64,000 bases of DNA from Rhizodiscina lignyota (lineage: Eukaryota), in assembly GCA_010015805.1 (NCBI GenBank), contig ML978125.1, forward strand, positions 2,108,001 through 2,172,000, read 5' to 3'. How positions within the stretch are numbered: the first letter of the stretch is position 1; each line of letters starts with the position of its first letter. Position numbers and translations under genes: made by a program. Positions 1 to 64,000 of this stretch are shown in pieces. The notes under the pieces were generated by a model. The model did not search any database, was not told the DNA's origin, and was given only the letters and a program-made list of their open reading frames with translations.

Positions 1-519
<519 letters not shown>

Positions 520-1052
520 TTTGAATGGGTTTGTTGTTGTGATGGGATCTGCGCGCCAAAAGTGACGTTAGAAACTGCGAGATAAGGAATTCGAGACCAA
601 CAGGCCCAAAAACGCGTCCAAAGCGCGTAAAAAGCAGGTGACTTACGACTTGAAATGTGTTATGTGAGTTGAGATGTGGTTTGAGAGCGGTTTGGAAGAC
701 GGACGATGGATGCAGCGGTTGTGGATGAAGAGAAAGAGGAGAGGAAGCTCGCTGGCGATGGGCGAGCAGGCTTATATACTAGCGCGGCGGGCCCCTCATC
801 ACCATTCGCCCGCTGTGTTTTGATGTTGCGCGTGTCGGCCGTGCACCACTTCCCGAAGCGGCATGGCGCGTTGATGAGCTCGCCCTCCATCAGGTATAAG
901 ATCGTTCCCTCCCACCTTCGCCGACTTTCTCTTCTCCTTCATCATCCACAACCGCTGCATCTCACGTCGCGCATCCACACCAGCTTACACAACTCAGCCC
1001 ACTCACACAGTCTTCTAATCTAACCACTTCACAACTCTCTCAAATCGTCCAA
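520..1052. promoter_or_regulatory. Bidirectional H2A/H2B promoter region
   Basis: Head-to-head H2A and H2B start codons about 530 bp apart; TATA-like cttatata (~771) and gtataa (~894); ACGCGT at ~612 and other CGCG motifs. Confidence 0.75.
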
Positions 1053-1655
1053 ATGGCTCCAAAGGCACAGAAGACTCCCACGACGGCCGGCAAGGCCCCA
1101 GCAGGCAAGGCGCCTGCTGAGAAGAAGGAAGCCGGAAAGAAGACCGCAGCTGCTGCCGGTGGTGAGAAGAAGAAGCGCACCAAGACCAGAAAGGAGACCT
1201 ACTCCTCCTACATCTACAAGGGTGAGTTTCACGCGTCTTCGCCTTGTTTTGACCCTACCCGACGCGCCTTATCGCGTGTTTTTTTCACGGTCAAAACAAG
1301 CTGCACTCTCACTCAATGAGGTCTGGATCCAGCTGACGCGTTTTGTTTTCTAGTCCTCAAGCAGGTGCACCCCGACACTGGTATCTCCAACCGCGCAATG
1401 TCGATTCTCAACTCTTTTGTCAACGATATCTTCGAGCGCGTCGCCACTGAGGCCTCCAAGCTCGCTGCCTACAACAAGAAGTCGACCATCTCATCCAGGG
1501 AGATTCAGACCTCGTATGTTCATTGCCTCTCCATTAGCTATCGCATTATCTGACCCAATCACAGTGTCCGTCTGATCCTGCCTGGTGAACTCGCCAAGCA
1601 CGCCGTGTCTGAAGGCACAAAGGCCGTCACCAAGTACTCTTCTTCATCCAAGTAA
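1053..1655 (+). CDS. HTB1: Histone H2B (exons 1053-1221, 1354-1513, 1565-1655)
   Basis: MAPKAQK...[101 protein letters not shown]. Confidence 0.98.
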
Positions 1656-1892
1656 ACGGGCTTTCTTCCGTTTGCTTTCACTTTTCATCGACTCTCATCA
1701 GGCAGAACGGGTACGAGGATTGCTTGATATGAGCATGGGCAGGCTTCATGGGTGTTCACGGTTTTCTCTAATGCGTCATGGATGGGTGTCTCTTTGCTGA
1801 CCGCAACCGGGTTTTCATGATATCCCGCTGGTCTTCTGGAACGGATGTACAGTACATCGGGATAAAGAGGAAGGAATCCCAAGATTTGAACA

Positions 1893-2312
1893 TCACTTTA
1901 CGCTTTCCAGCTTTGCATTCAAACATGAACTGTGATATCTTGCGAGTTCAGTGCGATTGAACAATCGTACTTCTCTGCCTATAAGAAGCTGGAGGCGGCG
2001 ATAGCAGCGCTGAAAATGCGCGTGCGTGCGCCCTTCCAACCCGACCGACGGTAAGGACCCGATTGTTGACCTCGACGCGAGACGCGACCGTGACGCGCTT
2101 TGACTTTCTTGCGGGCGTGACGATGAAGAGCAGGACATGACACAGTCACCTCCGAACTGCCTATGAAATGTGCGACCTGCTCCGACCTGGTGGCGTTGAT
2201 ACGCGACGATTCTGCGTTGAAAGATGCGGTCCAACTGCAAGGCTTCCAACGGACATAAGGAGTAGAGAATACTGTAGAGTGTGTCCATGGGTGAAGATGC
2301 CAGTCTCCCCAT
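1893..2312 (-). pseudogene. Possible degenerate F-box gene or orphan ORF
   Basis: ATG-started 139-codon ORF. N-terminus GRLASSPMDTLYSILYSLCPLEALQLDR resembles the F-box pattern LxxLPxDILxxIFxxLxPxDLLxLxR; the remainder is unrecognisable. Confidence 0.25.
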
Positions 2313-2599
2313 CTCCTTGTGAGGTGGTTGGTGGGCGTCTGAGTTCTATCCGAGACCGCCCGCTGTATTCGAGTTTCTGTGCCGAAGGTGGCGAGACGGG
2401 ACGACGGAGCTATGCTCACAAGTCCGTTTTCTCCGTCTGATAATGGCGTGAGTTGACGCACCAATCCCACAAGCGCAGTATTTGGGGGAGTCGTCTCAGA
2501 TCCCTCTCAGCTAGTTATACAAGGTTCGAAAGTCATTCATGAGTAACGTTTGCTTTGGAATTATGCTCGATTGACACTGGTATCACGTTTAGAGCCTAT

Positions 2600-4042
2600 C
2601 TACTCCTTATCTGTTTCTTCGTCATCGTCGAACGTCTCTACCTCATCCACAGCGCTTGCCCTCACTTCACCCAGTCCATGCACAGAGGGCTCCATGTCCG
2701 TAACATGAACGATCGATTTTCCCTGCACCTGTGCTACGCCTGCCCGCCAAGCCCGCCAGTCGTTCTCGTCGCGTATGAGAAACGCGATCAGCATGCTCGG
2801 GTCCATTTCGTCGAGATGAATGCGCCGCAAACGGCGGAGGTGACATGACGCGATGTCTTCATCACTATAATCTGAAGGGGAGGAGTGCATCGGGAGAGCA
2901 GGGCGCGTGTAATGTGGATCGAGGTAGAAGAGGTAAGAGCCTTGCGTGCCGACGAAGTAGTGGGATGATGAAGGGCGACCTCTGTGTCAAGGGAGTCAGC
3001 AAGTCAACATCGCGGCACACGAAATGCTTACCCTGCAATTCCGATAGACTGTGGCATTTGTAATGATGCCTTTAGCCCTTCCCAATACACAGGATTGACT
3101 CGATCAATCCCCAAGCGTGTCCCGACAAGTATCAGAGTTGGGGTAAACTGGCCGTTCTCGGACTTTGCGATCCTCATGAAGCTGTCCTCGTAGACAGCGG
3201 ATCCATCTCCCGTAACATAGACTTTCATCCCAGCGTCTGGGTATCCGTTCGCCAGGGCTTTTATGCTTCGCGATGCCGCCGAAGGACCGAACCACTCGCC
3301 AGGATGCTTCCCACATGCAGTTGCGCCATACTCGACAAACCTATGTATTGAGAAGGGTGCACTCGGATCGTCCGCAAACAATGACAAGAGCTTCCGCTCT
3401 TCGTCTTGCTTCGCCCCCCTTCTCCACTCTGCGATCGATTAACGTGACTCTTTGGGGAGCTATGGTTGAATACATACCTCGTCCAAGCTTAACTGAGAAG
3501 ACAGCGTTAGCCAGTACTGCCTGTCCAGACCGTATCATACAGCCCCATCCAGCGTCTGATGTGAAGCCGTCCTTGTCTGCTAATGTGCGTAACCGTACCG
3601 CGAAGCTCATCGCCGCATTCGCCTTGGGGTCTTGTGAGCGAGGTATTGGAGCGAAGTTAGATCGGTAGGTCATCCATATCCTCGACTCAAAATCATCAAG
3701 GAATGACGCCGGCCAACCCTTATCCTCATCGCTCTCCGGCTCGCTCTCGGACTGTGTTACCTGGTCGTATTCTTTGAGGTCGGGGTCTTCGGTGACGGAG
3801 CTGAGGTCGGTCGGCGCGGTAGATGTCTCGGAGGATTGCGATACGGAGAGTGCGGGAGGGGATGAGGCATCTGTACCGGATGGAGAGGTCTGTCGCCGTG
3901 ATGATGAGGGTGCTTGAGGACTGCAGTCGTACTTGTTCCCTAACAGCCAGATGGGGCCGTCGGAAGGCTCGTTGCGCGGCGGAGGATCCCAGAAGAGCTG
4001 GACGACTTTCTTGCTAAAGCGTCCAATATCCACATTGCTCAT
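2600..4042 (-). CDS. ATG4: Autophagy cysteine protease Atg4, peptidase C54 (exons 4042-3478, 3428-3032, 2981-2600)
   Basis: Motifs [29 protein letters not shown] (catalytic Cys), [30 protein letters not shown] (Asp/His), [10 protein letters not shown]. Confidence 0.96.
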
Positions 4043-4464
4043 GATACAGCTATTTTGATGGTTATATTCTCTGTATGTGCGGACAAAGAACAGCTGGACT
4101 GCACGGGAGGCTGGTCGTGCTACTGTGGTCGTGTGGAGAATGTGGTAGGGTGTAGTGACGTAGGGGATCGGATCCGCAATAAAGAAGGGAGCTCTTGGAG
4201 TTGAGGAGGGCCGACTTTCCCAAGATGCAGTACCAATAGAGCGTCAGTGAGATAGATGATCAGGTGGAAGTGTGGAGGTGTGTTAAGCTGAGAGTTCAAG
4301 TCACCTGCAGGCAGCACGGCGGTGCTCAAGCCACGCCCCGCCACAGTATCAGCTCCAGCTTCCCCGTTCAGCGAGCAGGGGTTCGGTAGTGGGGCATCAA
4401 AGGGCACGTCGACTTTCGGGCTGCCGTCTGTCAAGAATACACTGTCCCCTCCAAACAGTCCAGC

Positions 4465-6975
4465 ATGGCGGGAAACAAGAAGAAGAAGCACTGGCCTAAT
4501 GGCAGTGGGAAGCCTGCTCCAAAGTCCAGAATGGCTCCGCGCCGCGAAGAGGCTGCCAATGCCTTCCACCCATTCTCCATGCGAGACGAGGTCCTCAACA
4601 CCGAGCGCGGCCACAAATTCTGGAACTCGGATTCAAAGCTTCGGCACAAAGCCATAACGTTTGTGAGCGCTGGGAGGCTGGAGGGTGCTGAGCTCTCTCG
4701 AACGGATGATACAGGAGAAGAGAGTTCTACGTCACCGTCACCGCGGCGCACTGAGGTCGAGAGTTCAGCGAACGCTCTTTCCGAATTGAGTCTCGACACG
4801 ACCACGCTCCAGGTTGAAGGTAGCCGCGCCTTCCTCTTGATTTTAGATTATGCCACGTGTTTATTTTCCTTCTCAGAGAGCATTTCCTCCCACAACTCTG
4901 ACAAAATTACGTAGCAACCTCCACCCTCAACGTCCACTCTTCCTCCACAGGCACGAAGACTCCTCCAACTGCGACCCAGTCGTCCCCACCTCTTTTCTTT
5001 ATCGACACAACACCATCCAACATCCCTCTTCCAGACATGCCTCCGCCGAAAGTTCGCCCTGCATCCCCTGCTCACTCCGACTCGAGCGACGAAGTACTTT
5101 TCCAGGGAAGAAACGCGCCCAAAAAGATCTCGGATCCTATTAGGAAACTGCCGTCCACAGTCGGCTCGGCGTCTACAAGTATTGAAGAACAACAGTACAA
5201 GGTCACGGCGCGTCAACTGCCACAATGGGACCAGCACCAGGTTGACTGGGTCCACCGGAGCAAGCCTGGCATCGGCTGGCATCGTCCCAGTGGCCTCCTT
5301 CGCGGTCAAGATGTTGTTGACCCGGTCCTCCGCCTTAAAGAGGCGGATGAAGAGGAAGATGAGGCTGTAGCTGATTACATCGCAAACATCAAGGAAAATC
5401 AGGACAGCGACGACAAGGAGGATATGTCTACTTCTCCCATCTTTAAGCTCCGCGACCTGGCCCTAGAAGATGGATCACGGATGTCAACAGCTTGTAACGC
5501 ATCTACTCAAGGTGATTCAGCGGCAGAGGATAACGAATGGGATGAGACGATGCTCCATGACTTCGACGAGCTAAGCACCGATCAGGAGACGGTGACAACC
5601 GTGGTCAAGCTGCTGTCGAAGAGATCCAGGCCTTCCGGTGTCCAGTATCTCGTTGTATCTGAGGGTGAGACTGTTGACGACGCGAGATGGATACCTAAGA
5701 GTGCCCTCAACAGCACTGATGCATTGCAATTGATCAATACTTTCGAGAAGGAGTTCGCGCAGAAAGAACAGCAGTTTTTGGAGTCTGAGGAGACCTCAAA
5801 TTCCGATGATGATGATGAAGTCGATGACGACGATGACGACGACGCAGAGGAGGAGGAGGACTCTGAGGTCAGTGACGAGATGCAGGACATCGTTGATCAA
5901 GTGGTGGCGGGTATGGACGACGAGCATCTTGCTCGGCTCCTAAACAAGCAAGAGGAGCTGGGACTGGGCTCTGATGAGCTGCTCCTCTTTGATGACGAGA
6001 GCGAAGGAGATGAGATACCAGAGATCGTAAAGCAGGCGCTCAAGCCTAAGGAACGAAAGAAGCAAGCCAAGAGCAAGCGCGGCCGGGACTCCTTCCCAGA
6101 TGCGTCTCTCATGGCGGACGTTCTGGATCAAGACCCATACGGCGGCTTCGACGTCATGGACTTCGACCGCCCCAGTTTACGCCAGAAGAAGAAGGGCAGG
6201 AAGTTGGAGAAAACGTCGATAAGTTTCGGATACGACGGCTCGGAAGAGCTGGAGCAGACTATGCGCGCTACTTGGGAAGCAGACCGTGAGAAGAAGGCGC
6301 TCAGGAAGAGAGAGAGGGCGGAGCTAAGGTCGCAGGGACTACTGGGGCGCGGCAAGAAGGGCAAGCCAGATCTAAACGACAAATATGAGGAGGGCATGAG
6401 TTTCGCGCATATGAAGGGTGAGATCCAGCAGTTCTTGCAATCCACCCATGAATCGTAAGTGCTTGCTTGTAACAGTTATGGACGGCCTTATGAACTAACA
6501 CCTCAGGATTAGTCTCGCCTTGCCTCCAATGGACAAGAAGTCTCGCAAAATAGTGCATGAAATCTGCTCCGCTCTTGGTCTTAACTCGAAGTCCAAGGGT
6601 GCTGGAAGGAGTCGTTTCCCAGTCCTCATCAAGACCTCACGCACCATCAATGTCAACGAGGACGTCTTCAGCATGATCGAGAAGAATGCCGCCAGGGGCT
6701 TCTTTCCTCGCATGGACCGAAGGACTAATAATGCTACCGGGAAGTCGAAGGGCAAGAGGGGTGGCGGTGGCGGTGGAGTACTATCTGGCGTCAGCTACAA
6801 AGATGGTGACATTGTGGGCGGTTCGGCTCCTGAGATTGGCGCGGAGAACCGTGGACGTGCTATGCTCGAGAAGATGGGTTGGTCCACCGGCATGGGGCTC
6901 GGCGCAGTCGATAACAAGGGCATCTTGCTGCCTGTTACTCATGTTGTCAAGACTTCTAAGGCGGGTTTAGGCTGA
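4465..6975 (+). CDS. SQS1: SQS1/Pfa1-like R3H and G-patch domain protein (exons ~4465-4819, 4915-6454, 6507 or 6513-6975)
   Basis: R3H-like LPPMDKKSRKIVHEICSALGLNSKSKGAG; C-terminal G-patch ENRGRAMLEKMGWSTGMGLGAVDNKGILLPV; acidic middle region; in-frame GT-AG introns. Confidence 0.85.
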
Positions 6976-7960
6976 TGGTATTTCGTCGAGCTACTGGTTC
7001 TTGTGTGTTGTGCAGGGACCATCGAATTTGCGGCTGCTGCGTGAAGTTCTCTTTCCTCCGTCCTTGACCTGATAGATGTCGAGGATTCACCTTCTGTTCC
7101 CCTTTGTTTCTAATAGACACGACTGCATGGCATGGCGAGGGCGGTGTATAGTATATCATAGATGATGGCCGCTTGCGGCTGATGACGGGAATGTTATGGA
7201 TCAGTTGGATACCCAAAAATGGTCGGCGCGTTACAGAGTCTAATGTCATAAGCCGGGGTGTGCCATGTGTCTTTGAAATGACGATCAGAGGAGGCTTGTG
7301 TGCAAATTGTAGAGTGATCTCAGCGATCTTAGACACCTCCCAATTCCCTCGAACGGCTACATAATGTAGAGGCCGGATCTTTGCTGTGAAGCAATCGCAG
7401 ATGTGCCCTTCTGATACCAGGGTTAGGGTTGGGGTTAAATGTCCTTCTATTATTTTTCGCAGTACATTGCATATGCATTAGATTCAATATAATATAGTAT
7501 TTTGGTATATACTATATTGATTCGTAAATTCGTAAGATTTTAGTCGTCCATTTGAAAGGCTTTCAGATCTTTCATATCCGTAGAGTTCTGGTGGAGGGCC
7601 ACATCGCTTCATTATGGGTTTTACTCCATCTTCAACCTTTAAAATCCAAAAGTAAAAATAGCAACATCCATCACACACCTCAATAGCACTTCCGAGACAC
7701 ATATTAAGCAGGAATCGAGCGCACAGAAGCGGCACGCATAAAGACCATATGTCAAACTGCATTGTACGCAAACCGATGTATGCATGGTATTCGCAAGCCT
7801 AATCACATCAACAAGAACACAGCCAAAACCAACCCAATGCAACCGCAACCAAGAAGTTTTCCGCACCACAACGCAGCCATGAGAAACCCCCCCAGTCAGC
7901 ACATCAGTGCCACCCCAGATACCAGTTCTGCTTATGCTACATACTATGCAATCCAACCCC

Positions 7961-10900
7961 TCAAACTTCCAGCGCCGCAAACGCACAAAGCTGCTTGAGC
8001 GCCTGCGCCTCAATGTTCGGCGTCAACAGAGCGCCGAGCAAGACCTCGCGTTGCGGCAGCACGTCCGCCATGACCTTCAATAGCTGCTTTCTCTGACGCT
8101 CCGACTCGTCATCGCTCTCGTCCCCGTTAGCACCAGTGTCTGCAGCGTTGATAGCATCTTCATCCTTCGAGTCACCCTCCTCGCCTTCCTTCTCGAGCTC
8201 ACCGTTCATCTGCCTATCCTTCTGCGGTTGAAGCCCATTTACCGCACCCGTCGTCAAAAGATCATTCTTCGTCTTCTCGCCCAGCTTCTGCAACATGCCG
8301 AACGCGCGGTGCGTCACGAGCCCAAAGCCGAGCTCATGATCCGGTATACCCTGCTGTCCTGGCCTTCTGCCGGGCCCACCTGGACCAGTCGGAGCGGTAC
8401 GGTCAGTGCTGAGTGTGCACGCCAATCGCAGGAGACTAGGTGCCCATCCATCCTCTGCTTCCAGCCACGCACGAGCTAGACCACTGTCTGAGCTTGGCAC
8501 AAGCGTCGCAAGGATGTCAGCTGCAAGCATGCCTTGGATTAGATAAGGCTTGCGAGCCTCCGAGATGCGGTATTCAGCACCACCGGACGTCAAGCTGCGT
8601 GAAGCAGTTCGGTCTGGAATGACGCTGATTGCAAGTGCGAAGGCGCGCGAGAGGAGGTCATATTGTTGATGAGGAGGCAGCTTCGGGTCCAATGTACATG
8701 GGTCATTTAAGAACAGGTGCCTGTAGTACGCGCGGTTCGGATCGTCGCGCGCAAGCAGCTTCGCCAGTGAGTCGACGGCGGGCGGCAGGTAGCGGTGGAT
8801 GCTTGGATTGTAGCGCGCGAACCGACAGAGGGAGGAAGATGTAGGAGACGGCTGCGGCGCGAAGGAGATGAGGAAGTTTAGAATGTTGAGGGCATCTTCT
8901 CGCGAAGGAAGCTCGATTTTGTCGGTGACATTGGACAGGAAGACGATGAAGTCCTTCATGAAATCCTGCGTATTCGTGTGATTGCGCAGGAGCAAGTGCC
9001 TTGTCCCGATGAGCCGGATTGTGGTGCTGAAGAATTTGATAGTGTGTTCAGAGGCCAGTTGTGGATGATTCTGCGGCCAGAACGACAGGTTCCGTAAGAT
9101 GGTTGTCACCGCAATCAATCGGTCGGAAGCCCGATCAAGATCATACTCAGCCGTTGCAAAGTCCGGAATGTCCTGCAAGCTCTCTACCTCCGCTCGGCAA
9201 TGTCGAATGACATCCTCGTAAGGTGTGAGGTCAATAATGTCTGATACCTCGGCCGCTTCTTCCCGAAGCACGTCGACCTGGTCCTCAGCGCACTCGATAA
9301 GAACATCGATCAAGTCCTCACAGCGTTCTAAGTCCAGGAAGTGTATCCTCGTTTCGTGAGAGAGCTTGATCAAGTGATCCAATGCATATCGGACCTCACC
9401 TGAGATGCCAGACTGCAACGACATGCAGAGTGCTCGAATGTCGACCATGCCCATTTCCTCCGTGTCTGGGACAACCGGCTTTATCATGTCAATCTGCAAT
9501 CCGATCGTATTCAATTGGTTGACAGTGATCCCCCCATGGTGATCCATGAGGTGGAACTGCTGAGGAATGTAATGAGTACCATGATCCACTTTCTCAGGCT
9601 GAGGAGTATTGCCGGGTGCCGCATCAGCAGAAGGTTGCTCCATGGGCTGGCCTTCCGGAAACTTGTCTGTGGTCGCTGGAGACGGAGCGGCAATGCCAGG
9701 TTGCTGCACTGCAGGCGATGCTTCTGTCTTTACCATTTTATTTGGCGCACCCATGGAACTTTGCCGCTGCGAATTTGCCATGTCACTTTGTGGAGTTGAC
9801 CACCCGTTAGTTGCGGGGAGCGTCGCGTTGTTCTGTACGGGGGTCATCTGGCCAAGCTGGTTCTGCTGTGCCTGAGCAGCGCGCTGTTGCATCTGCGCGA
9901 GTTGTTGCTGATGCTGCATCATCTGCTGCTGCTGTTGGATGTCGGTCCCCACTCCTGGCATTGGCCTCGTTGGGGACATTTGTTGGTTCATTCCAGCTTG
10001 TGCACCTTGCATCTGTGGGTTCACCTGTTTGGTTGCGTCTTGACGCGAGCGCCAGTATGCGCTCTCATATGGCGCAAGATTTCTCTCGTAAGCGATCTTC
10101 AGTTCTTGCGCAGCTTGCTGGATAAGTGTAGGTGGAAATCCTAGCGCTTGGGCAATGTTGGGCCATCCGCTCTTGGAGTTGACAACTTGTGATCCTTTGG
10201 ACCGCATCACGAGCATGTACAGTTGATATAGGTGGACTTGGCGTCCACAGATCATTGGGGCAATCTCAATCTGTCGTCCGTTGCTCTGCATGAACGACTG
10301 CAAATTCCGCATGAATTGAGCAAGTTGAGCGTTCATAGCTTGAGGGTTGCGCGTCGGAGTGTTCATGGCTGGGTTTTGGCCGGACATGCCACCCATTCCG
10401 CCCATCATACCCATCTGATGACGATTTTGAGCGGCAGCATTCTGAGCAGCAAGACTCTGCTGTTGCTGTTGCAAGCGCATGTGGTGTATGCGAGTCGCCT
10501 CTTGCTGTCGCTGGGCGAGATTTTGCGACAGAACCACACCCTGTGGCATTCCACCCCCCTGCATCTGGCCAGGTGTCATGCCAGGTGTGCCTCCATAGTT
10601 GGGGTTATAGGCTTGCGGTGTGGAAGATGGAGGCATATTCATGCCACCCATTGGAAAAGACGGATTGAGCGGTGTGTTGACACGACTTCCATTCGCATCG
10701 GGAGGCGGCGACATGGACATGCCCATGCCGGGCTGAGCGCCTGGAAAGGGGCTCGGAGAGGCGTTCATCCTCTGCGCGGTCGTAGGTGGACGGAATTGCT
10801 GGTCCTGGAGAGTTGGAGATGGAGTCGCGTTTGCTGAGCCGCCCTGCTGTAGGTGCTGGTATGGGTTCGGCGGTTGAGGCTGGCTATTGGGGAAGCCTGG

Positions 10901-11146
10901 AAAGCCTCCAGGTTGGTGCGGTGTTTGTGATCTTGAGAGGTTGAGGTTTGGATTCGGTCGTGGCGACGCGGAAATGTTGTCGTCGTTCGGTCGCGGACGT
11001 TTCGAGGGGACGACGGGGTTCACGCTATACTGGGGATTCTGGAATGCCCCATTCTGCATTCGTTGCTGGAGGTTCAGATCGACGTTGTTCGGAGGGAACA
11101 TTGACCCATCGAACATTCCATTCGCGCCCGCCCATTGCTCGTTCAT
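7961..11146 (-). CDS. SWI1: SWI/SNF complex ARID subunit (Swi1/Sol1-like), 1061 aa
   Basis: Q/N/M-rich N-terminus; ARID domain FMRNLQSFMQSNG...LYQLYMLVMRSKGSQVV...W..IAQALG...LKIAYERNLAPYE; C-terminal BAF250-like region ALCMSLQSGISGEVRYALD, TTILRNLSF. Probable 5'UTR intron 11419-11187 (GTGAGT...GCTAAC...TAG). Confidence 0.88.
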   Translation of the reverse strand: MNEQWAGANGMFDGSMFPPNNVDLNLQQRMQNGAFQNPQYSVNPVVPSKRPRPNDDNISASPRPNPNLNLSRSQTPHQPGGFPGFPNSQPQPPNPYQHLQQGGSANATPSPTLQDQQFRPPTTAQRMNASPSPFPGAQPGMGMSMSPPPDANGSRVNTPLNPSFPMGGMNMPPSSTPQAYNPNYGGTPGMTPGQMQGGGMPQGVVLSQNLAQRQQEATRIHHMRLQQQQQSLAAQNAAAQNRHQMGMMGGMGGMSGQNPAMNTPTRNPQAMNAQLAQFMRNLQSFMQSNGRQIEIAPMICGRQVHLYQLYMLVMRSKGSQVVNSKSGWPNIAQALGFPPTLIQQAAQELKIAYERNLAPYESAYWRSRQDATKQVNPQMQGAQAGMNQQMSPTRPMPGVGTDIQQQQQMMQHQQQLAQMQQRAAQAQQNQLGQMTPVQNNATLPATNGWSTPQSDMANSQRQSSMGAPNKMVKTEASPAVQQPGIAAPSPATTDKFPEGQPMEQPSADAAPGNTPQPEKVDHGTHYIPQQFHLMDHHGGITVNQLNTIGLQIDMIKPVVPDTEEMGMVDIRALCMSLQSGISGEVRYALDHLIKLSHETRIHFLDLERCEDLIDVLIECAEDQVDVLREEAAEVSDIIDLTPYEDVIRHCRAEVESLQDIPDFATAEYDLDRASDRLIAVTTILRNLSFWPQNHPQLASEHTIKFFSTTIRLIGTRHLLLRNHTNTQDFMKDFIVFLSNVTDKIELPSREDALNILNFLISFAPQPSPTSSSLCRFARYNPSIHRYLPPAVDSLAKLLARDDPNRAYYRHLFLNDPCTLDPKLPPHQQYDLLSRAFALAISVIPDRTASRSLTSGGAEYRISEARKPYLIQGMLAADILATLVPSSDSGLARAWLEAEDGWAPSLLRLACTLSTDRTAPTGPGGPGRRPGQQGIPDHELGFGLVTHRAFGMLQKLGEKTKNDLLTTGAVNGLQPQKDRQMNGELEKEGEEGDSKDEDAINAADTGANGDESDDESERQRKQLLKVMADVLPQREVLLGALLTPNIEAQALKQLCAFAALEV

Positions 11147-13071
11147 AGCGGTAGAGGCATCCAGGTGGGAGGCAGGTGTCGGCTAGCTAGAGGCGCGCGA
11201 GGTTAGCGATTATCGGAAACACCTCAAGAGCCATCAAGGCCATGGTGAAGGGCCCGCCTGAGACCAGCCTGGGTGTGGGGAAGGGTAAACAGAGCGCGAC
11301 GCGACGTGAGTGATGACAGGAGCGGAGGCTGGCGTCAAAGCATGACACGTCGTCGGCAGTGGGGGATGCGCCGGCAGGCTTTTGACCTGCCGGGTAGAGG
11401 CTGAGAAAGAGGAACTCACCAGAGGTCTTCGGGAAAGTGGATGATGCGCGGGTTCTTTCTCCTAACCTTTCGTTGATATGGAGGTTGGTAATTTGTCTTC
11501 TCCTGGGCCGGGCAGCGTAAGAGGGCGCCAAGGCTCAAGCGCCAACCACATCGCGCCTCCGGCGCCCCCCGGGCTACGAGAATACACGGTAACGGCACAT
11601 AACAACAGGTGAAGCGGACGGCGAGAGAATAAGTATGCGACGGCGGAGCGGAATCACTCGCAAGACACGTCGAGCACTCATGCAATTCGGGTAAGGCAGG
11701 GTGGAGGCCCAGCAGGGAGGCGTCATCTGGGGAGTGGGTAGTGCGTAGGGAAATCAGAGTGGCCGCAGGATGTGACACCAATTCCATTCGTCTGCACTTG
11801 TACATTAGCGATCCACTGGCTCCCGCGGCCCATAAGCTTGATCGCGCTCCCTGTCGTCGATGGCTTGCAATAGCTGCAAAAAGCGACTTGCCCACGCCGG
11901 CGGAGTGACTCGCCTGCAGCGCTACCGTTCACGTTCACGACATCCGTCCTCGTACCAGAACAGCCGAGCCTGATTCAGCCGCCCTTGGACGCTGTCAAAC
12001 TCCCACACCTCCGCTTGGGCCAATTTTGTTTATCGTGTCAGAGGCCTCCAGCATGTGCCGCCGCTTTCTGCTGTCGTATCTCTTCTCAGCACGAGACTTG
12101 CCCAACACGATCAGCGCAAGGGTAACCACAGGAGGCTACAGGTGAAATGGGCCCTTCTCCGCCCTCCCTCTGCACTTTAATCTTTCTTTTCTCCGACTGT
12201 GGCGTGGCAGGAATGGCTAAATGGCGCCAGCACACGAGCTCCTCCACTAGATACGGCTCGCAGGAGCAGCGTCTGTATGCAGACGGCGTATGGTAGCCGC
12301 GCTCTGACTGTCGTCGGACAACTTCGATGAGACTCGGCGCCTGAAGCCATACGCATTCACGTCAACGGGTCAAACGTGTGGGGGAGACTGCCTAGAGAAG
12401 GCCAATGTTACCCAGTCAAGGTAAAAATCCCAAAGCTTACTCGGAATAATAAGAATAGACTCCCGTCGCCCACAAATCGCGAGATTCCAGTTTGCGTTTG
12501 CCGTAATCAGGGCCGATGCGCCTAGCATTATTATGCAGATCCGGCGTAGCGTGAGAAGAACGAATCATCTCTGCAACAATTTGCCGGCCGAAATAAAGCG
12601 GTGAAATGGATTTAAAAGTGAAGGGAAATCGGCAGAGAAAATCAATATGTTTGTCGATTACGAATGCGTTGCCCTTGTGGAACGGCGTGTCGAGCTGTTG
12701 CAACGGGCATGTTCTGCGCCGTCTTCCTTCTGAGGCGCTAATCTGACTTGTGAAAATCCCCAAATACAGCGTGGAGTGAGCAGTGAAGAAGCGGTTTTCA
12801 AGTCTATACCTTCTTGCCTGTTTAACCCTGACTTCAAAGCAGATGTCATGTAAGGTGTCCATTTATGCCTAAGGCCAAAACGGATGGCAACTCATGTGCT
12901 AGCCGAATTGGGAATAGCGCAACCGGCGTCAACCTCCAACAGATTCGCGGCGAACGTGAAGCTTGACGCCAGACAGTTCTCCACCCTTCTCCATCACCAT
13001 CTTGACAAACGCTCTTTCTAACTGCTTCCTCTTTGAACCTCTGCTCTCTTGAACCGTTCTGCTTCATCAAA

Positions 13072-14410
13072 ATGGCCGACGTAGCAGTGGAAAACCCAGC
13101 AAACACTGTCCCTCCTCACAAGAAACAGCTCCCATCATCTATACCCAACATCGACTCGCTTGAAGGCTTTGCGACCGAAGGCAACGATGACTACTCCACA
13201 TTCAAGAAGCTGCAGCGACAGCTCGAGTACATCAACCTGCAAGAAGAGTACATCAAGGACGAGCAGCGAAGCCTGAAGCGCGAGCTTGTCCGGGCGCAGG
13301 AGGAGATCAAGAGGATCCAATCCGTACCTCTCGTCATCGGCCAGTTCATGGAGGCGATCGACCAGAACACGGGGATTGTGCAGTCGTCGACGGGCTCGAA
13401 CTATGTCGTTCGGATATTGTCGACGCTCGACCGTGAACTGCTCAAGCCCTCGTCTTCCGTTGCGTTGCACCGACACTCGAACGCGCTCGTCGATATTCTT
13501 CCGCCTGAGGCAGACTCTTCGATAGCGATGCTGGGCGTGGATGAGAAGCCGGATGTCACATACGCGGATGTGGGTGGTTTGGACATGCAGAAGCAGGAGA
13601 TCCGGGAGGCAGTGGAGCTGCCACTCACACATTTCGACCTCTACAAGCAAATAGGTATGTACTCGCTGCACGTTTGGCTACCGAATATCGCATTGCGTGG
13701 CTCAGAGACTGATATTTTGCGACACAGGTATTGATCCACCTCGTGGCGTCCTTCTCTATGGCCCTCCCGGCACCGGCAAGACTATGCTTGTCAAAGCCGT
13801 TGCAAACAGCACAACCGCCTCATTCATCCGCGTTGTCGGCTCCGAATTCGTGCAGAAGTATCTCGGTGAGGGTCCTCGCATGGTGCGCGACGTGTTCCGA
13901 ATGGCGCGAGAGAACAGCCCAGCGATCATCTTCATCGACGAGATCGACGCGATTGCTACAAAGCGTTTCGACGCGCAGACGGGTGCGGACAGAGAAGTGC
14001 AGAGGATTCTGCTGGAGCTGCTGAACCAGATGGATGGCTTCGACCAGACCAGCAACGTCAAGGTCATCATGGCTACGAACCGTGCCGATACACTTGACCC
14101 TGCGCTGCTCCGCCCTGGTCGTTTGGACAGGAAAATTGAGTTCCCCTCGCTGCGTGACCGTCGTGAGAGGCGTCTGATCTTCACGACAATCAGCTCGAAG
14201 ATGAGTCTGAGCCCGGAGGTAGATTTGGACAGCTTGATCGTGCGAAACGACCCGCTCTCCGGCGCAATCATTGCTGCGATCATGCAGGAGGCGGGTCTGA
14301 GGGCGGTGAGGAAGAACAGATACAATATCATCCAGAGTGATTTGGAGGACGCGTACAATAGCCAAGTCAAGGGCGCCCAGGAAGCTGACAAGTTCGATTT
14401 CTATCGTTGA
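13072..14410 (+). CDS. RPT3: 26S proteasome regulatory AAA-ATPase subunit 6B (exons 13072-13654, 13728-14410)
   Basis: [50 protein letters not shown]; Walker A GPPGTGKT; Walker [11 protein letters not shown]-terminal HbYX tail FDFYR. Confidence 0.97.
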
Positions 14411-16507
14411 TGAAGTCAAAGCCCGAGAGTTTTGGATTGAGGTATCACAGTTTGTTTTCATAGCATAGAGAGCGGAGCGTTTGCTATCAGCAAATGTATA
14501 TTAGGGCTATTCTCGAGCAACATCTAATTCTACCGCCCGCTTGCGAAAGACCTGGCATATTGTATGAATATTCTCCAGTCTTGCTGTGCAAAGCTTGTCG
14601 AACATGTTGATGTTACAGAAGCAATCTCCATGTCTGCTGCAACCGTTCATGGAGATCCGTATGTGCATCTGTAAAGCCTGCCTCTAGCACTTACGCATGT
14701 GCCTTGCAGAGATCATCCTATTGCTGTTCGAAGCCTCAGAGCCATTGACAGATAGTGTAGAGCATTATATTCTTGTTAAGTAATTAAAACAGTTCTGAAC
14801 TTTATAGTGTGGTCCTTTGAAAAAGCCATACTCTGAGCGCGCGGCCCTGCTTCATGTCGTGAGCAAGGCATGGTGCAAGAGATCGGCACGATATAATAGA
14901 TTTTGATAGCATCGGTAGCCAACTAGTGTAGAAGACGTGATATGTCTGTGTATGGCTGATGCATTGGATGAGCTCTCCCGTCATTTTGAAGATGTCCCCG
15001 AGGCTGGTTCTATTACATCATAGCCTGTTCGGTTGATCGCACTGAACAAACATGCGGTAGTGAGGACTTTAGAAGACATGCTATACTCATTTCTCTATAT
15101 ACGAGAGTGCATTATGGGGCCGCGGAATGTTGCGGAGAGGCGATTGCCCGTCGCTCTTGAAGATTTGGAAGACACTTGGCGGCCACCTCACTAGCAGATC
15201 AACGGGCTGCGTGGTATAGTCCTGTAACCGCTTTTCTTATTGGTATTGACGACACATGAGAGTTGAAGACTCACTGGTGAGTGTGCGCCGAAGCGTGGGC
15301 ATAATTGTACTATAAGTGACTGGATGCTCGACGCGTAATCCACGAACCTCCGGCAACGGTCGCAAAAGCGCGTATGAGCCTGAGCGCGGCCTCACTTGCT
15401 TCAAAAGTGATGCCTTGTCCATTGGCAGACAATATTTTGAATCTCTTGCCAATGCGCCTAGCTCTTTGCCACGGAAATAAAGAGCCTGCGAAGATGGGGA
15501 GGCGCCGGTGTGTGTGGACGATCTCACGATGGGCGCGTGATCGTCGCGACCGACGATAACAAAAACGGCGCATACACGTGTCAATGTGGCACCTGAAAGT
15601 CGAGTTTTCGAGACAAATGATTGGAGTGATAGCCAATAGGAAATTAGGATACTTTCGACGGGCGCAGGCAACAATTTTGGACCTTGTGACTCCGACGAAG
15701 TTGTGATGCTACGCTCACCTCCTCCGGCTTCCCACTCATGGGCGGAGAGACGAGATACGAGAGCGCGCAACAAGGGCTGTTCTCGCGCTGCGATAATAAA
15801 AAACTCGCCAAAAGACGCTCAAATACATACCAAAGCCATTGAGAAGCGAATGAAATGGAATTTGAAGCGACAGGTGGGTGGGTGTGGAAAGGTCAACTTC
15901 ACCTTCTTTGGCTTCCTCGTGGACGATGAGGAGGTGAGTACGAGGACGACTGCAGCGCCTCAACATCATCTGCAGGGCCTCAAAATATGGGTCGAACAGC
16001 TCCATTAGGCCAAGATGTCTTCTTTTTAGACACAATTGGCAGAGAACGTTGGGCACTGCGAGGTGGAGGCACGATAGCACGAGAGATACAGCAGAGGACG
16101 GTTCGACTTCACCACGGAGGTTCGCAGTCTCCTAGTCGAAAACGTGATCGGCAAGCGCCGGGCATGGGACGCGACGTCAAGGCCAGAGGCGCGTTCGAAC
16201 GCCGCAAGACGAAGCCTCACAGTCAGCGCAGCAAACGGCCAGGTGAACAGCTGCCTTCGCTCCAGCTCCTGCCTGCGCTAATAAGCCAAAACATTGTGAG
16301 TTCTTGGCATGGTGATGGCGATGATCCGCCCAGACTATTTAAAGGGCAGCCGCCCTCGCCCACCGCGCGGGGGAGAGCGTTCGACCTTCCACTTCTTCAG
16401 CACAACGACAACAAACTCACCACCACCACAGCATTATCCAGGCCCATCAGCCGCTCATTACAATCGCAAGCTTCTGCCCTTCAAATTCATACACGCAACA
16501 AATCCAA

Positions 16508-17735
16508 ATGGCTCCCAAAGCATCAAAGGCCGCAGCGCCAAAGAAGACCGCCGCCGCCGCCGCCAGTCACGGTAGCTATGTCGGTACGTTTCAACTTTCG
16601 ACGCGTTGTCGCGTCGATGCGACAAGCTCTCCATTGTATTTGGCAGATATGACTGACTTGTTTTGCCAGATATGATCAAGGATGCCATCCTCAATGTAAG
16701 TCTATCGCTGTCGGCGCAAGTCGACTTGCTCACGGTCGCGTCCCGCGCCGCCCACCAAAACATTGTCTTGCACAACAACATCGCAACATCGCTTCTTGTA
16801 AAGACCAATGCTAACGCGTAATTGTCGCATTACAGCTTAAGGAGCGCAATGGTAGCAGGTAAGCACCTTTTTTATTTTTGTGAGGCGTTGGTAGCCTTGT
16901 CGTCGCGCGTTTGGTTGGAGCAACGTGCTGACCTTCGCGTTTCACCAGCCGTCAAGCCATCAAGAAGTATGTCCAGGCCAACAACAGCCTTGGCAACACC
17001 ACCGACGCTGCATTCAACGCGCACATCAACCGCGCTCTTATTACCGGAGAGACCGCTGGCACTTTCTCCAGGCCTAAAGGTATGCGTTCCTGATCTAGTT
17101 CGCTGACACACTCGACCTGGCTCTTTTCGTCTTCTCATTCTTTCTGTCTCTTACTGTCCCATGTTCTCAAACAATGTCGCTCGTCTCATACCATTTCTGG
17201 AATTTGAATATTGCGTCGTCGCGAAATGCGTGTTGTTGTTGTCACATGATCTGACGCGTTCTACCAGGCCCCTCTGGACCCGTGAAGCTCGCCAAGAAGG
17301 GCGACGCTGCTCCGGCCAAGACGACTACTAAGAAGCCTGTCGCTAAGGTGAGATGATCTCAGCTCAATGCTATTGCATGCACATAGTCTAACACCGTCGC
17401 AGAAGGAGAAGGTCGAGGTAGAGAAGAAGCCCGCTGCCGCTAAGAAGGCTGCTCCCGCGAAGAAGACTGCCGCGAAGAAGGCTCCTGCAGCGAAGAAGGC
17501 CGCAGCCAAGCCCAAGGCAAACACGGGTAAGAAAGCCACCAAGACTGCCGCTGCTGCCCCCGCTGTCGAGGACAAGCCTCCAGTCATCCTCGGCAAGACC
17601 AAGTCCGGCCGTGTGACAAAGACGAAGGCTCCTGCTGCAGCATCGGCGCCCAAGAAGAAGGCTGCCCCGAAGAAGGCTGCTGCCGCGAAGAAGGCGACGC
17701 CCAAGAAGGCCACCCCGAAGAAAGCTGAGTCTTGA
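16508..17735 (+). CDS. HHO1: Linker histone H1 (6 exons: 16508-16583, 16670-16695, 16836-16858, 16949-17079, 17268-17347, 17403-17735)
   Basis: Spliced globular domain [35 protein letters not shown]...FSRPKGPSGPVKLAKK followed by a K/A/P-rich tail. Confidence 0.95.
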
Positions 17736-18216
17736 GTGACTTCTGAGGCTTTTCTTTTCTTCGGTCATTGACTTCAAAATCTTCTTCCAGTCAATGCAAG
17801 GCGCATGGTTGTGGTTGTCTACGAGGGATGTATGGTTAGCTGGGCTGGGGGATTCACTGTGGCATACAACTTCGCCAATGTGTTGCTGGTTCGGCTGGGT
17901 CTTGGGTCTGTTACGATGGTGTGCAAACGGCGTTCGGGGTGCTCTGGTTGTAAACGACGATGGCTTTGGCGGCTCATGAGGAAAAGGTGTCTGTGCTAGT
18001 TAGTCACAGTAATTGAGCCGTGTTCTGAACATGAATCGAAGCTGAACAATCTTTACATCTCTGCGTTTCCCTATAATTCAACTGTGACAAGACTTTTCAG
18101 GGTTTTGACATGTTTTGAAAGATAGCTTGAGTACAAGTCTTGAAGCTCTGTAATACTCGCCTGTGACGTAGGGCATCGTGCTCAGTAGGCATGTATCTCC
18201 AGGTCGTTCCATAGGG

Positions 18217-18451
18217 CACGAGGATGACAAAATAGTTGAGTCCTATGAAGTTTGAAGATGCTCAGCAGAAGCAAGGTTTCCTCTTCAACGCTAGCGAGAG
18301 CATCTCTGAAAGGTCGATAAGTTATATGCCAGAGTCCGTTTATCTAAAACACACAGCTTCAGCGAGTATAACTTATATTAACTATCGAGGATATACAGCC
18401 TCGTAGTTCTATAGATTGCAACCACGACTCAACTATTTTGTCACCCACTGG
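18217..18451 (+). mobile_element. MITE copy 1 (235 bp, subfamily a)
   Basis: Ends CACGAGGATGACAAAATAGTTGAGTC ... GACTCAACTATTTTGTCACCCACTGG; flanked by ATAGGG (18211-18216 and 18452-18457); collinear with copies 2-4. Confidence 0.9.
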
Positions 18452-19460
18452 ATAGGGGTGGTGGCGCAGCCTGCGGTGCGAAGTCGGATTATACTCGGGA
18501 TCCACTTGAGCGCTCTGAACTTACGAAATGTTGTAGTGTTGTAGATAGATATATCCACGTGTATTTCAACAGTCGCCAGCGATGAGGCATCTTGGATATA
18601 GCGGTACGAGCTAGTCGGAAGAGTTTGCAGTGTGCAGTTTGCTTGTGCTGTATTTGTGCGCAGGTTAAATGAGAACCGGCATGCCGTCGATCTCTCAGCG
18701 ACCAATCCCAGCGTCAGAGGGATCGCAAGAAACAAGCTTAGTGTACGAAGAACGACGCTTCGGAAAGGAGTGATAGTCGCCCTTCGGAAGTGCTTCTAAA
18801 TGCGAGCGACTCTCGGACCGTTGGCAGCTTGTTTTCCTAATATTTCCAAGGTTCGTATACGGACATGCAGGGGCGTGTCTCTGAGCAACACCCGAGCGAT
18901 GCAGTGAATGCGCCTACATAGCAGATATACATGGCGTACAGCGTAGCAAACAGAGGAATAAAGAATAATTTCTTCTCTTGAGAGGCGTATTGTAAGCGTC
19001 GTCTGCGAAAAAGCTGAGCGCCGCCATCAGGAATAAGTGGACGCAGGGCCAAGTGGAATATTGGCAATGCCAAGGCCGGCTTTCTAGAGCGGCGTTAAAC
19101 TGCGGCGAGCGAGTGCCAGCAACAGTGACGCCTCGAAAGCGCTGCACCACTTTCACCACTACACACCATCCACACTCGCCGAATAGACTCAGCGCCCTTC
19201 CATCCATCCGCTAACCGCAGTCTTCACTCTACATTCTCCTCTTCCATCCTCCACCGCGACCTCCCCTTGACGTCAGCAGCACTGCCGCAGCAACGCAACG
19301 CAAAACGCAATCTCCCCAACTGGCCCAGCATACTTCGACCAGCGTGGCATCGACTTACCAAGAAAACTCTCCTCCTCGCAGTGCTGCCGCCGTAAAGGGC
19401 CTGGGCAGCAACCCGTCACTGAAAGTCCATGAGTTCCGGACGCTGCATGCTGCAGATATA

Positions 19461-22400
19461 ATGCCCTCGCTGCTGGCGGAGCGACCGGGGCTAGCAGCGC
19501 AAATACACCCGGCTTCATCACATCTCAGGGACAAACACGCCAGAAGTTCGATCGAGAGGGAGTCTCAAGAGAACCATGACGAGCGGGCGGGCGGCCTGCC
19601 CAACGGCGACGCGTTGAAACCGAATGGCCGCATGTCGAATGGGAAACCTGCATCGGAGAGTTTGCACGAGATGCCCAATGGAGTATCGTCGAGCACAGAG
19701 GGAGATCATCACGGAGCCGTCTGGCATGATAAATACCCTCGAACTTCCTCCCGGCATTCGAAGATGGACTCGGAGCACCAGACGGAACCCAATCGTGTCC
19801 CCAGAGTCAATGGACGACCGGTCACAAGAGACGAGGGCGAGTTTGCATCTGCTGGGAGTGGGCACGAATTCTACCGTCGGTTCGGTGACACGACTGTGGT
19901 CGAACTTACGGCGCCGTCTCAAGCTGATGTGGCGGAAGAGAGTGCAGAGGCTGCTGAGGGTGATTGTGAACCTCTAGCCTCTGCTCCCACTGCTAGTGAC
20001 TGCGCAGCTGAAGTTGAACGGGAACGGTTGGCGAGGCGAGCTACAACTACAGATGGCTCGCTCACAGTTCCAGCGTCTACGTCAATCCATAGAGCCTCAT
20101 CTCCTCCAGCTTTCCAGCACCAAACGCCGCGATCCTTAACTCCGACATCGACCTCTCAATCACAACCACAACCACCTCGGCTTCAGCAACGCCACACTCT
20201 AGAAGTACCGCGTGTTTCAACTTCACGACTTTCGAGAGAGATGACAAATGCTACTCAAGCAGATGGCGAGGTTGTATCGGCAACTGGTCGCTTTTCTCCA
20301 AATACTCCCACGAGACGAAGAGGATCGATGAGCCTGGTGCGAAGAGCGACACGTTCGATAGCGTCTGATCTACATCTCGACGAAGTGCTACCGGACGATG
20401 ATGCTGCACGGTGGGCGGAGCATATCCGGCAGAAACGGGCGAGTAAGCGGAAACGGAAAGACGACGAGGACGACGACAGGGTTGTCGTGGGCACAAAGGT
20501 CGACCAGAATCATGTTAATTGGGTCACAGCATATAATATGTTGACGGGCATTCGATTTACGGTATCGAGGACGAACGCAAAGTTGGATCGCGACCTCACG
20601 GATGCAGACTTTGAGGCAAAGCACAAATTCTCATTTGACATGTTAGTAGTTTACCACCTGCCAGAACAATGATTGCAAACTAACTCTTGATAGAACCGGC
20701 AATGAACTCACACCTTCGGCGAAGTACGATTTCAAATTCAAGGACTACGCTCCTTGGGTCTTCCGACACCTGCGCGCAACCTTCAAACTCGACCCTGCCG
20801 ACTACCTCATGTCCCTCACGAGCAAATATATCCTTTCCGAGCTTGGCTCGCCTGGGAAGAGCGGAAGCTTTTTCTATTTCTCGCGCGACTACAAATACAT
20901 CATCAAGACGATACACCACGCAGAGCACAAATTCCTCCGAAAGATTCTGCGAGAATACTATAATCACGTCCAAGAGAACCCGAACACACTTCTCTCACAA
21001 TTTTACGGCCTTCACCGCGTTAAGATACCCTATGGGAGGAAGATTCACTTCGTCGTAATGAATAATCTTTTTCCGCCGCATCGAGATATTCACAGAACTT
21101 TTGATTTGAAGGGCTCGACTATTGGACGAGATTTCAAGGAAGATGATTTAGAGAAGAATCCGCGGGCCACTTTGAAAGACCTGAACTGGCTGAGGCGCAA
21201 CTTGCACCTGGAGTTCGGTCCCACGAAGAAGAAAGCGTTCATTGAGCAGATGGAACGCGACGTCCATCTGCTGCAGCGGCTTAAGATAATGGACTACTCC
21301 CTTCTTGTCGGCATACACGACCTTGAGCGAGGAAATGAGGACAAGCTTCGAGACAAGACGCTGAAAGTCTTTCAACCAGGCGGAGAAGATGCTGAAGAGG
21401 AGGTCGAGCAAAGGATGAGCAATGTGCTCACCAGAACACCCTCCAAACTGGAGAATGCAAGGAAAGCTAAAGAGTTGAGGCATATGATCAAGACGCAAAG
21501 GCCCATTCCGATGGAGCAGGCCAAGAGTGGGATGCCGGATGAATTGGAAGAAGAAGGGACAAAGAAAGGATTTTATTTTTACAGTGATGATGGAGGGTTC
21601 AGGGCCACGCATGAGAATGACCTGCCGGGAGAGGAGATATATTATCTCGGCATTATTGACTGCTTGACGCATGTGAGTGCACATTCACAAATTGCCGATG
21701 CTGACGCGTTTGCAAATATACTTTTGGAAACAGCAATACTAATATCAACCTGCAGTACGGTTTTATTAAGCGAGCAGAACACTTCTGGAAAGGACTTTCC
21801 AGTCCAGAATCACAAATCTCCGCAGTCCCACCTGAGCGTTATGGCGACAGATTCGTGCGCTTTATTAATGGTATCACCAAAACACGGGAGGCCGCTGAGC
21901 TTGAGAAGGCAGAGGAGCGTGGCATCGCCTCCCCGGACCTCATTGACGACCCACGGCTCTCTGGAGTTAACATGCATCCAGTGAGCAACCAGTCACAAAC
22001 GCACCCAACCAATCAGGAGGCCACTGACAAGGTGATGGAGATGGCGGAGAAGCAGGCCGAGAGAAGCAAGCGACATGGCGCAGACGAGAGCACCGTACCC
22101 AATGTGATGCTCACATCAGCGAGAAGCCCAAGTCCACCCGGGGACCCAGGGGGATACACGTTACCGGTCGTGGAAGAGGATGTCGAAGGCCAAAGCACAG
22201 GCGGGCGGAGTGGGAAGAGTGGAAGGAGCCACGAACCAAGTCCTCATCCTGACGCCGAGATCAGCGCGGAGTCACCGCGATCGCTGTCACTGGGCTTGCC
22301 GGTAGAGCTTCGAAGGCCAAGCGGCGAGATAGAACCGCCGAGTAGACCGCCGCCTACGCCACCCAAAGACAGACTCAGTATGCCGCAGTCGACAACATCT

Positions 22401-22655
22401 GCTGCGAGCCAGGGCAGCAGCTATCGACCTCACACACCGCAGTCGCAATCACCTTCTGTCACGCAAGTTGATGCTGCTAGCGCCGCCGACATGGACGAGG
22501 GGAGCGAGTCGGACGGACCGCCCACACCGCCGAAGGATAGCGTAATGAGTCGCGGGAGGAGTCCGAACAGGGACAAGGCGTTACCGAAGCCACCCGTCGA
22601 AGACGACGAGGAGAACATGGCGGACATGGTGCTGAGACCGCTTGATGCGAGCTGA
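19461..22655 (+). CDS. MSS4: Phosphatidylinositol-4-phosphate 5-kinase (exons 19461-20641, 20694-21672, 21756-22655)
   Basis: [94 protein letters not shown]. Confidence 0.96.
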
Positions 22656-23492
22656 GATGCTCCATGAGCGCGATTCACATTGTCATATTTTGTACTTGTC
22701 CCACACGGACAACAAGGTCTCTTTTGTTGCCTTTTTGGGGGAGTAGACGGAAGTCACGGGGCTTGGATTGAAATTATTTCGAAAGAGCATTACCGGCGTC
22801 GCTTCATCCCTTTTTTGCTAGCATGTTTTCGTCGGTTTCTGTATTAGCCTTACCGGAAAGCGTCTTCAAATTCAATTTTTTGGTGGGGTCCCCTTTCGGG
22901 TGACAACTTAGTCGAAGAGCAAGGACTGGTGTTCTCCTTTGTACAAATAACTTTTTTATAGATACCTACATTAGTGCGTAGTATGGAAATGAGAGACGGA
23001 GAGTCGTAAATCTTAAGGTTCATATGTAGTACCTCACTGGCGTGACGAATTCTTGCGCCCGATTGATCGGTGTTTATCTATACTATCCTACCTTGACGAA
23101 CACCAATCTAAATTCAATAGCTTGTACCACCTTTTAATTATATAAAGCATATTTAAGGTGAAAAGCAGATGGGTTGGGCATGGTGCTCGTTGGACTACTT
23201 GTGCACCTCACATAGCACCTGTAACATCATCAATGGTCCCATTTTGATAGCAAACACGTGGGCTATGTGGGCTGTCTAACTACTTAGTGCGAGGCTCGAG
23301 GTTGATAAAATTAGTGGATCACGACGATATCGAAACGGTGCAGTATGAACAAAGTTCGTCATTCAATGAGAACACTGATGAAAGCCTGATTGAATTCCTC
23401 TGAGGCTGTGGTTAACTATACTATCCTGCTTTAATGATATCATCAATCTTAATCCAATAATCCGCACTACTCTTCGGGTTCATGCAGTCTAA

Positions 23493-26400
23493 CTATGGTG
23501 AAAAGGCAGATGGGGGCGGCATTGTGCCTGTTGGACTGGTCTCGAACGCTGAACCACCCGGAGTCTGAGCAACTGGTGTGCTTGTGCTCCCGAAAGCCGA
23601 CCCGTCAAACTCCCCACCCGACTTCATCGTCCCATTGAGCATGGGGCAAAGCTTTTTGTTCGTCTTGATGTGGCCCACCATACCACAATTTGCGCACTTG
23701 CGTTGAGTGCCGGCAGTCTTGGAACCTCCTGTAGAGGGAGAACCGGGGGTGCCTGGAGATGTGGCGGATCCATTGTGGAGGCCTTTAGCCTTCTCGCGGA
23801 CATGTCGACGATCTTTGTTGCGCTCAAGGCGGTTGAGCTCGTCTTCCAGCCTGTATCCACTTGGTTAATATCGACTTCTGCAAAACGGCACTGCAGGGAT
23901 AACATACATCTTCCTCTGAAGCGCATCTCGCTCAGCGTCACCAGTGGGTGCGGCTTGATCAATCCTGTGGAGAGTAAGTAAGTTATTGGTAGAAATATAT
24001 GGTCAAGTGTAAAGGGAACTCACGTTATGCCCGACCGCTCCCTCTCCTTCTTGGCCTTCACATATGCCCGAATGATTTTCGGATCGTTGACAACCTCCTC
24101 AACTCGCTCCAGCTTGCCAAATTTGTCGTGTTGGTGACGAATGATCTTCAAAACTCGACCCTTTTGGCTGTTTGCGCTGAATCGACTGAACTGGCTGACG
24201 CTGTCGTCCTCACGTCGCGAAAATGCAGCGGGTGTACCGAAATCCGACCTTGGTGTACGACCCGGCATGAAGCTGTCATGGCCGTCTTCCTCGTGGCCAA
24301 TATCCAAGTCCGCGTCAGGGTCTTCAGGGTTTTCTCCAGGCTGCGTGGTTGCCTCCAAACTTCTCTTCTGGCTCTCCCAGATCTTCCTGATGGCCTCCTC
24401 ATAATCCTTCTGTTGCTGTGCGACGTTGTAGCTGTGGCCTCCGAGTTGCTTCTGTCGGACCTTGTCAATCGTAGCCTGGACACTCTCTCCTTGTGCTTTG
24501 AAGCCACCCTTCATACTCGTCTTGATGAAGCTGAACGCCTCTCCACGCCCAGATGGATCGCCAGCCCCGTGCAATTGAAGCATTGCTTTGCTCTGACAAG
24601 CGTTCAGGAAGTTCTTCGTCAGCTGCCACGGTGCAAGCTGCTGCTCCAGGCTCTCGTCTTCCTTATCGCCTCCATCGCCGTCATCCGCATTGTTGGCAGT
24701 GTTTTGGCCATCTTCGTTGTAGCCGGCATCTAACAGGTGTCGATGGCCAACTTGCATGGAATCTAGCAAGCAAATCTCGTCCGGCTTGAGCTGGCGTCGA
24801 ATTCCAGCATAATCTGGAGGCGGAATTTCTTTCCCATCCTTTGGACCAGGAACCCAGACCTGATGGTCGCGATCGTAAGACATGAATTCTCGCATCTTAG
24901 AGCGATTCTGAGGAATTTCTGAACCAGGGAGATGCTCCTTGATGATATCGTTTGTCAAGGGCGGGTTGCGCCTTGGATCATTCTGATGCTTTTGATAGAT
25001 TCGCCACGAGATCATCTTGAGTCGCTTCTTGGCCGCATCGGTGACCTTGCGAGAATGTGTGCCGGGAACCTCTACAGACGGCAATTGCTGTCCAACAACA
25101 TACAGGTTCTGCATATTGCGCAAATAATATTGCTGTCCGCCCATGCCTGTCGTGCTTCGACCGACAACGAAGTCGGTCCCTTTGGGACTGTGCTGCCACA
25201 CAGGAGCACGGTACATGGTGTTGTGAAGGGTTGGCTGATGTTCACCTGGCGCGATGTTTCCGAAGATGGAGAAGGGGCTCTTATCCTGAGGAAGAAGGAC
25301 ATGAGTGTCGCCCCATTCATACTTGGGTCGGCTGGTGTCCTCTTCATCCTTGCGACGATAGTAGTTGACGAGCCTGCTGCCCATACCGAAGTTGGACATC
25401 ATCATGGGGTACTCTTCCGAATACTCAAATAGCGAAATATCAGCATTGTCATTGAGTGACAACTCCTTGGAAGAATCGAATGCTTGCTGGATTGCCAGAC
25501 TCCTCTGAATCTTGCGTTTCTTGCTCTCGCGTTTGTTGAACTTGATGATGCCTTGTGGTTTGAAGGATAAACCAGGGCGATGGAAGGAACGTGCGTCGCG
25601 AGCGCTAAGCTTCACCTTGTAGAATGGATACTGCAGCTTGATAGCAGGCAAACTGTGCTCGACTGTGAGATTGCTGAGAGTGCTGCGGATTTTGTGCGAA
25701 TGATTCTCCTTCAGTAGATCATAGGCGTCGTCGTTCGAGATATTGTATCTTCGGTTCAAAGATTTTGTAAAGCTCCCGTTGACATCCTTTCTGAACTCGC
25801 CACCTGGCTTCGGAGCCTTTGCTTGTACAGAGTCCGGCTGCTGAATGTCAATCAACATTCGCGGGTCGTTTAGATCGAGCGTAACGCGGCGGGACAAGAT
25901 GGCATTTGTGGCTTCCGGATCGTCGAGCGAGGGGAACGTCTCGTAATATATTGGAAGAGACTCCGATGTTGCACGCTCTCCGATCCTACGTCGCTTTGGA
26001 GGTACCAGCCAGTCTGCAGGATCTGCGTGTCGCTTCGACGGTGACGTCGCCTCGACGGAACCAGGTGAGACCTCAGTCATGTCTGGGGGGCTCCCAGCTT
26101 CACTTGAGCTTCGATCAACATCCCAATCCTCGCACAGGATAGCAAGATCCTTCATGGTGATATTGCCAATCTTCTCATTCTCGTCATACTCATCCAACTC
26201 GACCTCTTGATTTTGCTCTTCCTCCTCGTTCTCCGGGCCAACAGTCCTAATCAGTCCACATCGCTCCAGCTCCTGAGGGTCCACTCGTTGAGTTGCGCCG
26301 GAATATGTGAGCGTGAAGGTCTTCGCCTGGTCTTGTAGTAGCTCAAAGCTCACTTTGGACGGCTGTATAGGCTTAGGAGGCTTTGGCGGCGCTTTGGAGA

Positions 26401-27166
26401 CGTAGAAGGCCCTCTTCTGTGGGAATAGCCTCGCGAATCTGGCGACTTCGTCTTGATCGAATTGCGGCCAAAGGGTAGCCATAATCTCTGATGTATCCTC
26501 CTGCTCCTCCTGGCCTTCTTCATGCGGCTTCCCAGCTCGCGCGAAAAGCGCCCTCTGTTCGCGGACCAGCTCATCCTCTTCCTCCTCCTCCTCCTCATCC
26601 TCGTGCTCATCCTGTACATAGTCGGTGCCTTCAAACACCGGCGTATCTTCAAGAGGCGAGGCGCCTGGGAGTTGGATTCGTTGGGAGCTTATGGGTGCTG
26701 CTGGGGGAATTTGGAGTTGTGGCAAAGCAGAAGTTGTAGCGTGAGGAACTTCCGGCCTCGCCTTCTCCAACACCGGCGACTCGCCGCCATCACCGCCATC
26801 GCCGAAGAGGTCATCGAAGTCCGGATCGTCCATGTAACGTTCCTCGTGTTCATACTCTTGACCAGCATCATATGTCGAATGCTCCACTTCAGTGTGCGCG
26901 TGTCCATTTGTGAGAACATCATTTGTGCCGGGGGTTTCCTCTTCGTCAGGCAAATCATCGTCGCTGAAGTCTTCGTAGTCCACGGCGTCGTCAGCCTTCT
27001 CGCCTATGTCCAAAGGTCGGTCTGGGTCGAGGCCTGGGATGTTGAGGCTTTCACCAGGCTGCATGCTCAGAACGCGAGCGATGAGGTTGTCATCGGTGCT
27101 CTCGTCCTGCCGTGTTTCTGGTGCTGCCTGGGCAGGCGCGCCGTTCGAGTCTACGGCGTGCGGCAT
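23493..27166 (-). CDS. TAF1: TFIID subunit 1 (exons 27166-24024, 23964-23908, 23850-23493)
   Basis: YNISNDDAYDLLK, VEHSLPAIKLQYPFYK, LFEYSEEYPMMMSNFGMG, LAPWQLTKNF, LHGAGDPSGRGEAFSFIKTS; C-terminal zinc knuckle RKCANCGMVGHIKTNKKLCP. Confidence 0.95.
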
Positions 27167-28499
27167 GTCGTTCGCAAAGAAGAATGGGTGAGGAGAAAAG
27201 GGGAAGTGTTCTCGCGCTGCGAGTTTGGTGCAAGTCCTCGAAGGTTGAAGAAGAAGACCTCATCAGCGAAGGTTGGTGTATTTGGCGAGATGTGAGGTTG
27301 TTGTTATTCGAAGGTGTTCGAAGGTACGGAGTTAAAGGTGCAACCTAATGTTCAATAGAAAAGCGGCGGGCTCGAGGGGTCCGTGCCACATGCATGCCAA
27401 GCTTTAAGCTATTAGCGCCTTGGCGGCACTGCTAGTGACACTAAACACTCATGTACACTCACGTGCCCTGATTCAGCACCCGCACCACATTGAGAGTGAA
27501 TGGAAGCTTTGATAGAGAGTGAAACTCTCCTCTCGTTCGCTGAGATATATCTTCCTGTAAATTCTATTACATATGCATCTGACTTACTTAACGGTCACGT
27601 GGCCTCTCTGAATGAACCGTCATCGTCTCTGCGAAAGTTTGCTCGATGAGCACATAGGGCACTTATCGCTTTCATTGGACACCGTCTTGCACTGCAACCT
27701 TAAACTTAAGTCTTTTGAATGAATAAACTTCTGCACAATCGCATTCTGGGTTAGCTTAGTCCTCCCATATCCATTCTAGAATTATTCTATGCTGTGCACT
27801 ATACGTATTGAATCGCGCCTATTCCCTGCGTCGCTCCGAAGGTGCATGTCACTTTGGCCATTCTGATATTGATACAAGATTACAAAAGCAAGTACTAATA
27901 CACACCAAAAATCCTAGCTACGACCACTACGGTCTCGCTTCTTCGTGGACCCAGCAGACACTTCAAACTTAGTAGCTCTCCACGGTCGTTGCCGCCATCT
28001 CAGGGAGTACCGCCGTCCGAAGATTATAAAAACGAACTGTATCTTCCAATTAAACGGTATTCTAACGACTCCTGCGGCAACAACAAAATGCGAGAACACT
28101 TCCAATATCTGTCCTTGCCTACGCGCGAACATTCCCGACCGTGCAGGCTTCTTCCAATCTGGCCCGCTTGATGACGACGTAGACTGTTGAGGTTCGAGAT
28201 GAGAAGTACGAGATAAGGGATATCTTCGGCGACATTCCAGTCGTATCCTTGATCGTTGAACAATCTCCGCCGGCTCTAGAACATGACTTTGCAATATTAA
28301 TAGAATGGATGCTCAGGATATGCTGGCCGTCATGGAGTTGAGAGTGCAACCATAACAACATCGAAGTTCAGCGGCCGCTCCCCTCCAGGACGACCAGCTC
28401 ATGTGACCAGTGTATCGGTAGCTGTACATGTGGCTGTTGTGCATATTCCGTGGCAGATGACTTAGGGAACCAAAGAGACACGAGTCTCATCCAAAAGTC

Positions 28500-29747
28500 T
28501 CAAAATTCATCTTGTAGCCCTTTCGGCCGTAGTTTGTCTGGTGGGTCCAACGATATGGTCTCTGCTAGCTTTTGTAAAAAGAGGTCCTTGATTGCTAGAT
28601 GTGCAGGGGGCTTAGGATGAAACGGCCGCACGAACTCTCCATATTCGAGCAGACCACCGCATTTGCGGCAAAAGTACGGCCAACGCTTTTCATCCAGACC
28701 TAGCTCGTGCAGGGAGGGGTCGTCGCTCTCCATGATTGGTATACAACCAGGCCACTCCAGATTGTACAACCAGCTCTTTTCATTCTGCTGCTGCAGGGTA
28801 CCATTTAGGGTCGGCTCGCAAAATCGGCGTCCATCAAACAAGTGGTCGATATCGATGTATTGCACTTGGTCGCCAAACAGAGGTCCGTTCAAGAGTCGGT
28901 CATATAATTCTCTACCAGCGTGGATGACGTTGTTGATCTCCTTCCGCAGCGCTTTCTTCAGTAGAGGCTTCTTGCCTGGCCAGACTCCAAAAGACCACTG
29001 ATCGCAAGCCTTATCCTCCTCATTGAATAGGCTTGCGTAACCCAGGACGTACAGCTTGAACGATGGATTTCTAGCGATACGCGGCTCGGTCAGGATTAAT
29101 GCAATGGACCGCAGCACACCCTCGATGAACCACTGCGCGCGCACGTTCTCATTACAGCGCTGCACCGCCTTGTAGCACTCGCCCTCGGGGTCTGGATATT
29201 CCGGGCCATAATCCTTAGAGCGTTCGGGCCAGAAAATACAGTTGAACAACAGATCAGGGAAGCCACCAGGATTCCCGCCGATCATGAGAGTTGCGAAATC
29301 AGGCGGGTGGGTGTCGTTTAGCTGTGCCAACTGCTCAGGGATGGCGTCGAAGTAGGACGCGTGGCAGGCCACGAAGTCCAGATCGATCTGTCTGCCATGG
29401 GTCCATTCAGGGGCCATAGAGTGGTTCGTCATATTGTTTATGTCGTCCCGAAGTTGAACTGGCCATGCTTCGTTCACACGGCGGCATCGGCATGTTTCTG
29501 TGCCATTTGGATAGTCGTACTCGAGCTCCTGATCAGCGGGTCCATAGTTCACTCCGGAAGACCACGAATCCCCGAAAGCAGCATATCGGATGAACCTGGA
29601 CGTGTAGTTGTCAGCCTTATCAGGCTCTTTCCGGCTGATTTCGAGCTGTAGTGATTCTTGGAAGCGTTGATACGCGCTGTTGGAGTCGGCGCGGTTGACC
29701 AATAAAGCTAGGCTGAAAGCCAAGCATAGGGAGAGAATGGAGCGCAT
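28500..29747 (-). CDS. Secreted SGNH/GDSL hydrolase (SEST-like esterase/lipase), intronless, 415 aa
   Basis: Signal peptide MRSILSLCLAFSLALLVNRA; block I YAAFGDSWSSG; block III TLMIGGN; block V RPFHPK; multiple cysteines. Confidence 0.88.
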   Translation of the reverse strand: MRSILSLCLAFSLALLVNRADSNSAYQRFQESLQLEISRKEPDKADNYTSRFIRYAAFGDSWSSGVNYGPADQELEYDYPNGTETCRCRRVNEAWPVQLRDDINNMTNHSMAPEWTHGRQIDLDFVACHASYFDAIPEQLAQLNDTHPPDFATLMIGGNPGGFPDLLFNCIFWPERSKDYGPEYPDPEGECYKAVQRCNENVRAQWFIEGVLRSIALILTEPRIARNPSFKLYVLGYASLFNEEDKACDQWSFGVWPGKKPLLKKALRKEINNVIHAGRELYDRLLNGPLFGDQVQYIDIDHLFDGRRFCEPTLNGTLQQQNEKSWLYNLEWPGCIPIMESDDPSLHELGLDEKRWPYFCRKCGGLLEYGEFVRPFHPKPPAHLAIKDLFLQKLAETISLDPPDKLRPKGLQDEF

Positions 29748-30444
29748 AATGCGAGGGAGCTACTGCAGAGAAACGAAGCAAATGCAAGGCAAAGAGCAAA
29801 GGCTAATATACATGACCCAGAAGCACAAATAGATGGAAAGGATGATGTGAGAGATGGTCTTGTGGTGGTGATCGTGTGAGTGCTCTCTATTGTTGCCTGC
29901 TCATTGTCCATTCGATGCGCAGCTGTGCCCCCACGTGTCTCGCCTTGACCCCGGCCGTCCATTCTTTGGACGTCGTCTCATCGTCGTTCAAGTCGGAAAG
30001 GTCTCGAAAGCAGCCAGAACCTGCGAATTTCAGCCCAAAATTGGAGAACGAGATTATCCAGAGCATTTGAGACCCTATCGGGGCTTCGACGAGGACCGTT
30101 CCGCTGCTCGACCTTGACATTCGTCGGCCAAAGACGAGCAGGATGTCGGTCCGTCCGTGAGCTCTTGTCTCCTTAATTTTGAAGAGGTTTCTTTTGATCT
30201 GTTGAAGGTGATGGAGTTTGTCCACTGACGGAAGTACCCGCCCGGTGATGCGTGAGGAAGGTGTGGCTCTTCACGCAACTATGTATGTGCGTTGATATAT
30301 CCGCGTCAGAGAGACGTCACGGAAGGACGCAATTAAAGTTAAGCATATTTGAGCGAATACATCCACGACAATAATATAGCCGTAGTATGTCTATTTTGTG
30401 TATACCAACTGCAAACCTCGTCATATAACTATCCGTGCTTCCTC

Positions 30445-32862
30445 TCAACCAATCTTCCTCCGCTTTCCCGCCGCCACGCTCCCATCGCCAGCCAACTCAT
30501 CTGCATCTGGATCTTCAGACTCCCCTGTCCTCCTCACAACCGTGGCGGGTGCCATCTCCGCCGTCCTCTCGGCGCTCCGCCAGTTACTGACGCTCTTCTG
30601 AACCTCTTCGAACATCTCCTTTGCGTCCTGCACAACCGGGTCGTTCCCAATGTTGTACATCGCCGCATTCGCAAACACGCGAGTGATCTCCTTCTCGAGC
30701 TGCGATGAGTTGACGATCGCTTTCGGAGGCACCAATTCCGCAGTCACTGGGAGGAGCACATGGCCACCAGAACCGCCTGCAGGACTATTATGTGACGGTG
30801 TCGCATCTGATACTGCAGCCGTTACGGTCTTCTGGCCGTTTGCGATCGCAGTTTTGATAGACTTGAAGTCTTGCGGGCGCAAAATTATGTCGTAGTAATT
30901 CGGAGCGTCTCGTTCCTTGACTGGGTTGCTGAAGAGTGATGCATGTTTGTGAGAGAGAATGTCGTTCATCACAGGATTGCATGTTCGGACAAAATTCTTC
31001 GACACTAGAACGTGCGTTGGGAGCGGTGTTGGTGCTGGGAGTGGTTCTTCGGAGACGTTGCTCGGCTCCGATGTTCCTCGTACGCTTCGTCGCCGCTTGC
31101 GAGAAGTCGTCTGTAGCTGGTGTGCCACTGCTCTTCGGCCTCGCTGTAACGCCGTGGTGGGGCTTGCTTCGATTGTCGCTGAGACTTCGTCGTGCATATC
31201 TGCAGGAGTACTTGGCTCAGGTTTGACTCTTCGTCCGCTGACACTGACAGACTCGTTGTCGATGGACATGCGTGACGTGACAGATACACTCCTGGTACGG
31301 CCTCTGTTCGACCCCGTCACGGCAGAAGATGCAACGCTACCTCCTCTTCCTCTCCTACCGTGTGTTCGAGTGGCACGTGTATGCCGGACATCTGATTCCG
31401 GTGCGGTGAGCTGGCTGCCTTCAGCACTTGGAGTTGGCATTTGGTTTCGCTTATGTTTCTCTTTCACCGTTTGAGATTTTGGCAAAGAGGACGGTGGAGG
31501 GCTCAGCGGGCTGACCTCGCGCTCAGGACGTGATGGCAAAGCAGCAGGCACTTCCTCCTTTTCCAGCTTCCACCGTGTGGGTTGGCCTCCTGGTTTTCGC
31601 AAAGGTCGTGCAAGTCCTCTAAGAACATCTTGAATGATTGGCGAAGATACAAGAAGAGGCCGAGGTGCGGGAATGACCCTGCCATCAGGCTGCTGTATGA
31701 ATTGAGGTGGAAGCTGGCCTGGGCCTGGACCAAAGGGAGGCTGCTGAGGATGTGGAGGCAGTTGCGCTATGGGCCTTGAGGGTGGTACGACCTGGAATGG
31801 CGGCAGTTCAACCCCACCAACGGGCGGAACCCGGCGTTGAACGGGTTGTGTTTGGGGTGGTCTTCCGTATGGTGGTACTGGGGAAACAGAGCTGTAGCTG
31901 TGGACGGGAGGCGCTGAGGCTGGACTTTGGTATCCAGCTGGATCGTTCTGTCTCGGAGCATATGGAGTTACAGGAAGACTGGGATGAGGTGACTGTTGCT
32001 GTCGTGGTGAAGGGATCGTAGGTGGAGGCTGCGGGCTCGTCGAATTTGGCGGTGGCTGAGGGTGTGGAGAGGCATATGGTGACTGATGCGCGGGCTGATG
32101 TGGTGCAGAAGCGATCTGAGGGGCCAGTCGTTGTGTGCTTGGAGGAGGTTGCATAGATGCAGTGCCCTGGAGTTGTGACCCTGGAGTTTGTTGCGACGCA
32201 GGATCAATCGTCAATTCTGGAACTTGGCTATTGCTAGACCGTAAAGGCGTGGTCTCAGCTGGCCTCTTTCCTTCCTTGGATAACCCAGCTTCGCCTTGTG
32301 TGTGCGCGCCATTCTGTTGCCCATTCGAAAGCGGAGTCTTGCTGAGCAAATAGTCCCACTGCCCCTTTGAGATCTCTTTCTTTAACCGATCGTCCCACTG
32401 GCCAGCTTCAATCTCTCTGACCTCCTTCTGGAGCTCATCGTAGCGACGCTCTTGCTCGCGGATCTCGCGTATCTGGGACGAACGATATCGAGAGTAGAGC
32501 TTGTTGATCAATTGCGGTATGAGGTGCGAATGCTGCGAAGCCTCTTGGACTGTTGGCAAGATGGGACTGGCAGCCTTGCGCTTTTTCGACCCTGGAGTGG
32601 CGTCGCCATTCTGAAGGCCATCCTGCACACCATTTGGTGTTTCCACTTCACGCTTGGCCTCCTCTTTCAAGAGTCGCAGGTAGAAGTTGCTCAAGGCATC
32701 GGCGCTCAGTCGACCGCTGTCAAACTTTGGATCCTCTCGAATGTTCTGGTTGTGAATAAGCAGATCCGAGACTTTTCGAAACGATGCATGGTCGACACCA
32801 TGCACAGAGAGCGCGTGGAAGAGAAGCAACGACTCGAGTGGCGTATAGGCCTGGCTGCTCAT
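30445..32862 (-). CDS. Bromodomain-containing protein, BRD8/Bdc1-like (probable NuA4/Tip60-type complex subunit), 805 aa
   Basis: N-terminal YTPLESLLLF...NFYLRLLKEE and coiled coil IREQERRYDELQKEVREIEAGQWD; Pro-rich middle; C-terminal bromodomain HASLFSNPVKERDAPNYYDIILRPQDF...LEKEITRVFANAAMYN. Confidence 0.8.
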   Translation of the reverse strand: MSSQAYTPLESLLLFHALSVHGVDHASFRKVSDLLIHNQNIREDPKFDSGRLSADALSNFYLRLLKEEAKREVETPNGVQDGLQNGDATPGSKKRKAASPILPTVQEASQHSHLIPQLINKLYSRYRSSQIREIREQERRYDELQKEVREIEAGQWDDRLKKEISKGQWDYLLSKTPLSNGQQNGAHTQGEAGLSKEGKRPAETTPLRSSNSQVPELTIDPASQQTPGSQLQGTASMQPPPSTQRLAPQIASAPHQPAHQSPYASPHPQPPPNSTSPQPPPTIPSPRQQQSPHPSLPVTPYAPRQNDPAGYQSPASAPPVHSYSSVSPVPPYGRPPQTQPVQRRVPPVGGVELPPFQVVPPSRPIAQLPPHPQQPPFGPGPGQLPPQFIQQPDGRVIPAPRPLLVSSPIIQDVLRGLARPLRKPGGQPTRWKLEKEEVPAALPSRPEREVSPLSPPPSSLPKSQTVKEKHKRNQMPTPSAEGSQLTAPESDVRHTRATRTHGRRGRGGSVASSAVTGSNRGRTRSVSVTSRMSIDNESVSVSGRRVKPEPSTPADMHDEVSATIEASPTTALQRGRRAVAHQLQTTSRKRRRSVRGTSEPSNVSEEPLPAPTPLPTHVLVSKNFVRTCNPVMNDILSHKHASLFSNPVKERDAPNYYDIILRPQDFKSIKTAIANGQKTVTAAVSDATPSHNSPAGGSGGHVLLPVTAELVPPKAIVNSSQLEKEITRVFANAAMYNIGNDPVVQDAKEMFEEVQKSVSNWRSAERTAEMAPATVVRRTGESEDPDADELAGDGSVAAGKRRKIG

Positions 32863-33540
32863 CTCAATCCCCCAATCCCTTGGGAATGACGGGGGTTGCT
32901 GAGCGCGAAGAAAAGTGATGGGTGCCAGAGCGGCAATCTAAATGCATGATAAGAGTGAGTGAGGGGCGTCGGCAGAGTTTTGAGATGGACTGACGATGGG
33001 TTTGATGTGAACACTTGACGATGGTTGGATTTTGCGCGCCCGAGAGTGTTCAGGCGACCGCCGCACTAACTGCGGGTGCCGCGCCGTGGGCACCTCGTAC
33101 CTAGTCTGCAAGGCAAATGTTGGCAGCTCCAGCGCGCCTGCCTCATCACTCTCACACCACGGATGAACGTCAAGCTCGATCGCCGCTCCTGGATGCTAGT
33201 AAAAAGGCGAATACTATGAGGATCTATTGCGTATTTGGTCGTAACCCCCGTAGCGACGAGATTATCGTTAAATGAAGCTAGGCGGTTTTGGGTGCCTTCG
33301 TCTGTGCCCCATGGACCCCCTTATGAGCTCCCAAGAACAAAGGAGGGAGCAGTCGAAAGCGTGCTGCTACGATAACTTCGAGCATGATCTTAACAAGCTC
33401 CGCCATCTCCAAAAGCGAAGCTGCAATCTAACTGCTTGATCGCTTTGCCTTGTGGCACGTGCTCCAGCATCCTTGGTGGCTTGACGATCAGCCCCTTTGT
33501 TGTTACCTTATTACTTCTTGACCTTCTTCCACTTCTCAAG

Positions 33541-33571
33541 CTTCAACTGCTTCAACTGCTTCAACTGCTTC
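33541..33571 (+). repeat. 9-bp tandem repeat (CTTCAACTG)x3 plus CTTC
   Basis: cttcaactg cttcaactg cttcaactg cttc, upstream of the gene starting at 33685. Confidence 0.85.
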
Positions 33572-33684
33572 CCACTTCGTCGCAGCAAGCCGAACCGTCG
33601 AGGTCCATCTCTGCCACTCCGGTCATATCGACTGCTGTTCGCATCGACATCCCTTTGGCCGGCTCTCTGCCGGAACCTTTCAAC

Positions 33685-34226
33685 ATGTCTGGCATTCAAG
33701 AGTTTGACGCCCGCTCCGACAGACCTCTTTCTGTCATGGCCGCCGACTTCTCCGCTGCCCTCGATTCCATATTCGACACAGATGATAGCCTTTTCTCCCT
33801 CAGTGTCGATCTACAGCAAAAGTTTGTGTTTCTCAAACGTCTACTCGCGTCAATCACGTGACTAACATAGGTGTTTTCAGGAAAGAGTTAATCGACAACC
33901 AGAGTAAAGAATTGGAGGCCTTGGAAACCAAAATCAAAGATGCCGAGAATCGTCTGAAGAGAGTCAAGAGGCAGTCGCAGGGCGTCAACATCTTGGAAGA
34001 GTCTTCATCTGACTCCGCACCTGGGTTGGGCCAGACACAGCCACCTGCAAACGAATCACCCAGCAATTCGAGAACAGCTCCTTCTCAGCCAGCTGCCCGT
34101 GCTACGTTTAACAAAGGCCTCGCGGCCCCTTCTCAACTCGACCGACCGCACTCGAGCGTCGGGAATCAGTACACGCTGGTCGATCGTACTGACCAGCGAC
34201 GCCCAGCAACTTCTCAGCGCGCCTGA
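33685..34226 (+). CDS. Small hypothetical coiled-coil protein (exons 33685-33821, 33881-34226)
   Basis: MSGIQEFDARSDRPLSVMAADFSAALDSIF...LQQK|KELIDNQSKELEALETKIKDAENRLKR; GT...ACTAAC...CAG intron joins two ORFs in frame. Confidence 0.75.
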
Positions 34227-34689
34227 TCCCTCAGTCTTTGGTTGTTTGTATCTCATCTGGCATCTCTATTGTTTGCATTGTTTAGAGCGTCTGAGACTCC
34301 TGTTTGAGTGCAGCATTTACTGTTTTGGTGTGGTGAGAGCTATTCCCAGCGCGTTTTCGAGGCTCCCGTGGACCTACATCCGTGTCTAGAACATTGGTTT
34401 TCAATGCATTAGGTCTGCTGTTTCAAGCTCATCATCATCAAAGAACTCTTGAAGTGAACTGGCTCCTAACTTCCACTGAATCGAAAGGATGAATATTAAT
34501 TGAATCAGCGTTAATTACAGAATTCTGTGAGCAGGAATATGCAGAATCGTACCTTGGACGACTTACCGGTACGACCTACACCGGCGCCTCTTTAATCCAC
34601 CTTTTCTGACTTGGCCGCCCGTCATTCTAGAGCCGTATGCTTCAAATGTCTTTTGTTTCGAGCAATATCTACCTTCCATACCGTATATT

Positions 34690-35964
34690 TTACTCATTCC
34701 AGAACACCTTTCCTTCCATAATCCTTCTTGCTGTTCGAAACACTGTCGCTGATTCGATATCCCCCTTCTCATCCACCTGCGCATTTACCTGGATTCTTCC
34801 GCTCGAGTGGCCAATCGTAATCATATCATCGTCAACCAATGGCGCTTTCAAGCACTGCTGAACGACAGTCCCCTCGGTCTTCGCCGCTGCCGCCGTACAT
34901 AGCGCCCCTGTTAACGGAATCGCCCGATGCGGCTGTGTGTCTGAAATAAACCGCACCACCAGGTCAAGCTCCGACCCCGGCACCGTCTTTCCAGAGAGCA
35001 CTTTCTGATCTCCTCGCGGCGCAACGATCGCTACTTTTGGTATGGTTCGTGGGCACGACTCAATGTCCTTAGCGACGCCCATTTTGACGGCACCGTGATG
35101 TCTTATATCGTCCAGTAGTGCCAGCTTGTCGGGCAGCTTGAGGAAGTCGTTTGGCAGGATTGTTGGGTCCACGCCCAGATCTTCCGCGCGCACGAAGATG
35201 GCGGGATTTGCTGCATCTACGCAGCTGACTTCGAAGCCAAGTATAGTATCAATAGCATTTCCTGTTGGGAGCAGCTTGCCCGTCTTTGAACCACCTGGCT
35301 TCAGAAAATCTAACTGGATCCTGGCGCCACTTCCTCCTACCCCGTCGATAGTGAAATCACCCTGTACGGCGGCTTCACCATCAACCGTTTGAAACGTATT
35401 TCGGATAATAACACCGGTGTTCGTATTATGGATACGGACTTCCGCTGTCCCATTGCTCTCATACTTCTTCGTGCCCAACAGACCCTGATTGAGCGCGTAA
35501 GGGCCAATTGCAGAGCTCATGTTTCCGCAGTTGCCAGTGAAATCGACCTCGTCCCTTTCAATCCCCATGGCGACGAACGTATAGTCCACATCTGCTTCAG
35601 GATGGTTACTTGGCCCAACAATGCAGATCTTGGACAGGCTGGAGACGCCGCCTCCCATGCCGTCGAGTTGGCGTCCATTGGGATCCGGTGAGCCTATTAC
35701 TTGGAGGAAGATTTTGCCCCACTGTGAACGATCTTTTGGTAGGTCTTTCGGCTGGAAGATCACGGCTCGAGACGTGCCGCCGCGATAGTAGGATGCGTTT
35801 GCTGAGCGCTGCTTTGACATTGTCGAGACGCTTTGATGACGGATGAAACCTTGGGTTAAGGGATTAGAGTGCTTGTATTGGAGACTCTTATAATAATACT
35901 GAGAGCGTATTCCGGCTACTCGGTTAAGATTCCGAGAGATGGATGAGATGCGACCCGGAGTCAT
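34690..35964 (-). CDS. PrpF family (DUF453; methylaconitate/methylitaconate isomerase-like) protein
   Basis: YYRGGTSRAVIF, GSPDPNGRQLDGMGGGVSSLSK, GNCGNMSSAIGP, KLLPTGN, SCVDAANP, RTARRIMEG. Confidence 0.92.
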   Translation of the reverse strand: MTPGRISSISRNLNRVAGIRSQYYYKSLQYKHSNPLTQGFIRHQSVSTMSKQRSANASYYRGGTSRAVIFQPKDLPKDRSQWGKIFLQVIGSPDPNGRQLDGMGGGVSSLSKICIVGPSNHPEADVDYTFVAMGIERDEVDFTGNCGNMSSAIGPYALNQGLLGTKKYESNGTAEVRIHNTNTGVIIRNTFQTVDGEAAVQGDFTIDGVGGSGARIQLDFLKPGGSKTGKLLPTGNAIDTILGFEVSCVDAANPAIFVRAEDLGVDPTILPNDFLKLPDKLALLDDIRHHGAVKMGVAKDIESCPRTIPKVAIVAPRGDQKVLSGKTVPGSELDLVVRFISDTQPHRAIPLTGALCTAAAAKTEGTVVQQCLKAPLVDDDMITIGHSSGRIQVNAQVDEKGDIESATVFRTARRIMEGKVFWNE

Positions 35965-36159
35965 GTGCAGACGGAAGTGACTTTAGTAAAAGCGGCCTTT
36001 CAATTGACTGACGTCAAATAAGAAATGAATGCTTGAAAGAGTATTCATAAGCGACACTGCGGACTATAATGAACTCTCTAAAAGGCATACTCGGAGGAGA
36101 CAAAATGTCAGTCAAGGTCAGGGAGGATGATCATACATAAGTATTCCAATATATCCCCG

Positions 36160-36393
36160 CAAGTGGGTCACAAAATAGTTGAGTTGTGGCTGCAGTAATA
36201 GAACCGCGGGGATGTATATACTCGATAGTTAACACAGCCCATATACCCTGAAGCCAAGTATTTTAGATAAATAAACTCTTGTATATATTTAATCGACCTT
36301 TCGGAGACACTCTCGTCAGTACTGAAGAAGAAACCCCGCTTTTGCTGTATATATTCAAACTTCATGGGACTCAACTATTTTGTCACCCTCGTG
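36160..36393 (-). mobile_element. MITE copy 2 (234 bp, subfamily a, inverted relative to copy 1)
   Basis: Ends CAAGTGGGTCACAAAATAGTTGAG ... CTCAACTATTTTGTCACCCTCGTG; perfect 5-bp TSD CCCCG (36155-36159 and 36394-36398). Confidence 0.93.
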
Positions 36394-36513
36394 CCCCGGC
36401 TTGCCGGTCTTGGCACGCCAACGAATCGGGATGGTGGTCCGAGCTCATCGACTTTTTGACGCCTCTCCGAGAAATTTTGGAGCCACTTTACATCTTCAAT
36501 CCACACTATAGCA

Positions 36514-37348
36514 ATGCTCCAACGAACATTATTACGGAGCTCAAGAGCCCTGCGCTCTGCTCCTCGATTAACTACACCCTCCTCCGCCATCCGACAACCT
36601 CTCTCCTCCCTGCAGCCATACCGACTACGGCCATTATCTGCTTCGACCAGATGGTACTCCGAAGCATCGGCGCAACAATCCAAACCTGAGCAGCCATCAA
36701 CGGAGAATGCCGCGAAGAAAGAGAGTGAGGAGAAAGGCCCTTCTGCAGAGGAGCTGCTGAAGAAAGAGCTGGAGGCGAAGAACAAGGAGATCGTAGATTT
36801 GAAGGTACGTGTAACTCATGGCACGCGACCTCGCCATATCCACCATAACCACATTGCACCAATATTCGCCAAATATACAGATACTAACAAGCCTTCAGGA
36901 TAAATATCTCCGTAGTATCGCCGATTTCCGTAACCTCCAAGAGCGCACTAAGCGCGAAGTGCAGGCGGCAAAGGACTTCGCCCTACAGCGCTTCGCAAAA
37001 GACCTCGTCGACAGCGTCGACAATCTCGATCGCGCGCTCTCCACTGTTCCTCCCGAGAAGTTGAGCGCCACAGCGGTGGCAGAAGTCAATAAAGACCTTG
37101 TCACTCTGTATGACGGCTTGAAAATGACCGAGACGATTCTGATGCAGACGCTGAAGAAGCACGGGTTGGAGCGATTCGATCCAGCAGAGCAGGCTGAAAA
37201 GTTTGATCCGAATGTACACGAGGCGACATTTATGACGCCGCAGCCTGATAAGGAGGATGGGACGGTTTTCCACACCCAACAGAAAGGGTTCTTGCTTAAT
37301 GGACGGGTGTTGAGGGCGGCAAAAGTGGGCGTTGTAAAGAACTCGTAA
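36514..37348 (+). CDS. MGE1: Mitochondrial GrpE nucleotide exchange factor (exons 36514-36805, 36899-37348)
   Basis: Arg-rich presequence MLQRTLLRSSRALRS...TRWYS; KDKYLRSIADFRNLQERTKRE, FAKDLVDSVDNLDRAL, FDPNVHEATF, GFLLNGRVLRAAKVGV. Confidence 0.95.
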
Positions 37349-37845
37349 CCGTAACAGCATGGTTAGATGTTCAGGGAGCACTTCTGGTGTTGGCTGTTTT
37401 GGTCGGCACTTGGCACACGATGATATGGTGCATCAGAGCAGCGGCGTCTGGCTAGACATATTGTATATATTCCCCTCTCTTCAAGCTGTACTGATGTAGG
37501 ACAAGCATACTGTGTGTATTGAAGGCGTCACTGTATCATAGACAAATGCGATATCGCATTTCTTTAACGCATTTCTATCTTACAACGATGTTCCATGCGC
37601 CGTCCAATGCAAGTGTCCGAGGCTGTTATACAGTGTCTGAACCGCTCCGGCTCACAACGCCCATCCAACGCCATTCGATGCTGTTCCGCTCTGAAATGGC
37701 AAATTACACAGGCCGCAAGGTTTGTCGGCGTAAAGGTAGTCCGTTTCGAACGCAGATGTGTCTTGTTCACTGGAAGACACCGCCGCAGTAATGAATCTGT
37801 TCTTACTTGTTGTGTAACAAGTGAGTCCATCCGGTTACGGCTTCA

Positions 37846-38965
37846 TCACCAATTCCCACCGTTCTGACCATACGGTGTGGCTCCATACGGAGTCATGCCA
37901 CCTCCGCCCCATGCGCTCGCTCCACCCCTTTGATCGAACGGTGTCGTATAGCCACCTTGATCATAACCACCACTGGGGCCTTCTGGACTCCTCGGACCAA
38001 AGCCATCGCCGTTCGTTTCGGCCTGGTTGTCGCCGCCGGCGAGCTCTTGGATGACCCCTGCCAGCTTTTGTTGAAGCACTTTGATGCCCTGTTGCACAAT
38101 GACGTCCGGCTCTAGGCCTCCCACCGTCTCGACGTTGACATAAAAGGGGCCTGGCTGGCCATCCAGTGCTACACCTTCACCTTCTTGAGGCTGGTCTTCC
38201 CACTCTCCATTTCTGCTAACGGGCCTGAAGAGTGTCGTTAGAATAGACGAAAATGAGCAAGCAATGATATACTCACCATTCATCTTTCGCACTTTCCTCG
38301 TACCAGTAGTCCAGATGCTTGAGCTTGTTCCACGGGTCATACTCAAAGCCTACCGCCGCAGTCGGCGCCCACTTTGCGTGCTCTTTCGCGATGCCCTTCT
38401 TCGCAATGCACTTCATCTCAACTTCCTGACCTTTGGTCAATTTCAGGATCAGCGCCCCGTCCGGGTTATCGTCCTTGATCACCGGCACCCCAACCCACTC
38501 ATTTGCCCTCGGGTCCTGCGGCACCAAATCCCGCGCAAATACCCTCATAACACCGTCGCTTGTGCATCGCGCGTACAGGCTCAGTGTGACGCTGCAGTTC
38601 TCGCAGTACTGGTCGCAGTCGCAGTCGCGCGTGTACAGCACGTCGTCGACGCTCTTCGAGTTGAGTGGGATGAGGCCGAGGCGGTGGCAGATGAACTCGT
38701 CGGCGAGCACAGAGGTGTTCTTCTTCACTTCTACGAGATCGATGGCCATGGTCGGAATCTCAGACATAATGACGCGGCGGAGCGAGTTGGCGAAGGCGAG
38801 GTCGACATGGCGGAGGATGAAGTCTACGGCGGCGGGGCTTGCCTATGGAGGCGCAAGTGTCAGATAGCATTCGCGCACTGTGTGAGAGTAAAGAGATGTG
38901 CATACCTCTCTGATAGTGACCGTTGGCCCTGTATCCTCGCCGTCCATGGGTATGTCGTAGTCCAT
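37846..38965 (-). CDS. RPB3: RNA polymerase II subunit 3 (exons 38965-38906, 38842-38277, 38224-37846)
   Basis: LAFANSLRRVIMSEIPTMAIDLVEV, NTSVLADEFICHRLGLIPL, CDCDQYCENC, AKKGIAKEHAKWAPTAAVGFEYDP. Confidence 0.96.
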
Positions 38966-39312
38966 CTTGAAAGAAGTCGAGAGATGGCAAATGAAAACAG
39001 GAGCGAGAGAGAATGCGCACACCAGAGAAGATAGCAGTGACGAAGCGAGGTGTCAAAGAGTGGACTAAATGCACTTCCAAGGAAATGCGCCACTAAATAT
39101 GGAAGTGTTGAAGAAGTGGCTGAAGAGCGATTCTGGTGATGCGCCAGGCGCGCATCGAAGTTGAAGAGAAGCGCCAAGGATTTTGAACAATGATTTGGCC
39201 AGCCTATCGGCAACACCCGAAAATACGACGCTAGTACTAAATATGCATACGGTGGGCATTATCCGACTTTGGTCACCCTGTGTGAATCATCATTCCGAAG
39301 ATGATGCTGCGG

Positions 39313-39545
39313 CAAGTGGGTGACAAAAAAGTTGAGTCGTAGCTACAATATGTCGAACCGCGAGGATATATACCCTCACTAGTTTATATAGATTATACAC
39401 ACAACGCTGCACGTTTTAGATAAATACACTCCGGTATATATTTAATCGAGCCTTTAGAGATGCTCTTACTTCTGCTAAAGAATAAAACTTATTCTTACTG
39501 CAGCCGTTTAGTTAAAGCGGGCTCAACTATTTTGTCACCCGCGTG
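39313..39545 (-). mobile_element. MITE copy 3 (233 bp, subfamily b)
   Basis: Ends CAAGTGGGTGACAAAAAAGTTGAG ... CTCAACTATTTTGTCACCCGCGTG; perfect 5-bp TSD TGCGG (39308-39312 and 39546-39550). Confidence 0.93.
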
Positions 39546-42500
39546 TGCGGATATATCACATATATTAGAGCATGAGTTCAGACAACATCGGGCTATTCGT
39601 AGTTCCGTTGAACTTGTAGATTCAAGCTTGATCAGTAATATTTGAAGTGATCGAGGACCGGCGTCTCTCCGAGGAGCTCTTCAAGTGGACTCCGTTGAGT
39701 GGATCTGGCTCCAGGTCAAAGATTCTAGAATGGATCGACAAGCTTACAAGAAGAACGGACGACATGCTTTGTACTGCCTGATCTGCTCTATGATAGCACG
39801 GAGCATCTTTTATTCCCGCGAAATGCGTGGCAGTGATCTTCAACTGCCCAGTTATCAGAGGTTCAGATGAGAGAGATTCATACGCGCCTCGGAATCCAAT
39901 TGCTCATCGCAGCATGGGGTGCATTTTAGTAGAAGAAATATGACCTCCAATTCGATCGTTAGTGAAGGCGAGTAAGATTCTCATCGTTTGCTCCTAAAAC
40001 CACTCGAAGCGAAGAAAACGGACATCCTGGTGTCTCAGACGACAACGCCCTTCGAACTCCAACAATGTACGACAAGTCTGCTAAGACTGCACCCCAGCAA
40101 GCAGGGCGGGACGATGGAATCAGGGATGGTTGCTTTTGATGTCTCTTAGAATTGCTTCTGGTCAGCGATATTCGCCATTCGCCACATGTAGACTAGCGAA
40201 TCGCAGACTTCCAGGCTGACGAGAAAGGAGCGCGAAGTTACAATAATACATCAGCACGCCGAGGTGACATGGGCAACCGTTTAGCGACCTCGCCCAACAG
40301 GCCACTGGTTGATTCCGCTGAGTGTGAGCGGAGACAAGGTGGTTGCCAGAATCGCTCCCGATAAGGCTGACGGTCAGTCAATTTGAGCTAGGCCGCCCGC
40401 AGGTTTTGGCCCAGAAACCTGGTACTTCTTTTTTTTTGGGTTCTCGATGACCCTGGTGCGGGCCAATGTCTGCATGTCAGAACTTTAACTGTGAGCTCGG
40501 ATTTAACATCGTAATGGCCGCACCACAGTATAAGCCGGGCCTTACAATGTCCCTGAGCCCGCGGCATCGACTCACGAATGCTCTGAAAGACGATTGCGAC
40601 AGGACATTAAAGAAATTTCGTAAAATCACAAGCGAGGCACAGATAGGGGTGTGAGCGAACGAAAGCGACAAAAATTTAGAGATCATAGTCATGATTAGAA
40701 GAATGTGAACTCAAAATGTCAATAATCTTACCAGATTCTAGGGACTGGGGCGCCTGCGGCCGCAGTTAACGGCGAAAGGCCGGTGATCCATAATCCCACG
40801 GGGAAGCACGGTGGAACATGGAGGCCGAATCAAAGTCGCCGAAGCTGTAGACGACGGCACAAATGGTCGATGGAAGCTGCGAAGAAGCTAGCTTCCGCGA
40901 GCGAACGAGACCTGTAATAACGCCCCTTTTCCGTGACAACGAGAAGTAAAACTTCCAAGGCAGGGTTGGTAAGCTGCTCCCCAACAACCTCGAATGCGAC
41001 TTTACTAGCGCAAGGAAGCTTCTTAGAAGTGCTAGGGGCAACTTTAAAAGAGCGGCTCCGCACATTGCTCGCTCGCTGGAAAACAGCTCATTTGTAACTG
41101 AACAGGTCTCATATGCAGGCGAAGATCCTGGGAGCATACTTGTTCGACTCGAAGGAATCTCAACGCTACACACCTCGGTAATGGCGAGGCCAACCTACAA
41201 GATTGATTCCAATTGAACACTGTGCAGTTTGACAAATGAGAATGATCTTCTGGCCCCGGATATGAAAAGAACGTGAAAGCAAGAAATAGAACATCAATCC
41301 GAGCATATTTTCTTGAGAGCGGGAAAGAAATCGCGATGTCTTCGGTCCGATCATCATCCTGCAAACTCGTCAATAATTCTAGATGTCTTATTGGCTTGAT
41401 GTGGCTTTAGACACATAAGCCAGAGGCGAAAGGCGCCATTCTGGACATCAGAATATTCTGCGGATCAGGTGTGGCTGCCTCGTGATTATGTGAGCGTAGA
41501 ATATGAGGAATCAAACTTGATTTGACAATGCGAAGGCGCTTGTGTGGCAGTATTAGACGATTAATAACTTGAGGAAAGTTCAAATTGCTCCACCCTTCAT
41601 GGCTGAGACGGAGGACGGTTGATAGTATGATTAAATGTAAACCCGAATTTGTGAAGCTTGAAAAGTTGTACCATTACCTATTCTCGATAGCCGCGGCTAC
41701 GCATTTTCCTGAAAAAGGACTGCACCGGGTGGTCTGACATAACCGCTTTGTAAATGGTTGGCAAGGCAGAATGAGTACGTCGCAGAGCCTGATTGGCACG
41801 TTCTAATAAGGGTCCAACAGGTAAGGCTCTCAATTGGGAGGGGATCCCAGATCATGGAACTCTCTAGTTTTTGGTTCAGTTGAGAGACTTGCAGACTGCA
41901 CTTTGTAATTAGCTTCGGCATGGTTGCCGATATGAAAAGGCTGCATGCTTGACTATGTGGGAAATGATAGATAATTACTGATTGTTGCTGATTGTTGATT
42001 CCTTTAAGAGGTGTGAGAATTTTGCATTCCGGCCGAGTTAGGCCAAGATAACATGCTGTCTTTGTCAAGAGTTCTTTCCTCATTTGGCAATAGTATGTGA
42101 CGGACGGAGTCAGAGAGGTTTTGATTAGGCAGCACTTGAAGGACGGTACATACAGGTACATGCGCTCCTGGAATGTCCTTGATATGCCCAAAGAGGGCGC
42201 CAGTTCTGGCTGTCAGTAATCGAGACCCCAATCTAATCTGACCAAGCATATCCACGGAGACCGTTGAAGAGCAGGTAGGTATTCGAATGAAAGCAGCTCG
42301 GCGAAGTTTGAAGGCAGCTCGCGCCAAGAGCATTGAATGACTGTAGCGCGAATACGATATCCTAATTCAGCTCTCCACTGAGATGAAGTTGTCAGTAGCT
42401 CTCGAACGGTCTCGTCGCTTGCTCGGAGTTCGGGCCAACGTTTTTCGCACTCTTTCGGAGGTGTGCTCACGCTTTTCCCAATCCTCGGCCGAGGCTAACG

Positions 42501-44094
42501 TTATGCACGTCGCGTCGGGTTGCTGCCTTGTCCGTTGTCTGCGAAGAAGAAAGAGAGCAACTGTAGAAGATTCCGACGACAAAATGCGGCCGCTACTATA
42601 TCCCGGATCATTAATTGAAGGGACTCGCGCGAGGTTTGACCACGGCGGACCAAATGCGGCCTACAGCTTGCTAAGCTAACGATTTGTAACAAGAGGCCCT
42701 GTTACTTTGGGATTCAATTCCGCAAGCCGCTATTGCTTGAAGCGGAAAAGTTTCCAAGGGTAAGGTCAGTAAGCAAACGTATGTAGTTGTCAATAGAGTT
42801 GCGTGTCGCTGCGAGAAGCGACTCTGGGAGACATGCTAGGCGCATAATGTAATGAATAATGACTGCAAGTTGGAAAAGCGCATACGATATGGCGGTCACT
42901 CGGCGCCGCAATCTGCCTTGCGAACAGAGAGTGGTCTCCAAGCGCATGGCGGAAGGGTTCCCGTATTGGCGACAAGATTTTCCCAAGGCATGGCGAAGAG
43001 AATGCGAGTGCGAGCGCGCTTGGTGGCTGGGAGGCCTGAGGTACTTGTCGATACGAGGCCCATCCATCGCGCGCACGAAGGAAATAGCAGTGGACTTCGA
43101 ATGAGGCATGCTCTGCGCAGCGGTCGTTGACGTCAGATCGTTTATCGGTGTTAAGGTGTTAAGGTAAATTAACGCGGCTCTCTGGACATTCCTCGCACCG
43201 CCATCAAACGGCCGAGACGGCGTAGGCGGGCTGGTGGATTACTGGAGCTCTGTCAAGCACTTTCGGGGCAATTGCATGGGCCCGTTCACAAAAGCGCGCA
43301 CGCCGCACCGGAAGACCGAGCAGGCGAGGCGCATCCGAGTTCCGCTTCCGTTCGCGTGTGGAGTGAGGTGAGTCGAAGTGCAGTCAAGTGACGATCGCAG
43401 CCTCGGCGACCATGCCACGGATGCCTCGAGCGGTCCTGATTTCAAACTTTGTGTCCTGAGAGGCGTGAAAAGTAATAGAGACAGCGTGGTTCGCGTGGGG
43501 ACGACGAGATCAGTCAACGGCGCGGCGGCCGTCCTCGCTTTCTCGTCGGGCCTGTACGAAGGAATGTGCAGAAAGCCTGTCAGGAGGCTTTGCTCGTCCG
43601 CATAGGGTATTCTTCGCGGACGCGCAACGAGAGAAGCAATTTAGGGCGCGCTGAATTCGCAATCCACCCCTCCGCATTGGCTTGTCCGCCGTGTGGTGGT
43701 TGCTCTTTAGCGTTCTGGCGCGAGTGGAGCTAAGAAAAAGAATGGGGACCATGCGCGAAACAGGGTGATCCTGGACGGCACAGCAGGGACATCATTTGGA
43801 CCGAGCTGCGAGGCCCATAATGCAATACCTAACGCTGAGTGATGAATGCGTGTTGAATACACATCATACGTGCCAATCGCGCTCCGTGACGGAGCAGCTT
43901 GGTCATACCTAGCTCCGCTCTCAGAATATAATGACCTGCACCCCAGCCCTCATGCCACCAGTCCACCTGGCTCGGCGCGTATTTGTTCCACACAACCTAC
44001 TCGCAGATAATTGTGTGTGATATTACCATTTACCAAGGCCTCCTACTCTTACTGGCTGCCCTCGTATTGGACTTCTCACATTCACATACCGACA

Positions 44095-45118
44095 ATGTCG
44101 ACTCCACAGCGCTCTGCGAGTGAGGCGGATAGCAATATACGGAAGAGAGTGTGTAAAGCTTGCGATCGATGTCGTCTGAAGAAATCAAAGGTATGGGTTT
44201 GAATCAGCAAACTACCAAGGTCGAGGCCTAATAAATTCTAGTGTGATGGCGCGAGCCCTTGCAGCAGATGTAGAGCAGACAATGCCATCTGCGTTTTTGG
44301 AGAGAGGAAGAAGTCGCATGACAAAGTCTATCCCAAAGGGTAAGACCTCGCAGACGGGTTATATAAATATAAATGGCTAATTTATATGGCAATGTAGTTA
44401 TGTCGAGATGCTTGAGCAACAGCAGTCGCAACTTGTTGCCGGCCTTCGAGAACTGTACCGTCGCCTAAACGCGGGCGAGAGTTGGCCTGGCGCCGCCTTG
44501 CCAGATGCCTCGAATGGCCAGCCTCTCACTCATGACATCTTGGAGCGCCTGGACCTCCTCCATATGCAGACTGAGAACCATGGAATGACCGATGGATTTG
44601 AGGAGGACACGGAAGCTATGCAGCGCCGATTGATCGAGTCTGGCGCATCACTCGTCCGCCGAAGGGGTTCAATAAGTTCCAACTCCGACCACAGCCACGA
44701 CCACGACCATCACTCTCCGCTGTCCTACGACACACCATCTTCGGCGCGCTCATCGCAGTTCAGTGAGGCCTTCCCTGGACACCGCGCGCCGCCAACACCT
44801 CCCATGAGCAACAGCCCATTCTCAAGACCGTCGCAGTTGCACACCGTCAAGCCAGTTGGCACAACCTTCCCTCCAATGATGCAGTCTGGCATGGAAGCCC
44901 CGAGCTTCATGCGCCCGTCGTGGTCATCCCAGTCGCCAGCCATCGTCAATGATGACGGTATGGATTTCATGACCTACGAGTCGCCAATGAGCTACGACCC
45001 GATGATGTACCCTGCCTTCGGCAGCACGCAGGCGCCGCTCGCGAATCAAGTGCCAATCACAGACTGGAACGATCCCATAGACATGGATTTCAGCAACTTC
45101 ATTGCGACAACCACATGA
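44095..45118 (+). CDS. Zn(II)2Cys6 transcription factor, Fcr1-like (exons 44095-44190, 44242-44339, 44398-45118)
   Basis: RKRVCKACDRCRLKKSK|CDGASPCSRCRADNAICVFGERKKSHDKVYPKG|YVEMLEQQQSQLVAGLRELYRR, PLTHDILERL. Confidence 0.9.
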
Positions 45119-46369
45119 AGGAGAACGTCATAGACGTGAACGAGATTCAACTTCGACCAGGGCCATTGATGGACCCTGTCTAGTCACGCCTCTGCTTCTG
45201 CTCCGGTGTGCAGCCAGCAGAGAGGAACATATGATACCCCTACTGCATTACAGCGTTTGAGCGGTTTAATCGGGTTAAGGGTAACGGTCGTTGGAACATC
45301 ATGATGGCTGGCGCAAACTCGGGCTTGGGGATGTGATGGCGTTTCATGATTGGGTGGGCAAGAGAAATCGGTGTCGGCAATCTCGGTTCGGGGTGTTGGC
45401 GGGCTTTGTCATTTGAAAAGTCTTCCGCTCCGAGGCGTTTCTGCAGAGATTCTACCTAATGCTGACGTCCGATTGCTTGATTGTATTGTATGATTAATAG
45501 TGACGCGATGCAGGGTATCGCGTTAGGAGAACCTTACTCTCACGAGATGTTTCCGAGATAACTAAGTTCTGAGCACCCTTTGCCGAGGATAGTGTAATAT
45601 CGTCTAATCCTCAACAATCATTTTCTGCTCGCATCAGACTTGCCTATCGGGGAGCGTGGTGCATCTGGACGTAGAATTATGGGACGGAGAGCTTTGCCAC
45701 CCGTGGTCTCGCAATACTACCGAACCAGAATGGAATAGTATTATATGACTTTGACAAAAACGGGTCATAAGACACTAGACGAAATCTCTAAAAGCCGCAA
45801 TATAATCTCATACGCACGAAAGGCTGATGTTTTAGTGAACAAGATCTTCCGCCGCGGAGACTGTTCGGTCCTCGCAATTTGCGCCCTGCTGGTGGCTTGT
45901 GGGAGATCCTCCACGCGCGCCCCTTCGCCTCATCAACAACTTCTCCAATTCTACTCGAACAGCATTGCAAGATTTCGCTGCGCCATATGGAATGATGTAG
46001 TCAAGATTCAGCCGCACTGTGCTACAGCCGCGATCTCGTGGGTAGATCGTTACCACTTAGGCTAATTGCATAGCTCGTAGCTGTCTATTTATTTCTTCCG
46101 GTAGGTGATGTGTATGTAGAGACGCGTCTGCTGTGTCGCATCTACGACAGTGGTATGCGCATTCCAGCTTCAACTCATCGACTCTTCGCCACGTCAGTCC
46201 GACCTCAATCGCAGTTGTCAGTGCCCCGTTTTCGTGGTCGTGGCACCTGTCAAAGTCGGGCTCGCACTTTGCTGCTGATGCTGATAGCTGCAGGAGTATC
46301 GCTCGTACCGCAGGCATCAGCCCTACTGGAGACCGCCTGCGTCGACAAAGTCTCCGACCACTGCCCAAC

Positions 46370-47431
46370 ATGTCATCGTCGTTTAGCACTGCCTCGAACG
46401 TCGCGTTCCTTCCACTTGGCGCCATTCTCCAAGAGTTCAAGATTGGTGGCCGCAACATCGTGCAGAACTTCCCCACAGCTGAGCTCTATGCCAAGTACAA
46501 CAACCCTTTTTTCGGTGAGACTATCGGACGCGTGGCGAATCGCATCTCAGGAGCCAAAATCGACAGGCTGAACGGTCAATCGTATGCCCTAGTCCAGAAC
46601 AACGGACCAAATTCTCTCCATGGCGGCGAGCTGGGGTTTGGGAAGCGGGAATTCGACGGTCCGACGCCATTGCTGAGAAATGGCAAGGAATCGGTTTTGT
46701 TCAAGTATCTCAGCCCTGATGGAGACCAAGGCTATCCTGGAGCCTTGGAGTTGAGAGTGTGGTACACGGCGAGCATGGAAGGGGAGAAGACTGTGCTCGA
46801 GATGGAGTATGAGGCGGAGCTGGTGGGAGACGACAATGTCAACGAAACTGTCGTTGGCATCACAAATCACAGGTAGGTGTGACTGGCTTGTGTTGTGGAG
46901 CTTAATTAACGATTTGACAGCTATTTCAACTTAGCGAATACGCCGACCATTGCTGGAACAGTTTTCAAGCTCGCCACCAACCTGTATCAAGAAGTCGATT
47001 CAACTGGTATTCCAACCGGACCAATTAAGCCTTTCCCGGGGATTAAAGAGAACACTGAGTATGTGATTGGTGAGACGGAGCCTGACATCGATGACTGTTT
47101 CATCCTGAATACGGATCCGTCGTCCATTCCAGTAGACACTCGCTCGCTCCCACTCCAAACTCTCGCGTCATTCAAGGAGAGTCAGGATGGAGGCGTCCAT
47201 CTGGAAGTGCTCAGTACAGAGCCTGCTTTCCAATTCTACCTTGGCAAGTTCATCAATGTGCCAGCAGTTCCAGAGGCAGGATTACCGGCCAGGGGACCGA
47301 GAAGTGGATTCTGCGTCGAGCCAAGCAGATATGTGAACGCTGTGAACATTGATGAATACCGACCAATGGTGGCATTGAAGAGAGGAGAGAAATGGGGAAG
47401 CAAGATTGTATACAAAGGCTGGGTAGCTTGA
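46370..47431 (+). CDS. Aldose 1-epimerase / galactose mutarotase (exons 46370-46872, 46921-47431)
   Basis: FFGETIGRVANRISGA, NNGPNSLHGG, DGDQGYPG, TNHS|YFNL, TEPAFQFYLG, SGFCVEP. Confidence 0.93.
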
Positions 47432-50400
47432 TTGCTGGTCGCCATCGGATTGCTTCTAGTCCATTGGACAACATTGAGTGTGACCAAATAGGAAGTCGAA
47501 CAAGGGTAATATAAAAGACCACTGCTCTTCCACTCGTGTGAGAGCATGTCTGAAACCTTCATTTAACGTCGTCTAGATAGCATCTATTGATAATGGATAG
47601 CTTCCACGCACATCATCTATATTGACTAAAGAGAATATGCTACCAGAGGGACCGATATTCGTAGCCCTGGCTCAACTTCCTCTGGCACTCTCGAGCCAAC
47701 TTCACTTGCATCGTGTGCTTCACCGCAAAAATGTTCAAATGACTATGGTCTTCTAATGCCGTCCCCCGACATGAGGGAATTCAACCAGGTTTGCAGACTT
47801 CTCCTCCTTTTCCCCGGCAGTACACGTCGCTGTCTCCGCCTCCGCATTCATGCGGCTCTGACGGCATGGAAGACTTGAGGAAATTAAGGTCATGAGGATC
47901 AGCTTCATCTGCATTGTGATGAAGCTTAACGCCCGACTGTAAAGAATGAATGAAATATCTCCCTATAATGCATTCAATGAATTCAGGAGCACCCCTTTTT
48001 CATCCGCGGAGAGTGCTCGGAGCTCGCTCTGCTCGCGCTGCTCGCGCTAGAGCACTCCACCATTTGTCCGATACGGCGATGCAGCGAGAGCCTCATGCAG
48101 TTGTTTTCTCATTGCCCGAGCCGACTGGCAGATACATTAGAATGCTGTCCGTCATAACCGGATTCTGGACGCTATCACCGACATTTCGTGGATGTTAAAT
48201 TGCATAACGGAGTCACCTGGCGCAAAGCTTTGATATCACGTTAACTTCATACAGCAACTTGAGGTATTTTCCCCCAAACGCCCTGGTGCGCCAAGATAGT
48301 CGCCACATTGCTCCGTCGCGGACGAGATCCCTCCCGCACCCGACGAAGCCACAGGGGACGTATCCCAATCAGGCATACGACCCTCAGTCGGCCAGCGGAA
48401 TTCTTCATTTCCATGGAAAGGCCCCGTTACCGGGCCGCTCGTGAAGTCCGAATAGCGAACAACAAGGCGAGGATCAAGAGAGGGTTCGTCGATGTGCCGG
48501 AATCCGAGAGATTTTCGTTGGTCGAGCGGCCGCCCAAAAGGGCACTACCCTTGCAACAGCCTAATAGCTGGCGTCGTGGGATAGAGCCTTTCTGAGTGAA
48601 GGTGTCTTGGTAATTCACTTCCAAAAATCCAAGTAGGTACAGTTGTGGTACGCACTCCAGATGCACTCGATCGAGATCAAAAGAATTGATTCTGGAGGAA
48701 TTGGGGCTGCTGAATTTAACCTCTCCCTCCGGCGGAGAGTCAAAGTCATAATTTCATGTCCGTTCGGGCTTTAAAATCCAAGTGTGCGGTATGGGTTGCA
48801 CGCGTATCTCACTTGACAGCGGGAAGATCAACGCCTCACCACCACGCACGTTGTGGCTTACAAGTCGCACCCAAATCACAGCTCGGGTACAAGCGATCAA
48901 ACCTTATCCTGCAGGATGTACGATGTCGATCTGGGTTCAAGATACTCCAGTCTCCCAGTCTTCTTTTCTTTCCTTCTTCGCTGACTCTCCACCAGGGTGA
49001 GGCTCAAATCGATTGCACCAATTGTTGCACGCCAACCCTTCCACCTTAGAAACCAGCACGTAGATCACACATTCGCGATATCACCCCGTCTCACTTTTCG
49101 TGGTCCGAAATTTTGATCCTGATACGCCTGCAATGCGACCTTTGCCAATATGCAAAGTGCGCAGAATACCAAGGAAATGATCCAACGACCACTGTAACTC
49201 ACAGGACGAATACGACTGGGACACGTGTGACAATGATAGTATCGTTTGCTACACTTACTAAACTTCAATCAGCTATTCATGGCACCAACGAATACCCATA
49301 CGACAAACGAGTGCGAAGCACCACCAAAAACCATCCGCATATTAGTATTACCCGACGGAGAGTATCGATAATCGCCTTGGTCTGCTGTGAGACTCGGCAA
49401 GTTGCTGTCAGCATGCTTGTTTGTAAGAGCAGGTTTAGCTAAGGGACCGGTGTGCTTACCTCATGGCGTACAACCGTCTCGAAAGAGGCGCAAGTCAAGG
49501 ATTGCGAGAAGTGGCTCCACTATTGCAGATCTGGAGATGCAAGCTGCGGACGCTCATCTCGGTTCGTTTGGGTGCACTATCCGTTGAGCTTCATGTGATA
49601 ATATCCGGGGAAATTTTAGGATTTGAAGGGGTCGAAATTGTTGATCTTCCATCCTCTCTCCATGGACATCTGTGTCTTCATGCTGAAGCGAGTGAGATAT
49701 TGCAGTCCTTCGGCACCGAATGATGCGCTTGAGCAGCAAGGTGCCATCCCACGCAAAAAGCCATGGGGGAGGGGCTCGTTAACCGTCACCCTTCTATGCA
49801 ACCACCAACGTCCAAGCGTAGGGTAGCCTCTGAGGTGCAGCTATCTCTCAGCCATGTTGTAGGTAAATTCGTTTTCGTGTTATCGGGTAATTCAAATCTC
49901 TTCGTTTCCGAAATACTACTACTCTATTCCTGTGTCCATGAACTCGCTGGTCGCGCATCCTTCAACACCACTACCCCTCCGACTGGAGAGTTTCTGATCC
50001 CTCTAGCAACTGGAACGGACTATCCTCCACAGTTCGACCGACGTTGGAGGCGTGATGGCCACGAGGAAATGACGTCGTTTGCATCGCCCGCAGCATTTAA
50101 GCTCTGCAGAGGCGATCGGTAGTGAAGATACGAGCGTCTATTGTGGAGCCGCATCATCTTGTAGATCCTCCGTTCGCGACTGAGTCTGTAAGTCTCGGCT
50201 TCTAGCTTTCGAATGCGCTTCTCGACAGCCTACTCTACCTACGAACTATGATGCTTTGAGCGTGGAGCCGTCCCCGCTCTAATTGTCCCGCGGCAGAGCT
50301 TCCATACCAAGACATGGAGTCCTTTTCAACATGCCTTTCCCTATCCAGAGATAGCAATTATTCAAATTCCGATTGCTATTACGCTCTCGCCGAATTCAGT

Positions 50401-50609
50401 ACTTGCGACGAACAGCTAGCAGACGTTGATTTTGAGTTTGATAGCTCAGTGGCAAATGTCATGCATTACTGCACACGGACAGTACATCCAGGTCCACATA
50501 CATGAACACGTTTATTGGCTAATATCCTGCTTCCTTGCAAATTTCTGCAAGCCTTTTCCGCTACATTCCTATGCGTACCTCGACAATCTTCGTTACGCTT
50601 CATCTTCGT

Positions 50610-52183
50610 TCACCATCCCCTCCATCGAACCCAAACATCCCTCACTATGGCACTGTCTTCGCTCTCTGAATCAACAACATAGTACCATCCATAACCAGCA
50701 GCAGCTATGCAAGCGTGGTTCGGCCAGACGAGAAGCTTCTGCCCAATATTCAACGGTTCGAACTCTTCGTCCGATCTGCTGCCTCCAGAATGCTCCTTAC
50801 CGTCGCCATCGCCTGATTCCCAGGTCAGCATGCCGTGTTCCTGACTCACGCGACCAACGATCCAACCCTTGCGATTACGTGCAGGATCGTAGAATGCTTT
50901 TTCTCCGTCTCCCGGCAGCGTCCCGGATTCTCTAGATGCCCTCCACGGCGTTACAATTCCCCAGCCAGGATAGCTTTTGCACGGCTCTCTACCAAGGGCA
51001 AGGTTCCCAGCAGGTATGAGAGCCTCCGGTTTGGCGCGATCTGAATATGTGGATGCCACTTCGACAAGGATCCTCAACCCGATGTCCTTTGTAGACAATG
51101 TCGCCGGGATACTGGGCTGGGACTGCTCCGAGGGTCGGGCACCAGTCGCGACTTGCTGCAGATCGAGCAGTGGGTATACGCCGGCGTGCAGTTCAAGCTG
51201 GCAGCTCTTCTGATCTAGTTCCTCGCCCAACTGATGCCACTGCTGCATTGCAGGATCGTTGTCTGATAGGGCAAGCAGATTCTGAGCAGATGTCGCCGTT
51301 GGTGTTGCACCGACCGAAAGCAGAAGCGGTCCTTCTCCACGTGGCATGGAGGGGAACACTGCATCTGACAGACCGCGGATTTCTGCTATCAAGCCCTCAA
51401 CGCTTTCTGCAGGCGTAGAGAAGCCGTATGAGTGGCCAAGGTGAGAATAGAACCCTCTTAAGTTTAAGTCTGGCATTCCGGGCTTCCGTGATAGCATTCT
51501 GAGCATTTCGGCGAGTGATTCAGACTTAACGGACACACCAGCACGGTGGTACCCGGTGTCGATTTTGATGAAGATTCCGACATAGGCGCCTTCGAGCCCC
51601 TCTGCTTTCGCCCTTTGCACAAATTCAAGTTGAGCTGGATGATCGACTAGGACGCTGAGAGGCCCCATGAAATTGGGTCGTGAATTGTGGTGTGGTGTGC
51701 TGCACCGCATTAGTAGCCTGTTTAGTTCCGCGATACGCGGGAAAGCGGATACGCAGAAGGGGACGCCGTATAGCATGTCCACTTCACGGCCCTTGGCAAG
51801 CGACTCCAGCATTAAGGGCATTAGATTCTCTATTTCGGCGATGGTCGAAGCAATGAGTCGGAGTGGTCGAGGATCCGGAACTTGCAACTCCGTGAGCTGA
51901 AGGGTCTATACCGTGTTATAAAAGCTATGCAAGAAGGCTTCCGCAAATATAAAAAGAGCGTGATGAAATGTACCTTGTGAGTCTTGACATGGGCGCGGAA
52001 ATGACATTTGAGCTTGTCAACAGTCTTCAGCATAGCACTGCAGTTGTTTCGTGCCACAGCCACGTCCAAAATGGCAGCTGGCCCAGTGAGATCCTCTATT
52101 CTCTTACCCACGAATTGTGACTGTAGAGCTGCCTGTGAAGGCATGGGATAGAGCATTCCCGCGGGCAGAACCCCGAAAGACAT
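50610..52183 (-). CDS. DSD1: D-serine dehydratase-like PLP enzyme, alanine racemase-type barrel (exons 52183-51974, 51905-50610)
   Basis: FRAHVKTHK|T (PLP lysine), IKIDTGYHRAGV, GFYSHLGHSY, SVGATPT, ELHAGVYPLLDLQQ, ALGREP, SQEHG, PNHACI. Confidence 0.88.
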
Positions 52184-52819
52184 GATGCCAGAGGAGATAT
52201 GACGGAGCAAAAACGGAGTATTATATAGATCTCCAGAATACTCTATATCATATGGGTGGTGGAGAGGAGTTTTGAAAATGGCTTGAAGATTGGAACACAA
52301 TACAAGGACCAATGATCATGAGTTGAAGTTTCAACGGAAGCGGGAGCAGACTTCCCTCGAGGATAAGAAAAGAGTTGCCCCGCAGCCTCGAATGGATGAG
52401 TGCACAATCTCTTCAATTAAGACAGATTGTATTCATTATAATTAAGTGACAGAGACGGACATTTGCTGAAGTATGTGAACTCGGATTTAAAGGTACGATT
52501 GCGTGCGGTAGAGGGTAAAATGGGTTTTCGCTGTCTCCTTCCTACCTTCATTGAGGCGTCAACTTTTTGGTCATCCCGACCTCAATTAAAAGTCCAGTCT
52601 AGATAAGGTTAAGCGCCAAGCTTTAACAGATCTTCTTTAGCAACGCCACCCGTGTTTTAGGGGCTGCAACACACTCATGATTGCTTCTTCCTTCATGAGC
52701 AGCTGACTGCTCGGCCTCCAAGAGCAGATAGCATCTTTCCCTTCGACGGTATTATACTCTATTTCCTATCACCCGGTCTTTACAATCGGCTCCAAATTTG
52801 ATAAAATCGATACTATGAC

Positions 52820-55436
52820 ATGACGTCGACGCACTCTCGTCCCGGAGATGGAATCCACCGCACCATCAGCCAACATTTGGCTGCGGTGCGATCGCGTGAG
52901 GAGCAGGAAACGCTACTCGGAGATGAGGAAGAGGCCGACGGAGAAGGATGCATTGGATTAAATGACCAGATCTATTTCACGCCAAATCCACATTCATCCT
53001 TACCAGTGTACAAGACGATCCACAGGTATTCTCCACCGCTGCCAGGATGTATTACCAGATGCTGATAAAGCTGCAGGATACGGAGGTTGATCCTAGCGAC
53101 TATAGGTGAGTAATTCGTACGATTGTTTGTCGCTCGGAATCTCATTCCGTCCGTAGAGGATCCATATACCCTTGAGCAGTTAAGGAGCGTTCGCATGAAT
53201 GTCATGATTGTCAGGCCACTCATTGACCGACTTTACGACCAAGACGATGTTTCAATCGGTACGTATACTCCATTTTGACCAAGTTAATCCGTTCACTTTT
53301 TTCCCCTTGAACAGTCTGAATACGGACCCTCATCTCTTGCATGTCTCGAGGGTGACAAAACAGCTCGCCGCCGGGAGGCTGTAATGCCTAAAAGCGCTCG
53401 GCTCTTACCCTATAAAGTTAGCGAGACTATCTCTGGAAGCCTTGTTGTACACTTTTTGGGGTATACACAACAAGGGCGTACTATCAAAGACCTTGCACGC
53501 TTTAATGGCTGTAGAGCAAATTGAAAGCGTCGGCCGCGCGTGTGGGGAGGTATCGTTCGATTATACGCGGAGGCTATAATATAGCTTCCCAGTACCTTGA
53601 AAGTTGTGGCAAACTTGTCACCCTCGAGCATATCTTCTATGTACTGAGAAAAATCGGGTTCGTTCTAACGCGCCGATAGTGTACTGTCTCCTTGTCAACC
53701 GAGCTCAGTTCCTCCGCGACCAACATAGCCAGTCTCATCATTTGACAATCAATGGCACACGTGCAAGTCTTTGCGAACTCCTCGCTACCCGCGTGCTGCG
53801 TCGATTTGATGACGACAATCCTACACGGAAAGGCCTGCTCCTTCTCTCTAACATTCTCGTCGCTGGATTCGAACCATTCCAGAATGCCCCCGACGAAGTG
53901 CTGCAGAGCAATGATCATCTTCGGGACTGGCATTCGGCACTGAAACGTACGGGCTACGAGCGAGCATTGACGGCCCTTGAAATTGCCATAATCACCGAAA
54001 GCAAGCTTTTCCTTTCATCGTCCTCCGTGCAAAAGGTCATCGACGCAGTATATGTTGGCCGCGTCGTGTATACTCCACTTACCTTCATCGATATTATCCC
54101 CGATCACTACAAGCACCGTCCTATCTCACTCTACGATCCTCGCCGGGCGTCGCTCCTTAATCAGTACCGCATGATCGTACCGCGAACCCGGAACTTCATT
54201 GAAGTCGGACAATTTATCGCTCTTCTCGTGCTCTTCATGCTCGCTCTCGCGAACAGAGACGACAATATCTTCACAGTTTACGAGATCTGCTTTATGGTCT
54301 ACGGACTAGGGTGGTGTCTTGATGAATTTGCCTCTATTCTCGAGCATGGCTGGCATGTGCATACGCAGAACTTGTGGGCGTTTCTCGACATCACGTTCCT
54401 TGTCATCTACTTGGTCTACTTTATCATGCGTTTGCATGCTCGCGCTACCGGCGACGTCGAATTAGGGCGCCAGGCCCTCGATGTGCTAGCAATTGCTGCA
54501 CCCATCCTTCTACCGCGCCTGGCATTCAACCTCATGCCGGAAAACATCCTCTTCATCTCCCTTCGCGCGATGATGGGAGACTTCATGATTCTCACTGCCA
54601 TCGCCTTCTGGTGTTTCGCTGGGTTCTTGCTAGCCATGAATTGGCTATCTCGGTGGGGCGCAGAGCACGAAGGGTCTGATATAGACCCTCTCACTATTTC
54701 CAAATGGATGCTATGGATCTGGTTCGGGCTTGATGGAACAGGAATTACCCGTAGTGTTGATCTCCATCGCATATGGGGTCCAACAATGATGGTCCTGTTC
54801 GCGTTTCTAGGCAACACGCTCTTCCTAACCATCCTTGTGTCGATGCTTTCGAATACCTTTGCCAAAATCGTGGCAGACTCCGCCGCCGAGATACAGTTCC
54901 GACGCGCAGTTTTGACCTTCGAAGGCGTCAAAAGCGACGCCATCTTCGCTTACCGTCCACCCTTCAACCTCCTTGCCGTGGTTATTCTCCTACCACTTAA
55001 ATTCGTTCTCAGTCCACGCTGGCTCCACAAAGTCAACATCACCGCCGTCCGCATCCTCAATTTCCCCTTCCTCATTCTTCTTTGCTACTGGGAGCGGAAC
55101 ACCCTCTGGCGTTCACGTCCAAGCACCGTTCCACACGGACCATCAAAGAAAAACAAGTGGCAGTTCTGGAACTGGGGCCGCTTCAGCTTCTCCGTGCACG
55201 GTGACATCCAAGCCGTTTTCGACGCAGAGCCGCCACGGGATATGGTTGATGAGATCGAAGAGGAGGACATGTTAGACGAAGACATCTGGGCGAATGGGCT
55301 CATGGGAGAAGGCGGAGGGTTTGGGAGGAGAGCGAGTCAGTGGTCGGCGAGGGAGAGTGAGGATGGAAGCGGGGACAGGAGTTGGAGTCGCAGTATTTAC
55401 ACAAGGCGCCGTCGAAGCAGTATGGTGGGGAATTAG
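52820..55436 (+). CDS. YVC1-like TRP-family non-selective cation channel (exons 52820-53025, 53077-53105, 53157-53258, 53680-55436)
   Basis: DPYTLEQLRSVRMN, VYCLLVNRAQF, RASLCELLATRVLR, ALEIAI, multiple TM segments, WIWFGLDGTG pore region, NTLFLTILVSMLSNTF, YRPPFNLLA. Confidence 0.88.
53345..53628 (+). mobile_element. MITE copy 5 (284 bp, longer variant) inside intron 3 of the channel gene
   Basis: Perfect 14-bp TIR CTCGAGGGTGACAA ... TTGTCACCCTCGAG; flanks CATGT/CATAT (4 of 5 match); internal gttagcgagactatctctggaag matches copy 1 gctagcgagagcatctctgaaag at the same offset. Confidence 0.82.
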
Positions 55437-55537
55437 TAGGCTTGGAGATCTCGGCTGCTTCTTGGATCTTCCAATGTTTTGGCTTAGGGTTGGCAAAATT
55501 TCGATTATCTACAATGTATAGCGCCCTAGGTTTGACT

Positions 55538-55704
55538 GAAGATTCCCATCACCGCCGAGAAAAGCCCTCTCCTTTCATTGCCTCTGTACAAAAAGTCATT
55601 AACACACTATACATACATTAGCTATGTTGGGTATACCCCAATTAGTTTCTTCGACATTCTCCCTGATCACTACGTACAGTCACTGGCCCTTCTCACTTTG
55701 GATC
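55538..55704 (+). pseudogene. Decayed partial duplicate of channel coding segment ~53979-54138
   Basis: cctctgtacaaaaagtcattaacacactatac vs cctccgtgcaaaaggtcatcgacgcagtatat; translates to SVQKVINTLY and YTPISFFDILPDHY vs SVQKVIDAVY and YTPLTFIDIIPDHY; contains indels and stops. Confidence 0.8.
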
Positions 55705-56758
55705 ACACTTTGGACACATATGACTAACATCGCAAGTCACTTGCGCCTTGCTGACAATCAATTGAAATTATTATAGCGAAGAGAAACATTGACATTACGA
55801 GTAGGGCCAAAGGTAGAGACAACGTCCCCGGACTCAGCCCCGACCTCAGCCACTTGTCAGGATCTACACCTCCATATTGCGACACCAAGCTGTTCCGTTC
55901 TACCGATTCTCATCGACGATGGCACTCCTCAGCTGTGGGCCGGTTTCGCGCCACTGCATGAGAAAAATCATGTTTTTGGACCCGTGAAGTCCATTGCCAA
56001 CTGTTTGGCGCTGTCGTCGCGTTTGTCCGGGAACGGCGAACCAGCCAGGTGGACCTCCCCCATCAAGATTGTGGAAGATATTCGTCTGCGAATTCTTCGC
56101 TGCATTTATCCAATTGTTAGAGATACCATCGTGACAGCTGAGCACAAAAGCAAGCATCGTGGTAGGCGGGGAGTGAGACGATTACCGCTACCTGCCATCG
56201 ACGGGACTATTGACGGAAGGAAACGTACAGCTTTAGCGAAAGGATCGGGAGACAGAGGGTCGCTGAAGCCACTGAAAGTATTGATTCATTTATTTTCTGC
56301 GATTTAGCGAGATGGGTTCGCACGTGCGACGTTGAGATGCAGAAAATGATCGTGATATCTGTTTCCTTCCGTGTTCGACTTCTGAAAAGGGATCCCGAGA
56401 ATCCAAAGAGGTATTGAAACAGCATGAAATGAGTATCAGGGAACATATTGAGATGCAGTTCTCCGTTGATAACCCATCATGATCGGCGTCTTCCGCCTTC
56501 GCATGTCGTTTGCGCTGCTGCCTGTTCCAATGTCTCAAGCGGTTTGAATGCTCTGGCATACGTAGCAACTTCTGTTATAATACATTCCTGCTATTATCCT
56601 GACAGTTCTCCAGTTCAAGAGATACAAGTACTTCCGCCCCTTCCCTCCACCTCCATCCGCACACTTTCACACTTTCAAGAACTCATCTTGTACTTACCAA
56701 CCTCTACCACAGTGTTAGTCCAAAGGGCCCCCAAAGCACCTTTACACTAACATGATAG

Positions 56759-57443
56759 ACAGGAAGAGCTCACGTCGACCAGCAGCTTACGCCTCTCCCA
56801 GTATGGTAGACTCCTTGCCTGCCAGCTCTACCCTCATGACTCCAGCTTCAGCGAAGAGGTACGTCTGCTGCCCAACTCCAGAACAATTAAACTGACACAA
56901 GACAGCAACAAGCTGGCCAACAAGGCGGGTTCGACTGCGAACCCATCCAATGCCAAAGACGTCACCGAGATGGCCGACAAGCTCAAGTATGAGGTCATCA
57001 ATAACCCGACGGAGAGCGGCCCTTCTACCACGGCCACTCCAGCCACCGGCTCCATCGAGGGCGGCAGCGACGAACACAACGAGGGACTCCTTCAATCTCC
57101 CTCGGCGGTCTCCAAGAATACCAAGGACGTCAAGGACGTCAAAGAGCTGGATGCGGGCCAAGGCGCGGTTCCAGACTCTGGCGAGCCTGTCGCCAATCCG
57201 GCGGCCTTCGAGTTCAACCTCGCCCTTTCTGGAGACTGGAAGGAGCTTAACCTGTTCTGCAGCGTCGAGAACGCCTCTTATCAGCAGCTCCCGAAAGCCT
57301 CTCCGGCTGTTCGCCGCAACGCTGCGAAGGCCCTGGTGCTCATCTTGAAGTACCGCAACACCTTGCTCCCGTTCGCCTTCCTCATCTTGGGCCCGGCGAG
57401 GGTCCTGTCCTTCCTCCTCTTACTCTGCTTCGCGGCCTTCTGA
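56759..57443 (+). CDS. Hypothetical spliced protein with hydrophobic C-terminus (5' end uncertain, likely further upstream)
   Basis: Codon-biased ORF 56970-57443 extends upstream across a GTACGT...CTGAC...CAG intron (~56859-56906); further branch/acceptor CTAAC...TAG at ~56747-56758; ends LLPFAFLILGPARVLSFLLLLCFAAF*. Confidence 0.55.
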
Positions 57444-57978
57444 GTATACGGGATACATGCGGCGGCCTGCACTTTGATGGGTGGACGACCGACACGGAGG
57501 TGATCATGGGACTCGAGAGAGATATGTAAGAAAAGAACAATAGTGACACAGGAATAAAAGTTTGCTCTCGGTATCTTTTTCTGCTGGCATGGGCGCGCTG
57601 GAGGCTGTACTTACTCCAACTTTCGCTGTAGCTAGGCCGCGATTTGTGCAAGTTAGGGTTCTGATAGCAAAATTGAGCAATGAAATGCTATCAATCAACA
57701 GGGCAGTAGTTGTGATGTCGTCCCTTCACTACACAACGCAGCTTACACCCAGTACGTCGAGAGCAGTTAAGACCCGAGAGAAGGTGAGATGGATTGATGC
57801 AGTTCAATTCATAGCGTAGCAATACAATCGATGCTTCGTGATAACAACACTAAGGGAATGTAAAATCAAGGTTCAGCAAATCATAGCCTTCTTGAATAGT
57901 AAGCGGTTCCTCAGGGACCACCAAGTCCCGGTTTAGCCGACGCTTTTTGGCATTGTACTTTCTCGTAGGTCGTCGGAC

Positions 57979-58080
57979 GGCCTCTTCTGATAAGATGAAG
58001 GGTATCGCAGGCTGACGAATGGCCTTTTCTGACAAGGGTGAAGGTATCGTTTGACGAGTGGCTGTCTCCTTCAAGGGATA
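57979..58080. repeat. Degenerate tandem repeat, units of 42 and 39 bp plus a partial third
   Basis: ggcctcttctgataagatgaagggtatcgcaggctgacgaat / ggccttttctgacaagggtgaaggtatcgtttgacgagt / ggctgtctccttcaaggg. Confidence 0.7.
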
Positions 58081-58190
58081 CCGACACCGTTCCTCCGCTA
58101 GAGTCGCGTAAGCACCCAGCATACGAAGGCAGTAGCAAACAGGCATGGAGCGATAAGAGTGTCTTTCATCTCTCACCACTCCGATACGAG

Positions 58191-59237
58191 TCAGCTACTA
58201 CCCCTTGGCCTTCCTCTCGGTCTACCTCTCGTGGCGCCTCTTCCACCCGGCGGATTGCCTTGTCCATGTCCGTTCCCCGTTCGCATTTGGTTCATTTGCG
58301 TATCGGCGGTTGTGAAGTGCGGCGCTGGAGCTGTGACGCTAGTTGCGTACAGTGGATGTGGCGCTGCAGTAGGAGTCTCCCACTTCACGCTGTGGAGGAG
58401 CGGATATAGTCCCTTTACGTCGTTAATCACTTGTCCTAACATGTTTGTTTGCCTCGCCATCTCGGCTGCTACCCATGCCTCGTGTCGCTCGCGCTTGACG
58501 CGGTTCTGGTCGTGGAATGTTGCAGACGTGGTGCGCCATCGCTCCTCGCGTTGATGGTACTCGGACGATGCTGTGCGCCGGCACGTTTCCACCCATTTGA
58601 TTTGCTTCGTGAGTTGTCTGATTTCTTTCTCCAAATCAAATGGGGCGGAAGGATCATCATCTTCTTCATCTGGAGCAGTTGGGTGCTCGCCGTCCTCGGG
58701 ATTTACAGCGAGGGCGGCATTGGCTTGCGCAGTAGCTGCAGCCGCAAGGTCAGGAGTCGATTGTTGGCCGTTCTGCTTCTGGCGTTTCGCGGAAGGAGTT
58801 GTGGTGTCTACTTCGCCAGCGTAGTCCATGTAGCGCTTGCCTTTGCTGACAGTGGATGCGCCAGTGGTGGTTGCAGGCGCGTCGAGTGGGTTTATTTTGA
58901 TGATTAGACGCGACTCGTCAGCGGTGCTTGCGTCGGAAATGGCAAGCGCGTACGATTGACGATCGCCAATTGTGAGCTTGAACTCGCCGGAGAGCTTGAT
59001 GGTCGCGTCGGACTGAGGCTTGAGGTTGTCGAGCATCTCCTTCAGAAGGTTGCGAATGCTGCGGCCGGCCTCGGTGACGACGTCCTGGTCTTTTTTCCAT
59101 GCTGATGCTGATGCTGTTGATGTTTCCCCGTCTGGAGCGTGGTCGGGAGCATTGCCGACATCATCGTTCGGAGTTTGATAGGTGTCCTCAGCTTCGGCGT
59201 CGCCGTCGCGAGAGGAGGGCTCGAATGGTGAATCCAT
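58191..59237 (-). CDS. Hypothetical nuclear protein with coiled coil and C-terminal AT-hook-like motifs, 348 aa
   Basis: Long ATG ORF; NLS-like PSAKRQK; coiled coil LEKEIRQLTKQIKWVETCRR...REERW; ends TRGRPRGRPRGSS. Confidence 0.75.
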   Translation of the reverse strand: MDSPFEPSSRDGDAEAEDTYQTPNDDVGNAPDHAPDGETSTASASAWKKDQDVVTEAGRSIRNLLKEMLDNLKPQSDATIKLSGEFKLTIGDRQSYALAISDASTADESRLIIKINPLDAPATTTGASTVSKGKRYMDYAGEVDTTTPSAKRQKQNGQQSTPDLAAAATAQANAALAVNPEDGEHPTAPDEEDDDPSAPFDLEKEIRQLTKQIKWVETCRRTASSEYHQREERWRTTSATFHDQNRVKRERHEAWVAAEMARQTNMLGQVINDVKGLYPLLHSVKWETPTAAPHPLYATSVTAPAPHFTTADTQMNQMRTGNGHGQGNPPGGRGATRGRPRGRPRGSS

Positions 59238-60069
59238 GGATGCGAGCGGAGATGCGTGACTTGCGATTGCGACCGGCCGATCTGGGTGGGTGCTGTTGAT
59301 TTAATACGTTGCTTATTGCGAGCGCGCTGAGACCAACCGAATGTAGCTGGGCGTGCTCCGGCGAACGAGAGGCCTATTCCCGATCAGGTGCCCCGAGCGA
59401 AGGATGGCATAATAGCATGGCTGGGAGCAGGGGGTAATATATAAATGCAGTTGGTAAGCTGCCGATTTGAGTGAGGGGTGGACGAAGCCTGGCGGACGAG
59501 CGTAGGTAACGTTAGCAACTAGCAAACAGCCACAACAGCCCAGTTCTCGCTAGTGCGCGGAGCGGAGAGGGACGGCAGTGCACGGCCCGTCCTTGGCGGA
59601 CATCACGTGACAACCATCAACTGCTGGGCGTATGGAGGGTCGGCGGGAGCCTTTGACGACGAGAACATATCGATGCTCATTTGCTGCCCATGACACACCG
59701 AGACACAGAAATAAATATAATGCTGTGCTCCGCAATTCGTACTTGTCCTATACCGGTGGATTTTTCAATCGTCCATTTTCAATCTTCGCATCTGTCCCGC
59801 TCCTAAATCGAAAACTTGGTCTTGTACGTAGAGCCCATTACTTGTTTGGTTGGAGGGACATCAAGGTTCTAGAGCAGATTACAAGAGCTAGGCCTACCTT
59901 GGTAATCCTCTTGTGTATCCTACTCAGCTCTTCACGAAAATAGCAGATGCCAGGTTCGAATATCGAAAAAAGAGAGATCAACCAACAGCCCGGTCCGCAA
60001 CTGACTGTATTGGAGTGCTCAGCTAGATCGGCTAGGAGTTACTGCAAGACGTAGAACCTCATTGGGTAC

Positions 60070-60293
60070 CACGCGGGTGACAAAATAGCTGCGCCCGATC
60101 AATTGGAACGGCTGCAGTAAGAACAAGTTTGGCTCTTCAGCACGAGCAAGAGCATCTCTGAAAGCTCGATTACATATACCTAGAGCGTGTTTGTTGAAAG
60201 CACGTAGCTTTAGTGCGCATAACCCATATTAATTAAGGAGGGATGCGGTTCGACATATTGCAGCCGGGGCTCAACTATTTTATCACCCACCTG
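60070..60293 (+). mobile_element. MITE copy 4 (224 bp, subfamily b)
   Basis: Ends CACGCGGGTGACAAAATAGCTG ... CTCAACTATTTTATCACCCACCTG; perfect 5-bp TSD GGTAC (60065-60069 and 60294-60298). Confidence 0.92.
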
Positions 60294-61263
60294 GGTACCT
60301 AGTTACCCATGTTCACGCTCCCACGTTTTCCTTGTCCAGGGAGGGCTAAAGCATGGGGCACGGTCGCGCCCATCACTGGTCGAGTGTTTCAACTCACCCG
60401 TTGTCTAAAGTGACGAATCTCTTAGAGCCTGCAAGTGCTCGTCGCGCAGGTTCCTGCTGGAAGCTTGCGGCGTGAACTGCGAAGTAGTGGAGACGCGAGA
60501 GGGAAGACAGCGCAGCCATTCGTTGAGAGCACAAGAAGCTGCAGGAATTGCAGCACACGAGCGATTGGCGATTGCTCGAACGTCCACCTTTATTGGGTCA
60601 CGGGCCATGGCCTCTCTCCTCGCACGGGGAACACGCTAGCTCCATGTACTATTTCCTCCTTGAAATCGCAACACCACTGCCCCTGGATCCTGGCGATCAC
60701 CCTGTCGCCAGCACTTTGTTGCGCGGTTCAATTCACGCTGTGCGACGCGTCAAATCCCTCTGCGTTTCTGCCAGTTGCAATGTGTGATCGCCTGACAGTA
60801 CGTACACGACTCCCAGTGGCCATACGAGCAGCTATTCTTAGTCACGACCAGCACCGCCTGCAGTAGACCTATACAAGACCCTGACATCTCACTGCAAGCC
60901 CTGTCTCCAGGGCTTCCACCCCGGCTTGCACGTTTAGTCTTTCTGCGAGGCAAAACTCCGTGCGATCAATCTATAACCCGGCCCTCTCCCCTCCTGAAAG
61001 TCTCCCATCGGCCTGAGTTCCTCCCCGGACCTCGACTCGATAGGGCGGCGCACGCTTCTCTGGAGAGTAGGAAGAGATAGCGAAACTACTTTTCTGCTTT
61101 CTAAGGACGTGTTCTCGGGGCAGGATCCAGGAGCTTCTGAACCCTCTCGATCCACTTTACACCTTACATTATTCCACGCTACGTACAGCACCCCTCATGA
61201 CATGCATAACGCTCGCTGTTTCCTACCAGTATCCTTTAGAACCATCGACCCCACGACGACATC

Positions 61264-63771
61264 ATGGTTGCACGCGTCGAAGCAGAGGAAGTCTCGAGAA
61301 TGTACGAGTCTGATTCTGACAATGAAGTGGACACGGAAAGCATCAATATCGGTGCCCCTCCTGTGCATCCGATCCCGTCTATGCAAGGAGCCTTCGAGGA
61401 ATCCATCGTCGAATCCATAGAAGAGCAAAACGACCCCAAGATACCCGATGCGACCCTAGGCCCTAAGGCGCGACGCCAGAAGATGATCGAGCAGGACGAC
61501 TATGACGAGACATACAATGCACAGTGGCGGCGGAAACCACAGGCGAGATATCATCCCCTGTGGAAACTGATGGCACAGATATCCTTTGGCGTGCATCTGC
61601 TTCAGCAGAGACTAGCGAAATCGGATGAGGAAGTCGTCAAGATTTTGCAAAAGCATGTTGATGAAGTTGATACGCACCTTGAGAAGACCACGGAAGATTT
61701 CGACCTCGCGTATTTGGATATCAAGGAGCGAATAAATTATCTGAAACTGCCCCTCGAGCACGTCAACATCTTCGATATCATGCTTGATGACAAGCAGTTT
61801 CGCACATCCATCATCGAAGGCAACGAGAAGATAGAGAAGATATGCAATCGAACTGCCCGAGCTATGAACGATTCGCTGGTCGACGTCAGCAAAGGCATCG
61901 AAGCCGTCACGGAGCTGGCAACATATCTCAACGGAGTTCGTGAGAAGTGGGCAGACACTGAAAAGCAGACACAGGCAATATACAATGCAATGAGAGGAAA
62001 CGCAGAGGGCTGGTATCGTTGCTTTCGAGCTCTACAGGTCAAGGGCAACGACTTGGGCCTTGTTCTTGGGCAGCTCGGCAACATCTTGAATGAGATGTCT
62101 AAGCGGGCAGGCGTCGCGAGCAGGCGTGCGGTAAGCCGGCCTTGGAATCTATTTACGCGATTTCCAAAACTGACAATGTGAATATAGGCTCCTAGCCGTG
62201 GGTCAGATCGTCCCACGAGTCGTTCTGACTCTCCCGCAATTCCCACACCCAGTTCACGATACTCCTCCCTAAGAGTAAATACAGACAACAAGCCACTCCC
62301 GCGGCCGCCTCGATCCGGCTCTGAAACTCCTCTTCGCCTCGAAACACCAAGCGTCGTCTCTCCTAGGCCCTCATCACGAGCCCAATCTTCTCATTCGCAG
62401 CATTCACCCCATTCACCACACTCACCACACTCGTATTCTCCTCGAACGCACTCGCCGCTCGCACAATCACCGCAGACACATTCTCCTCTGGCTCAATCAC
62501 CGCGCGCACAATCGCCTGCTGCTCCGAAAGCCCGAGAGGCGGCGCCTTTTGAAGGCAAATTTGAGCAAGCTCGGGCTGCTCCCAAGCCGCCACTCAAGAA
62601 AGAGATCCTCAAGAAACAGCCCACACTGGACGAATCATCAGAAGATATATCAGCCCTCCCACAACGGCCTAGCATTGGCTTTTCAAGGCGAGGATCAGCG
62701 CTTAACAAGGATAGCAAGGAATCCGGTGTCAGACGATCTGGCTCTATCATTCGCCGGCTGAGAGCTGCAGGCTCAAAAGACGTCAAAGTTGGTACGCCAA
62801 TCAAAGAACAGCCCGGAAAGTATTTCCAGCAAAAGCACGAGAGGTCAATGACCTCTGACCTCGCTGACTTATTCCGCGTCGCCGGCGAATCTCCGCGCAA
62901 CTCGCGCGTGATTGTAGAGGTGGAGGAGAGCACAAGGCCGAGGAACAAGCTGCGAAAGAAGAGTGCCGACTTGGTCGGAGCTACTCTATCGCCCAAAAAG
63001 CCGAGCCAGCAGTTGAGCAAAGGAGTCGGGGCAAAATTAGCCCCCTCGCCGCTGGAACCTGCTGATTCTGCTTACTCCTCTGGCGAAGGCGAAGGCCACA
63101 AGGACACTGAGAGCTTGAACGAAGTTCACCGTGCCGACAGCAACGATCGCAACGGCATCGGCGGTCCTGTGCCGCAGCGAAAAGATTCCTTGCCCGTACA
63201 AGGCGCATCACCGACTCTAGCACGAGACATGTCACCTGTTCCACCCACATCGGTGTCGCCGACTCACCCTCCCAGAACTGCCTCGCCAAACCCACACTCT
63301 CTTCAGAACGGCTCTCCAAGACCTCATACGCCAACGACGAAATTTGGTCTTTTCCCACCCAGCAGACCCTTGACACCATCCGCGATGAGTGTACATTCAA
63401 GCGCCGGGGCATTGGAAGGGACCTCGAATCGTGAATCTCCTCTGCTAGCGAAGCAAAGGCAAAGGAATAGCAGTCTCTCGTACACCGCTTCAGTTGTGCG
63501 TGCTCCAGGGAGAAGTAGTGATGATGATAGCGCACCTGCGCCTGGAGTACCGCGGAACAAGAGGGGCAGTGGTGCCGCTATAAAGAGCGGTGTTGACGCC
63601 TATGCAGAGCCGAACGGAAGTGACAACAAGGAGAATAATGTGGGTGCACCAGTTTTGGGTGGGTTGGGCCGCAAGACGAGCCTGGCGAAGAAGAAGGGGA
63701 GTTTTGGGAGGTTGAGAGATTGGATGGGACGAAGAGGAAATTCAACTTCGTTGAGAGATGTTAGAGAGTGA
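61264..63771 (+). CDS. Hypothetical protein with helical N-terminal domain and long S/P-rich disordered C-terminus (exons 61264-62130, 62188-63771)
   Basis: YHPLWKLMAQISFGVHLLQQRLAKSDEEVVKILQKHVDEVD...ERINYLKLPLEHVNIFDIMLDDKQFR; GTAAGC...CTGAC...TAG intron joins the 61264 and 62848 ORFs in frame. Confidence 0.82.
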
Positions 63772-64000
63772 GCCACGAACATCACTCGCGAATGCGTATC
63801 AGTTTTGCATGGCACGATTCCCCTTTCCCGGCGTTCTGGAGAACAAAATTGAGGAGCATTTAGCGAGCAGGCCTTGGATTGATGATGCTAGGAAAGCACT
63901 TTCGGCGTATCCAGCCTTCACGAACCTGTCATGAACCACACGAGACGTCCTTTCTGTATGTTTTGTCTCAAGGATTTTCCTTTCCTCTGCACTTCTGCTC

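Follow-up and report, generated by a model that had tools for sequence, protein, structure and literature searches.

Short inverted-repeat elements with 5-bp, GC-rich target duplications in Rhizodiscina lignyota and a Tc1-like lineage as their probable mobiliser

A 64-kb window of the Rhizodiscina lignyota genome (the whole stretch analysed: 64,000 nucleotides, contig ML978125.1, positions 2,108,001 to 2,172,000) carries several copies of a repeat family that, on present evidence, probably consists of non-autonomous MITEs of a ~1.3-kb Tc1-like DNA transposon lineage. The mobiliser is most likely a Tc1-like lineage, mostly DD37E, that is widespread in filamentous ascomycetes and uses a 5-nt stagger instead of TA. 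A TA duplication is treated as a defining mark of Tc1/mariner and is also relied on to class MITEs without a transposase. The initial annotation excluded Tc1/mariner on the basis of the target-site duplication (TSD), an exclusion that is not supported: the transposases found attached to MITE-type ends are all Tc1-like.

The five elements described initially have all been re-found in the window, at the same coordinates and with the same ends and flanks. The first (18217..18451, + strand, 235 bp) has a left CACGAG end, a right CCAGTG end, and the TSD ATAGGG, which can be read as 6 bp or as 5 bp plus one extra base. It is intergenic, upstream of a PIP5K gene and ~480 bp beyond the stop of a gene whose Lys/Ala/Pro repeats suggest a histone-H1-like product. 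The second (36160..36393, − strand, 234 bp, TSD CCCCG) separates the divergent PrpF and GrpE genes, the third (39313..39545, − strand, 233 bp, TSD TGCGG) is intergenic, and another (60070..60293, + strand, 224 bp, TSD GGTAC) has divergent ORFs on either side. The TSDs of these four copies are exact, and their end-to-end alignments show 70–79% identity. The remaining element (53345..53628, + strand, 284 bp) is flanked by CATGT/CATAT (4/5 match) and lies in an intron of a YVC1/TRPY1 channel gene (intron 53259–53679, GT..AG), across which the reading frame is uninterrupted. It gives no BLASTN alignment to the ~230-bp copies but matches the family profile over model positions 3–119 (E 3.8e-7, against E 3.3 for the best reversed-window control); its ends read CTCGAG, and it represents a subfamily only distantly related to the others. 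The count of five was too low, as three decayed copies had been overlooked: a half copy that begins with a CTCGAG end (23295..~23436, +, nhmmer E 1.2e-7), a copy with one CTCGAG end and the flanks ACAAC/CCAAC, matching at 4/5 positions (47473..47695, +, E 1.2e-17), and a copy that is degenerate at both ends and has lost its TSD (52356..52581, −, E 1.3e-6). The coding exons are free of all window copies, and no transposase has been found in the 64 kb, as was initially reported.

Across the R. lignyota genome, the 19-bp core occurs 127 times with at most one mismatch and the reversed pattern 0 times, so the core repeats are not due to chance. At least 145 MITE candidates have been collected. Of 69 two-ended copies, 52 have a conserved length of 233–235 bp. 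The family thus numbers on the order of one to a few hundred copies. The window is a hotspot: it makes up 0.19% of the genome and should by expectation contain ~0.24 of the 127 cores, but 7 lie in it; scaling five copies per 64 kb to the whole genome therefore overshoots, and the "very high" copy number proposed at first is an overestimate. The data do not support local hopping as the cause of the clustering, since neighbours closer than 50 kb are as alike as distant copies (median 0.72 vs 0.72). The repeats are short, non-coding and multicopy, having terminal inverted repeats (TIRs) as well as a TSD, and they are decaying with a transition bias. The family is one of old, clustered ~234-bp MITEs, and the window copies are old and probably inert.

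An exact duplication of at least 4 bp flanks 38 of the 69 two-ended copies, compared with 45 of 4692 shuffled flank pairs; 14 of the 69 show no TSD. The length is variable: 5 bp is the commonest (26 of the 38 exact TSDs), 6 bp is frequent (7), and the rest are 4 bp (2) or, rarely, 7, 15 and 17 bp (one each). The initial description of non-autonomous elements with TIRs, whose TSD is GC-rich and for the most part 5 bp long, is thus supported, as is the expectation of an unusual mobiliser. None of the 69 copies has TA flanks, and TA is absent from 18 of the 26 exact 5-mers. G or C makes up 84 of the 130 bases of the 5-bp TSDs, against 49% in the flanks. The central position is A/T in 20 of these 26 5-mers (p 0.006) and the outer positions are G/C in 78 of 104 (p 6e-8), giving a palindromic target preference of the form S-S-W-S-S. 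A TA-flanked CAGTGG MITE is also present in the R. lignyota genome, and TA-type elements are therefore still recognisable there. No empty site was seen in the single sequencing run covering the region, which is probably the source data.

The transposase connection comes from a metagenome searched with the MITE TIR. Most of the 121 matches are unpaired and several of the inspected unpaired ones sit in coding-looking DNA, so most have been taken as chance. There are 18 candidate pairings, of which 7 with an end identity of 16–17/25 and no TSD were set aside. The ten pairs with an end identity of at least 18/25 comprise eight with exact 5-bp TSDs, one with 8 bp and one with a 4/5 match; none has TA, and TA flanks are absent from all 11 TSD-type metagenome insertions. 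One element, represented by loci L143 and L151, is 1,300 bp long with the ends CTCGCGGGTGACAAAAAAG and the TSD CCAAG, and 17 of its 19 terminal bases are identical to the MITE ends. Its outermost 27 bp are identical left and right, and the inverted repeat extends ~68 bp inward (79%). A single ORF begins 100 bp in from the left end and finishes 81 bp before the right one, the layout of a Tc1/mariner element with short TIRs and a length of ~1.3 kb, though stop codons and a frameshift disrupt the ORF. It matches DDE_3 and HTH_Tnp_Tc3_2, both below Pfam's cut-offs. This is the only full-length transposase-bearing insertion seen (four loci, one site); deletion derivatives of 100 and 101 bp at two other sites both have 5-bp TSDs. 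Past the ~19 terminal bases, L143 and the internal parts of the MITEs have no sequence in common. In L166, a left end identical at 18/19 bases to the main R. lignyota MITE end is followed by a heavily mutated transposase of the same clade (E 1e-16), and its ends are shared with another MITE, L222 (TSD CTTAG). In L135, a right end adjoins a transposase C-terminus (tblastn E 4e-7), whose match to the clade profile is weak taken alone (E 0.014). All three transposase fragments attached to these ends are thus Tc1-like. Within the protein clade, the evidence for 5-bp TSDs is confined to the TIR-bearing insertions. Viral contigs yielded no relative, and two unpaired chance matches to the TIR.

The clade transposase is a ~365-aa single ORF with a Tc3-type HTH and a DDE domain, mostly DD37E. 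DDE_3 is found in 43 of 47 homologues and HTH_Tnp_Tc3_2 in 25, and the catalytic residues D168 (44/47), D273 (46/47) and E312 (46/47) are retained. Sleeping Beauty is the closest solved relative (clade profile match E 8e-20), and the fold matches Mos1, SB and SETMAR. The clade also has the motifs SPDL.PIE and EEDGDSGHG and the conserved cysteine pairs C128/C131 and C191/C194; the aligned segments of Sleeping Beauty and Mos1 lack EEDGDSGHG and the pairs, except for one Cys in the SB loop. There are 81 homologues at E<=1e-10 and 529 homologue clusters at E<=1e-30, the latter including fragments and some neighbouring Tc1-like proteins. Prokaryote genomes gave distant matches only. The initial annotation expected a transposase atypical for ascomycetes; the enzyme clade is common in filamentous ascomycetes, and it is the target duplication that is atypical.

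With full-length homologues as queries, the R. lignyota genome yields one relic of the clade transposase (44% over 91 aa, E 6e-21), which is mutated and single-copy; the C-terminal piece of L143 alone finds no match. The relic falls inside the clade in a tree built by a quick method and without the impala protein. It has one degenerate end-like site at roughly the expected distance (PWM 8.7; background 0.19 per kb per strand). No R. lignyota element combines an intact TIR pair with a transposase, and 40 stretches of ~10 kb behind unpaired ends contained no repeated long element with MITE ends; these unpaired ends are decayed MITEs or chance. Two further DDE_3 loci fall into different Tc1/IS630-like groups, and neither has MITE ends. 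The transposase is linked to the R. lignyota MITEs by end identity, TSD type and the relic, not by a junction, and from these we infer that the Tc1-like clade moved these particular elements.

It is unlikely that another DDE enzyme (Transib/CMCT-, KDZ- or hAT5/6-like) moved the MITEs and that the likeness of the ends reflects convergence or cross-mobilisation. Transib targets GC-rich sites, and the family resembles it in the predominance of 5-bp TSDs and in a CAC terminus, found at one end only, the opposite end being CAA or CTC. The CMCT clade typically has CA..TG ends and 2–5-bp TSDs, and hAT5/6/7 and Kyakuja have TSDs of 5–7 bp (PMC12730594); the R. lignyota genome, moreover, offers no direct MITE–transposase junction. 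The linked transposases are nevertheless Tc1-like by sequence and fold in all three cases, none is RAG1-like, many ends start with CTC or CAA, and Transib is absent from fungi according to Muszewska et al. (PMC5751038). Four hAT loci (PF05699) show no end score above 12 in the readable surrounding DNA. The initial lead towards Transib/RAG or hAT5/hAT6 is not supported. KDZ elements (Kyakuja/Dileera/Zisupton) have TSDs of 7–8 bp, instead of the 5–6 bp that predominate here. The RAG1 (PF12940) and KDZ (PF18758) profiles matched nothing in the R. lignyota genome and nothing among the controls, and without a positive control their silence shows little.

L143 might also be an ordinary TA-type Tc1 nested in, or captured by, the MITE shell of another superfamily, leaving its 5-bp TSD uninformative about the enzyme. 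Only a single complete example is available, and a TA-type Tc1-like element with CTCGTG tips is known in Zymoseptoria tritici: Birute (DTT/DXX_Birute) is a 1,884-bp DDE element with a 343-aa ORF, then without a Repbase match and reported as TA/CTCGTG (PMC7174668; PMC10853768 supplement). We regard nesting as very unlikely. In L143 the ORF comes directly after the ~68-bp inverted repeat, so that an inner element would have no space; L166 (left end) and L135 (right end) independently show this arrangement again; and the ends are similar to the TIR pattern of impala/mimp. Birute itself is set apart by its described ends and TSD; its TIR goes on TTGCAAGCTT where that of the family has GGTGACAAAA (PMC10853768). 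That the repeats are a dispersed regulatory or RNA element is extremely unlikely: their position outside coding exons in the window, uniform length and clustering would suit one, but most copies have site-specific duplications, orientation and gene-relative position vary, one copy is intronic, and decay shows a transition bias.

Among known systems, the clade shares with the Tc1 family (IS630-Tc1-mariner) a ~1.3-kb length, a single ORF, ~30-bp TIRs and the SPDL.PIE motif, and its DD37E spacing is, like that Tc1 layout, described in PMC7325037, where it is also given for impala and TRT. It has the DDE/D and HTH domains of canonical Tc1/mariner, but its TIR-bearing insertions do not show the TA duplication. 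The ends CAAGTGGGTGACAAAA resemble the TIR of mimp, the MITE of impala in Fusarium oxysporum (CAGTGGG.GCAA[TA]AA; PMC6131394). Compared by TIR and TSD, the family falls outside the impala/mimp subfamily, its tip being one base longer and its GC-rich, palindromic TSD replacing the TA flanks. Blepharisma Bogo/BogoMITE (TAA) and BstTc1 (TATA) are ITm elements with an ITm-type transposase, abundant MITEs and duplications other than plain TA (PMC9942856); those are fixed AT-only words containing TA, whereas the TSDs described here vary in sequence and length. Styx/REP9 (IS3EU-like) of Zymoseptoria is likewise a clustered dothideomycete TIR element with a 6-bp non-TA TSD, but is 7.9 kb long with four genes, an integrase-type transposase and an unrelated TIR (PMC8232023, PMC10853768). 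Dici and the Paracoccidioides Trem are TA-type wherever a TSD is defined.

For the Tc1-like mobiliser, a transposase supplied in trans would bind C(A/T)(C/A)GNGGGTGACAAAA ends (GGGTGACAAAA-type), excise the element and join it into a new site, presumably by cut-and-paste chemistry. Attack on the two target strands would be staggered by ~5 nt and would fall on S-S-W-S-S (CCWGG-like) sites, which are loosely palindromic, producing the 5-bp duplication, with a spacing that would slip to 6 fairly often and to 7–17 rarely. Speculatively, the stagger might be widened by Cys/His residues that the clade conserves in its linker region and around the clamp loop. The source elements in the R. lignyota genome appear to be dead, one mutated relic remaining, which would make the MITEs fossils.

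A broader proposal, to which we lend about as much belief as doubt, is that a large, undescribed Tc1-like lineage of filamentous ascomycetes has dropped the TA rule in favour of a flexible 5–6-nt stagger at CCWGG-like sites, possibly by way of a new Cys/His (zinc) site that connects the linker with the clamp loop, and is the missing mobiliser of orphan MITEs with 5-bp TSDs that occur in several fungi and have been classed as Transib, hAT or unclassified elements. A Tc1-like clade with 5–6-bp GC-rich duplications would mean that such fungal MITEs have been misfiled, and the clade transposase is a named candidate enzyme for them. Set beside Sleeping Beauty-type enzymes, the clade offers a naturally occurring contrast from which to learn how target choice and the spacing of the cuts are determined, and because many homologues look intact, this question is directly testable. 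The clade may also yield a GC-targeting tool.

The main MITE family and its 5-bp duplications are real. The five elements described in the initial annotation have all been confirmed, together with their ends and flanking duplications, at 18217-18451, 36160-36393, 39313-39545, 53345-53628 and 60070-60293. The four ~230-bp copies share 70-79% identity when aligned over their full length. The 284-bp copy (53345-53628) has CTCGAG ends, is matched by the family profile over its first half only (E 3.8e-7) and has 16 further matches elsewhere in the R. lignyota genome. Extra decayed copies have been identified with the family profile at 23295-~23436, 47473-47695 and 52356-52581, while the top match in the reversed window, used as a control, has an E of 3.3. 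The window holds many genes with introns, and its Pfam matches include ARID, PIP5K, PrpF, GrpE and the YVC1/TRPY1 channel; this gene content suggests a filamentous ascomycete host. Seven MITE copies are intergenic, and the 284-bp copy is located in a YVC1 intron (53259-53679). None of the 26 long ORFs scanned encodes a transposase, as had been stated.

Other repeats are also present in the window. An inverted repeat at 689-981 (54-bp arms, 76%, with a 185-bp spacer) lies upstream of a histone-H2B-like reading frame. A second repeat family of ~200 bp, unrelated to the main MITE, is found at ~40880-41100 and ends in a short inverted repeat, GAGACCTGT..ACAGGTCTC (40907-41115). It has 71-74% matches at nine places in seven other fetched segments of the genome, several of which adjoin main MITE copies.

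Target-site duplications (TSDs) have been tabulated for 69 elements in 663 kb of fetched genomic DNA, a subset of the copies since the loci were picked by TIR or DNA matches. The elements were chosen by both ends exceeding a fixed score, blind to the flanks, and one right end is common to two rows. Exact duplications comprise 26 of 5 bp, seven of 6 bp, two of 4 bp and one each of 7, 15 and 17 bp; those with one mismatch comprise 11 of 5 bp, four of 6 bp and one each of 7 and 14 bp; and 14 of the 69 copies show none. Shuffled flank pairs (n=4,692) gave 45 exact and 208 one-mismatch duplications. The claim of GC-rich 5-bp duplications stands for the commonest length and for composition (65% G/C in exact 5-mers vs 49% in the flanks) but not as a fixed length, which varies from 4 to 17 bp. 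A few 6- and 7-bp cases allow a second reading, 1 bp shorter with an extra tip base, but several have canonical ends at both sides. The exact 5-mers have an A/T centre in 20 of 26 (p 0.006) and G/C at 78 of 104 outer positions (p 6e-8), a loose palindrome of the kind expected if the transposase acts as a symmetric dimer. The duplications of 15, 17 and 14 bp belong to L028:1496-1646, L043:1501-1746 and L015:1496-1730 (fetched loci), respectively, and two of these three copies are of unusual length (151 and 246 bp).

Metagenome contigs have been scanned with a degenerate 19-bp end pattern, yielding at least 121 stretches, 80 with long flanks and the majority unpaired. Among the matches listed, 18 candidate end pairings occur. 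Of the 10 best, with 18/25 or more end positions identical, eight carry an exact 5-bp TSD, one an 8-bp TSD and one a 4/5 match; another pair, at 17/25, also carries a 5-bp TSD, and the seven others, with no TSD, were set aside. One full-length insertion bears a transposase. This 1,300-bp element, found at four loci on two contigs (L143/L144 and L151/L152), has ends (CTCGCGGGTGACAAAAAAG) identical to the R. lignyota MITE ends at 17 of 19 bases, a CCAAG TSD and a single broken ORF that begins 100 bp in from the left end and stops 81 bp short of the right end. Two deletion derivatives of 100/101 bp, one exact and one with two changes, are located at other sites with 5-bp TSDs. A profile of 47 homologues, run across all fetched loci, provided two further links. 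In L166, a left end identical at 18 of 19 bases to the commonest R. lignyota CACGCG end precedes a heavily mutated transposase (E 1e-16), and its ends are common to MITE L222, which has a 5-bp TSD. In L135, a right end adjoins the transposase C-terminus.

The L143 ORF matches DDE_3 and HTH_Tnp_Tc3_2, both under the Pfam cut-offs; among the 47 homologues these domains are matched in 43 and 25, respectively. Homologues number 81 at E<=1e-10 and 529 clusters (50% identity) at E<=1e-30. All 11 species-named homologues are from filamentous ascomycetes (Ophiobolus, Clathrospora, Macroventuria, Bimuria, Byssothecium, Rutstroemia, Xylogone, Parathielavia and Pseudoneurospora). Among solved sequences, the Sleeping Beauty catalytic domain is the nearest (E 8e-20) and Mos1 a weaker match (E 0.01); an AlphaFold model (pLDDT 81.8) has structural matches to Mos1, Sleeping Beauty and SETMAR. 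Of 226 proteins, 106 fit the search pattern; 55 of these have a D-to-E spacing of 37 and 26 a spacing of 38. Conserved among the 47 homologues are C128 (44), C131 (43), H171 (46), C191 (37), C194 (44) and H214 (45). In the alignment, C128/C131 fall on the WVPHEL stretch of Mos1 and C191/C194 on the loop following the first catalytic Asp, regions which we take to be the linker and clamp loop at the dimer interface. A zinc site at these residues is a matter of speculation. A quick tree of 45 rows, none of them a named IS630-Tc1-mariner (ITm) reference, places L143, a genomic relic and the included named ascomycete proteins in one 34-row branch (SH-aLRT 100), separate from four distant Tc1-like outgroups and seven weaker matches.

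The MITEs have probably been moved in trans by a Tc1-like dimer with a ~5-nt stagger at S-S-W-S-S sites (S, G/C; W, A/T), the sources having since been lost. The relic, one mutated clade member 206 kb from the window, has 44% identity over 91 aa (E 6e-21). A degenerate end-like site (score 8.7) lies at about the expected left-end position but is only suggestive of a left end because the background is 0.19 per kb per strand. No long element bounded by the MITE ends was found in 40 stretches of ~10 kb that surround clusters or lie behind unpaired ends. The main doubt comes from the observation that no R. lignyota element joins intact ends to a transposase, as if a different, undetected DDE enzyme had moved the MITEs; we consider this unlikely, and its hAT version, an earlier lead, is countered by four hAT-domain loci, all lacking MITE ends. 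Less likely still is a TA-type Tc1 gene captured within a foreign shell, a reading favoured by there being a single full-length example among the metagenome matches listed. That the repeats are a non-transposon element is the most improbable, with exact duplications of at least 4 bp flanking 38 of the 69 copies.

Other transposon remains have been observed in the genome. L102, L103, L104 and L105 are four copies, 87-97% alike and all with stop codons, of an AT-shifted hAT family of ~3.4 kb. L244:2197-2360 (contig C14) is a CAGTGG-ended, TA-flanked hairpin MITE of canonical Tc1 type adjoining a decayed DDE_3 fragment. At L243:~1430-2450 (C22, minus strand) lies a spliced gene for a Tc1/IS630-like transposase, its DDE domain open. 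Its neighbourhood has no TIRs, and it may be domesticated or end-less.

Across 33.4 Mb there are 127 occurrences of the 19-bp core (<=1 mismatch; zero in a backwards-read control), and a DNA search gave at least 145 candidates, 40 of them scored. Since the window holds seven of the 127 cores, ~29x the average, the very high genome-wide copy number extrapolated from it was overstated. On contigs C1-C5, 21 of 47 elements have a neighbour within 10 kb, vs 2.9 expected (0 of 10,000 simulations as high), yet neighbours resemble each other no more than distant copies do, which favours regional hotspots of insertion or retention over local hopping. With a median identity of 83% to the consensus and 72% pairwise (maximum 96%) among 60 aligned copies, the family is old. 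Substitutions are mostly transitions, with C-to-T peaking at CpA (18%) and CpG (17%), as would be expected from RIP and methylation. Some copies are rearranged. An array at L095:5157-5880 (C10) consists of a single left end and, after it, four right ends spaced 165 bp apart, MITE right halves repeated in tandem and 67% alike. In L078 (from 145, C2), L003 and L109, other sequence interrupts or replaces the interior of the copies, one of which continues into AT-rich, RIP-like DNA.

In the available parts of PMC7325037, PMC5630946 and PMC13469147, the ITm TSD is given as TA, with TAA and TATA in Blepharisma as exceptions (partial text of PMC9942856). None of the 69 copies has TA on both sides, so the family is not filed as canonical Tc1/mariner. 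Nevertheless, the earlier exclusion of Tc1/mariner is not supported: the transposases found beside such ends (L143, L166, L135) are Tc1-like. The ends are similar to the TIR pattern of mimp (PMC6131394). Birute has CTCGTG tips but differs in its reported TA and its TIR (PMC7174668, PMC10853768); Transib is reported to be absent from fungi (PMC5751038); and PMC12730594 covers hAT5/6/7, Kyakuja and the CMCT clade. No matching element appears in the available parts of PMC8232023, PMC10085805, PMC9977792, PMC2836289, PMC8471628 or PMC13004909 (including 12 of its 14 supplements). The open literature searched turned up no fungal Tc1-like lineage described as making 5-bp duplications; an entry catalogued in Repbase, Dfam or subscription journals is quite possible.

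The element likely works like a Tc1 transposon with a Tc1-like enzyme. A transposase dimer, acting in trans, would bring two MITE ends together, cut the element out and join it to target strands ~5 nt apart at S-S-W-S-S sites, and gap filling by repair would create the duplication. The 6-bp TSDs would reflect looser strand spacing, and the rare 7-17-bp TSDs may stem from uncoupled joining of the two ends. The source elements would later have been destroyed, leaving the short MITEs behind.
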